From positions 310,001 to 374,000 of the forward strand of contig NW_027191409.1 in assembly GCF_041146345.1 (NCBI RefSeq): DNA of 64,000 bases, in the 5' to 3' direction. Shown here piece by piece: positions 1 to 64,000 of the stretch. This DNA comes from Neodothiora populina (Eukaryota). A program made the position numbers and the translations under genes. The notes beneath the pieces are model-generated. The model searched no databases. It worked only from the letters and a program-made list of their open reading frames with translations, and was not told where the DNA came from. Position 1 is the first letter of the stretch. Each line of letters begins with the position of its first letter.

Positions 1-433
1 TGCTCATCCTTTGAGTACCGGCGCAGAGCAGTTTTCGAGACAAACAGCCTGACTTGTGTATTGGTTCGACGGGCATCCAGGAGATCGATAATGTTCACAT
101 TGACCTCGTTTAATTCCTATAGCTAGACATAAGATGGAGGTCCTGACATTGTTTCGTCAGGACTCTTGCCTTCTTGCATTGCGTGATCGATTTTGGGACA
201 GGTCGTATGCTGACTTCGCGACACAGGTTTTGCCAGCGCTCTAGCTTGGTGAATTCAACACCATAGTGATGCTGGAACTCTAGATTTAGACAAGCATTTC
301 GCCTTTTATGACATGCCTTCGAGTTCAACTTCCAACCTCTTTGTCGACCTAGTCTTTCAAACTCCTCGAGTATAGGGGCATTGGCATTATGTATGAAATC
401 TGGAAATTGGCTAAAATAGCTGCTGGCGGTCAT
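1..433 (-). CDS. Conserved-type fungal hypothetical protein, 3' end runs off the window
   Basis: ATG at 433. Exon 1 reads ...KLERWQNLCREVSIRPVPKSITQCKK. An inferred GC-AG intron at 169-117 joins it in frame to ELNEVNVNIIDLLDARRT..., which stays open to position 1. Confidence 0.65.
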
Positions 434-1197
434 ATTTCAGGAGGGGTCGGGAAACATGATGATACCTGGCTTTGGGGGAGTTTCACGACTTATTTGATTC
501 ATTTGCAGGTACTCAAGATTATCTGGTCAGCAGAATTTGTTGGGTCTTCATGCATCGTTCTGGCTTGTTGACTGATAAGGACCTGTTTTGATGCCGTGGC
601 TCGCATAACTACCTAGATCTACGAAGGCTTGTACACCGAACATTCGACGCACATCTCACCTGTCTCAATGTAAAGAATATCGGCGGCTAATTGTTAGTGT
701 CTCGCTACCAGCGCGGTGTCAACCATAGGGTGTATCCTCCCTTGAGAGTCTGTCAGGCGAGTCCGGATGTGTTTGATTATCTGATTATGCACCAATGACG
801 CAGCGGATATTACGTGGCTCCAGCAAACGCATATCCCAGCCTGAATAGGTTGCTACCTAGAACTGATAGAGCTGAGCCACGACTGGCTGGTGATCAAATT
901 GGTCCAACAAGTAGGGTAGTCAATCTGTCAACCTTACAAATCACTGAGCTCGTGTCTCCTTCGAAACTCTATGTCCCACCTTTGATTAGCACAGATTTTG
1001 ATACCTGACTAATTGGTTGATAGAACACCATCCTCCTGGCAAGAATATCGTGGCCTCGACATTGCTACAAGGATTCTTCTGGGACATGATATGTCTCTGT
1101 ATTGTTCCTCGCTATCTCCTAAACCCATAGAAAAACCCTGGGACGAGGTTCGATAGGATTAGCTAGTCAAGTTACAACTGTTGTTCAGGTGGTTCAT

Positions 1198-2704
1198 TCA
1201 AGACGAACTTTTCGCCACAGTCTCCTTCCTGCGCCCCGACAACATCCTCTGGATTCCGATAGGTGCTTTACTCTGCTTCTGAAATTCCTCCGCAACACGT
1301 GTCAATTGTGACTTTACAAGAACAATCCGAGGGAAAACGGGTTTCTCTGAATCTGTCTCAACTTTGATGATTCCTGGGAACAGGGAAAGCACTACTGCTT
1401 TGTCGGAATCTTCTGTTTCAATTGCTCGCATGTCATCGGTATTGCGCAACTCCGCTGACGCAGAGGAACCAAAAGCTGTCCATATCTTTGACTCGGCCGC
1501 GGGAGATCCAGCTTCAAACATAACAGCACTTCTTTGCACTTCTCGCCAGAGTTCCACGACGTTGCCTGTGAGTAATTTTATGTCGGTCATGTACTCCTTC
1601 CACTTATCTTGCACTATGAGCAGGTGCGCGAACGCGTGAAATTCCTTTTCGGCAGTCATTTGCGCTGCAAGCCCTTGTTTATCTTGACTATCAGGGGCGC
1701 TGAATCGTAGCAGCAATGCACGGCAGAGTGATGCAGCTTTGTCGTCTTCGAAGGCTTGATCAACAAGCAATTTAGAAAGGTTAGTATTCCCTCCGATAAC
1801 GTAAGTTGACAATAGAATATGCTTAGAGAGCAATTTACTCAGGATAGCGAGAGCGATAGCCATTCTCATATCCTTCGCGGCATCAGAGTTTGAGGCCGGA
1901 ACAGGGGGGATGGGGTCGTCTATGTGCTTTTGTGCTTCAGCAACCCAATCACTCTGTTTCTGAGTCATGTCAGCTTCATTGACCATACTCTTGCTTTGAA
2001 AAGTTATTCACATGCCTCCAGAACATTGGGCAATACATTGACTCGGAAATATTTGTTTGCAAAGGTGACAGCATCTTGCCACACTGACTCTAAATGTCTA
2101 TGACTTTCGAAAATCAGTAAACTGGTAGGTTTGGGGCTCTTAGCGTGACTCACAGCGATTGGGTATCGATATTGATAAGTTTCGACCCATATGATTGCCA
2201 TTCCTGAAGCTCTTGCATAGTATCTTGCAGCCTCATAGTCACATCCCTACTTTCACTTCCTTTCGCGAACAAGTCCTTTTCCAATTTCGCAGACTTGTTT
2301 TCCTCTTGCTCCAAGGCTTCACTCGTACTGGCCAGTCTCTGGTTGAGATCTTGGATTTCCTTCTGGAGGTCGATTTCTCTCTGGTTCTGGGTGTCCAGCT
2401 TTTTGGTGGAGTTGGTGACTTCTTCCTGCAACCTTTTCTGTATCGCTTGCAATTTTGCCTTCTCTCCCTCCACCTCTTTACAGTGATTTGTGTGGGAACG
2501 GAGAAGGCGATCATAACCTATGTCCTTGCTCTCGCATTGCTTGCTCATTACATTTAGTCGATGCTGGGTTTCTACCAGCTCTTTCGCCGTAGTCTCGGCC
2601 TCTGTGTAGAACGGCATGTGCTTGCTGCAGACTGCCATAGCGTCATACAGCTTACGGAAGGCACCATTTGGATCACTTGGGATACCATTGGTGGCTGTGC
2701 TCAT
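1198..2704 (-). CDS. Hypothetical coiled-coil protein
   Basis: ORFs 2150-2827 (heptad-rich, E/K/Q/L), 2004-2201 and 1198-1986 join in frame via introns 2153-2098 (GTGAGT..TAG) and 2015-1960 (GCATGT..GCTGAC..CAG). An alternative GT donor exists at 2036. Start could be 2704 or 2716. Confidence 0.7.
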
Positions 2705-4021
2705 CTTGCCAGACATGTTTAGTAAGGAAATCGAGGATGATATAACAAAATGTAATATCGTTAGAAGCAAAGAGACGAGATTCACAGCCTCGATGTAAAT
2801 ATATATATATGTTGGTCGGGAATACATTCATAACCGACGCGGCTGATCTTGACGGACTCACACACCCTCAAGTTCGTATGCTGATACACATCAACCCACC
2901 TCCTTCAATAGCATCTGGTGATGTTGCGAACATGAGGCTTGCCAGCACGACAAAATGGCGTTTTTCATATCAAGAAATGCAAGCCTGACTCGAACATGAG
3001 CAATCAAGTCTCGGATCCATGGGTCTGTTGGCCTCAACAATACTGCTCAGGCAGGCTGAATGCGTACCCTTGGACGATGATTTCATGCAGCGAATGACCA
3101 TGAAATTCACGGTATCGTACCTTTTCCGTCAAGGCTGCTCTGAGATACTTCTGGACCTTGATAGACATACGCTGCGCAGTACCTCATCATTTTGACAGCG
3201 AAGCAATGCAACTCATGCACGCTACGATCAAAATGTGTTGGAGCAGGTAGCCGATCATGGTGAGCTTGAACAAGTAGATCAATTGTAGCCTGTCTTTGGT
3301 GGGGTTCACACATGAGGACTGGTCGACTCGAATTCGAAGATCTCTCTGGAGCACCCATCGTATTGGAGCATCGGACCAGGAAGCTCAGTAATTATGCTCA
3401 CACCAGTATACTTGGGCAGGAATTCTCAACGAGTCTCGCCTCGTTATGCCATGAAGTGATGTGCAGCGTGTCTGCAGATACGCCTTCTGCATAGCATTGG
3501 AGCTCGCATGTCACTGCCGTCGAATCAGGCCTCGTCGTTATCTTCAAGTATGGATTAATGGTTCCATAGATTTCTAGTCACCACTTATATATGATACATA
3601 CAGCAAAGTCAGTCGCATAGCCTCAACGCTGTCTCGAGACCTCGAAGTCCTATATCTCGGATCTAATTGATTTTACATGTTCAGTGCGGGGTATCGGTAT
3701 CACTTATCCGACCCTCTCTCGCTAGATCATAAATGGAGATGTGGAGTCGCCATCTTCACCTATCATCCTCCGCTACGTGGTGGTCCACACGCCTCAGTCA
3801 ATCGATGGACCATCAGCACCACCAAAAGTACTTTAAGGTAGCAAGTCAACAACGCAACATATTGTCTACAACCAGCCACATTGTGAGCAGGCGTTTTTTT
3901 ACAGACCTGTATCGCACTTTCCTCCTAGGTGAGCTGACGTCCCGCAGAAGCTTCCGTCTGTCAGCGGGTCCACAATATTGCCTGTCCACGTATCACATGT
4001 CTTCACATTTTCAATATTCGC

Positions 4022-5803
4022 TTAATTGATGCGCATCCATAACTCTTCGCAATTCTCGGCAGAGAAGTGATCGACCCAGGGGAAGACTTTGAGTGTCTTC
4101 TCAATGGCCTCCTTCCGCTCCAATCCGAGGGCTTTTACTACCTGCCTCAGCTTGGTCTCGAAGAAATCGACTCCATGAAACGGAGGCATCGGTTCGAAGA
4201 TTTGGTTTTTGCACTCGATCCTTGATAGGCTCCACGCCACAAAGAGGACCCAGAGTAGACATTCCAGCTTAGTTTGAGACTCGGTTGTCCACCATTCGAT
4301 CAAGTCCGGCCATCTGCGAAGGCCTTTGTGAAGTCGATTCAAACCACGTTCGGACACTCGTTTCATTAGCGGACCATAGTTGACCTTCACTCGTACCTGC
4401 TCAGGGATGAACTCTGGGAACAATCAGCATTTGTAACGTGACCTGCCCAATCAACTGGAACTCACCAGGCACGCATGTCCATGCATAGAGTCTCATAGTC
4501 AACAGAATTGCCTGCGCTGCCGAGAAAGGGTGTTTCGTTCCTTCAGCCACTAAGACGCAGAGACGATATATGTACTGATAGTGCAGGTCTTGAATCGTCC
4601 ACAGCGCATCCTTGTGAGGTTCTACAACGTGTTCCCTGCTCGTGTAGGCGAGACCTGCCATGTGGAGCCCATGCATTTGGGTTTTCGCCTCATCCCCGGT
4701 CAAAGCCGCTGGCATCATGGCCATGGTTTTCTCTGTGCTATCATCCGCTTCTCTGAGTAGGCATGTGGACAGAAGAGATTGGGGATCTCTTCGCTCAGGG
4801 CAGTAAGTAAGGAAAGGAGCTTGAAGCAAGGTTGAAGCCAAGCGGATATCAGTCCAAACTACACAACGCCTTTGGATGTCTCGGAAGCTTGAAACCCCTA
4901 AATACTGGAATAGCTTTTGGACCGCTCTCATGTGGGTATTGGCGGCAACATGTTCACCTTCCGCTAGATGTATCCTCACCAGGCAAGATATCAGCATCAT
5001 AAGCGAGTCGTCCACGCCTTCTGGATCTGTCCACCAAGGGATTAGTCCAACCGACCACGTACTGTAATCGAAGCAAAAGGGATCAAGGCTCATGAGGGCT
5101 TGTATGTACCTGAAAGACGTTCGCGGATATAACGCGTCATTCGTATTTCTTGAGAAGGCAACATGGACCTATCGTAGCGGCCTGTCACCTTGACTCGCCT
5201 CGCATAGCCAATACACAACACGGTGAAGAAGATCCCTTCGTCGGTCATAGCAGCATTCCAGAGGTCTTGCGTATAAATCTTGTCATATATCTGCAGCCAT
5301 GCTACACCAAGCTCCCAATTACTAGGATCAAGATCACGACACCGATACCAACTCAGAAGTTCATTCTGGTCAGAGGTAGCATGTTCAATGACTTTCCCTC
5401 GTATGGGTGGCATGTCTTGTTGATTCGTTTGCTGCGAGGTTGTCCAACCACTGATCGATGGATCAGATGAAGGACGAACTTCCACTGTCGCTGCTACATC
5501 CTTCCCTTGCGGGGCTCTGACAGATCGTTCGATCATGGCGTCTGCTTCGCGATCTTCAGACGACGAGGGTGTTGGGGGACCAGAGAAATATTGATCGCTT
5601 CCCTCGATCTGCCCATCTACCTGACTCTGTGGTGCAACATGCTTCCGATGCCGTCTTGGATCCTTCCCTTGTTGGCGTCGGAAATAGTCTCTCATTACAT
5701 GCTTTCGGACTGCTCTGAGGGACCGCTTCGTTTCCTTGTCTGCTTGCGGGTCGCATGTCACGAATAAGAAGTCCGGTGGGTTTTGTGGAACACTGGGCTC
5801 CAT
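4022..5803 (-). CDS. Putative fungal-specific transcription-factor-like protein lacking a Zn2Cys6 cluster
   Basis: N-terminal FLFV...RAVRKHVMRDY motif typical of this class. Three ORFs join via introns 5109-5027 and 4465-4414 (canonical GT-AG). Confidence 0.6.
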
Positions 5804-6982
5804 GGTGGTGGCGTTGCAGATCTTGATAATCGTACCCGCAACCAACGGACGCTATACTCTGGTCGTTCAACAAGTGAATTAGATCACACTTTACAGTGGG
5901 TTTCTTTGCGAGACTCGCTTCTCCAGATTTTGCTCTGTTTTTGGTCTTATCCAGCTGAACAATGAACTGAGGTGGAGGTTCGCACGGTCCGGACCAAGAA
6001 AAAGAGGTTCCAGTCCAAGTTCATGAGCTCAACCAACACAAAGCGGAATCATATATATGGCCTGCAGATGATGGTACTGCTTGAGTACTGTGCTATGCTG
6101 CACTCAATGGCCCCCGTCCCATACACTTAGATGATGGTCCCCGACGGCCCCGAACTGTCAAATCCTTCCATCAACACATGGGGGATCCTTGTCTTATCGA
6201 CACCTAATGTAAGTGCGTGACTCGACTTTTGACTACGATCGATCTCCATGGATCACAAATACTGGGTTATTGTCTCCGGTTCTACACGATTCGGCCAATG
6301 ACCATGCAAACCACTATCCGCGGTATCGAGTTTTTCGAGGCCGCTACGGCTTAGATCGAACACCTTTCCAAATTCTACTTGTTCTAGGCCAGTAGGTCTA
6401 CCCTACAATACAAACGCAGAGGCAAGATTGACCCCACCTTCTTCAATCGTTTGCAATTCGCGTATATTGCTGAAGTAAGCGTCACCGCGAAAGCCAGGGT
6501 TGTGAGAAGCACATAGATGCTTCCACCTCGCAGCTATTCACTACTGACTGATGGGATTAGAAAGCCAAGGTCGCAAGCGACGTTGCAGATTAATAAAAGA
6601 TGGCGGTGAGTGGCGCTACTACACTAAATGGCAAGATGGCTGCGCAAGCGTAATAGCATATATCGAAGGAAGGATTGCGGATTCGCCCTAGCCTGGTTGG
6701 AGCGTGGACTCCGTCACGGGTGCTGTGTCTAAGGTACGTCTTGTTTCTTCTTTTACCACCCCCAATAATACTCCCTAACCATATCAGCCTGGAGCCCCAT
6801 CTTTGAGCATCCTTGGCTATCCGCTGTCATCTATCTTTGGGATGAAGCCACGTGCTACTGTAGTCTCGATATTTACTCCGGTCTGGCGAATCAGAGTCGT
6901 CTCGCGGGACGGAGAAGGCGCGTAGGGCTACTGTACAAGTACGATCCCGGATTGGGAAGTCTGTACGTCGCATCCCAAACCG

Positions 6983-7006
6983 GTCAGTCAGTCAGTCAGT
7001 CAGTCA
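6983..7006. repeat. (GTCA)6 microsatellite
   Basis: Six perfect GTCA units read directly. Confidence 0.95.
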
Positions 7007-7918
7007 GACTTCAGAACCCTTTCTTGCATAGACGTTGTCTCGGTGATTGCCTGTGTTCTTTCCGATAGTAGCGTGTACCTACTGTGTCTTCTTTCGCGCG
7101 TAACGATAAATTCGATTCCATCCGACACCGCGCGTACATGCTACTGTGCAGGGCATCGCTTGGGAACATAATTCGCTAAATCGCTGCCTACCTTATTTAC
7201 ATCACCAGCCATAGGTCGTGCCACCTATAAGGGTTTATTCTCATTGACTCATCTCGTATATGCTACCATCCTTCGAACCAGCGCGTACTCGACGATCAAC
7301 TCCTTCTCGTCTCCCCATGCTTTCCCCCTCGAACTACACTATGTATACGCTAAGCACGAATAATTGGACGAGAGATGTAGATAGATAGGTGGAATTAGAG
7401 TCCATATTCAGAGACCGAGCCGCGCAGAGAGGACACGTGGGGTGGCTGCAGTAGTTCATGCATCTCGCCTTATTGAGAAGAAAGGGACATTTTAATATTG
7501 TCAAAGAATGCAATATAATGGCAAGCACAGGACATTGGTTCTCGAATGATGGGCCCACGTTTTACGCTCGCGTGCCTTACAGGGCTGTAGGGCTGTATTT
7601 GTCAGGTAATGCGCAATGACTATTGGTATCCTTTGTAATCCTCTTTCTCTGCGTGATGTTCTCCAGAGTGAGGGTAGTAATGTTACATCATTGACTTGAA
7701 GGGAGAGGTCACACGGAGATTTGAAATCATGATGGTTGCGGTGGCGATGCCCTGCATTATCGCCGGGTATAATATATGGAGGCAGACGCTATTTTTGGCC
7801 TCACTCAGACACCCTATTAAGTAATCGAAACGAGAGACTCTCAGTCCCAGACCGGCTGGGTTAGGTACTTTCGCGATCTGTTACTCCCTTCACGCAGAGT
7901 TCTCATAACATCGGCTCC

Positions 7919-8911
7919 TCAGCATTTGTCGGGGCCCTTCGTCGTCGCCTCCCTCAGTTCTTCGATAAAGGGTCCCGTCACCGCACCCTTGACGGTCAGA
8001 CTTACCAAACCCTTGAGTTCTTGCAAGGGCTCCAAGACGGTCTGCACCTCTGACGGGCCACGGGTCTTAGGCTCGCCGGCTTTGATCATGTTCCTTTTCT
8101 CTGCGTCTAGGATGTCGTTCCCGTTCAGTAGCTTGACGTCGAGCCACTTCACTCCTTGCTCGGCTGCGTGCACTTCTGCTTGCTCTTTGTCTTGATTTGC
8201 GGATGCATCTCTGAGTGCTTTGACGAGCTTAGCTACTTGACCTTTCAGGCCGTGAGTCAGACCTTTGCCACCGACGTTATACTTGATCTGGCCAGTGTAT
8301 GAATCGACGTGATCGACCGTGACGGAGAGACGCTTGATCAATCTCAAATACTTCGGAGGCACGAGTTCGAGTAACTCAAAAGTCCTGTTAGGACTCAGAC
8401 CATTCGGTAGAGACCAGCGGAAGCGGAATGTGATGCTATCGTAAGTGACGAAAATGACAAAGGTGCTTTCTCCATACATGAGTTCGGCGCACTCATCGTG
8501 GAACTGTCGGCAGACAGCCAGCAGAGATGTCTGGCCGCGTCGCCAGATGATGCTTTCTTTGGTCGGACCGGGTGGGGGTCCTGCGAGCATCCGCTGGAAC
8601 AGGTCAGGTGTTAGATTTGTATGGGTTGGTGGAACCCGCTTCTGGGTTATTGCTTGGAGCAGATGACGTTTCTCTCTTTGCACAGCAGTGCATGGTAGGA
8701 GATATGAGTATACTTGTTGTCGGAGCTCATACGGCAATCTAACGAAGGGAAATGCTTCTGGCCTGCGAGAAGGTCCGTTCAGTGGGCTTTTCTGCGACAC
8801 CCGTGCTGCTCGAGCAGCTAATATTGACGAGGTCGACACTTCCTCTGACACCTTGGAGGAGGTCTCCTCGGGTTGGAGGTAGTAGTCCCTGCAGTTGTGA
8901 AGACCAGTCAT
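7919..8911 (-). CDS. Hypothetical protein with F-box-like motif
   Basis: Long ORF with FPFVRLPYELRQQVYSYLL and LLAVCRQFHDECAELMYGE motifs. First ATG (MTGLH) at 8911. Confidence 0.75.
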   Translation of the reverse strand: MTGLHNCRDYYLQPEETSSKVSEEVSTSSILAARAARVSQKSPLNGPSRRPEAFPFVRLPYELRQQVYSYLLPCTAVQREKRHLLQAITQKRVPPTHTNLTPDLFQRMLAGPPPGPTKESIIWRRGQTSLLAVCRQFHDECAELMYGESTFVIFVTYDSITFRFRWSLPNGLSPNRTFELLELVPPKYLRLIKRLSVTVDHVDSYTGQIKYNVGGKGLTHGLKGQVAKLVKALRDASANQDKEQAEVHAAEQGVKWLDVKLLNGNDILDAEKRNMIKAGEPKTRGPSEVQTVLEPLQELKGLVSLTVKGAVTGPFIEELREATTKGPDKC

Positions 8912-9484
8912 TTTGGGGTATGTGAATGACAGGATGGCGCGATTCAAGTCACACAGATGGTGCCTGGATCGGAGATAATATACAAAGTGCGGCGGTTCCA
9001 AATGAAGGTTTGGGCAACAGCGGAGTTGGATGGGGAACCTCGTCTGTGCTTTGCAGCTGTACCTGCCCTGTATCTTGGTCTTGGCACATAGTCACTCCTG
9101 CTAAGGTAAGGTAAGCTACGCTACTGTACCTTATCATCCCGACAGCTGGTATCACTTGGCCTCCTTTTCTTGTTTGTATACACACATCACCATGTTAACA
9201 GCACACTGTCGCCCGAGTGCTTGTGCCTTCGCGACTCGTTGTTCTTTCAATCGTGTGTCATGTTTCTACGGTAATCTTACAGCAGGGGCTGCGTCCCTCT
9301 GACGTTCTGTTCCTGGTGGAGACTGATTAATTCCCGCGCATATGCTATATGCAATTGACGAAAGCCCAAGTTTAATCAATACCAATAGAGCACTCGCGTT
9401 CTCTTCTGCTTACCCTCAATACCACAGTCATTCAGAGAGCGGGAAGCTCAGCACAATCTTCGACCCAGCATTGGTCTTGCTGCA

Positions 9485-10570
9485 ATGCCTACCTGCATAG
9501 AAGACCTCGCCAACGAGACACTAGAGCAGGTGTTCCTGTCTGTATCTAGTGTATCGGCTGCACTCGACCTATCAGCTACTTGCCATCGCTTGCGTCGGGT
9601 GTACCTGTCTTCGAGCAAGCTCTCGATCCTCGAGCAAGCGGCTGAGAAGGAATACGGTCCTATCAATGAGATCATTCAGCTTGTTACGCATAACGCATCC
9701 CAGCCAGCACACATTCGTCGCCACGTGCCGCTATCTGACGCACTTCTACACTCCATCGTCCGAGCTGGACACGTGGCTGTCAAATGGGAGGACAGCTATG
9801 TCTTCAAGAAGTGGAAAATGGACTTCGAGAACAGACGAACTCTGACCGATGAAGAACGTTTCGACCTTCGGAAGGCCGTGTATCGTCTCTGGCTCTTTTC
9901 TCGAGCCTTCCATAACTCTCGCTACTCACGTCTCCATCGACTCACGCCTTCGGCAACGTACGAGCGAGCTGCCCTGCTGCACAACTTCAATACCTTCGAT
10001 CTCGCGCAGATGCTGGATGTTCATGACATCCTACGCAGCACTGTTAGCCGGAACATCTGTCCGAGCAACGGCATCGTGCGCACAAAGTTTCAGAAGCGTT
10101 CCCCCCAAACAAACTACCAGCTCTTGTTCAGTCCACTTTATACCACTGCACAGGCTCCGACATGGCTCGAATCGGACTACTATCACAGCAATCTCAACGG
10201 TGGTGACAGACGGTCATATACAAAGTACACGCCAAGCCGTAACCACGAGCCAGGTGGTGAAGGTTGGGGCGATGAGATTATGCACTACTATGTCATTGAA
10301 GACATGCTGAAGCTTGATCCGGAGCAGATGCTGTGGCTCAAGGAGAACGCGCCGTTCAAGCATCAAGTCGAGACATATGTCAAGGAGCTAGGCGACTGGT
10401 TTGACAACAACGGCGAAACATTCGTCCAAACGCTGCAGCTCGTACTACAGCAAAGGGGTGAAGACTGGGAAGACTTCCGAACCTCGATTGCAGATGGAGA
10501 ATCGGGCGTGGCGCTCACGAAACGAAGAGACAGCGTTGTGTACAACAAGGAAGAGCGAGAAAGACAGTAA
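9485..10570 (+). CDS. F-box domain protein
   Basis: 361-aa intronless ORF with N-terminal IEDLANETLEQVFLSV...LSATCHRLRRV F-box-like motif. Confidence 0.8.
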   Translation: MPTCIEDLANETLEQVFLSVSSVSAALDLSATCHRLRRVYLSSSKLSILEQAAEKEYGPINEIIQLVTHNASQPAHIRRHVPLSDALLHSIVRAGHVAVKWEDSYVFKKWKMDFENRRTLTDEERFDLRKAVYRLWLFSRAFHNSRYSRLHRLTPSATYERAALLHNFNTFDLAQMLDVHDILRSTVSRNICPSNGIVRTKFQKRSPQTNYQLLFSPLYTTAQAPTWLESDYYHSNLNGGDRRSYTKYTPSRNHEPGGEGWGDEIMHYYVIEDMLKLDPEQMLWLKENAPFKHQVETYVKELGDWFDNNGETFVQTLQLVLQQRGEDWEDFRTSIADGESGVALTKRRDSVVYNKEERERQ

Positions 10571-10770
10571 GAAGGACGCCGTATGCTTGCTGGCTTGACA
10601 TCCGACCACTAACGGTCGGCCTCGGGACCCTACCCCGGATTTGCGTCGAAATCTCTTACGCGAAAAAAGTCACTAGCAGCATGTCTCTCCGTCGATGAAC
10701 CGAGAAGAAAAAGAAGAAGCATGTTGTTCCCGAAAAAAAGGCGCAGTTTGAAGAAAGATAAGCAAAAACT

Positions 10771-10866
10771 TGACCGCGCCAGGGGTCGAACCTGGAATCT
10801 CTTGATACCGCTCAATCGTAATTGTTTGAATCGTAGTCAAGCGCCTTGCCATTGGGCCACGCGGCC
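10771..10866 (-). tRNA. tRNA-Arg(ACG) with 24-nt intron
   Basis: Minus strand reads GGCCGCGTGGCCCAATGGCAAGGCGCTTGACTACGA-[24 nt]-ATCAAGAGATTCCAGGTTCGACCCCTGGCGCGGTCA. Full cloverleaf, A and B boxes, and a T5 Pol III terminator just downstream. Confidence 0.95.
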
Positions 10867-11534
10867 TGTTTGATGTAGAGACGCACATCTCTTGCTTCAT
10901 TTGTACTTTTGTCACGAAGGTCGTGAGGACAGATGTTGGTCTTCTGGTGATGTTGCAGAAGGGAAACAAGGAGATGAACTTGGACAGTATAAGTATGGCT
11001 CGGGTCAAGATGCTACTGCAGACACTACTGTGCGACCATCTGAGCCATCACAACTCGCAGTGTCATGGTTCATAGTGTTTCGGCTAAACGCGAACAGCTG
11101 AAAGGGAAGAAAATAGCTCGAGCATATATAATCCCAAAAGCTCATATTTCGAATACACGAATGTCTACTCCAGCGCTACCCATCCCATTGCTCCGAGTGT
11201 TAGAATCTTTCTGTCCAGTTCTAACTGATATAATGCACTGTAATATTCCAAGAAACAGTGACTCAAGTAAAACACGGATCTGCATTATAAAGTCATGCTG
11301 GGCAGGATATAAGAATCAATCCAAGCAAGGGATCAAGCGACAGGGGCGGGTCGGGGGAGGAGCCAAGGCCGACACAATGACGTCGAGTTGCGCGTGTCCT
11401 GAATCTCTGCCTCAGGTTGCAACAACGATATTGTTGTCCGCTCAAGGACAAGTCGCAATCCCAACACATGACTCTAACAACAAAGACCTCGACGCCTACA
11501 CCCACCGAAGGAGACGCGGCAAAGACCAAACACG

Positions 11535-12656
11535 ATGCCATCAAAAAGAGGCGGCCGCACGCGCGCACCGCAACACAACCAGCACCAGCAGCACCATCAC
11601 AACCACCATGTCCAACAAACCCTTCAATCCGACTACGACACAGACGTAGCCAACATGACCGACACCAACGCGCCTGTGCAAGCCCAAAGCCCTCTGCCTG
11701 TGCCCGCACGCACAAACGAAGACCTGAACCTGCTCGTCCTGAAACGGCACTGCCCCTCGGTCGTCGACATCTTAACAGTGGCCAACTTCGCCGTGGTCTA
11801 CACCTTCTCGCCCTCATCCAGCCAATGGGAGAAATGCGGCATCGAAGGCACGTTATTCGTCTGCCGCCTCGAGTCCGAGTTCCCGGCGGGCGCAGAAACC
11901 CCCGTCGAGCGCTACAACGTCATCGTGCTGAACCGCAAGGGGCTGGATAATTTCTCGACGGACGTGACGAGCAGCGAGGCGGTGCAGATCACAGACGAGT
12001 ATATCATCGTTGACGACGGCGAGGGCTTGGTGTACGGGCTTTGGATCTTCTCTGAGCCGCCGCCGAGTTCGACTGCTGAGACGAGGCAGAGGACGGCGGA
12101 TATGATTCTGGAGTGTGCGGTCAGGGCCGAGAAGAGTAGGGAGGTTGCTGAGGCTGAGATCAAGGCTGAGCTTGCTGCGAGAGATGTCGCTGCTGCTGCT
12201 TCTGCAGACGCTTATCCTGGTTCTGCTGAGCACCAAAAGCAGCAGTTGCAGCAAGACCCCCACGCCTCCTTCGCTCTAGGCCAGTCACAACAACACATCG
12301 AGAACGGCTACGGCAATGGAAACGGACAAGTGGTGCCCCAAGGCCGACAAGTGGGCATCGAAGAACTGTTCGGACAGCAACACCAACACCAACAACACCC
12401 GAACCAACCATTTCCCTACCCCCGGCAGCATCAGCGGCAGCAGCAGCAGTATCAACAACATCAACATTTCCCGCCTCAATACCAACATCAACAAAACCTA
12501 CTCTCGCAGTTCAACAGTGGTGGTGGACCGCCGCCGCCGAATACCGAAAACAACAATCGCAACAACGGCTTCCACTCGGCAGAGCAGTATAACAACCATA
12601 TGATGGCGCAGCAACAAGCGCAGCAACAACAATTTCGGCATTTGCAGCATCTTCAT

Positions 12657-12687
<31 letters not shown>

Positions 12688-12803
12688 TGCATCATCAACA
12701 ACAATTACAGCAGCATCAACGACAACAACAGCAGCAGCAACAGCAACAGAGAGACGTCATTGGGGACTTGTTCAGGAATGCGAAACAGGGGTATACTGCT
12801 TGA
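11535..12803 (+). CDS. DCP1: mRNA decapping enzyme subunit Dcp1 (EVH1 domain) with Q-rich tail
   Basis: RTNEDLNLLVLKRH...WEKCGIEGTLFV...IVLNRKGLDNF...VYGLWIF, the Dcp1 EVH1 signature. Confidence 0.92.
12657..12686 (+). repeat. (CAG)10 polyglutamine-coding repeat in DCP1
   Basis: Ten consecutive CAG codons read directly. Confidence 0.95.
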
Positions 12804-13064
12804 AGCGAACCAATGAGGGCCTGAGAAAGAGAAGACAGGAAGGGTCGATTGATGGATGCACCATGGACGTCGATTCTACTGTTACCTCTTACTCCGATTC
12901 AACCTTCTCCTACTTTCTACTACTAAAACCTCGCCCCTTACCCTGACAATCCCTTCCGTTCCTGGCATCTACACCCACTATATACCATCCGACCAAGAGC
13001 TTTCTAGCAATTATCAACATCAATATCAACAGAAAGTCAACAAGGAACAGGAAAAACCCAAACT

Positions 13065-16000
13065 CTAAACAACAGACCCAGAAACCACATCCCAAGGTCT
13101 GACAGGTCTCGAATCCTCGAGCTCGACAACCCACCACAAACACTCCTTGGCGCGATCCATCTGGCCTGCGAGCTCGTGTGCCCTGGCGAGCGCGAGCCAC
13201 GTCTCCGAGTCGTCCCATCCGGATCCCAGCTTCGACTGCGTGGACAGCAGCATGTGCGCTCTGTCGCGCGCCGCGAGACGGTTCAGCAGGGCCGGAGAAG
13301 GAGGGGCGCCCGTGGGTGCGGTCGAGGATGGACGGCTCGATTGCGGTGGCGTGGAGGAGATGTTGGCGCCGTGGGTTTGGCCGTTGGATGCTGCGACGGC
13401 GGCGGCGGTGTCGTCGCCGTTGGGTTTGTCTGACGGGGTGGAGGGTGAATGTTGTTGTTCTTGTGATTGAGCGGTCGGTTGCTCGGGCATGCCGTATGCG
13501 GAAGGGGGTTCGGGAGTCATATTCTCCTCGTAGATGTCGAGTAGGAGAGCGGAGATGCCGACAGTGGCGACCGGATGGTCTGGATACGACGAAAGCGATT
13601 GTTCGTATAGCGACAAGGCTTCGTGGGGGTGGCCCAGAGCTATTGCTAGGTTCGCACGCTAGATGACAGAAGAAACATTAGCTTGACTTGAGACTTTTAT
13701 TCGACTCGTCCCAATATCACTTACCTTGGCGTGCACATCAGCCCACAGTCTATTCACGCTTTTGCCGCCCCCCCATCCTCGCTCGTCGAACCCACTGGCG
13801 CTGCAGTCCTCTTTTGCGAACTCTTGCAAAAAGACCTCGGTGAGTTTCTCGGCTTCGTCAATGGCGCCCTCTGCATCTTCGTAGAGCTCGCTCCGTGCGT
13901 ACTGTCCTGCAATAAAGAGCCATATGTCGATCAGCAGGGACATCCGGTGACGCCGCGCCTGTGCAGCAGGGAACAGTGACGGCACGGATGTGTAAGAGCT
14001 CGAAGGATGAGGTGCCGGGAGACGAAGGTCTTGTCCTGGCGGTTGGTCTGAATGTCCCAGTGGCGCCGAGTGATGGTCCATGTTGTGGGGTATTTGACGT
14101 AGCGCTTGCTCTGTAGACGCATCCGTACCGTTCTTCTCGCTCAATGTGTTTCTGTTGGTGTTGGTCTGAGGGTTCGAGTCTGTTGCGTTGTGGTGACCAC
14201 GTAGCTTGAAGGGGTGCACAGGAAGGTGCGGGTGGTGATGGTGCTTTTCGGCGGGATGACCGTCCTCGTTGGTTATTTGTATCGAAACCGGAGCGCCTAT
14301 CGTCGATGCCTCCGTGCCGACAACGCTGGGCGCGGCAGGTTTGTCGAATGTGTTCTTCTCGAGGCTTCGTCGGCCACCTCTCCGGCCCATGATACTTCCA
14401 CTGATGCTTTTAATCGTCGAAGCCCTGACGGGTGGAGCAGGGGCCAGAAGTGATGCCGCAGGCTTCTCTGGAGCAGGGGCTGGGTTTGTATTCATCGCGC
14501 CGAAGAGCTTGTGATATAGCGCGAGGAGGCTCGAACTCGCATCCGCCGCAGCCGCTGGGTTCTCGAGAATTTCTACCAACGCAAGTTGCGTAATTCTGAT
14601 TTGTATGAGGCTCTCTTTGACCGAGTCCCCCATATGGTCGATCAGAGCTTGAGTGGTAGGTGTCGCTGGCGGCGAACCTCCTTGCGATGCCTCGCTAGCG
14701 AAGAAGTCCGGTCCGTTCAGCTGCTCGAAAGCCGCTTCCGATATCTTGACTGCGTTGTCATATTCGCCTCTTGCCGTGAGAAGCAGGGAAAGAAGATGCC
14801 AGAGAGGCGCAACTTTCTGCTCATGATCCTGTGCCTCTGGCGCACCAGCAATTGAGTCAGTGTCGCTGTCCCGGCTCTGGGGTGCCGTTGCAAGTGCCTT
14901 CTTGACTACTTGTATCGCCGCAATGTAGTCACGTGTCTCAGCAAGTACGGTAGCCAAAAGCACAGCAGTCTCCGGATCGGAACCAGGAGGTGTGGCCAGC
15001 TCAGCAGATCTTCGGAGTGCGCCGAGTGCTTTGACCTGAAGCTCTTTCCGTTGCGTAGGCTCGTAGGTCAGACGTGCCCAGTTCGACTGGGCTTGACCGA
15101 TGGCGCGGTATGCAGCAGCCGAGGCGGATCGTGAAAGTAGCGACTCTGTGGTTGTCCTCTCCAATGTAGTACTTCCAGAAGAGGAAGGTCTGTTCTGATG
15201 GAGCCAGGTAGTCAAAGTCTTGCTGATACCGAGTGCCTTCTCGGCCTCGGTACGCGAGCCATACTTGCAGAGTAAAGCCATCGCCTGGGTGGCGGTCAAA
15301 ATAACAACATCATCGCTATCGAGGCCTATCTCATGCTCGCCCGTCTTCTCAGCTCTTGACTTTCCTTTGGTGATTATGTCGGAATACGTGTCGAAGGCGC
15401 GCATCGCCAGGTCGAACTCGGCAAGAGATGCATGGACGTTGAACAGACTGCGTAGGATGGGAGTCGAATGGAATGTCTTGGTGGCTGCGCGGTATAGGAT
15501 CTAGACAGTCAGTTCATCAGGACCAAGATAAGCTGCTGGAAAAACTCACATCTAGCATGCTACGACCTACGGCCGCCTTGCCGCCTTCGCCGAGGTCAGC
15601 TTCGCGCCATCGGGAACCGCAGAATATCTGCCAATTGCCGATGGCCTGCTGAACCCAGTTTTCGACTTCATGGTTCGATTGGCTAGCTTTGGGGAAATGG
15701 GTTTCTTGGAGCAGCAGAGTTTCATATGCCATTTCCACACGCTTCATTTCCGTCCTTTGCTGTACGCGAGCACTGGTCAACTGCTCCATGGTCACGTCCT
15801 CGGTTGGGAAGGTCAGGGGTTCCGTTGCACTGGACGAATAGATCAAGCCGGCGGCCAGAATGAAGGAGAGCAGCTTGTAATAACGCGACCAAACCTCCCT
15901 TCGAGGAAGATCGAATTCGGAGTGAGTGTGGACAGTCACGGAGGTTGTTTTTCCAGCCACCTGGTCCCAGTAGTCCGCCCAGTTCCGGTAAGCAACCAAG

Positions 16001-16795
16001 GCGGTGTTGGCTTGTGGCAACGTCGTCGGGCTATCATTTCCGGTCACTAGCAGCGACGCTCTTCCGAGAAGACGTTCGGCCCAGATGCGAAACTCGGTAG
16101 CAGAGGCGACGTTGGCCGGTGGGTTTTGGACAGCTTTGAGCGCGGACTGGTAGGATTGAGCGGCTGCCGAGTCGTCACCTTCTTTTTCGTAGGCAATACC
16201 AAGAAAGTAGCTGTTCTTCAGGATAGCCAGTCTTGTGTTAGGTGAAATGTCGAGCGGGTTCTTGCTATGCTGTCTGAGCTGTTGCCAGACATCGTCGTGC
16301 AGGCCACCGGTGATGGTCTTCCATTCCCCCCTTAGAAAGTAAATCTCATGTAAACAAACGTTGGCCTGGAAAGCATCCTCGAAGTGGGTCTTCTCCTGGT
16401 CCACTGCTTGGATGAGGTTCGGGGTGACATCCAGCAGTGCGGAGAATTGAGAAGAAGTAGAAGACGCGGTAGAGGGTCGATCTCTGGCAGCATTTGCCAC
16501 CGCAGCTTCAGAGTTGGCGGTGAGCGTGAGGCCTGGGGGGGAAGAGAGATGGTTCTTAGTTGCGTGGCAGTAGAGACGGTGGTGTGATAGATGTCAACAT
16601 ACACTTGCGATGCGGCGCGTGTTTGTCGACTTTGCGTGTGAGTTCGGGGATTTCTCCCCATTTGGCATTCAGTCGGGCATTGTCGAGCAGGCCGATGTAG
16701 CGCAGAGCCTTCTCGCTCTCGATTACCTGTGGTCTGGGTCAGTTGTGTCGCAAAGGCAAGTGCGAGGATAACATGTGGCAGGCACTTGCGCTCAT
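13065..16795 (-). CDS. YPP1: TPR-repeat protein Ypp1/TTC7 (filamentation protein Rhf1-like)
   Basis: Five exons with introns 16789-16727 (GC-AG), 16602-16533, 15549-15501 and 13724-13659. Spliced N-terminus MSVIESEKALRYIGLLDNAR; motifs ILYRAATKTFHST and GSGWDDSETWLALARAHE...LWWVVELEDSRPVRPW. Confidence 0.8.
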
Positions 16796-17400
16796 TGCTG
16801 GGGCTGACACCTCTATACAGCGTTTATGTCACTGTAGTGTGTCCCTGAAAGTCCCATAACCTCCTGGGGGTTGGTGAGTTATCCTAGGATACGCTGTAGT
16901 GGACTTTTACAGTGTGCGGTAGAGACGCGGGGATGCTTCTATACAGGTGTTTTCTACCGCAAAGATACTGTAGTCTGCAGTGGACTGGGTACGGTACGGT
17001 AATTAGATCTAGAAGGTACAGTACCTTATTGCAGCATCTGCTCCACCCCGTAATCTTCTCCGTATCTATAACTGTCTCTGCAGCTGCCTGTCCCTTGTGC
17101 TTCACCCTTGTGAGTTTAAATGACATCTTGGCTTGTGATTGCACTTGCCCTTGCACTTGCACTTGCCCTCGGCGCAGTCGAGTCGGGGCCAAGTGAGTGA
17201 CGCCGCTACGAGTACTTGTTGCTCGCTTGTTCTTTCTGTTTTTATGCCTCGCCTGTACCTTGATGCGTGCGGCTCTTGTTGCGTCAATGGTCCGCCTCGT
17301 CATCCGTAAAAAGTTTCATCTCCGTCAATATCACATGAAATTTGTATGTTCACCATAGCTTGATTTTATCTAATTCTCCAAACCATACGACCCGCATAGA

Positions 17401-19776
17401 ATGGCGCCCCAAGCATCGGCAGTCTCTGCCTTACGTGCCATCACATTCCGCATCTCTTCTGCGACCAAGGCAGAATTACCACATGTGGTAGCCTATGTAT
17501 CGCCTTCCCTGGCTTCCTGCAAGGATCTTTTGTCAGAACCAGAGAATCTGAACCAAAAAGACACCGATGCGGCCATTGTTGTGAACCGCTTCAACACTCA
17601 GATCCAAGCCTTACTCCAAGACCGGACCCCAGAAGGCCGCTGGGCCGCTGTTGTACTGGTCAAGGCGGCCATCGAGTCGGGTGGATGGGAGACTCTCCGT
17701 AGATCTATTGGCTGGGTCAGAGGCCTTCTCGCAATCCTCAAGAGGCCCGATCCGCCAATCACTAGATGTCTCTGCATGATTGCCCTCACTCGTATATTCA
17801 TGTTGACATGGGACTATCCTACACTGATCCGCGAGATCACTACCCCCGCCGTGCCTACCTTTGTGTCTACCTGCTTGAACAACCTTGCTACCAGGGCTTA
17901 TTCGCAGGACGAGCTGAGAACCACTCTGGAGACCTTTGCCCATCTTCTTCCGCGCCATCCCACCATTTTCCGTACCAATCAAGATGCAGTCGCAAAATTG
18001 CTGCAGAGTGTCCTTGAAGGATCAGGTAGCAGCACCGGTCCTGCGATCAGGGACTTGGCTCGTCGTGTGTCCGTCCTGCTCCACCAGTGCGAGCCAAAGG
18101 GAGGTGCTGGTGAGAAGTGGGAGAGATCTTTGGTCGCCACTGTCAAGGCGACGCATGTCGTGGCTGACAAGACCTTCATGAGCATCGAAGAGGACTGGCA
18201 GTCTGTCGCAGGCAATCATGTCAACAAGCATGCCCTGAGCAGTCATTACCGCACTTCTCAAGAGTCCAAGGACGCCTCGGATCGTCCTGTCCAGCAATTT
18301 GTCGTGTCAGGCAGCGATGCATTGATCAGCAATCTCCGTCTTCTGACGAGCTACTTCAGTATAGCCACTCCGGCGAATGTCGTTGCTTCTGTAGGCCAGG
18401 TGACTGATCTCTTGACTCGTCTCCTCGCCGTGTCCATCTCCACAAGCGCCTCTAAGACAACAGTCAAGTTCAACAAGGACAGCAGCAGAGAAGAGCGTGA
18501 TGCATTGACCCAAGTGCTCCCCGCCATCCATCTTGCAGCGATTCAGACTCTTGCAGCGATCCTCAAGCGCTACGGCAGCCAGCTCGCGTCGAGCGTGCAC
18601 ACTTTTGTTGACCAGCTCTTATGGGTCTTCAATGCGTCCCCCTCCAACCGTGGCATCAGGACAGCGGTCTACAGAGTCATGACAAGTCTGATCGATCTCT
18701 CGGGTCCAACAATGACCAAGACAACAGTCTCCTCCCTCCGGAAACTCATCGTAGCGTGCTGCGAAGATCTTCTCCCCTCGCAGACCTTGGACAAGCCTGA
18801 CGTCTCGGCGAACACCAACGGCACCAACAACAAGGCCCCCCAGGCAACAATGAACGCCGATTCGTTCCTCAAAACACCCACGTCCAAGACCTCTGCATCG
18901 TCAGCGACAAACGCGTCCTCGGCGATCGTCAAGCAGACGCAGTTCCCAGCTCTCCACTTCGCCGCAGCCGATCTTCTGCCGCGCCTCTTGTGCAAGCTCC
19001 CCTCGAGCCGCATCCCAGTCGCTCTGCGTTCCCTGCTCGACCGCACAGCAGTCCTGACCCGTCACAAGTCGGCAATGACAGCAAGCGCACTGAACCCTCC
19101 CGGGACCCAGACTGGTGCCAAGGGAGCAAACAGCATCTTGCCTCTGCTGGCCAGGGAATACAGCGACGATGCCGCCGTAGAAGCACTGCTGAGACCGCGC
19201 ATGCCCGTCATCGAGACCGGCCGACGAGCAATTGCAGCAGCAGGAGCCATAGACGACGCCATGGCCGGCGAAGAAGACGAAAACGAGCAAAGCGACGAAG
19301 ACAACGACGACGACGACGACGAAGATGAAATGGAAGTCGATTCCGCTGCTGCGTCCAACAACACCACAACCGAAGCTTCAGCGGACGCAGCAGCAGCAGC
19401 AGCAGCAGCAAAAGCGCAGTCGGCCCTCTCATCCGCAATCAACATCTTTACAGACTCGGCCCCAGCCGTCACAGGCACCAAACGACCGCGATCACCCAGC
19501 AACGCAGCCACTACTACTGCTCTCACTACTTCGGCTCCTCCGAACGGGACAGCAGTAGAGAGCGAGAAGAGACTCAAAGCCAGCCCCGCTGATGACGAGG
19601 TGGAGATACCCACTTCTGTAGTCGCGGGCGACACGGTCACGACGTTGCCGTCTGCTCCTGACATTTCTTCTTCTTCTTCTGAGACTAGAGCGAATGCGGT
19701 AGAGGAAAGCGATGATGACGATGACAACTTTGAGATTCCGACGCTTGTTATGGGTGCTGATAGCGATGATGAATAA
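17401..19776 (+). CDS. RIX1: Pre-rRNA processing protein Rix1
   Basis: 791-aa ORF with N-terminal helical domain (EGRWAAVVLVKAAIESGGWE; YPTLIREITTP), conserved LLRPRMPVI and an acidic C-terminus. Confidence 0.88.
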   Translation: MAPQASAVSALRAITFRISSATKAELPHVVAYVSPSLASCKDLLSEPENLNQKDTDAAIVVNRFNTQIQALLQDRTPEGRWAAVVLVKAAIESGGWETLRRSIGWVRGLLAILKRPDPPITRCLCMIALTRIFMLTWDYPTLIREITTPAVPTFVSTCLNNLATRAYSQDELRTTLETFAHLLPRHPTIFRTNQDAVAKLLQSVLEGSGSSTGPAIRDLARRVSVLLHQCEPKGGAGEKWERSLVATVKATHVVADKTFMSIEEDWQSVAGNHVNKHALSSHYRTSQESKDASDRPVQQFVVSGSDALISNLRLLTSYFSIATPANVVASVGQVTDLLTRLLAVSISTSASKTTVKFNKDSSREERDALTQVLPAIHLAAIQTLAAILKRYGSQLASSVHTFVDQLLWVFNASPSNRGIRTAVYRVMTSLIDLSGPTMTKTTVSSLRKLIVACCEDLLPSQTLDKPDVSANTNGTNNKAPQATMNADSFLKTPTSKTSASSATNASSAIVKQTQFPALHFAAADLLPRLLCKLPSSRIPVALRSLLDRTAVLTRHKSAMTASALNPPGTQTGAKGANSILPLLAREYSDDAAVEALLRPRMPVIETGRRAIAAAGAIDDAMAGEEDENEQSDEDNDDDDDEDEMEVDSAAASNNTTTEASADAAAAAAAAKAQSALSSAINIFTDSAPAVTGTKRPRSPSNAATTTALTTSAPPNGTAVESEKRLKASPADDEVEIPTSVVAGDTVTTLPSAPDISSSSSETRANAVEESDDDDDNFEIPTLVMGADSDDE

Positions 19777-20125
19777 GCATGTATGGGATCGGATGGCATG
19801 AGTGAATAGATGATCGGCGGCGGTTCGCTATGGATGGTCATGTGATGTCACACAAATCCTCGGGTTCATTTTAGATGCAAAGAGAGAGAAAGCGAGAGAA
19901 ATAGATATCGCTTGATGTTGTTCGATCACAAAGACTCCTCGCTACCCATATATGCACTTGAATCTCGTTTCCCATGCTGATGGGAAATAGCATTTCTCCA
20001 TATTCCCGTCGATCCGTTTCTCGTCCATCCATTCGCTTCTCCGATTATGATGATTTTACGTCAGAAGCACGTGTCTCATATCATAGAACGATGATAGAAA
20101 GTAAAATAAAGCGATGAAAAGAGTA

Positions 20126-21405
20126 TCACTTCGCTCCATGATCCATGAGTTCACAGCCGTTCCTGACGACTCCGACGAGCCCACCGGTCTGGATATTCTC
20201 GGAGCCACCCCCAGACAATCTGTGCTCTATATCCGCCAGCCCGTCGAGCCACAGCACGCGGGTCTGCGCGGGCACATCGAGAGTGGCCAGTTCTTCGCCT
20301 AGCGCGGTCAATATATCTGCCAGCGCGAGGCCTTTGTTGACCTTGAGGGCGTTGATGGTCGCCAGACACGATGTGACGTCTGGCGTTGATAGCAGGGTGT
20401 CTCGGATCGTTGCGATGTCTGCGGGGTGGGGAGCGGCGATGCAGTCGAAGATTGTCTCTTGGGTTATGAGGTCGCGTTCGATGGTCTTGTTTTCGGCCGA
20501 GGTGGGTCCCGGGTCGCCTGGGAGACGCAGGGGAGTGGAGGAGGCGTGGCAGGCTTGGAGGACGTTGAGGGCGCGCCGCATGTCGCCTTTTGAGAGCGTG
20601 ACTAGTGAGTCGACCGCGTCTGGGGCGATGTTGACGGATTCCTTCTCGATGACAATGTCTACCAGGCGACGGATGTCTTTTTCTTTCAGTGGTGAGAAGC
20701 GGAATCGGGTGCATCTTGACAGGAGGGCTGGCGACAGCTTGTGGGTGTAGTTTGCTATGATGCAGAAACGGGTGTTTGCGGTGTATTTCTCCATGATGCG
20801 ACGGAGGGCCATCTGGGCGGTCGATGTCATTGCGTCTGCTTCGTCGAGGATGATGAGCTTGAAGCCTGTGAGAGAGCCACCTGCGCCATTGTCGACGCCG
20901 TCTGGGTTCTTGGGTGTAAAGGATGAGAAGATTTGTTTTGTGCTGGAAAAGGTCTTGATCTGGTCGCGCACGACGTCGATACCACGGTCATCAGAGGCGT
21001 TGAGCTCCAGGACCATTTGTCGCATGTTCTTGTTTCCGTAGATGCGGCGGGCGAGCGCGAGGACGGTGGATGTTTTGCCAGTGCCGGGAGGACCATAGAG
21101 GAGAAGATGAGGCAGGCGATTGGCGTCGACGAATTTGTTGATTGTAGACAGGATGTCTTGGTGACCCGATACGTCTGCCAGAGTACTCGGCCGATACTTT
21201 TCTACCCTGATTGGTTCTGGTCAGCCTCTCTGCCTTTGAAATGAGGAAAGAGCAGCGTGTGAACTCACCAAGGTAGTGAGTCTTCTGCCTCCACCGGTAG
21301 ATTCGCAGCACTCCTCTTGCCCTTTTCGTTCTTGTTGGAAGAGAACTGAATGGATGGCGGGGCGGCGGGACCGTCGACGTCCATCTCGTCCTCGTGGTCT
21401 GACAT
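20126..21405 (-). CDS. RFC3: Replication factor C small subunit (yeast Rfc3 / human RFC5)
   Basis: LPW|VEKYRP across intron 21268-21207; Walker A GPPGTGKT; LELNASDDRGID; DEAD; SRC motif. Confidence 0.95.
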
Positions 21406-21585
21406 CTCGGGTGATGGCGATGCCAAAAGTGGATGCAGTGTTTGCTTTGTTATCTATTCTTGTTCGGGGATCGAAAGGATTTCGCGGTAGTGTCGCCGGC
21501 ACTCTACAGCAATTGACCAGATGCAGTATTATTCGGCCAAGGATAGTGTAGTTTGTGCAGCTTTGCTTTAGCAAGGAACAAGAAA

Positions 21586-21657
21586 GACGCGCCTCTGGCT
21601 CGGACGCGACTCGCACGCATCATTCATCGCGAAATTGTCGGGTCGTTCATCGCGTAA
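21586..21657. promoter_or_regulatory. Cluster of MCB/SCB-like CGCG elements in the RFC3/GCD10 divergent promoter
   Basis: ACGCG at 21587 and 21604, CGCGAAA at 21628, CGCGTAA at 21651. Fits G1/S (MBF/SBF-type) control of a replication gene. Confidence 0.5.
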
Positions 21658-21928
21658 AGTACTTTATGGCTTGGCGATTACCGATTACCCCACGGATTCT
21701 GCCAGATCTTATCTGAAAGATCTTATCACGATCGATAGATCCATCTCCCAACTTGAACAAAATCGAAATTTATATCCATCCATGAGAACCGAATATCATA
21801 CATACTGTGTTGTCATTCTCCAACCCCATTGAGTGCGATCGCACATCTGTCCGTTGTTCTCTTGTCTCAGCTGTTGCTGCTCTTGTCCGTGATAAAGTGG
21901 TAGTATATATCGAGACACGGCCAGCAAG

Positions 21929-23766
21929 ATGCATACCTACATAAAACCCGGCACTCACATCATCCTGCGCCTGCCGTCGGGGGCGATGAAGATCGTCGAG
22001 GCCATTCCGAACACGTACGTTTGACTCAGACTCGGCATCAGTGAGCTCCCACTCCCTGCCTGGCTCCGTCTTCCGACATGGCTGACACGACGCTCTCAAT
22101 CAGAACAATATCAATAAGCAAATTCGGTTCTGTCCCTGTCAATCTCCTCCTGGGTCGCCCTTACTTCCGCACCTTCGAGATCGCCGACAAGACCACCGAC
22201 GGTGATGCGCCCCGACTACGAGTGGTCCCGACATCAGAGCTCAACGCAGAGGTCCTCGCGGAAGATGCTCCCGACGCAGAGACAGCCGAGGAGAAGACGG
22301 AGCCCGCGGAGGGATTCGACATTGTCGCCGACGATGGCTCCGTGCTCATGAAGAACAACCGTCTGACCGTCGACGATGCGTCTCGCCAGACGTTGACCAT
22401 GCAAGAAATCGAAGAGCTGAAGAAGGCCGGAACTGGCTCTGGCAAGGAAATCATCGAGATGATCATGAAGTCGCACGCCAACTTGGACGAAAAGACCAAG
22501 TTCTCCCTCGCCAAATACACCCTGCGCAAGACGAAGAAGTACATGCGCCGCTTTACTGTCCTGCCTGTCGATGTCTCGACGCTTGCCGAATACATGGTTT
22601 TGGAAAAGGAGGCCAGCAGGATCATGGAGCTCAGAGAAGAGTGCATTGGCCTGATCGGCAGCTGGGCACATGCACATTACGGCGGTGCTTCTCAGCTTCA
22701 TCAATCGACAGAAGGCACGAGAGTCGGCGGCGGAAGAGTTCTGGTTGTGGACGAGACCGGTGGTCTGGTCCTTGCATCTTTGGCCGAGAAAATGGACCTG
22801 TTGTACGAGCCTGAGGGACAAGAAAATGAAGACGAGGCAGCACAAGCCCAGGACTCATCTACCAACGGTACAACCACCCATCCTCAAGCCGCCGATGATG
22901 ACACCAGCATGCAAGATGTCACAGCCAGCACCGGCGCCGCCGAACATGTCCCCGAAGAATCAGTCCCTACAACCGAAGCAGAAAGACAGCGACAGGGCCA
23001 CCCCAAGCGCAAGAAGCCAGCGCACCGTCACAAAGGCAACCTCGCCACGACAAACACCATCCATCTGATCCACGCAAACGCTCAACCCAACATCTCCATG
23101 TTGAAATACTTTGGCTACGACCCCAACAACCCCACCCCGAACCACCCTCTCCACAACCACCTGAAGCCTCTGTCATGGCTACAGCTCCTCGATCCCGCCG
23201 CAGACGCCACATACGAAGAACCCGAGAAAGTAGACCCGCAAGTGCTAGAAACGTGGAAATCAGGCAAGCGAGGCGCCTACTACAAGAAACGCAGAAGATG
23301 GGAGCGATGCAAGTCGATTGTCGACGAGACGCGCGAAGGCGGCTTCGACAGCCTCGTCGTCGCCTCGGCCATGGAGCCCGCCACCATCCTCAAGCACGCC
23401 GTGCCCTTGTTGCGTGGAGCCGCCCACGTCGTCATCTACAGCCCGACCATCGAGCCCCTGACCGAACTCATGGACTTGTACTCCCGCGACCGAAAAGCAG
23501 CATATATCGCACACCTGGCTGACGAGTCTACGACGGATCCGCCGCCGGAGGAAGATTTCCCCGTCGACCCGAGACTGCTGCTAGCGCCCACCCTGCAGAC
23601 GTCGAAAGTACGGCAGTGGCAGGTTCTGCCCGGTCGCACGCATCCCATGATGACGGGCAGGGGTGGTGCTGAAGGCTACATCTTCACTGCTCGCAAGGTC
23701 GTGCCCGTCGAAGGAAAGATCGAGGCGAGGGGCAAGTTCTCCAAGAAGAGGAAGCTGAACGCTTGA
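21929..23766 (+). CDS. GCD10: tRNA m1A58 methyltransferase non-catalytic subunit Trm6/Gcd10
   Basis: Exon 1 MHTYIKPGTHIILRLPSG, intron 22015-22103. Motifs QTLTMQEIEELKK, KTKFSLAKYTLRKTKKY and WQVLPGRTHPMMTGRGGAEGY. Confidence 0.93.
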
Positions 23767-24032
23767 GCTTTTGGCGTCTTGTCTGGCTGAGGCTGGGCGT
23801 TTCCGAGCCTTTGGAGAAAGGGGGCAAAGGTGCAGAGACGTATCGTGTAGATGTGCATTTGAATCATGTGCATACTTGGACTTCCTCCTCGGAACACCTG
23901 CCATTGGATATGTACCTTCTGTATCACCTCAAATCAACAGACCCTCAAAGGGCTCCCTCTACCGCTCAGCCTCTCAGACCATCCCTGAGTACCAGCCACC
24001 CACTCCCCCAGACCCATATGGCTCGCACACAT

Positions 24033-26030
24033 CTAAGCGGCAACAAGACGGACCCAGCACCCGCGCGCATTAGACAAGACCAAAGTCAGAGTCTGCGGTT
24101 CATCACCACAGCAATTCTCAGAACTGTCCTGTGTAGTCTGGCTGTTGCCATCGCTATCAACAGGCCATATCGTCTCGAACTTTTGCACGATCCGCACAAT
24201 CGCCAATGACGCCTCGAGAAGCGCAAAATCCTCTGCAACGACAAGTCTGTCAGCATGTGCAGCTATAAGCGAAATCCGCGGCGGACAGAGAAGAGCAATA
24301 CTCACGACCAAGACAAGTCCTCGGACCGCCGTTGAAAGGAATATACCCCCACCCAGCCTTTCTACCGAGATTCTCTGTCTCCGTCACGTCCCAGCGCTCA
24401 GGCCGGAAGCTATCTGCGTCTGCGCCGTACAGGTCTTTGCGCCGGTGCATGGCGTACGCGCAGTAGCCGACCGCCTCACCCTTGCGGATCAGGATGGGAG
24501 ATGTGCCGTTGGGTCCGCCGCCGCGGGGGAGGGTCGTTGTGCGCAGGGCGGAGCGCGAGTTCACTGGTACTGAGGGGTAGAGACGGAGGACTATGGATGT
24601 CAGTCAGTCAGTCAGGCCCTTTCGCGAACGGACTGCAAGAGAGTCGAGTGCGGCAAGGATTTGTCGGAGGTTTACTACTTGCCTTCTTTGAGCATGTAGT
24701 GCAGATATGGCATTCGTTTCAGGGCTTCCTGGGTTGCTGCTTTGTCGCCTATCACTTGCGTGATCTCTGAGCGCAGGCGACGATATACTGCTGGGTTGCG
24801 GGCTAACAGGTGACTTTCATTCCGGTCAGCGTATGCGTATCGCTCCAATTTGCCGACGACAGAGTTCCACTCACAATGTCCACGATAGACAACAAGCAGT
24901 CGTATCACGTCCGGCGAGAAGGATATTCAAGCAGGTCGAACGCAGCGCAACCGGGTCCTGAGTTTCCTCCAGTAAGGCGTCAAGGAATACATAATTCAGC
25001 TGTTTGACCGCTTTGCCACTCGCGCGTTCGTTCCTAGCCTCTGTAGCGGCAGCGATCACACAGTCAACAAACGAATGCACCGTCTTGCAAGCATTGCGGA
25101 ACTTTCTGCCACCTATCAGCCAATAGAAGTCTCCCAGCCGACCTCGTTGAGCAAGGAAGTCCTGGGCCACAGTAAAGGCCTCTGCGAACGGGGATACCTG
25201 GTCATCGGCATCCTCGCTCGCTAGAGTGTCAAGTGAGCGTCCAAACAAGAACGACGTGGTGGTGTCGAGCGTGTAGCGGAAGAAGATCTGTTGAAGATCT
25301 ACTGGCGAGTCGTTGGGTATCGCTGTCATCAGGTTGTCTAGATGTTGGTGGAGTTGGTCGACTGTTTTGGCACGGTTGCTCATGAACTGCGGACGCAGCA
25401 TATCACGGGAGTGCTTCCAAGCCAGTCCATCCTGAGTGAAGATGCCGTCGCCTAGCAAGGGAAAGAACGTGGGCCTACGAGAACCGAGTCCAAAATCTAC
25501 AATATGGCATAAGCGAATTGTTGCATCGTGGTCTTCTTCCTCGCGGAATTGTCGAATTTGAACAAGCGAAGGGGCAGACAGAGAGAGATATACGCAAATC
25601 ACTGACCCTTGAATTGCGTTGACAAGATCGCCTCTATATTCTCCGGGTCCACAGTATCTATCCCACGAGCCCCCAACAGGTTCTGTTCGAAAGTCGCTCC
25701 ATGCGTCTCAATCATGCTACCGAAAAATTTCAAGATGTGTCCCGCATTAGCTGCTTGGAATGCTTGCACGATCAAGTCGATGCCGAGAGGCCATTTGGAC
25801 TTTAAGACCGATGGGGGCTCGCATCCATATTGAGAGACTAATCTCGCTTCGATCTTCCATTTGTCAATCACTGTTGAAAACTCAGAGAAGGTGACAAGGT
25901 TGCCCTCTATACATACTGCGCATTGTTGTCGTCTAAGTCGAATGTAGTGTGTAATGGTGAACACCATCACTGTTGCGAGGATGGCGAGGAGCAAAGATTG
26001 GTTAGTCAGCAGCGCGTCCGCCAACTTCAT
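24033..26030 (-). CDS. Cytochrome P450, CYP52 clan (alkane/fatty-acid hydroxylase-like)
   Basis: N-terminal TM anchor; [12 protein letters not shown]-helix LLAGRDTTA; ExxR (LKE|VLRLYP); FRPERW; heme motif [11 protein letters not shown]. Five inferred introns, one of them GC-AG (24682-24591). Confidence 0.9.
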
Positions 26031-26959
26031 CTTGAGCAAGGTAAACTTCTGTATTGTCCTTGTTGCAACGACACAACAGTCGACGTGCCAGTCACTCTAT
26101 AACAACAAAAGATCAAGACCGTTCGCTGTCAGTCACATAAGAACAAGAAGCACTGCAAATCACCCTGCTACCTGAAGTGTATCCAAGGACCTGCAGCAAT
26201 GTTAGATTGCTTTATGCGCAGGCCAATGATAAGCGCCCTTCATGCACTCTTCCCCCGCCTCGGCTGAACAGCATTCTCGGTACAGGACCTATGGCGTATT
26301 GAACATAATCAGGCTACTGGCATCAAGCCATACCCTATGCTGCGAAGGTCCTCTCAAAGCTATCTCTGGCCGAAGTGCCTTTACAATGTGCAATGATTTT
26401 TATAAGACGTGTGATCAAGAAGTTCCGAACAACTGTATGGTTCGACTACAGGTTGATGGTAACGCAACAGAAATGTGGCAGACGAGACATTTCCGGACCC
26501 GGAAGCTGTTCTGCTGGTTGAGACATTCCTTCCGTGTTTGGACCATGAGGACTTGCAAGGTAGTCGAAAATGATCTCCGAGGCGACTTCTGCCCCTTCGT
26601 GTGGCCCTCCTCGACTCGAGGCTGCCTGAGGACGTGTTCTTCAATAACGGACTGGTAAGGGATTGGCCTGTTAATTATAGAAAAGAAAGGCGAACTCGAA
26701 TGTGTGGTAACAATGGGCGCCTCATGTGCCCATATGCATGTAGCTACACATAGCCTCTCATTCGCCGGACCTCAAGCCAAAGACGCAAATCGAGTGGTCT
26801 CTCACATGCAATGCTACGTTGTCCACATCTGAGTTGGATGATGAATGTCAGCTCAAGAAGAGTTCACTGGGTATATAGGAGTTTGCAGAGTGAAATGGCT
26901 TCCACATGTTCTTGCCTTTTCTCCTTTAGACTCATCATAACATTGACGAAGCGCTGAGA

Positions 26960-28211
26960 ATGCAGCGATTAGTCAGAGAGCAATACTCGAACATCGAGAT
27001 GGGACCGATCCCAATTAGCACCGACGCGACTCAAAGTCAGTCAAGCCCAGCGTCTTGAGCTGACTTGGGACTTTTTGGCTGATCCAACTGCACAGTTGAA
27101 GAGCACCATCATGAAAGCCAGATAGACTATCCGCCGTTGTTTGTCCAACACTTTGCCGACCTTCGTCGAGTATGTCGGGAACATACAGTGAAGCAGCTTC
27201 GGCAGCTCGAAGAAGACCTCGATCCTTACCGGCTTCAGCTGGATACTGAGAAGAAGGTGGAACTTGCGAAGAACCTTTTGAGAGACTACGGTATCTGCCT
27301 CCTCTGCAAAATCAATAGCAAGAACAGAATCGTTCTGCGAACCCTGTCAAACCCCTCCACCCCAATTCGCAACATCTTCCGCCATCTCCTCCCTCCCTTT
27401 GCGCTACCCGTTCTTCGAGTCCTTCGTCTAGCTTGCGATCAGATCATACTGCTTTTGTCTGACACAATATACTTCTGAGTACCAGATCAAGATGTGGAAA
27501 GCGAGATTCGACGACTGGTCATCCAAGATCCGGACTATGCAGCAAAGCATGACCTGTCCATCGTTCATTTTGCGTGCGACGAGCCTGGAGCCAAATCACA
27601 GCAATACATGATGTTGAGCAAAGTGCGCGGAGCAAAGAGTAAGATGGTGACCGAGACAGCTGAATCCGCTTCGCAACCTGACGTGAAGCGTGAGATCAAA
27701 AAGTTCGTCCCTCAGGTCACCAACCTCGACATACATATCCAACGACGCAAGCAAGCTTCCGAACGCCTTCCAGGATCCATCGTATACAATGCAAACGGAG
27801 CTGCTAAGCTTCAACCTCGGGTGATTAAGCTTTGGAGGATCTTCCTATGGGCTTCGGGGGTCGCTCTGGTGGTCTACTATGGTGTCGGCATCATCGCGAC
27901 AAACACCAAGTTCTCCCCGATTTTTCAACGTTTCTTCTTCTGGATAGCGATCGTTTGGTCATTGTCCTCGAGTGCGTTGTTGAGCTGGCTGGTGCATGTT
28001 CTCGGTGCGACCAAGAGAGACGTACTGGGTTCGTTTCTGTCGGCACTGGCTCTTTGGCTTGTGGTGATCCAGGTACGTTTGCATGCTTGCCTCAGGCCTC
28101 TCTGTATGGATCAGGCCTGCGAACCTTTCGAGCATACTGACCGCTTTTGATCGATAGATTGGTCAGACACATTTGTTGCAAGAAACACAAGCCGACAAGA
28201 ACTCGAATTAA
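26960..28211 (+). CDS. Hypothetical membrane protein (DUF6594-like layout)
   Basis: Four exons with introns 27036-27095, 27291-27485 and 28073-28157 give a continuous frame. Helical N-terminal region (LRQLEEDL...LLRDY) followed by about three C-terminal TM helices. Family assignment is from memory only. Confidence 0.6.
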
Positions 28212-31200
28212 TGCGGTCGTCAGTAAGGTCTAAGCAGGATGGAACGTGGCACCAAGTACATATGACAAACACAACGGGAGAGTCTTTAGCAATATCATTT
28301 TAGCGCAGAATATAGTAATAGTCAGCTATCGGGCGAACCCTGTCCAATATCATCCACAGAATATACGATTCTCACCTCCCCCATCGTCGTCAACACTTGC
28401 AGGAGTGAGAAAACGCAGAGTAGTCTGCTCTTATATACTTCATCAGTCTCTGCGTACGTGATAGATAACGTCATGAGATACTGAAAGCATACTCTACGGA
28501 GCATAGTACTATGCAATATCCACGTCAGGCAACAACGAGCACCGTAGTAAACACCGCGTACAAGAAGGATAAAGACATAATGTACACTACATCTCCATGA
28601 GACGACTTGTCATATCATGCGAATTATGCTGATATGCAAACGTACCTCACCCTTGCGAACATACTGTCTGTGAATTATGAAGAACAACCACGTCTTCGGA
28701 GAAATAAGAGGAGAAACAACACTGACCCAAGTCCCCACTAATCTCACGACAAACCTATGTGACGAGAATAAAAGTACGTGTACGACCACTGCATAACATC
28801 ACAATATATGCAGACATGTCAATCTTTCCTTTTTTGCTACAGTACTGAATCCACCTAATACTTGTGCCTCAGTACTGTACTGTGCAGTGTGCAGCATATC
28901 ACTATATCACACGGCCGGCCCTGTCGGCCGCCCCGAGTCGAGGGTTGAAATGGCGATATACTTGTCCCCTCATCTAATGGCGGTGGGCTTGTCCGTCCAT
29001 CTCTCTCGGAGCAAGATGTCCGTCCCTCGAAATCTCCACTCCCTGCTTCCCCTTGTGCGTGTGTGTGTGCGTGTGTGATTCTCCTGTATAGCAAGCACAG
29101 CAGCGTGTATAACAGATACCTCCTGCGAGATACAGTAACAGATCTATGTCCGTTCTGTGCTTCTTATCGATTATACATTATTCTACGCGTCTTCGGTCTC
29201 GGTGTTTCAGATGTCGTCTAGAGTTCATTTGGGTCTCTGGTGTTCGGACTTATAGAGACGATGGTGATGGCACAATTAACCATGATTCAACGGGGGAAAA
29301 ATAGGGGGCAAAGCTAGGTGAAATTTGGACTTGGATAAGGAGGATAAGGAGGATTGTTCTTCGGTGCTTCTACTTCGGAAAACGCTTTGATGTTTTTGCT
29401 CTTGGTCGATACCTATCTTGCTTATTCGGTGCCACGGTATCTCGGTTGGTTGCAGTGCCTTTCGTTGTGTGAGAAATGGTCGGGGATATGCACTTCTCTA
29501 TCTGTGTACTCGATTCTCACCGCTCAAGTTACAGTGTAGGTCAGCGGGTCGATAATTCACGTCAGTGCAATGAATGATTGCTTTATACCCGGACAAGCCA
29601 GCACGGGATCTTGAGAGATACTTGAGCCATGCATGAGTAGACGTGAGATCTCGAAAGTGGTATAGACAGGAAAGACGATATAGTGATAATCATGGACAGG
29701 GTCTGCCTCTATTTACATGAATTAGTGCCTGCCAGCCCCTATGCATTGTGACCATTGACTACCACGGTACAGATCAAGAACACATCACAGCAAGATGCAG
29801 ATTTAGAATATGCCAACACCAATGCCAATACCGGGGTTTCATTTACCTCAACCATACCGACTACATACAGTAACAACCTTGGAAGTGCAAGTATATCTCG
29901 CTTGTAACGACAGCCGGTGATCTGATCTACGAAGCCTCGGAGTAGCCAAGGAACCACTTGGCACGCCTGCTGTGCGAATCTCCATGTGGCAGTTTGAGGG
30001 CGAGCGCGCCGTCTGGCACGGCACGACGGGCATGCTAAATAGACACATGCAGATGGCCACATGGCCCTCGTACAAGTACATATATACTTCGATTCAACAC
30101 AAAGGACTTTCGTACCTCATCTCAAAGGGTTAAAGCTACCATTATGACGATATAACGAGTGTACGGTCAATCTTCGCTGCCTTGAATAAGCATGTTGGCA
30201 AACGAATCAAGAAAACTGTAGTCGTCTTGTCATTCCTGCGGAGACCTTGGCCTAATGCGCATCGTACCGCAATATTGAAAGCCTTCCACCAACAAAGTGA
30301 CCTACCATACTATGCGCACAGGAGTAAGACGAGTGGGTCACTCGAGCGGCCACAGGAAACCCCCCAGGAAAACCGTTGCGCGTTCATGCAGAGGAAGACG
30401 TCAGCATGGCAAACCAGCACCGTAAAAATGACCAACCATGGCATGGTATCGCATCGGCGGGGGTTCGCTCCGCCGCCAATGTGGAGAAGGCCATCGAGGC
30501 GCTGTAGTGTGCGCAATGGGCTGTCGGTGATAGTGATGAGGACCCAAATGCGATTGCGAAGATCATGTTCCTCTCTACGGTGCATTGCATCTGTGACCCA
30601 CCTTTGGCCCCAAGTTCTGGCAACATGCGAGCGGTCTCATTGGTAATAGTGAGCTAGTTTTCTTCGCTCGTTCTGGTGTGTCGTTATGTTTTCTGCGGAG
30701 TCGGCAGACGTACAGTATCGATAAAACGTCAGACCCGCGTGTCGTGATTGGCTCAAACGGCTGGGACGTGGCTATGCTGAGGCTAGGCTCTCGCCCAGCG
30801 AGCCGCAAGGTAATCTCCAGCACGGCATTGGCAGAAAGCAAAAAGGCTCCTAACTGGCTAGGGGCAGGAAATGACGGCGTTGGCAAGCGTCGTTTGAAAC
30901 ACCAGAAGCTTTGTCTCACAAAAGGCAATTCTTGCGAATGGCCTTGACAAGTATTGTACATGGTAAAGTGTTGCCTTGGGGCAACCAACTCACCTCACGT
31001 ATGGAGACAGAAGAATAATAGAGCATCCATGTCACTGCAGGATCACGCATCGTGTGCTATTCCAAGCGTGCCACCGCCACAGCCCCAGGACGTTGCTGAG
31101 GGTCCACAGGAAGCGCTTGTCACAAGATGACTGGCAGAGACATCATCGAAAGAGCACCTTGTGCATGAACGCGCGCTCTCGCCTCTCCGGACATGCACGC

Positions 31201-31927
31201 CAGAAAAGCAGACTAAGCGGTATTTGTGCATTAATGGTTATCCGTCAATCGTCACCTCTGCTCTTGCGCACGGCACGCATCTGTGCACGCCATGTGTGGC
31301 ACTGGCTTACAGGTTAATTGCAGGTGGCTTGGCCTGGTACAAGCTCGCGTCGCCGATCATCACATCTGCTCTCTCTGCTCTCTGCCCACTGTCACTGCAC
31401 TGCACCATTCGCGTCTCAAACCCTCTCTTTCTTACCTCTGATCCTTTGCCTTCCAATTACACAATTAACCCTTCCACCTTGGCTTGCCAACTCCTGTCAT
31501 TCATTTGAGCCTCTCCTTCCCTCCTCACCAGTTCTAACTTTAAATTCATTTGCTTTTATTATCTACCGCTTTGTTCCCTACTTTTTTTGTTTTTTTTCTC
31601 CAGCTGGTAATTGAACCCCCTCTTGGTGCCTCGACGCTTCTCAAAAGAGAGACATACCGGTATCATCAACACTTGACTTAGTTCTGGGGAATAGGTAGCC
31701 GCTGCGCAGCCCACCTGCCCCATAGCCTCCATACCCACACCTGTACCCACTCATATATTGTTGGCGTACCACAGAGTGACAGGGCAAAGGCAACGGAGTA
31801 AATCAAGCTTGACACGATTGAACGTCCATTCGGAACTGTCCACTCAAGCATTTCCGGACTTAAACAACAACAACATCATCACAGCTAGAACATTTCTCGA
31901 CACCTTCTCTCAGCACCACCTCACACC

Positions 31928-32956
31928 ATGCGCCGCCCAGTTCTTCTCTTCCTCTTGCTCAACTTGGCGATTGTTGGCTTCCTGCTGCACTCGGTATGGA
32001 CGCTGCTATCGCTGCTGATCGTCGACGGTTCGGCAGATGCAATTTCAAGAGCTGAGCTTCCCGCACCCGGTTCCGACCTCATCGACGGCCGACCGCAAAT
32101 GATCCCCAAGATCATTCACCAGACATACATCAACGACAGCATTCCGCAAGTCTGGCAGGATCCTCAGGCCAGCTGCATTGCTCTGCATCCCGACTGGGAG
32201 TACAAGCTGTGGACGGACAAGAAGTCGCGCGACTTTATCGCTGCGGAATACCCTTGGTTCCTTGAGACTTTCGACAACTACCAATACCCAATCCAGCGCG
32301 CCGATGCCATCCGCTACTTCGTCCTTGCCCACTACGGTGGCATCTACATCGATCTTGACGACGGCTGCAACCGAAGGCTAGATCCTCTTCTGTCCTACCC
32401 TGCCTGGCTGCGCCGCACTGCTCCAACCGGTATCTCCAACGATGCCATGGGCTCGGTACCTCGTCACCCTTTCTTCCTGAGAGTTATTGACTCTCTTCCG
32501 CGATACAACCGCAACTGGGCGCTTCCTTACATCACCGTCATGGCCTCAACCGGACCTCTCTTCTTGAGTGTCATCTGGCGACACTGGACCGAAGAGGGCT
32601 TGAACATCGGCGATGGTGCTGATGGCAGTCGTGTACGCATCCTCTTCCCAGACGAGTACAACAACCACCCCTGGAGCTTCTTCACTCACCATCTTGGAAA
32701 TTCATGGCACGGTGGTGATGTCAAGCTGATCTTCTGGATGTCACGCCACTGGTTCGTACTCACGGTCGCCGGATTCGCCATTGGTGGTTCTGCCATCTTC
32801 TTGGTCTGGTGGTTATACCACAAGATCATGCTATCCAAGACTCCCTTCACCCTCGCCGTGGCAAGAAGGTTACCGAAGGGATGGCGTCGCAGCAGTCTGA
32901 AACGGACAGATGCCTACGAGCTCTTACGACCCAGAGATGAGTCCGAACTTGTGTAG
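31928..32956 (+). CDS. SUR1: Mannosyl-inositolphosphorylceramide synthase (GT32)
   Basis: IPKIIHQT, YPIQRADAIRYFVL, GGIYIDLD (DxD), ISNDAMG, plus N- and C-terminal TM segments. Confidence 0.93.
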   Translation: MRRPVLLFLLLNLAIVGFLLHSVWTLLSLLIVDGSADAISRAELPAPGSDLIDGRPQMIPKIIHQTYINDSIPQVWQDPQASCIALHPDWEYKLWTDKKSRDFIAAEYPWFLETFDNYQYPIQRADAIRYFVLAHYGGIYIDLDDGCNRRLDPLLSYPAWLRRTAPTGISNDAMGSVPRHPFFLRVIDSLPRYNRNWALPYITVMASTGPLFLSVIWRHWTEEGLNIGDGADGSRVRILFPDEYNNHPWSFFTHHLGNSWHGGDVKLIFWMSRHWFVLTVAGFAIGGSAIFLVWWLYHKIMLSKTPFTLAVARRLPKGWRRSSLKRTDAYELLRPRDESELV

Positions 32957-34278
32957 TCATACCAAGCGAAGCGATCATCTCTTTTCCTCACACGGATACG
33001 ACACAGCGCTGCAACAATTGTTGTTCTTTTGTCGCTCGCGCAACAGGCATGGATAAATATGCCGCCCTCTACTCCTCACTTATTTTTCTATCAACACACC
33101 TTTTCAATTCGCTTCGAAACTTGTACCACTTTTATCAACTTTTTCGCGAAGGGAAACGTTCAGCAAGATTCGCCGACTGCTCCTTGCACATTACCAATCC
33201 TCGACTCCTCGAGCGGGATCTCGACCACTTTTTTTCTTCTTGCTTACATTACTCCAAAACACATATAGCGTTGGCGTTGGGCGTGTTCTTATCCATTCTA
33301 GATCACCACTGGGATGTCACAGCATACCAGTAAGCGTGACAGACCAAGGAAGAACAAAGGAATTTCATTTTTTTCTGAGCACCAAAACACGAACGGAAAG
33401 AGGTTGCAAAGAAAACGGGTTGAAAGGGAAAACAGTTTCCTTCATGTTTGGAAATGGAGGGGGGAAATCAAACAAAAACCATGATGAACAGTGGTTCAGT
33501 CGCAAAGTCCCAGAAGATACGATATAGTATGTCAGGTAGCTTTGTGACAGGAAGAAAAACCACGGAAAATAAAGGGAACGACTTTGGAGACAACCGCCGC
33601 TGATACAGAAACCCCGAGAGTTTCTTCTTTTCGAACCTCGGGTGGATTCGAGGTTACCTTTTTTATTTTACTCGAAGCATGACTTTTCTATCCTTTTACT
33701 TATTCATCCAATGAAAGACTTCATATACATGTCTATTATTTCCGTCGTGGATCATTCGGGGTGCTTTGGTTCTTGCCTAGTGGGCAGATGTGACTGGGAA
33801 CATCTGCTTTACCCTACTTGCCTATCACGATTACCATGACATTCCTGACTACAGCCAGTGAGGTTCGGCTGCATCTATTCTTCTGCTTTACATGTTCCAT
33901 TCCGCAGGAAGCCAACATCCAGTGTAGAATCCAGTAGAGGCGAATCCCGAAAAGCCAAGGAAAGTCAGAAGGTAGCTTATGTCGCCAGTGTAGTATGATA
34001 TGATATATCTACTGCCTATACCAAATACATAGTCATCGACCCGTCTCCCGAACAACCGATCACCAAGCCTGATTCCTGGTTGACATTCTTTTTCCTATTC
34101 CTTTTCCTTCTCTTTTTGGTTGTTGTGTTTCCCCCCTCCCCCCTCCCCCCCATGGCGAAGGTTACGTATACAGTACAGTACATTCGCATCCAGAAGCACA
34201 CTTCCGTGTCTTAAGTTAGGCAACGAAGAAGATCAAGCGCCCAAGCAAGCCATCATGCCTCCATTTCCTGTCCTTCTG

Positions 34279-37072
34279 CTATTCGTTCGGGGCTTCTCGA
34301 GCCTTCCTCCCCTCCCGCTCCTCCCACCTCGTCACCGCGTCCCTGAACAACTGCCGCGCAGGAACCCTACTGCCTAGCCTAGCGCAGAGCAAGAACGCGC
34401 CCGACAGCTTGCGATGCAGACTGTACGTCTCCTCTGGCGGGGGCGCCAGTCTCTCGCGCACCATGAGGCCGATCTTTTCTCTCACGCGATCGGTGATGGT
34501 TTGGTTATCAAAGTCGTAGGTTTCGTTGTCTGGCGCTGTTGTTGCTTGTGCGACTGTTGACGATGACGAAGAAGAGGGGGCTTTGTCGTCGTCGGCGGCC
34601 ACGGCGTCGTAGAAGGGCTCGGCGAGCGTCAGGATCGAGTTGACGTGTGCGTCCAGCATGGCGGTGCTTTCCGCGCCGGTCAGGTATCCGAGCTCGATGG
34701 AGAGGGTTTGGCAGGCTTTGCGGTCGCGTGTCGAGGCGGCGATAAGGAGCCGGATGTAGGGGTCTACGAACTGCGAGGGGGAAGTCGCGGCTTGCGCCGA
34801 AGTCTAGGAGTTCGATTCTGCGGTCGTCGCTTGATGAGGGAGAGCCGCGGTTGTAGAGGAAGTTGGTCCAGTTGGGATCCGTCTGCATGAATCTCCAGTC
34901 CATGAGTTCGCGCAGGCAGAGACGCAGGATTTGCGTGCCTATCCAGTCACGCTCTTCTTGCGAGAGATCTTTGAGCTTCGTCACTGCTGTGCCGGACATG
35001 AACTCTGCGGTCAGGACTTGCGGTCCACATGCTTCCTTTATGACTGCTGGGACACGGAAGACGGCGTTGTCTTCGGGGGATGAAGTGATGAGGTCGGAAA
35101 ATCGTGATGCGGCTGCTGCTTCGCGTTCGTAGTCGCATTCCCAGCCCAACTCGATCTGGGCGTTTGCGATGGTCTTGTCGAGGTACAGTCCCTTGGGAAG
35201 CAGGCGTGACGCGGTCAGCAGAAGAGACAGATTGTTGAGATCCGACACGATGCTGTCTCTGACGCCGGGATACTGGATCTTGACAGCTACGGTTTGACCC
35301 GTTGATGCGAGTGTTGCGCGGTGCACTTGGCCGATCGAGGCGGCTGCTAGAGGGACGTCGTCGAATGACGAGAAAAGATCCTTCCAGTCAGCACCGAGGT
35401 TTGATGCTAGTACCTTGTTGCGTTGCGAAGGCGGCATGTAGTCGGCGCTGTCTTGCACTCGCTGGAGTACAGCGTGAATGGGTGGCGGAAGCATCTTGCT
35501 GTCCTGGAACGACATCATCTGACCGAGCTTCAGAGCAGCGCCACGCATACGTGACAGCTTCGCAACCAACCGTTCCATGTTTGCCGGGCTTAGCATCAGC
35601 GAGCCTGACGACTCGCCGCCTGTTACTCGGCGAAAGCTTTCTCCGACAGCGCCAAAGGCCATACTCGTTGCTAGGCCGCCGTACTGCCAAAGACGGCCGA
35701 AACGAGAGGATGGGACGCGGGACTCGCGAAGCTGGTATGGAGCGCTGGAGACGTCTGCTGCGGCGGATGCCTGGGCAGGCTCTTGTGGCGTTATAGCATC
35801 TCGTGCGAGCTCTTCAGCTAATTCGCGAGTCTCCTGCTCCGCATCCTTCTTCTGCGACTCGGATGCGATGGCTTCTGATGCGGCCTCGACTGGCTCTGAT
35901 GCTTCATCTGCACTCGTGCGTACGTTGAATGTGTCCTGATCCCGGCCTTGGGTCAAAGCACTTTCTTCAACGGGACCACGTCTGGCGGCTCTCATCTTCA
36001 TCTCATAAGCCCCCCTTTTGTCATCTCTACCATTCCTCAACAATGCTGCAACGCGGGGGCTATGAAAGACATCGGTGTTGATGCCTTCTGGTGTTTCGGT
36101 CTGATCCGGAACAGCTTCCTGGGATCGAATCGGGGTGGAGTCAGAGTGAGCCTTCGAGGAGTAGTACACGTCTTGGTTTAGCTGGCTGTCTTGTACGTGT
36201 TCGTCACCACCCTGAGCATCTTCTTCATACTTTGGAATCTTCATACGTGGTAACGAAGAAAACTCGGGAGAAGTGACCGTCGGTCGCTCGCTGTATGTAT
36301 CTTGACCCGCGGTAGGTGTCTGTTCTTCCGATCCTGATACGGAGGGGATCTGAAACTCGGACAGTCTCTGAGCTTCCACGTTGTGCTGAGACGTGTGTCG
36401 AGAGGCCGAAGTCGCACGTCGACGACCTGGATCTGCATCCATTCGCGCTGCACCCTCAAGTGAAATTGTTCCATCAGGAAGAGTAGATCGAGCAGGTCTT
36501 TCCTGCGCAATATTCAGATCCTGATGTTGCTGCAGCGGATCTTGCTGAGGCTCAGAGACAGGCCTCCGTGAATATGTATCCGTTCCCTGCTCCTCTTCTC
36601 GACCTCCAATTGCACTGCCTGCCGGCGTTATAGTTCCATCGGGCAATGGGTTCCGGTCTGCCTTCCTTTGCAACACTTCGAGTCCATCCTTGGGGACATC
36701 GTCGGCTGTAGTATTCGTTGCCGACCTCTGGTTATAGAAATCCTTATTCAAGCCGTGTTCGCCACTGCCTCTCTGAGCTGCATCCATCCCGCTCACAGTC
36801 TCTCTCCTGGGAATAGAAGGCCCATCATCCTCGGTGGGAGACTGGTAACCTCTCGAATACGAGGGGCCTTTTTCATTGACTCTCTTCGAAAGCGCATACG
36901 CGGCTTTGGCAGTCACAGTGACGCGATCTGTTTGGTTCTTCACCGCGCGTGCGAGACTCGACGTCTGAGTGAAAACATCCCATTGCTGCGATCGAATGGC
37001 AAAATGTTGCTTTGCTATCGATCGGGACGCACCGAATAGCTTTGCTGCGTCTAGGAGCCTTCTGCCCGCCAT
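34279..37072 (-). CDS. COQ8: Atypical kinase Coq8/ABC1, mitochondrial; frameshifted in this sequence
   Basis: RGAALKLGQ, AAASIGQVH, VAVKIQYPGV, MQTDPNWTNF and LLDFGASR motifs. The C-terminal part (FVDPYIRLL...PPPEETYSLHRKLSGAFLLCARL) lies in another frame after one extra C at 34777-34781. Confidence 0.9.
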
Positions 37073-37694
37073 TTGCCGTGGATTCTTGGTTCGTGTCTAG
37101 TCTTCCCCTGGGCGAGATTGCTATAGCTTATTATGCATCCTTATGAGACACACTATTCACTGCGGAGATGAATCTACTGCAAATCGTGGTGACTGTGGTT
37201 ATGATCCAAAGGCAACTTTAATTAGTTCATGTTTTGATGCCGTGACTGAAGGATCGCTGACGTCGTCGACGACCATCCGAGCTTCAACTACCACGTCGGG
37301 TACTTCGATGCGCCGAAGGACTCATCGATAGACTCATCGTTCATCAAACGAGCCCTCAATACTTACCGCAAAGGACAGTAGGGTATTCAAGGGAGAGTAT
37401 ATCGACTAGATAGATACTCGCCAATGTTAGCCCGATCTTAGCTGATCATAGCATGTTGGATCTACATACTAAAGCCGAGTGGAAAGTCAGGTACGGTAGG
37501 TGATGAATCTAGAGTGCCTACTATCAATCTCAAGAGGAGCTCTGCTTCACTCTCTTTATCAACAAATAGAAACATTCCCTTCCCGCCACGAACCAACATC
37601 TGCTGAACATCTGCTCTGTGTAAACCATCCCGCCCTAGTCAATTTATCCCTCGCTCTATCAGCCGAATCTTGAGAAGTAAATACACAAAAGAAC

Positions 37695-39081
37695 ATGAAG
37701 ATAGGCTGCCTGCAATTCGCCCCCGAGATTGGCCAGGTAGAGGCCAACATCTCAAAGGCAGATGCGTTACTAGAGCAAGCAGGAAAAGAAGAATGCTCGA
37801 AACTCGATCTGCTCGTGTTGCCTGAGATGGCGTTGAGTGGTGAGTTTGTTTGCTTTTCTTCTTAGGTCACACAATTATATCAAGAAGTCACACTGGTTTT
37901 CTTCTTTCTTTCGTCTCTTCGTCTCCTTATGCTATGGAATCACGAACCAGAATGAGAAGGGCCATGTACGATTATGGTCCTGGTGGTTGTCATGTCACAT
38001 GTATTTGATTTCAATCACTTGACCACCAAAGCTCAAACCATAAAAAGGTTACAACTTCCCAAATCTCGAAGCAATAAAGCCATACCTCGAACCCTCATCA
38101 GCAGGCCCATCAACAGCATGGGCAAAGAAAACAGCAGCACGGTATCAATGCATTGTCAACGTGGGATATCCCGAGATCACGACTGCTACAACCACCAAGA
38201 CAACCTCATCGACGATGACTACAAGTACCTCTGCTGCAGGGAGCAACAAGACTGACGACGACGACAACGACGATGGCCCAAAACGGTACAACACGGTAGT
38301 ATCAGTCTCACCCACAGGCCAGATCCTGGCAACATACCGCAAATCATTCCTCTACTACACGGACGAAACGTGGGCGAGCGAAGGCGACAGCGGCTTCTTC
38401 TCCGGCTCACTCTCCGTCTCCGCATCAGCAGCGCCGCGAGCAGCAACAGCAGACGACGACTCACTGCTGGAAAACGTGGCCATGGGCATATGCATGGACA
38501 TCAACCCGTACAGGTTCGAAACGCCATGGTCGACGTTCGAGTTCGCCACTCATTGCGTCGAGAGACGGGCTCGGCTGGTGCTCTTGAGTATGGCGTGGTT
38601 GACTCGCATGACGCCCGAGGACATGGCCGATAGTGCAGGGATACCGGATCTGGATACTTTGGCGTACTGGATTGAGAGGTTCTCGCCTGTTGTTAAGACT
38701 GGGTTGAACACTGGCAGTGGTGCCGCTATGGCTGAGGGCGAGGAAACTGAAGACGCAGGCGAGACGAGGCAGGAAAGTGAAGGAGTCGTGCTTGTCATGG
38801 CTAATCGATGCGGCATGGAACCGGGGAATGTCCAGGGCGTCAGTCAGGGAGTTGACGGGCGAGGCGAGGATGTGGTGAGCTATGCTGGGTCAAGCTGCGT
38901 TATACTGGTCAAGAACGGAAATATTAGTATCTTTGATATACTGGGCAAGGCGGAGGAGAGGTTGCTCATCGTCGATACCGAGGAGGTAAGTGAAGAGCCG
39001 ATCCTGTCGTGTTGGTTCGAAGTGAAGCTAACAATTAGTCAATAGCAACCAAAATTTGCACTAGCCAGGAAGATGGCTTGA
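37695..39081 (+). CDS. NTA1: Protein N-terminal Asn/Gln amidase (carbon-nitrogen hydrolase family)
   Basis: MKIGCLQFAP...LVLPEMALS|GYNF; YRKSFLYYTDETWASEG; GICMDINPY; ANRCG. Introns 37840-38047 and 38986-39045. Confidence 0.9.
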
Positions 39082-39670
39082 AAGAAGAGAAACGACGTAA
39101 GCGTGCGAAAAATCGAGCGCGTGCTACTTACTGGTAAACCGGACCAGACAGAAAAGTAGGCAACATACTTCGCCTGACAGGCGTACCTCGTGCAAGGACT
39201 GGAAGTCACAAGACCTCGACATTAGATAGAAAAGAAGAATGTCGCAGCAATGTCACAAGCCCAAGCGAGATGCAAGTCACAAGGGCGTCGAAGGTTCATC
39301 AGTGGATGTCAAGGGAGAAAGATTCATGATTCGCATCAGCCAGTTTTTGTTTTCTTCTGCCATTGCAATTCCCTAGCAAACAAGCGCCCATAGTTATGAC
39401 AGCCAGGCGACTATCCCCATGTAAATCCCATCGTTGACGTCCCGTAGAAGAAAAAGCGCCAGATGAGAAGGTGGTTGTTTTTCGTGCGTTCCTTTCCCCT
39501 GTTTTTTCAAGCGTCTGGCTTTTCCCCACTTTGCGTAGTGTGTTCCCTTAGTCCCAGTGAAGAAAATCCATCCGCATTGCGCTGTGCTTTAGAATCCCGG
39601 GCAATGTGCAGCTCAGATAAACGACATAACGAAAGGACCCCAGTTGCTTGTCTTTGGTGGGTCGAGTCGT

Positions 39671-40055
39671 CTAGATGCCGATACGGGTCTTGCGCCAATG
39701 TCTCCTCTTGGCGTTGTACCTGTAGTTATGGACCTGTCAGCCATCTTGTTCGGAGTGGGTGGGCTGTCCTCGACTGTGTCTGTCTCGATCTGATTGAAAT
39801 GGCGCTCTTGGTCGCTTCTTTGCATCTTTCTGTCTCTCTCTCTCGCTCGCCACAGCGCCGTGATCATTCGGGACGGTCGTACCTGATGGTGTTGCCAGTT
39901 CTGAGGCGGATCCACTGAGGGATGGGGCGGTTCTGCTTCTGGGCCTTGGCCAGCTTCTGCTTGGTGCGGAAGGTCTTGTGAGACTGTAGAAACACTGCGT
40001 TAGACAACTATCATCATGCCAGGCGGGAGCGTGTTCGATAATAACATACAGGCAT
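39671..40055 (-). CDS. RPL39: 60S ribosomal protein L39 (eL39)
   Basis: Spliced product [51 protein letters not shown]. Introns 40049-39984 and 39882-39720. Missed by the ORF track. Confidence 0.97.
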
Positions 40056-40486
40056 CTTGACGGTCCTTGTCGCTGGTTGCTGGATGCTAAAGGGTTCGGG
40101 CTTGAGGCTTTGGATTTGCAGAATTGTGTGTGAGAGCGAAGCGCGGGATGTCCCGTTGATTAGCCGAACGGGGTTCAGGCCGCCGACTTCGGGACATCTT
40201 CGGCTTTTCTCTCATGACGGAGATGTCAGTCCGGCATGCCGTCTTCTCCAATTGCTCATACCATTCATCAAGTGTCTCTGTTATCTTATCTGACCAGGGT
40301 GATTAATTCACTGCCTTGCTCGCCACTCGCCTCTAGTGAACCACTGCTTTCTGCACAACAACAAAGCTGACAAGATAGTCTTACGACTGTATAGGACATA
40401 CAAAACTTCTCAAGAACCTCTCAGGTCTACTAAGCGCATTCCCTTGCACTACATTATAAACAGTCACTGCGCATACAACAATCAAG

Positions 40487-41515
40487 ATGCCAAAGGCCGA
40501 GGTGGGCAGCACAAAATGGCTGTCCAACAACATGAAAAGTAAGGGCCTCCAGCGACTGCGGTGGTATTGCCAGGCCTGTCAACGTCAAATGCGCGACGAG
40601 AACGGCTTCAAGCAGCACACCCTGTCAGAAGGCCATGTACGAGCGATGCTGCTGATCGGGGAGGATCCTCGCAAATACATCAACGAATACTCGGAGACTT
40701 TCAAGAAGGACTTTCTGATCTTGCTGAAAACCAGCCATGGCGAGAAGAAGGTACACGCCAATCACTTTTACCAGGAATATATTCGCGACAAAGAGCACAT
40801 CCACATGAACTCTACGAAATGGCCTAGCTTGACCGAGTTCGTCAAGACCCTCGGACGGGAGGGGATCTGTAGAGTCGAGGAGGGCGAAAGAGGTCTCGAA
40901 ATTGCTTGGGTGGACGACAGCCCTGAGGCACTCAAGAGGAGGGAAATGGTGCGCAAGAAGGAAGCAATGGAGAAGGGCGACGAAGAGCGCGAGACCAGAA
41001 TGATTGAGCAACAGATCCAACGCGCAAAGGAGCAGAAAGAAAAGAAGGAAGAGGAGGAAAGGCTCAAGCGAGCTGAGGCTGGTATTGATGAAGAGTCAGA
41101 GTCCCGGCCGAAAAAGGCAGATGGACCGGTGACTTTCAGTCTGGGACTGGGTGCTAAGAAGGCCTCGCCCGAAGCGGAGAAGAATGCGACTGCAGCTGAA
41201 ACGGAAGCTGATGCGCCCAAGGCGGATCAACCCGAACCACTTGAGGAGTACTCCAAAGACCTGGAGAAGCCTGTTGCACCAGCGCCTACACCAGCACCTG
41301 CCTTCTCTATGAACCTAGGGACAAAGCCGAAGCGCGTCAACGTGTTTTCCTCGAAGAGCAACCCTCTCAAAGAGAAGAAAACGACTGCGACGGTTGGAGA
41401 AGAGCCCAAGAAGATGAGCGCAGCCGAGCGAATCATGCGCGAAGAGATGGACAGGAAGCGCTCGCGGGACGAGCGTGGTTCAGGGAACAGCAAGCGACCA
41501 AGACTTGGCCTGTAA
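40487..41515 (+). CDS. RTS2: Zinc-finger DNA/RNA-binding protein Kin17/Rts2
   Basis: KSKGLQRLRWYCQACQRQMRDENGFKQH zinc finger and the EHIHMNSTKWPSLTEF Kin17 mid-domain. Confidence 0.92.
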   Translation: MPKAEVGSTKWLSNNMKSKGLQRLRWYCQACQRQMRDENGFKQHTLSEGHVRAMLLIGEDPRKYINEYSETFKKDFLILLKTSHGEKKVHANHFYQEYIRDKEHIHMNSTKWPSLTEFVKTLGREGICRVEEGERGLEIAWVDDSPEALKRREMVRKKEAMEKGDEERETRMIEQQIQRAKEQKEKKEEEERLKRAEAGIDEESESRPKKADGPVTFSLGLGAKKASPEAEKNATAAETEADAPKADQPEPLEEYSKDLEKPVAPAPTPAPAFSMNLGTKPKRVNVFSSKSNPLKEKKTTATVGEEPKKMSAAERIMREEMDRKRSRDERGSGNSKRPRLGL

Positions 41516-41784
41516 TCATTTGATGCTGATCGACTTCTGTTTGAATTTTAGCGAGGCGTTGGGCGGCGTACGGGACAGTGATCAAGGACCCACGATCAGG
41601 GAGCAAGGCTGATTGACATGACTTTGGCAGGCAGGATCAAGGCTCGAACGACCTGCTTGATGATATGTAGCCAGCGCCTCAATCGAGCATTGTAATGTTG
41701 CGCAAGTGTGATCGAGGCAACATGCAGTCTATAATCACCAAATCGAGATTGCCATCAGAGAAATTGCATCAAAGAGCAGTGTCT

Positions 41785-42343
41785 TCAGAAATCGGAATCT
41801 TCTTCGTGAATGGTTTGCGCCAGCAGACCGCGTCTACCCTTTCCGGGGGTGTCAGACACCGAGTCCTTGAGTGAGACTGGTGACAACATTGGTTCGTGAG
41901 ATTGACCGAGCTTGGCCCTGTTGCGTCGCCTCTCGCGATATTGCTTGACAGTGATATCTTCCGTGACAGAAGTTTGCGCAATGCGGAAAGTTCTACAGAG
42001 GAAGTCGTGAAGGAAATACAGCAACAATCCAACCGCAAAGCCAGTCAAGGTGGCAACACCAAGGTATATGTAAAGTGTCTACATCTCGGTCATCAGCAGC
42101 GGCACAACCAGTGAAGCGACTTGTGCACTGTACCTCGAATTTAGCGAAAAAGTAAAAGGGAGCAGTAATGCAGGCACCGACGAGACGAGCAAAGTAGAAC
42201 AGTGGCTGCAGCACGAATAACACAACACGGGTGACTGGAGCGAGTATGTAGAGAACTGCTAGAGCAACATAGTAGAGAACGAGGTACAACGGGTAGACGA
42301 TCCAGTAGAGAACCGTCAAGGTGGTAGCAAGGTAGATGTTCAT
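41785..42343 (-). CDS. Small hypothetical membrane protein
   Basis: Hydrophobic exon 1 joins via intron 42133-42079 to ...AKFE|TLYIYLGVATLTG... and ends LLAQTIHEEDSDF. Confidence 0.7.
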
Positions 42344-42973
42344 CTTGCGGATCAGTGGGTCTCACTGTACTAGATTTGATCAATCACACCAATGGACATG
42401 ACTTTGGCTGATCATTGGTGGATCTCATAAAGTGTATCAATTCAAGGACTTGGGAAGAAAGGTTCGTTGGATGTCTGAGAAGGCTTGTCTTGACTGATGA
42501 GAAGACAGGATGCAGTAGTTCAGTAGTACAGGAGGCCGCTCTTGAGGGCGGACTCTAGCTACAGTAATAGAGTCTGTGCTGCGAATGGAAATGCTCAGGC
42601 ACAGGGCAAGTGTTGACGAGAAAGTTAGTGACGATGATGGTGATGCGGTGCGGGTTGGGCGCGCCCCTCCAACGACGAATTCCCGTTGCAGTATTTTATT
42701 AAGGTACAGTAGTAGGAGTAAGGACAAGGTGGTGGTAGTAAGGTAGAACAGCTAAGAGTAAAGCCAACTCAAGCAGCTGAAGCTCTCTACCTGCTCTTTT
42801 CAACCGTCCCGTGTCATGTCACGCTTTCCCCAATCACACATTCATGTTGTCTTGATTTCTTGACCACATTCATACGCAGTTTCCTCCACGGGTCTCGGTG
42901 TAACAAATATTGCGTCGCGAATGTAAGATAAGTCCAGCTTCCAGTACACCAATCTCGGTCGAGAGTTGTCCTG

Positions 42974-44894
42974 ATGGGAAACAACCCGTCATCCACGGCC
43001 AAAGGGCCAGAGAGGGCGGGGGCCCAGTCGCATTCCCCAGCGGGCACATTGCAGAGAGAAAGAACAGAGCGACGACGACACCACCAGCAGCACACTGAGC
43101 ATTACTATGGCGAGAGAGGCGGCGCTCCCTCGTCTAATGCTGCCTCTGCCTCTGCTGCTCTCAGCACCGGACAAGGCCCACGACAGCGTGAGAGTCTCGG
43201 GGCGCTGTCGTCTTCGGCCAAGGCACAGGCGGCGCCTCCCTCGCTGACATCCACCGTGGCTCATCCCACCCATACTGTTCATTCTTCCACTCAGGCTCAA
43301 GCTCAAGCACATGCATCTGCGACCACTTCTTCATCACCGGCCGCGGCTCGTGCCGTTCCTATCGCTGCACCTTCATCACAATCTCGTCGCCGTTCCGCGA
43401 CGCGCCCCGCGGCCGCAGCCGCATCACCTTCTGATCAGCCCGATCTGTCTGATCTCTCGCCCCGATCACACATGATGGGCGCCGAGCACTCGCAGCCAGG
43501 AGAGAGAGAGCACAAGAACAGCGATCAGCAGCACCTCAGGCGCCCATCTCCCCCACCAGAACCTCGACTGTCGCCTGCCTCCCAACCGGTCGATGTGCCG
43601 ATGAGTAATGCCCAAGCACGCTCTGCTCGCCCACCACCCCTCGATGCCGGTGCCATGTTCCCTGACACATATCATCTTCCACCGAGCAGTTACTCTCGCC
43701 CCCCACGCTTGCCTCTTCCTATCGAGGAGGAGGTCCACACTCCTGGCTCTCCCATCGCTTCCCCAGTCGATCTCGAGAACGAAGCCGACGACATTCCCAG
43801 ACGAGGCAGTGTGGTCAGCAGTACGGTGGATGACGACGAGGAGCCCGACAACTTCGAGGGCTACTCGACCGAGCACGCGGGTCCGAAGGTGCCAACTATA
43901 ATCGAATGGAGACCAGCAAAGCCGAATGATAGAGTCTACGTCACTGGTACCTTCACCAATTGGGAGCGCAAGTTCAGGCTCTACAAGGATGGCCCCAGCA
44001 AGCACAAGGATGCTCTGTCTGCCACCCTGCAGCTGCCCCCGGGCACTCACCATATCAAGTTCATCGTCAATGGCGACATGGTTACGAGTGAAGCCTTGCC
44101 TACCACCGTCGACTATACCAACATCCTTGTCAACTACATTGAGGTTTCGCTTGATCAAATTGCTTCGCAAGGCAATACAGAAGAATCTGCATCAACCACA
44201 CCAGTGCCTGTACCGGCCGGACCTCCTGCCCCTTCACAACCAGTCGACATCCGCCCGAGACAGACTGCTTCGTCCACCGCTCAGCCTGTCCCGCAGAATA
44301 CTGTGCCCCAGGACATTCCTCATCATCCTGCTCCATCCGCTGCGGCGCCAGCGCCAGAGCAGGACCCACGATCTCCTTCGCCCAAGTCCGCCAATCCCAA
44401 TGCCGCCCCAACGAGGCCCCCCACCACTGCCACCCTCGTCCGCCAGCCACCCAAGAACTACACATCTCAGATTCCTCAATATCTCCTCGATCTGGACACT
44501 TACATTCCATCGAGCGGCAGCAAGGAAAGCGACGCATCCCCAGCAGCCCAGGCTGCCCGCCATCGCATCGAGCGCGCAAACGCCGCCGCCGAATCACAGC
44601 CTCAACCCCCTTCACTGCCCATGTTCCTCAGCAAAAGCATTCTGAACGGCACAACTCCCATGAAAGACGATTCCTCTGTACTGATCATGCCCAATCACAC
44701 CGTACTCAACCACCTTGCCACCACGAATATCAAGCAAGGTGTTCTGGCCACTAGTGCGACTACCAGATATAAGCGAAAGGCAAGTCTGACATGCAATTGC
44801 CTTTTTCCTTCTTCTTAGATTAGTGCTAACATCTGCCTTGTTACAGTTCCTCACCACCATTATGTACAAGCCCCGCAGCGACGACGGCGATTGA
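42974..44894 (+). CDS. GAL83: SNF1/AMPK complex beta subunit (Gal83/Sip2 family)
   Basis: Glycogen-binding domain (VYVTGTFTNW, LPPGTHHIKFIVNG) and ASC domain (PNHTVLNHLAT...ATTRYKRK|FLTTIMYKP). The ASC domain is completed only by GC-AG intron 44780-44846. Confidence 0.92.
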
Positions 44895-46006
44895 GGTCAA
44901 GATGTCCACAAAATTGCACCACAAAGGCCTCGTCGTTTCTCCTAAGCTTACAGCGTGTGTGCGGCGCGCCCATACACACACGCGCTACCCGCGCCCGTTT
45001 TACTTCTCCCGCCTACAAGCTACCAATGAGTGACGTGAACATGGTCTGGGAGAGAAAGGAAAGCCAGCACGGGCAAGCTATGGCGATGACGCTGGCGACG
45101 ACAATGATGATAATGACGATGGAAGGCGTGAGGGAGAGTAAGAGATTAAAGCCGAACAGGTCTAGAGTAGAATGGTATCGCGTGGCGACAATAGAAGTCA
45201 AAGGAAACCACAGTCTGTCTGCAAAGCTCGGAGGAGTGAAACTCAAATGGTTCATTTAACTTGGACCCCCACTCTGAAGCATGGCATGTATGTGTCCATT
45301 CAACAGCGCACTCGCGAGAGCAGGAGGGAGTAGAAAAATCAATCAAACAATCAAGCAAACCTAATACATGTTTTTTGTTTTGGAGTTATTGCGGTCTTAT
45401 TCCGGTGTTTTGACATATCTGTCTCGCAGCGACTAGAGGAGATTGAAGAGGGAATGAGAGATGGATAGACCGATGAAAGTCAAAGGCAGAGAGATAGAGA
45501 AAATAAAGATCAAGGTGGAAGTAAGTTGGAATTATACACCTGTTACTCATAGTCTATACATGTCAAGTCCACACATCAAACTAACAGAGCCAGAGTAAGA
45601 TAGTGTCCGTCTAGTGTGCTGTTCATCATCCCTTATTAGAAAGCTATATTCACTTTTCGCTCTTCCTTTGTCAACACTTATGAGCCCTTCACTTTCGCGT
45701 GTGCAATACGATGGTTCAGTGAGATGTGTGTAAATATGTGTTTATAGGAACGATTTCTTGATTGTCAGTGAGTTCTCACATATATACTGTCGCCGCGGCG
45801 ACCTCGATTCCGGACACTTCTGCGGGTCCATTGGGTTCGTTTCACGTCCCCCCGTCCACGTTCACCTGCTGCGCGCAGGCTCTTTGCGATTCTTTTGCTT
45901 CTGTCCCGTCCTGCGTGTCTTTTCCTTCAGACTCGTTGACCTTCGGACGCAGAGAGACAGACCCACAACGTCCTGATTTGCTTTCAGAAAGAACAAAAAA
46001 AACATC

Positions 46007-46588
46007 ATGGCGGACCAAGACCAGCAACGCCAGCGACCTCCTGATCTTCCTGCTGAGAAGCCCCTCTTCACCCCTAAAGAAGAGATGATTCTCAAGCTTG
46101 TTTGGGGCTGCATGAAGACCTTTCCTGAGGTAAGTGAGCACTCGAGAAGGCTCTCTTCCCTGATCTCCAGTTTCGCTGACTTTTGACCCCTAAACAAAAA
46201 TAGATCGACATGGACAAGCTCAAGGAACGTGGTGGGTTCAATACCATGAAGACGACCTCGAACACTTGGGGTTCGATCAAGAAGAAGATCATCAACATGA
46301 ACATGGAGGGCAATGTTCCTGCTACTGCTGGTACCGCTGGTCAGTCCCTCTACACAGACGTCCTACCTTCTTCTGTCAAGTTGGCAACTAATGACATGGC
46401 CAGCTGCAGTCGACGGCGACCCAGCCACTCCCAAGAAGCCTCGCACTTCGAGCAAGAAGACGACCAAAGTCACTCCCCCGAAGCGTGATCAGGACGATAG
46501 CGGCGAGGAGGGATTCCGCATCTTGGGTCGTGGTAAGAAGGCCCGCAGGTCCATCTTCGAGGCAGACCCCTACGACGATCATGCTTGA
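46007..46588 (+). CDS. Small basic hypothetical protein (Myb-like/helix-turn-helix type)
   Basis: Spliced product MADQ...LFTPKEEMILKLVWGCMKTFPE|IDMDKLKERGGFNTMKTTSNTWGSIKKK...PATPKKPR. Introns 46130-46203 and 46340-46403. Confidence 0.65.
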
Positions 46589-47274
46589 GCTTGACTCTCG
46601 TCGAGACTCGTCGGTGGTGCCATCCATAGCTTCTACCTTTGTGGATTATCATGGTCCATCTTCGGGACGGTCAGGTTAGTTGGCATGAATTCGGACAGTG
46701 ACTGGTCTCTCCAGTAAATTAATCAATGGCTTATTGGTCTTGAACCTCAAAGTACAAGTGCCGTCCCTTCAAAGCAGTCTCGGAACGCATCCGATGGAAT
46801 ATCGTTGTAGCGAGTCAGGCTGCCTTTTCTTTCCTTCTACGGTAAAGAACATTGACCGAGACATGGATCCGTGCGTATGACATGTATGCGTCAATGTCGA
46901 GACGTCTGTGCGTGCCGTACGGGAGGGATACTTTCTACCTTACCTTGATTACCTTAGCTGACTTTGTACGGAGACAAGCACAATGACAGGGTTCCACAGG
47001 GCCTGCAGGCGTCAGAGCAGAGCAGCCAATAATAAATCGTGGCTCACGTCCACTTGTCGAGGGCGGTGAACCCTTTGTGACGGTCCCACATTGTACTGGA
47101 CTTAGCGAGATATCAGGACAAGTCAGTCTGGTCCTTAGCATTACTGACTGCTCTTGCGAGGAAGACTGTCCTGCTTCTCTCTGCTGCTGTTCATATCTCT
47201 CTCGGCAGAGAGGCCTTTCTTGTATTCGTGTCGTTTTATAAATTCTTGCATCTTCTACATCAACAAGCACCGGC

Positions 47275-48874
47275 ATGGATGACGATTTTTCAGAACGGAC
47301 TCGGTCATTTCTGTCGTGGTTTCAGAGCCGTCGATCCAATATCAGTCCTAAAATCCAACTTGCCGACCTTCGATATCGCAACTCTGGCCGTGGCGTCGGC
47401 AAGTCTTCTCTCCTATCCTCGCACGCAATATCTATACCTTACTTTCCACAAGGCGCATCGAGTCGTCGACACAATATATCGTCAAGCTAATATATTCGCA
47501 ATCACAGTTGCAACCCAAGACATTGCCCAGGATGAGCAACTCTTTTCCATCAGCCGTTCAGACATTCTCAGTGTGGAGAACTCACGGTTTGCTCATACTG
47601 AGGTCGGAAAATCAATCCTTGCCGACCTGGACGATCAGTGGACTCCGCTCATCCTCGTCATGATCTTTGAATTCCTCAGCGGGGATGATTCACAGTGGAA
47701 GCCATACTTTGACATCCTCCCCACCCACTTCAACTCCCTTATGTTCTGGTCGGATGATGAACTCGGCCAACTACAAGCCAGCGCCGTTCGACAAAAAATT
47801 GGTCGGGAGGAAGCAAATGAAATGTTTTCCGAAAAAATCATCCCTTTGGTGCGCAGAAATACTCTTGCCCTTTTCCTTGACGCCTCATCGATAAGCGATG
47901 CCGACCTCCTTTATCTCGCACACCGCATGGGCTCGACCATCATGTCCTATGCCTTCGACCTCGAGAAGGATCCATCGCAGCAAGAGGTTGACGAAGATGG
48001 CTATGCATCCGATGAGGAAGAGGCTTTTTTGCCAAAAGGCATGATCCCCTTGGCCGACATGCTGAATGCCGACGCCGGCAAGAACAACGCCCGTCTGTTC
48101 TACGAGAAGTCCGTCGTCACAATGAGAGCCTTGAAGCCCATTGCTGCCGGTGAAGAAATCTTCAACGACTATGGTCCTCTTCCACGAGCTGACCTTCTTC
48201 GTCGTTACGGCTACATCACTCAGGGTCATGCCATCTACGATGTCGTCGAGATCCCTCGGCAGCTTGTGATCGACGTCTTTCGTGCACTGGCGCCTGATCA
48301 TCCGCCTCAGACCTCACAAGAGGCGCTGGTGACTCTACACTGTCCAAAGTCTGAAATGACCGACGCTTCGCTGGAACGAAAAGTACGTCCTCGCTTCTTT
48401 GATATCATCATCCGAAACGGTTGCTAACATTAGTTCACACAGTTCGAGTATCTCGACGAATATGAAGCTCTCGATGATGGCTATGATCTCTCGCGCAGCC
48501 CTGATGAAGGACTCATCCCTGCCATGCTTCTCAGCCTTATATGGACTCTGGACCTCTCCGCTGCGGACTTTGACTCCAAGAAAGACTCCAAGCCTCGCCA
48601 GGCCTCTCTCGATCCCAAGAAAAAAGACTCCATGCGCTTCTTCGCCGTCTTATGTCACATAGTTGAGGCCCGCCTGAATCAGTACACCACGACGCTGGCA
48701 GACGATGAACAGCTTGCCCTGGTTGTCGAGCAGACAGCGCTAAATGACATTTCGGAGTACCGAAAGGCCATGGCGCTGCACGTCCGCATTGGAGAAAAGC
48801 AGATTCTTCACAGTGCTCTGCTGCAGCTAACCAATGCCCGCGATGAAGCCATCCGGAAACACGGACGGGACTGA
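47275..48874 (+). CDS. RKM4: SET-domain lysine methyltransferase (Rkm4/SETD6 family)
   Basis: ADLRYRNSGRGV|VATQDI via GC-AG intron 47399-47507; HRMGSTIMSYAFD; MIPLADMLNADA; GEEIFNDYG; LLRRYGY. Second intron 48383-48442. Confidence 0.88.
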
Positions 48875-49057
48875 GCGACCGAGTCACCATATCACCTCAA
48901 CGACAAGAAAAGATTACGTCGAAACATTCTCGAATTCGACCTTGCTATACTACATAGTCTACAATATCATGCCAAAAGTGTGGTATCTCAACAGTTAGGG
49001 GAGGGTTTAGGGAAATGAACATCCTCGTCACGCATCATGATGCCGCTTTTTCTGCGG

Positions 49058-50882
49058 TCATTGTGGCCTGCTGGCAGAATGCCCTGCAGTGCCCTGTCCG
49101 TTCGCCATGGCAACATCACCGCCGCTGGAGACTGCCCTTCGAGATTGCTCGGCGGCCGGATCCATCTTCGGTCTCGTCGCGAGCAGCGTCGCACGATAGC
49201 TCAGCCCATGCGTGTCGTGGCAGTCGAATTCTGACACGACCACATCGCTGTCACTTTCATCGTCCGAGTCACATATAACACCTTTCTCCAGCACGAATGG
49301 TCTCGACCTTCGCTTTTCAACGAACAATCTGCCGTTTCTGCCATATCTTCGGCGAAACGATGGTCGCTCATGCTCGTATTTATCAGGAGGTGGTGATGCG
49401 AAGCGGAACATGCTTCTAGCTGCCACTTCTTCTTGAAGGCCACCATTACTAACAGGTGTAGGGAGATCGGCGTCGGCATCTTTCATCTCGACATCCTTTA
49501 GGTGATCACCCGGAGACTCCGAGTGCAGTGATGCGGGCGGCGTCGGTAATTGGACTTCTTCCAATTTCGGCAGGAAGCCACCCATTGATGCTGTCTCCGG
49601 TGGCGGTGTGATGGGGTTCCAAGTGATATCGACCCAGTCGTTGTTCCACTTGCGATGCTGCTGGATCTTGTCTTCGACGAACCGGCGAGCCGCAGCCGCT
49701 GTCTCCTCTTGCAGGTCTGACAACTGGACAAGATCGTTCTCGGGCGCCCGGCCTTCCGACCGCGTCGTGTTGATGCGTAGCGTCGTCGGCCGTGGTGCAC
49801 CCTCCGCCCGCGCCTTTGGCTTGGGCGCGGGACGTTGGTTGACAAGTAAGTTCTCGTCGTCTCCCTTCTCGCCTGTGATCCCCTGTTGTATCTTGACGCG
49901 TTTGAGCTCGCTTCTTTGCTCAAACACCTTGCGCTCGGTTTCGATGTGCTCTTTCTTCAGTCGTTCTCTCTGGTTTACTGCCATCACAAGTTGCCTTGCC
50001 TCTTCCAGCTCTCGTCGCAGCTTCTTCAGCTTCTCTGCTACCTGCGCATCTCTACCTCGAGTTTTGCGCGCTTGTCTCACTTCACGACGTCGGAAACAGA
50101 CGTAGGCATCAGCATCGTCGGTTTCTTGACCCGTCTCAAACTTGAGCGGCGCTAGTAACGACCTGTTGCCTTTCTGAGCCTTTCTGGTCTGCCAATGGCT
50201 ATACACATCCTTTGCCCATGTACGTCCATCCGCCGAGATCTCATCATCGTAGACTTCTTCGAATTGCTCGAACTCTGGTGGGGGTGGGTGGTCTATCGCG
50301 GCCTGTGGTTGCAATTCTGTCGTCTTATGCTCAAAGAAGGTAATCACTTCTTCGAGGATATCCTCGGTCAACTTGGCATCATCGGCTTTCTTGCCTTGAT
50401 TGATATTGAGAAGAAAGACATCGTCTTCTTCATCCACACAATACTCGGGACCAATGCAGTCTTCGACTGTTGAGCTAAATCGAATGTAGGTCTGTGGCGA
50501 AGAGAACGACTTCGGATACAACTGATCATAAGGGATGGTACTGGTACTCGGCTTGGCCTCTGGCGTGGGAATGAAAACCTGAGCGACTTTCCCGCCAGTA
50601 GCTGCAGCAGCCGAAGCCGAAATGACAGCCTGTAAATGGTGTTCCTATAGACAAATTTGTGTAAGTAAGGTGTGGTGATATTGATTTGGTGTCTGTGTCA
50701 CGTGAAGCAAGGAAACTTACAATCTCTTCTGCTTTCTCAACACCAGTCTCGACTTGCGGGATGTGGCGTTGAGGATCATCATCGATGGCAAAGGTCTCTA
50801 TCTCATGTTCGCGAACGATCTGAAGAGGATGCTTTGTCGAAAGCTTCCTCTGTCTGAACCGCGCTCCCACACGGGACGACAT
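49058..50882 (-). CDS. EPL1: Enhancer of polycomb-like protein (NuA4 subunit)
   Basis: FRQRKLS...ETGVEKAEEI|EHHLQ across intron 50720-50645; YIRFSSTVEDC; DAYVCFRRREVRQARKTR. Confidence 0.93.
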
Positions 50883-51756
50883 ATGGATGACCTCGCCTGG
50901 CGATGATGAGTTATGCGACGGCCTTCATGCGACGGTCGCATGTATCCTAAGTCCTTATGCACTTGCACGGCGTTTATGCAGCTGCTTTGGGATAATGGGA
51001 AAATTCTGCAAAGCCGAAGAAATGCCGCCCGGTCGCAGAGCTGGCCACTTCGAACGCAGACTTACAGGTCGCGAGAACTAGCGCCAAGACTGGGAAATAA
51101 TGCCCGGCGATGCCTGCAATGTCAAAAACAGGCTATGTATTGATGGAAACCGATGATTCAGTCGATTTTTTGATGGCGTGTGGTGTGCTGTAGGCAAGCT
51201 CGTCGATTATTGTCGCGTCGTGTTGTCGGTGTCGGGCTGGACGGGGGAAAGCGGGCGTACGAGTTGTGAGCGATTTTGGGCTGTGCTGTGGGGGGAGGAA
51301 TGGGAAAGGGGGATCAGTCACAAAAAAAACAGCCCTTTTTTCCAAGCGTTTCCAGCAACTCCTCAGCTTTCCCTTCCCGCGATCGCATGTTATGACGCGA
51401 TAAGAGAAAGGGTAGAAAGGACACATTGCACGTTTTTCATTTCAGTTCGTCTCGACAATTACATTGTTGCATCTCCTTCGTGTATGCTATATGTTTCCTG
51501 ATCGTGTTTAATCATGTTTCCCTTCGAGCCTCATATCGTCTCTATTATTGTGCAAATGGCGCGGTCGCGGTCACTTCACCACAAGTTACCTACGTCAACG
51601 CCAAGCGCACTAGTCCGCAAATGGCAAGAGCGATAAGCGAACCTCTCCGGTCTAAACATGGCATACAGTAAGCCTCCAATCAACGCCTAAGAGCTGTCGC
51701 TGTTCCCATACCTATGCAGTGTATATGTAAACAAAACAGTAGTCAAGACCTAGACC

Positions 51757-52978
51757 ATGTCAACCTCACCTCTTGAAGACTGCATAAGTCTCAGAACTGA
51801 GGAGAAGACGACGACAACAAGTGACAACGATAAGCGACTGCTCGTGTGGTTCATAACTGGCAATCCAGGTCTGATAGAGTACTATCGGACATTCCTGACT
51901 CTGGTCTTCGACTCGCTGCGTTCGACATATAGCGATCACAGCATCCACGTAACAGGCATCAGTCTCGCGGGCTTCGAGACGACATCTACCAGTAGTGCAA
52001 GCGGCCCACGGAACCTGGAGGACCAGATCAATTACATCGATGTCAAGCTCGCAGAGGCTGTCCCGGCCACCATCGCGAAGGGAAAGGGACAGGACAGCGA
52101 AGGCAGCGGTGCAACTCGGGTGATTCTCATAGGACACTCCGTGGGCGCGTATATCCTGCTTGAGGCCCTGCGTCGACAAAAGACCCGTTGCGCGGCAGGC
52201 TACGGTCATGGTAGCCGTGTCAAGTACATCGGTGGCATCTGTCTGTTTCCTACGATCACGCACATTGCGAAAAGCAGTAGTGGACGAAAGTTTAGTGTTT
52301 GTACAATCAATATGGCTGTTCTGTTTAGGAAAAGCGATCAGCTGATGTAAGTTTTTGTGTTTCTATTCTAGTTGCTGTCGGCGCTTGTCCCATTATTCCC
52401 TCTTGTTGTCGGTCTTCTTTCCAATCTCATCTTTTCTTGGTTGCCTTCAATTGCATTACACAAATTGGTGGCCTTTGTGACTGGTATGACGCGTGAAGCG
52501 GCTGTGGTTACTACTTCCTTTCTGCAGAGCCGGAATGGAGTACGACAGTCTCTAGCGCTTGCAGAGGATGAGATGCGCACTATTACGGCAGACAGATGGG
52601 ACGATGAACTATGGTCAGTTGTTCCTGCTACCGTTGGAGACACCGGTCATGATAGACCGCAAGACAACGTCTCGAAGCTGTTCTTTCTGTTTGGCAGGAA
52701 CGATCATTGGGTCGCCGATGAGACGAGGGACGAAATCATCGCTGCCAGAGGGGCGGCCATGGCTGTGTCGTCGCAAGGTGCGACAGACAATAAAGACCAT
52801 CGGCCGTTGATGGAAATCGACGACTCAGGCATACCGCATGGCTTTTGCATTAGTGAGTCAATCCTTCCGGCTCCGCGGAGTATTGGAATCTGACGCTGAC
52901 TTCTATGCAGAACACAATGAGCCTGTTGCGCAGAAAGTGTTGGGATACATTAATCATACGATAGCGGAGTACTGGTAG
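51757..52978 (+). CDS. Lipid-droplet-associated serine hydrolase (LDAH/YPR147C-like)
   Basis: FITGNPGLIEYY; GHSVG nucleophile motif; LFPTI; DHWV; PHGFC. Introns 52297-52371 and 52853-52910. Confidence 0.85.
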
Positions 52979-54935
52979 ACGGTGATAACACCTTCTCAGC
53001 CGCGACAGTGAGGTAAGGTAGCGCGACTAGCAGTATCAAGTATCATATTAGATATCGCCTTACCCTGGAGCGTTGACGGACCTGACTGCATTTACCCTTG
53101 AGACATACAGTAAAAGCAGTATAGATCCAGTACATCCCGGGTGTGCGCTGCTACTACTTCCGTCAAAGCTACTGCAGAGACGTTGGGACGCAGCTCTCTC
53201 TGCTGATAGAAACTCTAACATGTGCCTTGCGGCCGAGTCTCCACCATCAGGCTTCATTAGTATATAGCATGTTCGAGTTTAGTGCCACTCGTGTATCAAG
53301 CAGAGACACCGTTCCGTTATACCTGCTCTGAAGCCAAGAGCTAAGCACTTGAAGTACTGTCATGTATCACTTCGCGCGGGGTTATACCGTCGATGAAGTG
53401 AACCTTAAGTAGGGTAAGGTATAGCCGGTGGTCAAAAGAGAGCGAGCACAGTAATAGTCACACTATAGACTACTATAGACTTCTCAAAGAGCACAGCGAG
53501 CATTTCCGCGTCAACGGATGGAAGGCGTGCGTTGCCTCGCATGCGATTTATATACAACGAATTTCCATCCATATGTATTGGAAAATGTGCCACGCCGATC
53601 GTCACCCACGTTCGGCGCAGTGTGCGTGCGCAATAATCACGGTAAATGGAAAATGGAGCCACATTTTCTTGCGGACGCAAGTGGTTTTCTTTTCCCGACA
53701 CGCCATGCATGTACCACTCGTGACATGCCACGCAAGCCCAAGAGTCTTGTCGTGCGAATCTGGCAGGCGGGGCCATGGGCTAAGAAGGTAATCTTCCTCA
53801 CATTTCTTGGGTGAAGACTACGAAAAGAAGTGAATGCGCGGCCGGCCGTTCGTGGTGGTCCGAACCATGGCACGCCTCAACTGCGAGTCGGACGATAACA
53901 AGAGATGAAACCGCTCGGGAACGGGTCCGCTATAACGAGAACCTTGGTCTTGGTACCGCATTCCATTGATGATGATAGACAAGGACATATCGATCGTTGA
54001 TTTTAGATAGTGTACCATGGACGCGCGCTGGCATGGATAGGAGGGGGGAACAGAATGGGTCACAAACTTGGAAAAGGATGGCTCGGTTGGGTAGAGCCTT
54101 GTCTCGAGCATGGACCAATCTGGCGTTCGTCTAACGCCCTTCCGGTCGATCTAGTTCCATGTCTGGAGTGGTGTCTTCTATGGTCGGTCACCAAAGTGGG
54201 CATGCTGCTGCGCTCTTACAGAAATCACTCATCCCAGCAGACAATGGGCGTGGCTCAAAGTCGTCGAATCCCGAGTCTGTCGCATAAGCGGGGATGGCAG
54301 ATGCAGTGGTAAGTCGTGCCAAATGCGTTGGCTATATTCGCGAGTAGCAAGATGTGGTGCGACTGTGATATTACGTACCACCTCGTAACTCCCGCAGCTC
54401 ATGATCCTGGTTTCATCCATATCGCGACTCGATATTGCATGATTTCAGAGAAGGCAGATCAGAGATCGAAGCACTGATTGAGTACGAGCGAATCGCCCAT
54501 CAACGCACGGCAGAACAGAGCAACTGCAATCCACGTGGTGACCTGTGCAGGGCCTCCCGCGGAACGATCACCAACTACATATCATAAGTCTTGAATTTAG
54601 TGCCGGGATTGACAGAGGAGAAGCTTTTGGCCAACGCGTATTTGACAGCCTTTGGTTCCGCCTTACCACGACCATTCATTCGAGGGCGTGCTTTTCTGAA
54701 GGAATGACGCGGATGACCGCATATACCTATTCGATACCCGTACACTGGTAGGTATCTGGTGGAGCATCAGTGTCGAGTCGTAGCAGAGCCTTGAGAGGGG
54801 AATTTCATTTTCACATGCTGTCAATGCTTCAGTTATAACACCAGAGAGTGCCCAAGTTTGGCTCTCGTAGCAGCTTCTGCGTACCGCTGCTGCCTCGCGT
54901 TGTAGAGAGGATTGGATCCCATTGCGTCTATTTCA

Positions 54936-56873
54936 ATGGCGTTCTCAAAGGTCCTCTCGCAATTCAAGGTACGAAGGTACTCTAAGAGCCTCCGCGAGAC
55001 GGATGCAATTCGACTACAGCAAGACTCCGAAAGGGACAGGGCCGAGACAGAAGTCGCAAACCATGTTGCGAACAATATGACGAAGCAGCTGGTGCATTGG
55101 GAGGCCCTGTACGGAGACCAGTCACGTCCTGCATCCACATCACCTACCGATTCCGTCGCTACTGACACGAGGTTCCGAATACCAGCTGGCAAGGGCGGCA
55201 ATGTCACGAGGGTCAACGTCGCTCCTCCAGTCCTGAGCCCTACCAGACTACCGCCCCTCGCGGAAGAGGACGAGGATGTACTGACTAAAAGATGCTCTAC
55301 TATCATCGTCAAGGAGGTACATAGCGAGGACAACCCAGATATCCCTGTTTCAAGTTTCGCCACCTGCCAGTCCAAGGATGTCAGTGCCGAGCACTCCTAC
55401 AACGACGACAACAATGTGTCAGACAAGCGCCAGGTGTCCTTAAATGACGACGCCGGCTCGAATTACGATTGTGCATGTTCAGAAGATGTGAGCGACGTTG
55501 CTACTCCACATTCCTCTCACAAGGCGTATCCCGACTTTACACCAGTCTTCCTTGAGGATGAACATGACGAGTATGCCTATTCGACGACGCCGGCGATGGA
55601 TGAGCTAGCCGATCCGACTCGAGCCGCTATGCTGAGGGAGGCTGTGTCACCATTCGCAAGCCGTGTGGACCTTTTGGATAGCACAGCAGAGGATAAGGTG
55701 AAGCCTGCACCTGACTTATCCAACGATTCCAGGACATCCCACGACGGAGGTCTCGTCAACCCTCAAACGTTTACATCCGCCGAGGAAGTCGAGGAGCGGC
55801 TGAAGCTGACCACAGAAAATCTTCAACCTGACGATGAGGTTGAATACAAGGTCGAGGAAAGGAGGGTATCCCGCACACACGCCGCGTATCGTACGAACGA
55901 ATGGACGAAACGACTCGAGGGCGCAGAGGACCCAGGCACCGACGAAGTCATCAATCGACCCGAATCACCTGGTGTCCATGTACAGACGATACTACCCGAC
56001 CTGATGGTTACAGAGCATCAAGATGCCGCGCGAGACAGGGGCTCAAAGACTGTTTCTTTCTCTGAATGTGGTGGAAGTCACGTCGCATCATCCTCGAGTG
56101 GCTCTGTCAAAGACCTGTCCTTGGGCAAAGTACCCACACGACAGCCGACTATCCGTAGAGCATCGACGTACACTGCAAGAGAGTCTTCAGGAAGACCAGC
56201 CACACAGCAAAAACGAGCCTCATCGCTGCCTATGCTGGACACAACACTAATGGGTCAACGGCATGCGATGCTGACGAATCGGCACCAGTACCCTGCTTCG
56301 GACATGCGGTCCTCTGACAGTATGATGTACAATTCCAGACCATCGTCCGCAAGCACGCAGAGCCACAGGCCAGCATGTTCACTTCACAGCGTGACTGTCA
56401 CAGAAGTTGATCCAGACGAGATGACACTGAGTCAACGAAGGGCAATCTTACGGAAGCGCAACGCAACAGCGAGTCAGCTGTCCCCCATATCTCCAACTGA
56501 GGTAGCGGCAAGAAAAGCAGCCTACAAAGCCGCGAGCATGGACACCGGGACTCGTCTAAAGACGCGCGATCCCGCTCACGCCGCAGAACAGACAGCACGA
56601 CAAAGCCGCTTGCTGCAAGACTGGCGGTACAGTCTAGCCACTGCACCAGAGACGACGGGAACCGCCAAACAGGAATCGACAGACGACATCCGACGGCGAG
56701 CCATGTTACAGCAGAAACAGGACGAGGTGATCCGCCAGCGCGAGCACGAAATCCGCAGGATGACCGAGCAGGCAGTCCGAGACGAGATCATGAGATGCAG
56801 ACCGCTGGAGATCGAGGAGCTGCACCGTAAGCGGATGCGAAGCATGCAGAGGATCGCGTCCAAGCACGCGTGA
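54936..56873 (+). CDS. Hypothetical, largely disordered protein, possibly N-terminally truncated
   Basis: About 645-aa open frame from the first ATG at 54936. Motif-like blocks WEALYGD, YRTNEWTKRLE, MTLSQRR and C-terminal ELHRKRMRSMQ. Confidence 0.7.
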   Translation: MAFSKVLSQFKVRRYSKSLRETDAIRLQQDSERDRAETEVANHVANNMTKQLVHWEALYGDQSRPASTSPTDSVATDTRFRIPAGKGGNVTRVNVAPPVLSPTRLPPLAEEDEDVLTKRCSTIIVKEVHSEDNPDIPVSSFATCQSKDVSAEHSYNDDNNVSDKRQVSLNDDAGSNYDCACSEDVSDVATPHSSHKAYPDFTPVFLEDEHDEYAYSTTPAMDELADPTRAAMLREAVSPFASRVDLLDSTAEDKVKPAPDLSNDSRTSHDGGLVNPQTFTSAEEVEERLKLTTENLQPDDEVEYKVEERRVSRTHAAYRTNEWTKRLEGAEDPGTDEVINRPESPGVHVQTILPDLMVTEHQDAARDRGSKTVSFSECGGSHVASSSSGSVKDLSLGKVPTRQPTIRRASTYTARESSGRPATQQKRASSLPMLDTTLMGQRHAMLTNRHQYPASDMRSSDSMMYNSRPSSASTQSHRPACSLHSVTVTEVDPDEMTLSQRRAILRKRNATASQLSPISPTEVAARKAAYKAASMDTGTRLKTRDPAHAAEQTARQSRLLQDWRYSLATAPETTGTAKQESTDDIRRRAMLQQKQDEVIRQREHEIRRMTEQAVRDEIMRCRPLEIEELHRKRMRSMQRIASKHA

Positions 56874-57624
56874 GCCGAGGGCGCAGGCCGCAACAATGGG
56901 AGAGGTTTTTCTTTTGTTTTCGCATTAGAAGATATGGCGTTTGAGGGGGGAGGCATAGACGGTCAATACTGGCAAGAAAGGGGCCCTTGTATCTAATCCA
57001 ACTACATACGGTGGAGTCCTGCGCGGACGGCGCCACTGCGTGGAGCTTCTGTCTATTCTCTTTTGTACCTACGTAATGTAATCCATATACCAATTTCGAG
57101 TACACTCTCATAACTTCACGTCTTCTACGAGTAGTATATGTCCATGGAAGTGCATGAAGGAGGAATGGTCAGAGCAAAGCACAGCCAGGAGAACAGGAAG
57201 GGAAAAAGCCTGGAGTCTGAAGTCAAGACATCAATGTCCATGTGAATAAAAGAAAAAGAACAACAAAGAGAAAAATGCGACGATCTAGAGTATACATGAA
57301 GGACACTTTCCGGCCGAAGGTGTGAAACAGAGATGCCCAAATAAAAAGAAAATGTCCCATTCCTTCTATTGAAAGAGATGAACGAAAGTATAAGCACCTG
57401 CAATAAGCGAAGAATGGCGAAAGCGATCCAACGTAATACTCCCCTCCTCCCTCGTTTTCTACAGTATAATTTCAAAATAGCGAGTTGCTTACTCATCAAC
57501 CATCCCACCACCATCTCAAACGCAACAACAACAGCACCAACAACAAAAAATCCTGAAACCGGTCCACTAGTTTCAGTCCCTCTCTCTGCCCCTTGCTGCT
57601 CTAGCAAAGACCAGAGGATCAAGA

Positions 57625-57764
57625 GGTTGTGTGGTGTAATGGCAGCACGTAACGTTGTGGATTCCCATCTTCTCGTTTCAATTCTCTGTGATTATGCAGA
57701 TGTGAAATGGTGGATTTGATCAGACGACTCCGTTACAATCCCGGTTCGATTCCGGGCACAGCCA
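57625..57764 (+). tRNA. tRNA-His(GTG) with 69-nt intron
   Basis: GGTTGTGTGGTGTAATGGCAGCACGTAACGTTGTGG-[57661-57729]-CCGTTACAATCCCGGTTCGATTCCGGGCACAGCCA. Stems: acceptor GGTTGTG/CACAGCC, D GTGT/GCAC, anticodon TAACG/CGTTA, T CCCGG/CCGGG. Confidence 0.9.
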
Positions 57765-58178
57765 GGATTCATTAGGCGGTGCTTGTTTGTTGGGATAGAG
57801 TTGACGTGCGGCGGTGGCTCTCTTTTTGTGGGATTTAATTCTCTGTTTCTCTTTTTGGTTTGGAGGGGTTGGGTCGGGCGCTTGCTGTGGTTTGAGGAGG
57901 AGGGTTGGTGTTCTTCTGTGGCTTTGTGCATCAGGGAGAGAGAAGAGGACGATGGTGCTTGTATGGTGAATCTCGGTTTTTGTCTTTTATACCTTGGAAA
58001 GATTGAGTGGGACTTTCTATATGTCTGTTTATACTGACTGCTATTTGAGGAAGTGGGAAGGAAGAAGAAAAGCTACTAGGTATGACTTGATCGCAGCATG
58101 GGAAATTTCGACTCTGAAAACAGATGACAGGGCGGGTTCGAAAAGTGCAGGAGGCAGATTTTTGTCAGGAAGAAAAAA

Positions 58179-59744
58179 TCACCGTCCGAGTCCAGCCTTG
58201 CTCTTGCCCGTCAATCTAGCACCGCCCAGTCCAAATCTTATCTCATCCAGCTGCTCCATGCCAGTCTGGAAGCCAGCCTTCTTGATCCTCCGTCCTTTGC
58301 CCGCCTGTCGCGAGTGACCGGCCAAAAATCCATCCATGATGCTGTCGAAGTCACTCCTGACCAGCTCGGGCGCCTCCGAGTCCGTGGCTCTGCTGTACGT
58401 CGATATGCCGCTCGCTCTGCTCATGCCGCTCATGGCGGACATCTTGGACATGCCCGAGGCTTTGGACAAACCCGTCATGCCGGACGCCAAAGACTCGGCG
58501 TCGTCGAACTGCGAGGACTCGTCGTTGTAGAAGTCATCGTAGTCGTCGTTTGCGTATTCTTCCTCGATCTTGTCGAAGCGTTGATCCAGCAGCGTTTGCG
58601 CGTCGGTGCGGGCGAGCGCGGACGATGACATGGAGTAGGCGGAGGGGTTCGTCATGGCGCCCTTGCGCTTCTTTCTGCGGCCGGAGGCGAGGGATGACAG
58701 GCCTGTGTTGATGGTCTGGCCGGCTTCTGAAGGGGTCACGCCCTGTTTCTTCGGCGGTGCTTTGGCGTCCTTGACGGCTTGCTTGAATTTGGCGAATTCT
58801 TCCATCCAGGCGCCGCCGGTGGGGTCAGCGGGAGGCGCGGCGGTGATGTCTTCGGTCGGCGGGGCCAGGTCGCCGTTTTCGTCTGCGTGGGCGGATAGCG
58901 AGGCGCGTGGTGAGGGTTTGTTCTTGTCGTCGGCTTTTATCGTGGCATCTGATTCCCAGCCCTCGTCGTCGTCCTCGTCCTGCCAACCGGCAGCCTCCCA
59001 GCCGTCCTTGTCGACCTCTTCTCCGCTCTTTGCCAGCTCTGCGAAAAAGTCCTCCTCGTCGTCGTTGACGTATGCTTCGTCCTCCAGAGCCTCGAGCGCT
59101 TCTCGCAGCCTCGGGTCCATGTTCGGCTGGAATCCAGCAATGGCGTCCGGGATGTCCTGCTGGTCCTGATACGTCGTCTTCTTGACGAACTCGCTTCCGA
59201 GCAGCTCTTCCGGTAGCAGACTCTTGCTCGTGGCTTGACTGCTGGCGATACTCCTGCTGCCGTCGTCGTCGGCGATGTCCATGAACTTGAGCGCATCCGC
59301 CAGACTCTGCTTGTTCTTTCCTTTTGTCGTCTCTTGCTTCGCGGGGACCCACATGGCCTGTCCTCCACCCGTGCCAATGTCTCGCATGTGTTGCATGTAG
59401 TCGTATTTCGTGTCGTCGTAGAAAATGCCGTGTTCGGCCGCCTCGCCCTCGTTTGGCCGAATGTTCATTCCGAATTCGTCTTCCAGATCTCCGCCTTGTC
59501 GCACCTTGCTACTGCCCGGCTGTGCTGCTTTGCCTGCCGGACGCTCCAGCTCGGCGAAGACCATGGCAGGGGCATCTGCGTCGTTGATGAGGGGGTCGTT
59601 CTGGGCGCGATGCACCAGAGCGAAGGTGGTGGCGTTCTTCTTGTCGCTGTTTGGTTCGTTGTCAGACGTCGCTCTTCTTCACTTATTCCTGTCTATGTTC
59701 TGGAGGAGATGGAAGAAGACATACATCCACTTGCGAGGAGCCAT
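58179..59744 (-). CDS. LTV1: 40S ribosome biogenesis factor Ltv1
   Basis: MAPRKWI|DKKNATTFALVHRAQNDPL across intron 59724-59647; GEAAEHGIFYDDTKYDYMQHMR; GFQPNMDPRLRE; SMSSSAL. Confidence 0.93.
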
Positions 59745-59778
59745 GATGGCGATATTCTCTCTCTTTATTCTTTTCCTC

Positions 59779-59832
59779 TTTCTCCTCTTTCTCCTCTTTC
59801 TCCTCTTTCTCCTCTTTCTCCTCTTTCTCCTC
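59779..59832. repeat. 9-bp tandem repeat (TTTCTCCTC)6 followed by a CT tract
   Basis: Six perfect copies read directly, 35 nt upstream of the LTV1 ATG. Confidence 0.95.
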
Positions 59833-60790
59833 TCTCTCTCTCTCTTTCTCTCTGTCTCTTTCTTTCAATTCAAGCCTGTAAAATCCAGAGACACCAAGAG
59901 TCCAGGTCGATTAACAGAGACAAGTCAAAATAGAAACGATTCAAGGAAAAGCGATAATGGATATATAACTTCAGTCAGGCAGCAAAGTCGTCGGATCCGA
60001 CTCTGAGTGTAAATTTCTTGGAAGTCACAATAATTTCTGGACCCTGACCTTTTTTCTGCCTGATCAGTTCTCCATCAAGGTGGGGTTCACTTGCTGCTGA
60101 TTCGCCAAGAGTTTTTGGTCATCCATCGCGTCGCTGACCTATGGCAATAGTCAAGGTATGTATTCATGCTGTTGGTAAGATAAGGTTAATGCTTGACGGG
60201 TCAGTTTCTTGGTCAGATCATAACGATTCCACGCCGGTCGTTACTTCGTAGAGATTCGTAGAGGATAGCAGTGCTCGTTCTTATTAAATGAAAGAAGTAT
60301 TACATTTCTGGTCCTGACTGGTACAGAGGGCGACCCTGTCTAATTGCCTCAGCAAGACCGTCCTTGGGCAACAAACTCCAGTAGTCTGTGATAGTGTGCA
60401 CATCAAGCAACTATGGTGCCTTTCACTCCTAATTGTCAAGTTTTTGAGTAGTTGTCCATGTGCTGCAGAAACCGAACAATGTCAAACTATCCCGCCAAAC
60501 ACGAGTACAACAAACACCCGACTAAATTCACTGGCCCATCCATACCCCGCTGGCGGTCCTCCCATCAACACAGATCACAAAGGTGAATCCGGGTCCGATT
60601 CTGGTTCATTTTCCGGTCACGTTGTCGACATCTTTTACTCTCACCAACATAACCACTTGTGAAACATTCCAAAAGAAAACCACTTCGGCTCTATAATTGC
60701 GCTACAAACTCGCCGAGTACTCGATACGCGCAAGCGCTGCACCTCCGGTATACTCGTTCACATTCACGTTCTCGTCACCAACAACTATTT

Positions 60791-60817
60791 CCACCACCAC
60801 CACCACCACCACCACCA
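60791..60817. repeat. (CCA)9 microsatellite
   Basis: Read directly; lies downstream of the YOP1 stop codon. Confidence 0.9.
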
Positions 60818-61038
60818 CCCTTCCTCTAACCTTACAACCATTCTGCGTGTGGGGAGACATGTTCTCTGGGCCTGTTCTGCAACCTCACAAGGACAAGAAA
60901 TGCGCGACACGAGCAAATCATCTCATGCGAGTCATCTGAGCTTCGACTTGATGGACAGACCGGTGCATGCAGCACGCACCGCAACCTGGCCATGTCATCG
61001 CTGTGCCCATGCAGACTACCCCCAAAGGTTCATGACAT

Positions 61039-61878
61039 TTACTGGCTCTTGAACGACTCGGCCTGGGCGCGGAGGTTGGCAGAGGCGGAACCGCCCTGGA
61101 AGAAGCGTGCGAAGAGAGGCTGGAGCAGGGAGTTATAGACAATGTTGGCACCGCTGGAAAATAAACCATCAGCCACTATGCTTCTCAAAAGGCTACACAC
61201 ACGTGCAAACTTACCTGGTCTGGGGAAGGGCCATCCACAGGGTCAGGACAAACTTGAAGGTGTAGTAGAAGGCTATTTGATCTTAGTACACTGCCATGTG
61301 GCGCTTTAAAGCTCTTGCAGATCGACTTACGGAACCAGTAAACAGCGTTGACGGCGCTCTCAATGACGGTGAAGAAACCGAAGGTCACCCAGTACTGCGA
61401 GGAAAGTCAGGAAAATCTACGTCATCACGTCAATTCCGTAAACATGGACTTACGGTCAACCACTATAAGCCAACGTCAGTCAATCTTCGAAGTAAACAAA
61501 CGTGTGCAAGCCAAGACTTACGTGGGTGTCATCGGCCTTGCCGACGGTGAAAAGGGCCTCAAGAGAGTAGTATCCAGGAATGATGAATCCGGCAAGGTTG
61601 GTGAGGAACTCTCCGGCAATGTTGAAGAAGATGGAGAGGAAGTACAGAGCTCCGATACCCAGGACGAGGTAGACCTTGGGGACGGAGGTCTGAGTCTCAA
61701 AGTTGTTGAGCAGGTGGTACTTCGACAGCTATCATTTCGTATTAGCAAGCTGAAGAGAGTAGACACAGGCAACCCGGAACGTGATTCGGACACGCTCCAG
61801 GTACGAGAAAAAGTTGCTGTAGCTTACCTCCTTGTCGAGCTGCGAGATTTGGTGCTGGGCCTTTTCTTGGAACGACAT
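61039..61878 (-). CDS. YOP1: ER-shaping protein Yop1 (TB2/DP1/HVA22, REEP family)
   Basis: Six coding exons: MSFQEKAQHQISQLDKE|LSKY...PKVYLVLG...DDTH|WLT|YWVTFG...YWF|PFYYTFKF...LPQTS|GANIVY... A probable 5'UTR intron lies at about 61971-61899. Confidence 0.92.
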
Positions 61879-62943
61879 TTTGTTTTATTCGAAGATTGCT
61901 GATGTACAGGGTACGTCTGATCCAAAGTCACTACACGGTCTGCCGTCGACCTAGAATTGATAACGATGTACCTGAGGAGATATAGGAGTAAACGTCTGGT
62001 TTGTGCGTTTTGTCAAGAATTTGTGTGTGTTTCTCGCAAGAGAAATCGAGGTAGAGCAACGGGGCAGAAGAGGTGACGTGTGTCCAGACTCGGGTGGGGG
62101 GAGCTCCAAGAACGGAAACCCAAACTTCTTGGCTCCGGCCGACGTTCTTTCCCGTAGCTGCCCTCGCTGCCCTCGCTGAACTCGGCGCCTGCCCTACCGC
62201 TTACCTTACTCTCTACGATGTGATCCGATGCGCAAGAGCCGCTCCTGGGATAGTCACAAGTAATCAACAACGGCCAACCCGTTTACAACGCAACGTTGCA
62301 ACCACTTTGCCATTTTGAGATGGCAAATTTCGTAGAAACTCACATGTGGCCAGCTTAAGCGAAATTATTCGAGCAGCTGGAACTATACGGTGGTCTTTGT
62401 AGTTGAAAAAGGCCGGTCAGAGAAATTGCCAGTGACGTAGTCGATGTTTTGCCAAATCACGTGAAATGAGGAAACAGCGGCGTCTGGTCGCCGTGCAAGC
62501 GGGCTTGTTTTGATAAACAGATCGCTCTTTAGATGTTCACGACAACACATTCAGCGACGACTCGCTACGAACCCGGCAATCTACCAACCAGGCCTTCCAC
62601 GACTGGGTTACGGCACTGATCAGCCTTGCATTCGCATTCTGGAAGCCTTGTCACAGGACGATTCCATCTGCCAGGACTGACTACCTCCGTAAACAACCGC
62701 CGCATTCGAGTATCAATCGCTCGTTCTGGATGCCTTAACACGACTCGGGAGGTTATAGCTTGCGACCAATCACGACTACGACCACATCATGTATTAGAGA
62801 TTCCAATCGCACATACCGTATCTTTGTCTGGGTAAGAAAATTGTGGCTCGTATACAAAAATCCAATGTTTGTTGACAAACCGGGCTGATATCAAAACAGA
62901 CTCACGCGAATCCATACCACAAATATCTAAACATTAATTCTCA

Positions 62944-64000
62944 ATGGCCTTCCAAATGCAGCGCACTCGCTCTGCACACTCCATTCATCGGCCATTGTCG
63001 CGTGCTTCCACTCAGAGTGCGCAGTCACCTGCGCCTGACCTGCTGCCGGACAATAAATATCATAATAATGCCGCCTTCATGCAGCAGCAGCTCATGGGTA
63101 TGCAATATGTCAATCCTCAGCCCACGAACCACATGGATCCTATGATGCAGATGCAAGCGCAAAACTTCCAGATGTCCCAGCAGCAGTTCGATCCAAATCA
63201 ACACTATCTGCCGGATAATGCGTATATGCTTCCCGGCGATACTAACTACCCCATGCCACCTCACATGATGCAGTACCAAGCCCAACTCAATGGATCAGAG
63301 CCCGAAGACAAGCGACGAAAGGGTTCCTCAGCCACTGCAACCAATGATAAGGAGCTGAGAGAGCTGCTGAGTCGTAATGATGGGCGCTCGCTTCCCGAAG
63401 TCGCTCAAGAAGTCATCGCAAAGGAGCGAACACCCCAAGCAGAGAAAACAAAACAGCTCTTCGCTATGTTATGGTAAGCTCACACTTAATAAGACCGCCG
63501 CCTTTTGATTCTATTGTTCTGACCTATCCGCTAGGCTTCGCAAGGTGTGCAAAACCGCAAAGACTTCTGTCCCGCGCAATCGTGTTTACTCACATTACGC
63601 CACTCGATGTGGCACCGAGAGAGTCGTTCCCCTAAATCCCGCTTCCTTCGGAAAGCTTGTTAGAGTCATCTTTCCAGGAATCCAAACCAGACGGCTGGGC
63701 GTCAGAGGCGAGTCCAAGTATCATTATGTAGACCTTTGTCTCGTCGATGATGCTCCTGCCGAACAATCCCAAGGCACCGCAAGGAGTACTCCTGCCTTGG
63801 AAAGGGCTGATTCAAGACGTAGCATGTCTGTTCAGCATGCACAGATTGATTTCAGCGCTGTACCAAGACCCACATCCGACAATATCGGCCTTGCCTCGCA
63901 GGATGGTATCATGGAGAAGCTCCAACCTTCCACAGAATCTGAGTCTCGGGGGCCGCCCTCGCATGCTAAGCTCTTTGCATACCCAGATACGAGGGGTATG
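62944..64000 (+). CDS. RFX1: RFX-family winged-helix transcription factor (Rfx1/Crt1/Sak1-like), runs off the window
   Basis: KQLFAMLW|LRKVCK across intron 63474-63534, then SVPRNRVYSHY...PLNPASFGKLVRVIFPGIQTRRLGVRGESKYHY, the RFX DNA-binding domain. Confidence 0.92.

Follow-up and report, generated by a model that had tools for sequence, protein, structure and literature searches.

Clustered GC-AG introns in a 64-kb window of the Neodothiora populina genome and their GT counterparts in relatives

Introduction

Known U2-type GC-AG introns begin with GC and end with AG, and their donor otherwise stays near CAG/GTAAGT (PMC1557818; here and below a slash marks the exon-intron border). According to the same source, the close consensus in the rest of the donor offsets the mismatch with U1 at +2. 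Reported shares are low, with 0.37-0.87% in five model species (PMC1557818) and 1.009% in fungi overall (PMC7072748, Table 1), and for Zymoseptoria a supplement table of PMC7072748 lists 36 GC-AG versus 17,277 GT-AG introns. The window analyzed here, a stretch of 64,000 nt from Neodothiora populina, differs from these systems by frequency, as 5-6 of about 35 introns start with GC. In the literature on Dothideomycetes, Aureobasidium and N. populina we found no GC-AG share for the group. N. populina is the aspen-canker fungus.

The GC-AG introns described from euascomycetes are of the same kind, belong to the same subphylum and pose the same gene-prediction problem, but they are rarer, with 1.0-1.2% reported for ascomycetes (Rep et al. 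2006, as cited in PMC4500085). A lineage-restricted rise of GC donors that otherwise read CAGG[T/C]AAGT is described for cyst nematodes (Globodera, Heteroderidae; PMC4901422), where it was likewise first noticed since gene models required GC donors. The nematode figure of about 3.5% is genome-wide, backed by RNA-seq and common to sister species (PMC4901422), whereas the figure of about 15% in the fungus is local to one window, and distant relatives carry GT at the same introns. Switching between GT-AG and GC-AG in vertebrates (cited in PMC1557818) resembles our case in that some lineages have GT and another has GC, as found here at 3/3 testable sites. Unlike in the vertebrate case as cited there, several switches are packed into one 47-kb region of one lineage.

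Results

An initial annotation of the window had claimed GC donors at 169, 2015, 16789, 24682, 44780 and 47399, and each of the six hexamers is present at its claimed coordinate and strand. The introns that they begin are as follows.

169-117, minus strand: GC-AG intron of 53 nt, aag/GCAAGA...CTATAG
2015-1960, minus strand: GC-AG intron of 56 nt, gag/GCATGT...GCTGAC...CTCAG
16789-16727, minus strand: GC-AG intron of 63 nt in YPP1, ATGAGC/GCAAGT...CTGAC...CACAG
24682-24591, minus strand: GC-AG intron of 92 nt in a cytochrome P450 gene, phase 1, GAAG/GCAAGT...CTGAC (four overlapping copies)...CATAG
44780-44846, plus strand: GC-AG intron of 67 nt in the SNF1/AMPK beta subunit gene, phase 0, AAG/GCAAGT...GCTAAC...TTACAG
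47399-47507, plus strand: GC-AG intron of 109 nt in RKM4, phase 1, GTCG/GCAAGT...GCTAAT...CACAG

All six begin with GC and end with AG, and in the rest of the donor they agree with the U2-type consensus AG/GYAAGT (GCAAGT in four, GCATGT in one and GCAAGA in one). The U12-type GC-AG class, defined in PMC1557818 by the donor GCATCC together with a U12-type branch site, is excluded as this hexamer occurs in 0/6. Every acceptor is YAG (6/6), and in 5/6 introns CTGAC, CTAAC or CTAAT lies 10-20 nt before the 3' end; both agree with the annotation, which had described YAG acceptors for all and clear branch points for most. Outside +2 the GC donors match the consensus at a mean of 6.2 of 8 positions versus 5.4 of 8 for 29 GT donors (one-sided P = 0.056), and donors in the window keep closely to the consensus, with G at +5 in 26/26 and T at +6 in 25/26. 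These values lend no support to the generally relaxed 5' splice-site recognition that had been proposed. Judged by their sequence, the six predicted introns are ordinary members of the U2-type GC-AG class, with donors that are otherwise near-perfect.

GC..AG pairs with good signals are frequent by chance: 26 GC donors score at least 14, the majority of them without coding support. Evidence beyond the restoration of a reading frame is present for 5/6 GC introns, the exception being the one at site 169. The predicted excision at the borders listed above is supported indirectly by identity with deposited proteins, Pfam continuity and orthologous introns.

In YPP1 (13065-16795, minus strand), the intron 16727..16789 follows straight after a first coding exon of 6 nt, and without it the model has no in-frame ATG. 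The donor at 16789 has a signal score of 16.7 compared with at most 10.7 for alternatives. Homologues begin MS-V.. or M..SEKA.RYI, and the spliced model with the GC donor equals the deposited N. populina protein P0001, being identical over 1160 aa. The orthologue in a related locus (L005) reads ATGAAG/GTCAGT...TCTAG, which places an intron with a GT donor at the same position. Similarly, the spliced RKM4 model (ribosomal lysine methyltransferase; 47275-48874, plus strand) with the GC donor agrees with the deposited N. populina protein P0160 at all 476 aa. Its intron separates GRGV from VATQDI where the SET domain begins, and 12/12 distinct relatives have a GT donor after GRG[VI] with position and phase unchanged. 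A search with the 41-aa first exon of RKM4 gave a chance PDB match only.

The intron of the SNF1/AMPK beta gene (42974-44894, plus strand) precedes the last 15 codons (FLTTIMYKPRSDDGD, followed by the stop), and the upstream exon halts at position 62 of 71 of the AMPKBI profile. A 30-aa stretch with this last exon matched nothing in Pfam or PDB. A last exon with FLTTIMYKP or YVTTI.YKP is present in 48/54 loci read. The orthologous intron after ..TTRYK.K has GT in 64/65 related loci and is absent in 1; GC was found in 0. In the cytochrome P450 gene (24033-26030, minus strand) the intron splits the ExxR motif between E and VLR. On the Pfam p450 profile the upstream exon (..YLHYMLKE) reaches position 330 and the downstream exon (VLRLYP) continues from 331, a contiguity that is obtained solely with donor 24682 and acceptor 24591.

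The donor at 2015, which the annotation had called a probable sixth despite a GT alternative, lies in a gene of about 468 aa with no assigned function (1198-2716, minus strand). Although in-frame GT alternatives exist here, a profile of 62 full-length homologues ranks the GC model top with 242.3 bits versus 234.2 bits (a 38-nt intron) and 231.3 bits for the best GT alternatives, a margin of 8-11 bits. The alignment of the GC model retains the conserved L-E and a 13-residue gap before W.

Of the six, intron 117..169 inspires the least confidence, a candidate whose support comes from signals only. Its GC donor scores 15.7 versus 2.9 for a GT alternative at 163, which is in frame and changes the product by two residues. 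The branch candidate CTGAC lies 40 nt upstream of the 3' end, with a weak CTTAT as the sole nearer one. The frame downstream of the intron is open up to the window edge with a coding score of +5.8, and the host gene is small, ascomycete-type and extends past the window start. A homology search among proteins of 59-189 aa gave no homologue and neither exon matched a Pfam family. As leads from a protein atlas, exon 1 pointed with a high score to an ascomycete 'hypothetical protein' cluster, and exon 2, at a slightly lower score, to nothing usable.

Our census comprises 35 introns, 6 of them with GC donors (5/34 without site 169). The gene finder, a home-made predictor that was trained on the very window to which it was applied, placed 32 introns (28 with GT and 4 with GC) in 26 gene models; the second intron of RPL39 and those at 47399 and 169 were added by hand. 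Relaxed settings produced false introns inside continuous ORFs, and those runs were left out of the counts. Since several weakly coding genes were left unresolved the census is incomplete, and the earlier figure of about 39 introns is therefore plausible. At a base rate of 1.2%, the binomial probability is 3.6e-6 for at least 6 of 35 and 5.2e-5 for at least 5 of 34, and at 3% it is 5.6e-4 and 3.3e-3, respectively; for 6 of 35, base rates of 3-5% give tail probabilities of 5.6e-4 to 7.3e-3. The likelihood ratio for a GC rate of 10% versus 1.2% is about 2,700 to 22,000. Run with unchanged parameters on 15 related loci of about 309 kb in total, the predictor yielded 2 GC donors among 154 introns (1.3%). 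Compared with this control, the one-sided Fisher P is 0.00058 when the curated counts (6 GC and 29 GT) are used and 0.0086 when the predictor output is taken as it stands. The excess of GC-AG introns in the window, put forward as 5-6 of about 39, is thus confirmed: the density in the window is about 15%, and the 47-kb stretch with the GC donors has roughly tenfold the usual share; the sample is one window chosen for looking unusual, and therefore selection bias applies to these figures. The final 16 kb, beyond 47.5 kb, hold about 12 introns and 0 GC donors. A tRNA in the window was found by Rfam and not by ARAGORN.

Discussion

At all three comparable introns (44780, 47399 and 16789), which are those where the DNA of relatives could be read, relatives have a GT donor at the same position and phase, and therefore GC is the derived state. 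These counts (64/65, 12/12 and 1/1) support the annotation's suggestion of a mutational GT-to-GC route. Comparative sequence data support the existence of the introns and show conserved positions, with GT in relatives. None of the three GC donors (0/3) is common to the available relatives, which are distant (about 60-70% protein identity). As the closest relatives are just this similar, a young rise of GC donors within Neodothiora or Dothioraceae may have occurred.

We propose that the intron positions are old and conserved and that a T-to-C transition at +2 would have turned GT into GC in the lineage of N. populina (Dothideales). Splicing was presumably retained because the donor, apart from +2, shows near-perfect pairing with U1 and U6 and because it is accompanied by good branch sites and good YAG acceptors. 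The cause might lie in a tolerance specific to C at +2 or in a bias in mutation or fixation (AT-to-GC pressure, drift); a general loosening of donor recognition would not be the cause. From the density of about 15% in the window we infer that the genome-wide GC-AG share is probably raised, to 5% or more. A bolder version, which we put forward tentatively and with less than even confidence, is that N. populina or its close kin have GC donors in at least 10% of introns. These would stem from many recent GT-to-GC switches at conserved introns, tied either to a specific change that makes C at +2 nearly neutral (e.g. in the U1 snRNA 5' end, U6, Prp8 or U1C) or else to mutation or fixation that is strongly biased from AT to GC.

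The introns may also be genuine and yet form a local chance cluster in a genome with an ordinary share of about 1-3%, noticed because this window was one of many screened. At a rate of 3% such a cluster has a probability of 5.6e-4 (6 of 35) to 6e-3 (5 of 39), site 169 is unverified, the roughly 12 introns past 47.5 kb include no GC donor, and GT/GC switching at orthologous introns is called common in vertebrates in PMC1557818. Against this, the probability falls to between 1e-6 and 1e-4 at 1.0-1.2%, the control loci show 1.3% by the same method, and the 3/3 testable sites represent independent GT-to-GC changes on one lineage. We regard chance clustering as rather unlikely, and it is the alternative to be taken most seriously.

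Wrong gene models, with nearby GT donors or no intron at several sites, are improbable. In-frame GT alternatives do exist at sites 169 (at 163) and 2015, and the predictor at first chose a read-through start for RKM4 and another acceptor for the P450. These alternatives, however, score far lower on splice signals (2.9-10.6 versus 13.7-17.8 for the GC donors) and lower on the homologue profile, position and phase agree with relatives at three sites, and the contiguity of the Pfam p450 profile requires the GC model. Even less probable is an artefact of base calling or polishing that put C at +2 of donors which in truth read GT. Near 34,790 the frame of the COQ8/ABC1 gene breaks by 1 nt within a run of five C, where an intron would not fit; this is at least one likely homopolymer frameshift, so the assembly may contain indel errors; homopolymer indels are, however, an error type other than T-to-C substitutions. 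Such errors would need to have hit +2 in six donors while leaving the adjacent coding sequence untouched, and the deposited proteins P0001 and P0160 align cleanly to relatives. Contigs of run X1 over 5001-25000 are DNA-like and without joints, and one of them spans 24611-24841, including the GC donor of the P450, with 0 differences from the window. Another X1 contig differs from the window at 16871, and therefore X1 is unlikely to be the data set from which the assembly was built.

If a share of at least 10% is true, it would be the highest reported for a fungus and about three times that of cyst nematodes. A genome-wide rise would offer a natural test of how strictly the spliceosome requires U at donor +2 and would show splice-site composition drifting or being pushed by mutation bias. 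Should the cluster be local only, what remains is a number of gene models that have been corrected or confirmed, together with three clear GT-to-GC switches. At the density seen here, gene predictors restricted to GT would mis-model about one intron in seven; in this window GT-only prediction would deprive YPP1 of its start, the P450 of its ExxR motif, the SNF1 beta subunit of its C-terminus and RKM4 of its first exon.

Intron census and gene content of the window

Six of the 35 introns in our curated census of the window begin with a GC donor. Introns were predicted with a home-made gene finder that combines codon log-odds from long ORFs with donor, branch and acceptor matrices; the matrices were retrained on 26 confident introns, and GC donors were penalised by 3 nats. 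It returned 26 gene models, whose 32 introns comprise 28 with GT and 4 with GC donors, and reproduced the deposited YPP1 protein exactly. The introns at 47399 and 169 and the second RPL39 intron were added by hand. The initial annotation had counted about 39 introns, probably near the true total; 35 are counted here, with some weakly coding genes unsettled (stretches without settled gene structure at 4022-6020, 26.2-31.9 kb and others). No additional GC intron with coding support was found in the window. As many as 26 GC donors score at least 14 on signals, but they lie mostly inside exons, antisense or in intergenic DNA, so signals alone are insufficient to establish a GC intron. A weakly coding multi-exon gene at 4,022-6,020 (-) has GT donor candidates as well as GC ones, for example the GC candidate 5198-5110 (gag/GCGAGT, score 14.3; slashes mark exon boundaries), and may conceal a further GC-AG intron.

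The window is a piece of fungal nuclear DNA with about 51% G+C, short introns and, on its Pfam map, about 26 genes; N. populina belongs to the Dothideales. An exon of YPP1, a TPR protein, is 99% identical to P0001, deposited as 'hypothetical protein AAFC00_003458 [Neodothiora populina]', and the SET-domain gene is 100% identical to AAFC00_003469 (P0160, N. populina). With the spliced translations of both genes equal to these proteins, the window belongs to N. populina or to a source that cannot be distinguished from it. Many related metagenome loci (L005, L014, L019, L022, L034-L050, L053, L058 and others) keep AMPK-beta, RKM4 and EPL1 in this order. Two further loci, L001 and L002, share ABC1, a CN-hydrolase-like gene, RPL39, KIN17 and AMPK-beta with the window; RKM4 is not shared.

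Evidence for the individual GC-AG introns

All six GC hexamers reported in the initial annotation are present in the window sequence. At 16789 (-), a TGA lies in frame upstream of the conserved YPP1 N-terminus (..SEKALRYIGLL), an ATG is absent there, and the sole good solution is ATGAGC/GCAAGT...CTGAC...CACAG/GTA, with a signal score of 16.7 against at most 10.7 for all other ATG-donor-acceptor combinations. The translation spliced with this donor is identical to P0001 over 1160 residues. A distant orthologue in metagenome locus L005 is laid out alike, its intron starting with GT (ATGAAG/GTCAGT...TCTAG/CAT).

In the P450 gene, the exon upstream of 24682 (-) ends in ..YLHYMLKE and covers positions 288-330 of the Pfam p450 profile, while the downstream exon, from VLRLYP, covers positions 331-414. 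Since positions 330 and 331 abut across the intron, the junction is exact and lies inside ExxR.

24682-24591, - strand: P450 GC-AG intron, 92 nt, by Pfam profile continuity

The long exon of the SNF1/AMPK beta gene preceding 44780 (+) ends at position 62 of 71 in the AMPKBI profile. A scan of metagenome contigs yielded 70 related loci, of which 65 carry the motif TTRY..K; a GT donor follows directly in 64 of these and a GC donor in none, the comparison set comprising 48 distinct 60-nt contexts. The last exon (FLTTIMYKP.. or YVTTI.YKP..) was found at most 200 nt downstream in 48 of the 54 loci inspected. The last intron is lost in one of the 65, L028 (10,001-10,700), where ..RYKQK runs straight into FLTTIMYKP. 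For 47399 (+), the spliced RKM4 model with the GC donor is identical to P0160 over 476 residues, and in each of 12 distinct relatives GRG[VI] is followed at once by a phase-1 intron that starts with GT.

For the site at 2015 (-), 250 homologues were found and a profile was built from 62 full-length ones. The GC model scored 242.3 bits versus 234.2 and 231.3 bits for the best GT alternatives, the former of which needs an implausible 38-nt intron. In the alignment, the GC model keeps both the conserved L-E and the customary spacing of 13 residues ahead of the conserved W. At 169 (-), splice signals and an open downstream frame make the GC-AG intron a plausible candidate; homologue, Pfam family and protein-atlas searches returned no homologue and no family.

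Donor type and origin of the GC donors

The donors are U2-type, with GCAAGT in four and GCATCC in none of the six. Outside position +2 they match the U1 consensus at least as well as the GT donors, at a mean of 6.2 versus 5.4 of 8 positions (P = 0.056). This agrees with the compensation pattern of GC-AG introns, a well-matched rest of the donor, described in PMC1557818. Introns of the GC-AG type, compensation in their donors and switching between GT and GC have all been described before.

The proposed mutational route from GT to GC is supported at all three comparable sites (16789, 44780, 47399): the intron is old and relatives have GT there, which makes C at +2 the derived state, acquired on the line to N. 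populina. At these sites N. populina has GCAAGT, and the relatives' orthologous donors are GTAAGT in only 1 of 64 at 44780 and 0 of 12 at 47399, which fits either compensation or a change tolerated by perfect donors only. The other proposal of the initial annotation, relaxed donor recognition, is not supported in general: +5 is G in 26 of 26 and +6 is T in 25 of 26 window introns, and this near-invariance indicates that donor recognition as a whole is not relaxed. Any peculiarity, if there is one, is limited to position +2 or to the mutation spectrum.

Excess over background and its possible causes

Published GC-AG shares are 1.009% for fungi overall (PMC7072748, Table 1), 1.0-1.2% for ascomycetes (Rep 2006, cited in PMC4500085) and 0.37-0.87% for five model species (PMC1557818). 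The top fungal figure in the PMC7072748 survey is about 6.7%, in a yeast, and the roughly 3.5% of cyst nematodes was termed 'uniquely high' (PMC4901422). As a same-method control, the identical predictor was applied to the ~20-kb loci among the 70 related ones, 15 in number and ~309 kb in total, and gave 152 GT and 2 GC introns. Both control GC introns are predictor calls in L053 (-), at 592-463 and 15,211-15,157 (aag/GCACGT and aag/GCATGT). The following P values overstate the case because the window was chosen for its odd look: binomial tails of 3.6e-6 (at a 1.2% rate) and 5.6e-4 (at 3%) for 6 of 35, and of 5.2e-5 and 3.3e-3 for 5 of 34; one-sided Fisher tests against the control of 0.0086 for the predictor's 4 of 32 and 0.00058 for the curated 6 GC and 29 GT.

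The likelihood ratio for a 10% versus a 1.2% GC rate is in the thousands, and we lean towards a genome-wide rise to at least 5%, inferred from one window. Chance or a local cluster is a less likely but serious competitor. In a single window, a local driver, for example strong biased gene conversion across the region, may look just like a genome-wide one. Sequence error is very improbable (a DNA contig of sequencing run X1 covers 24611-24841 with 0 differences from the window), and so are wrong gene models. The nearest readable relatives are distant (~60-70% identity in compared proteins), so the rise could be recent and confined to few taxa, or shared by a broader group. A lineage-wide rise is already known from cyst nematodes. 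For filamentous ascomycetes, the literature searched gave no share above 10%; such a share, if true genome-wide, would be a novel variation on a known intron class.

Additional observations

39,674-40,055, - strand: RPL39 gene with a 6-nt first coding exon (ATGCCT/GTATGT)
10,771-10,866, - strand: tRNA gene, 96 nt (Rfam)
57,625-57,764, + strand: tRNA gene, 140 nt (Rfam)

The second RPL39 intron is ~160 nt long with donor cag/GTACGA. The first coding exon of YPP1 is likewise 6 nt long, a layout kept in L005. With spans of 96 and 140 nt, the tRNA genes are probably intron-containing; ARAGORN detected neither in the window. The ABC1/COQ8 gene at 34,282-37,096 (-) has a 1-base frame shift at ~34,760-34,860, at a run of five C within ..LDFGASRDFP/SQFVDPYIRLL.. 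(slash, frame shift). Relatives read LDFGASREFPETFV.. unbroken and an intron has no room there; either the assembly carries a homopolymer error or this important gene is truly frameshifted.

Antisense to the YPP1 GC-AG intron, at 16,756-16,820 (+), lies an equally good GC-AG-like signal (aag/GCAAGT...GCTGAC...ATACAG, score 20.0); an inverted repeat is made up there of GCAAGTGC and its reverse complement, and the + strand is without known coding context. Upstream of YPP1, at 17,066-17,166 (-), three GCAAGT hexamers within 20 nt reach intron-like scores of 14-15 with downstream acceptors and may reflect a 5'-UTR intron or chance. Finally, one X1 contig has C at position 16,871 versus T in the window, and the match of other X1 contigs is exact; X1 therefore seems to be of the same species, yet not the very same sequence.
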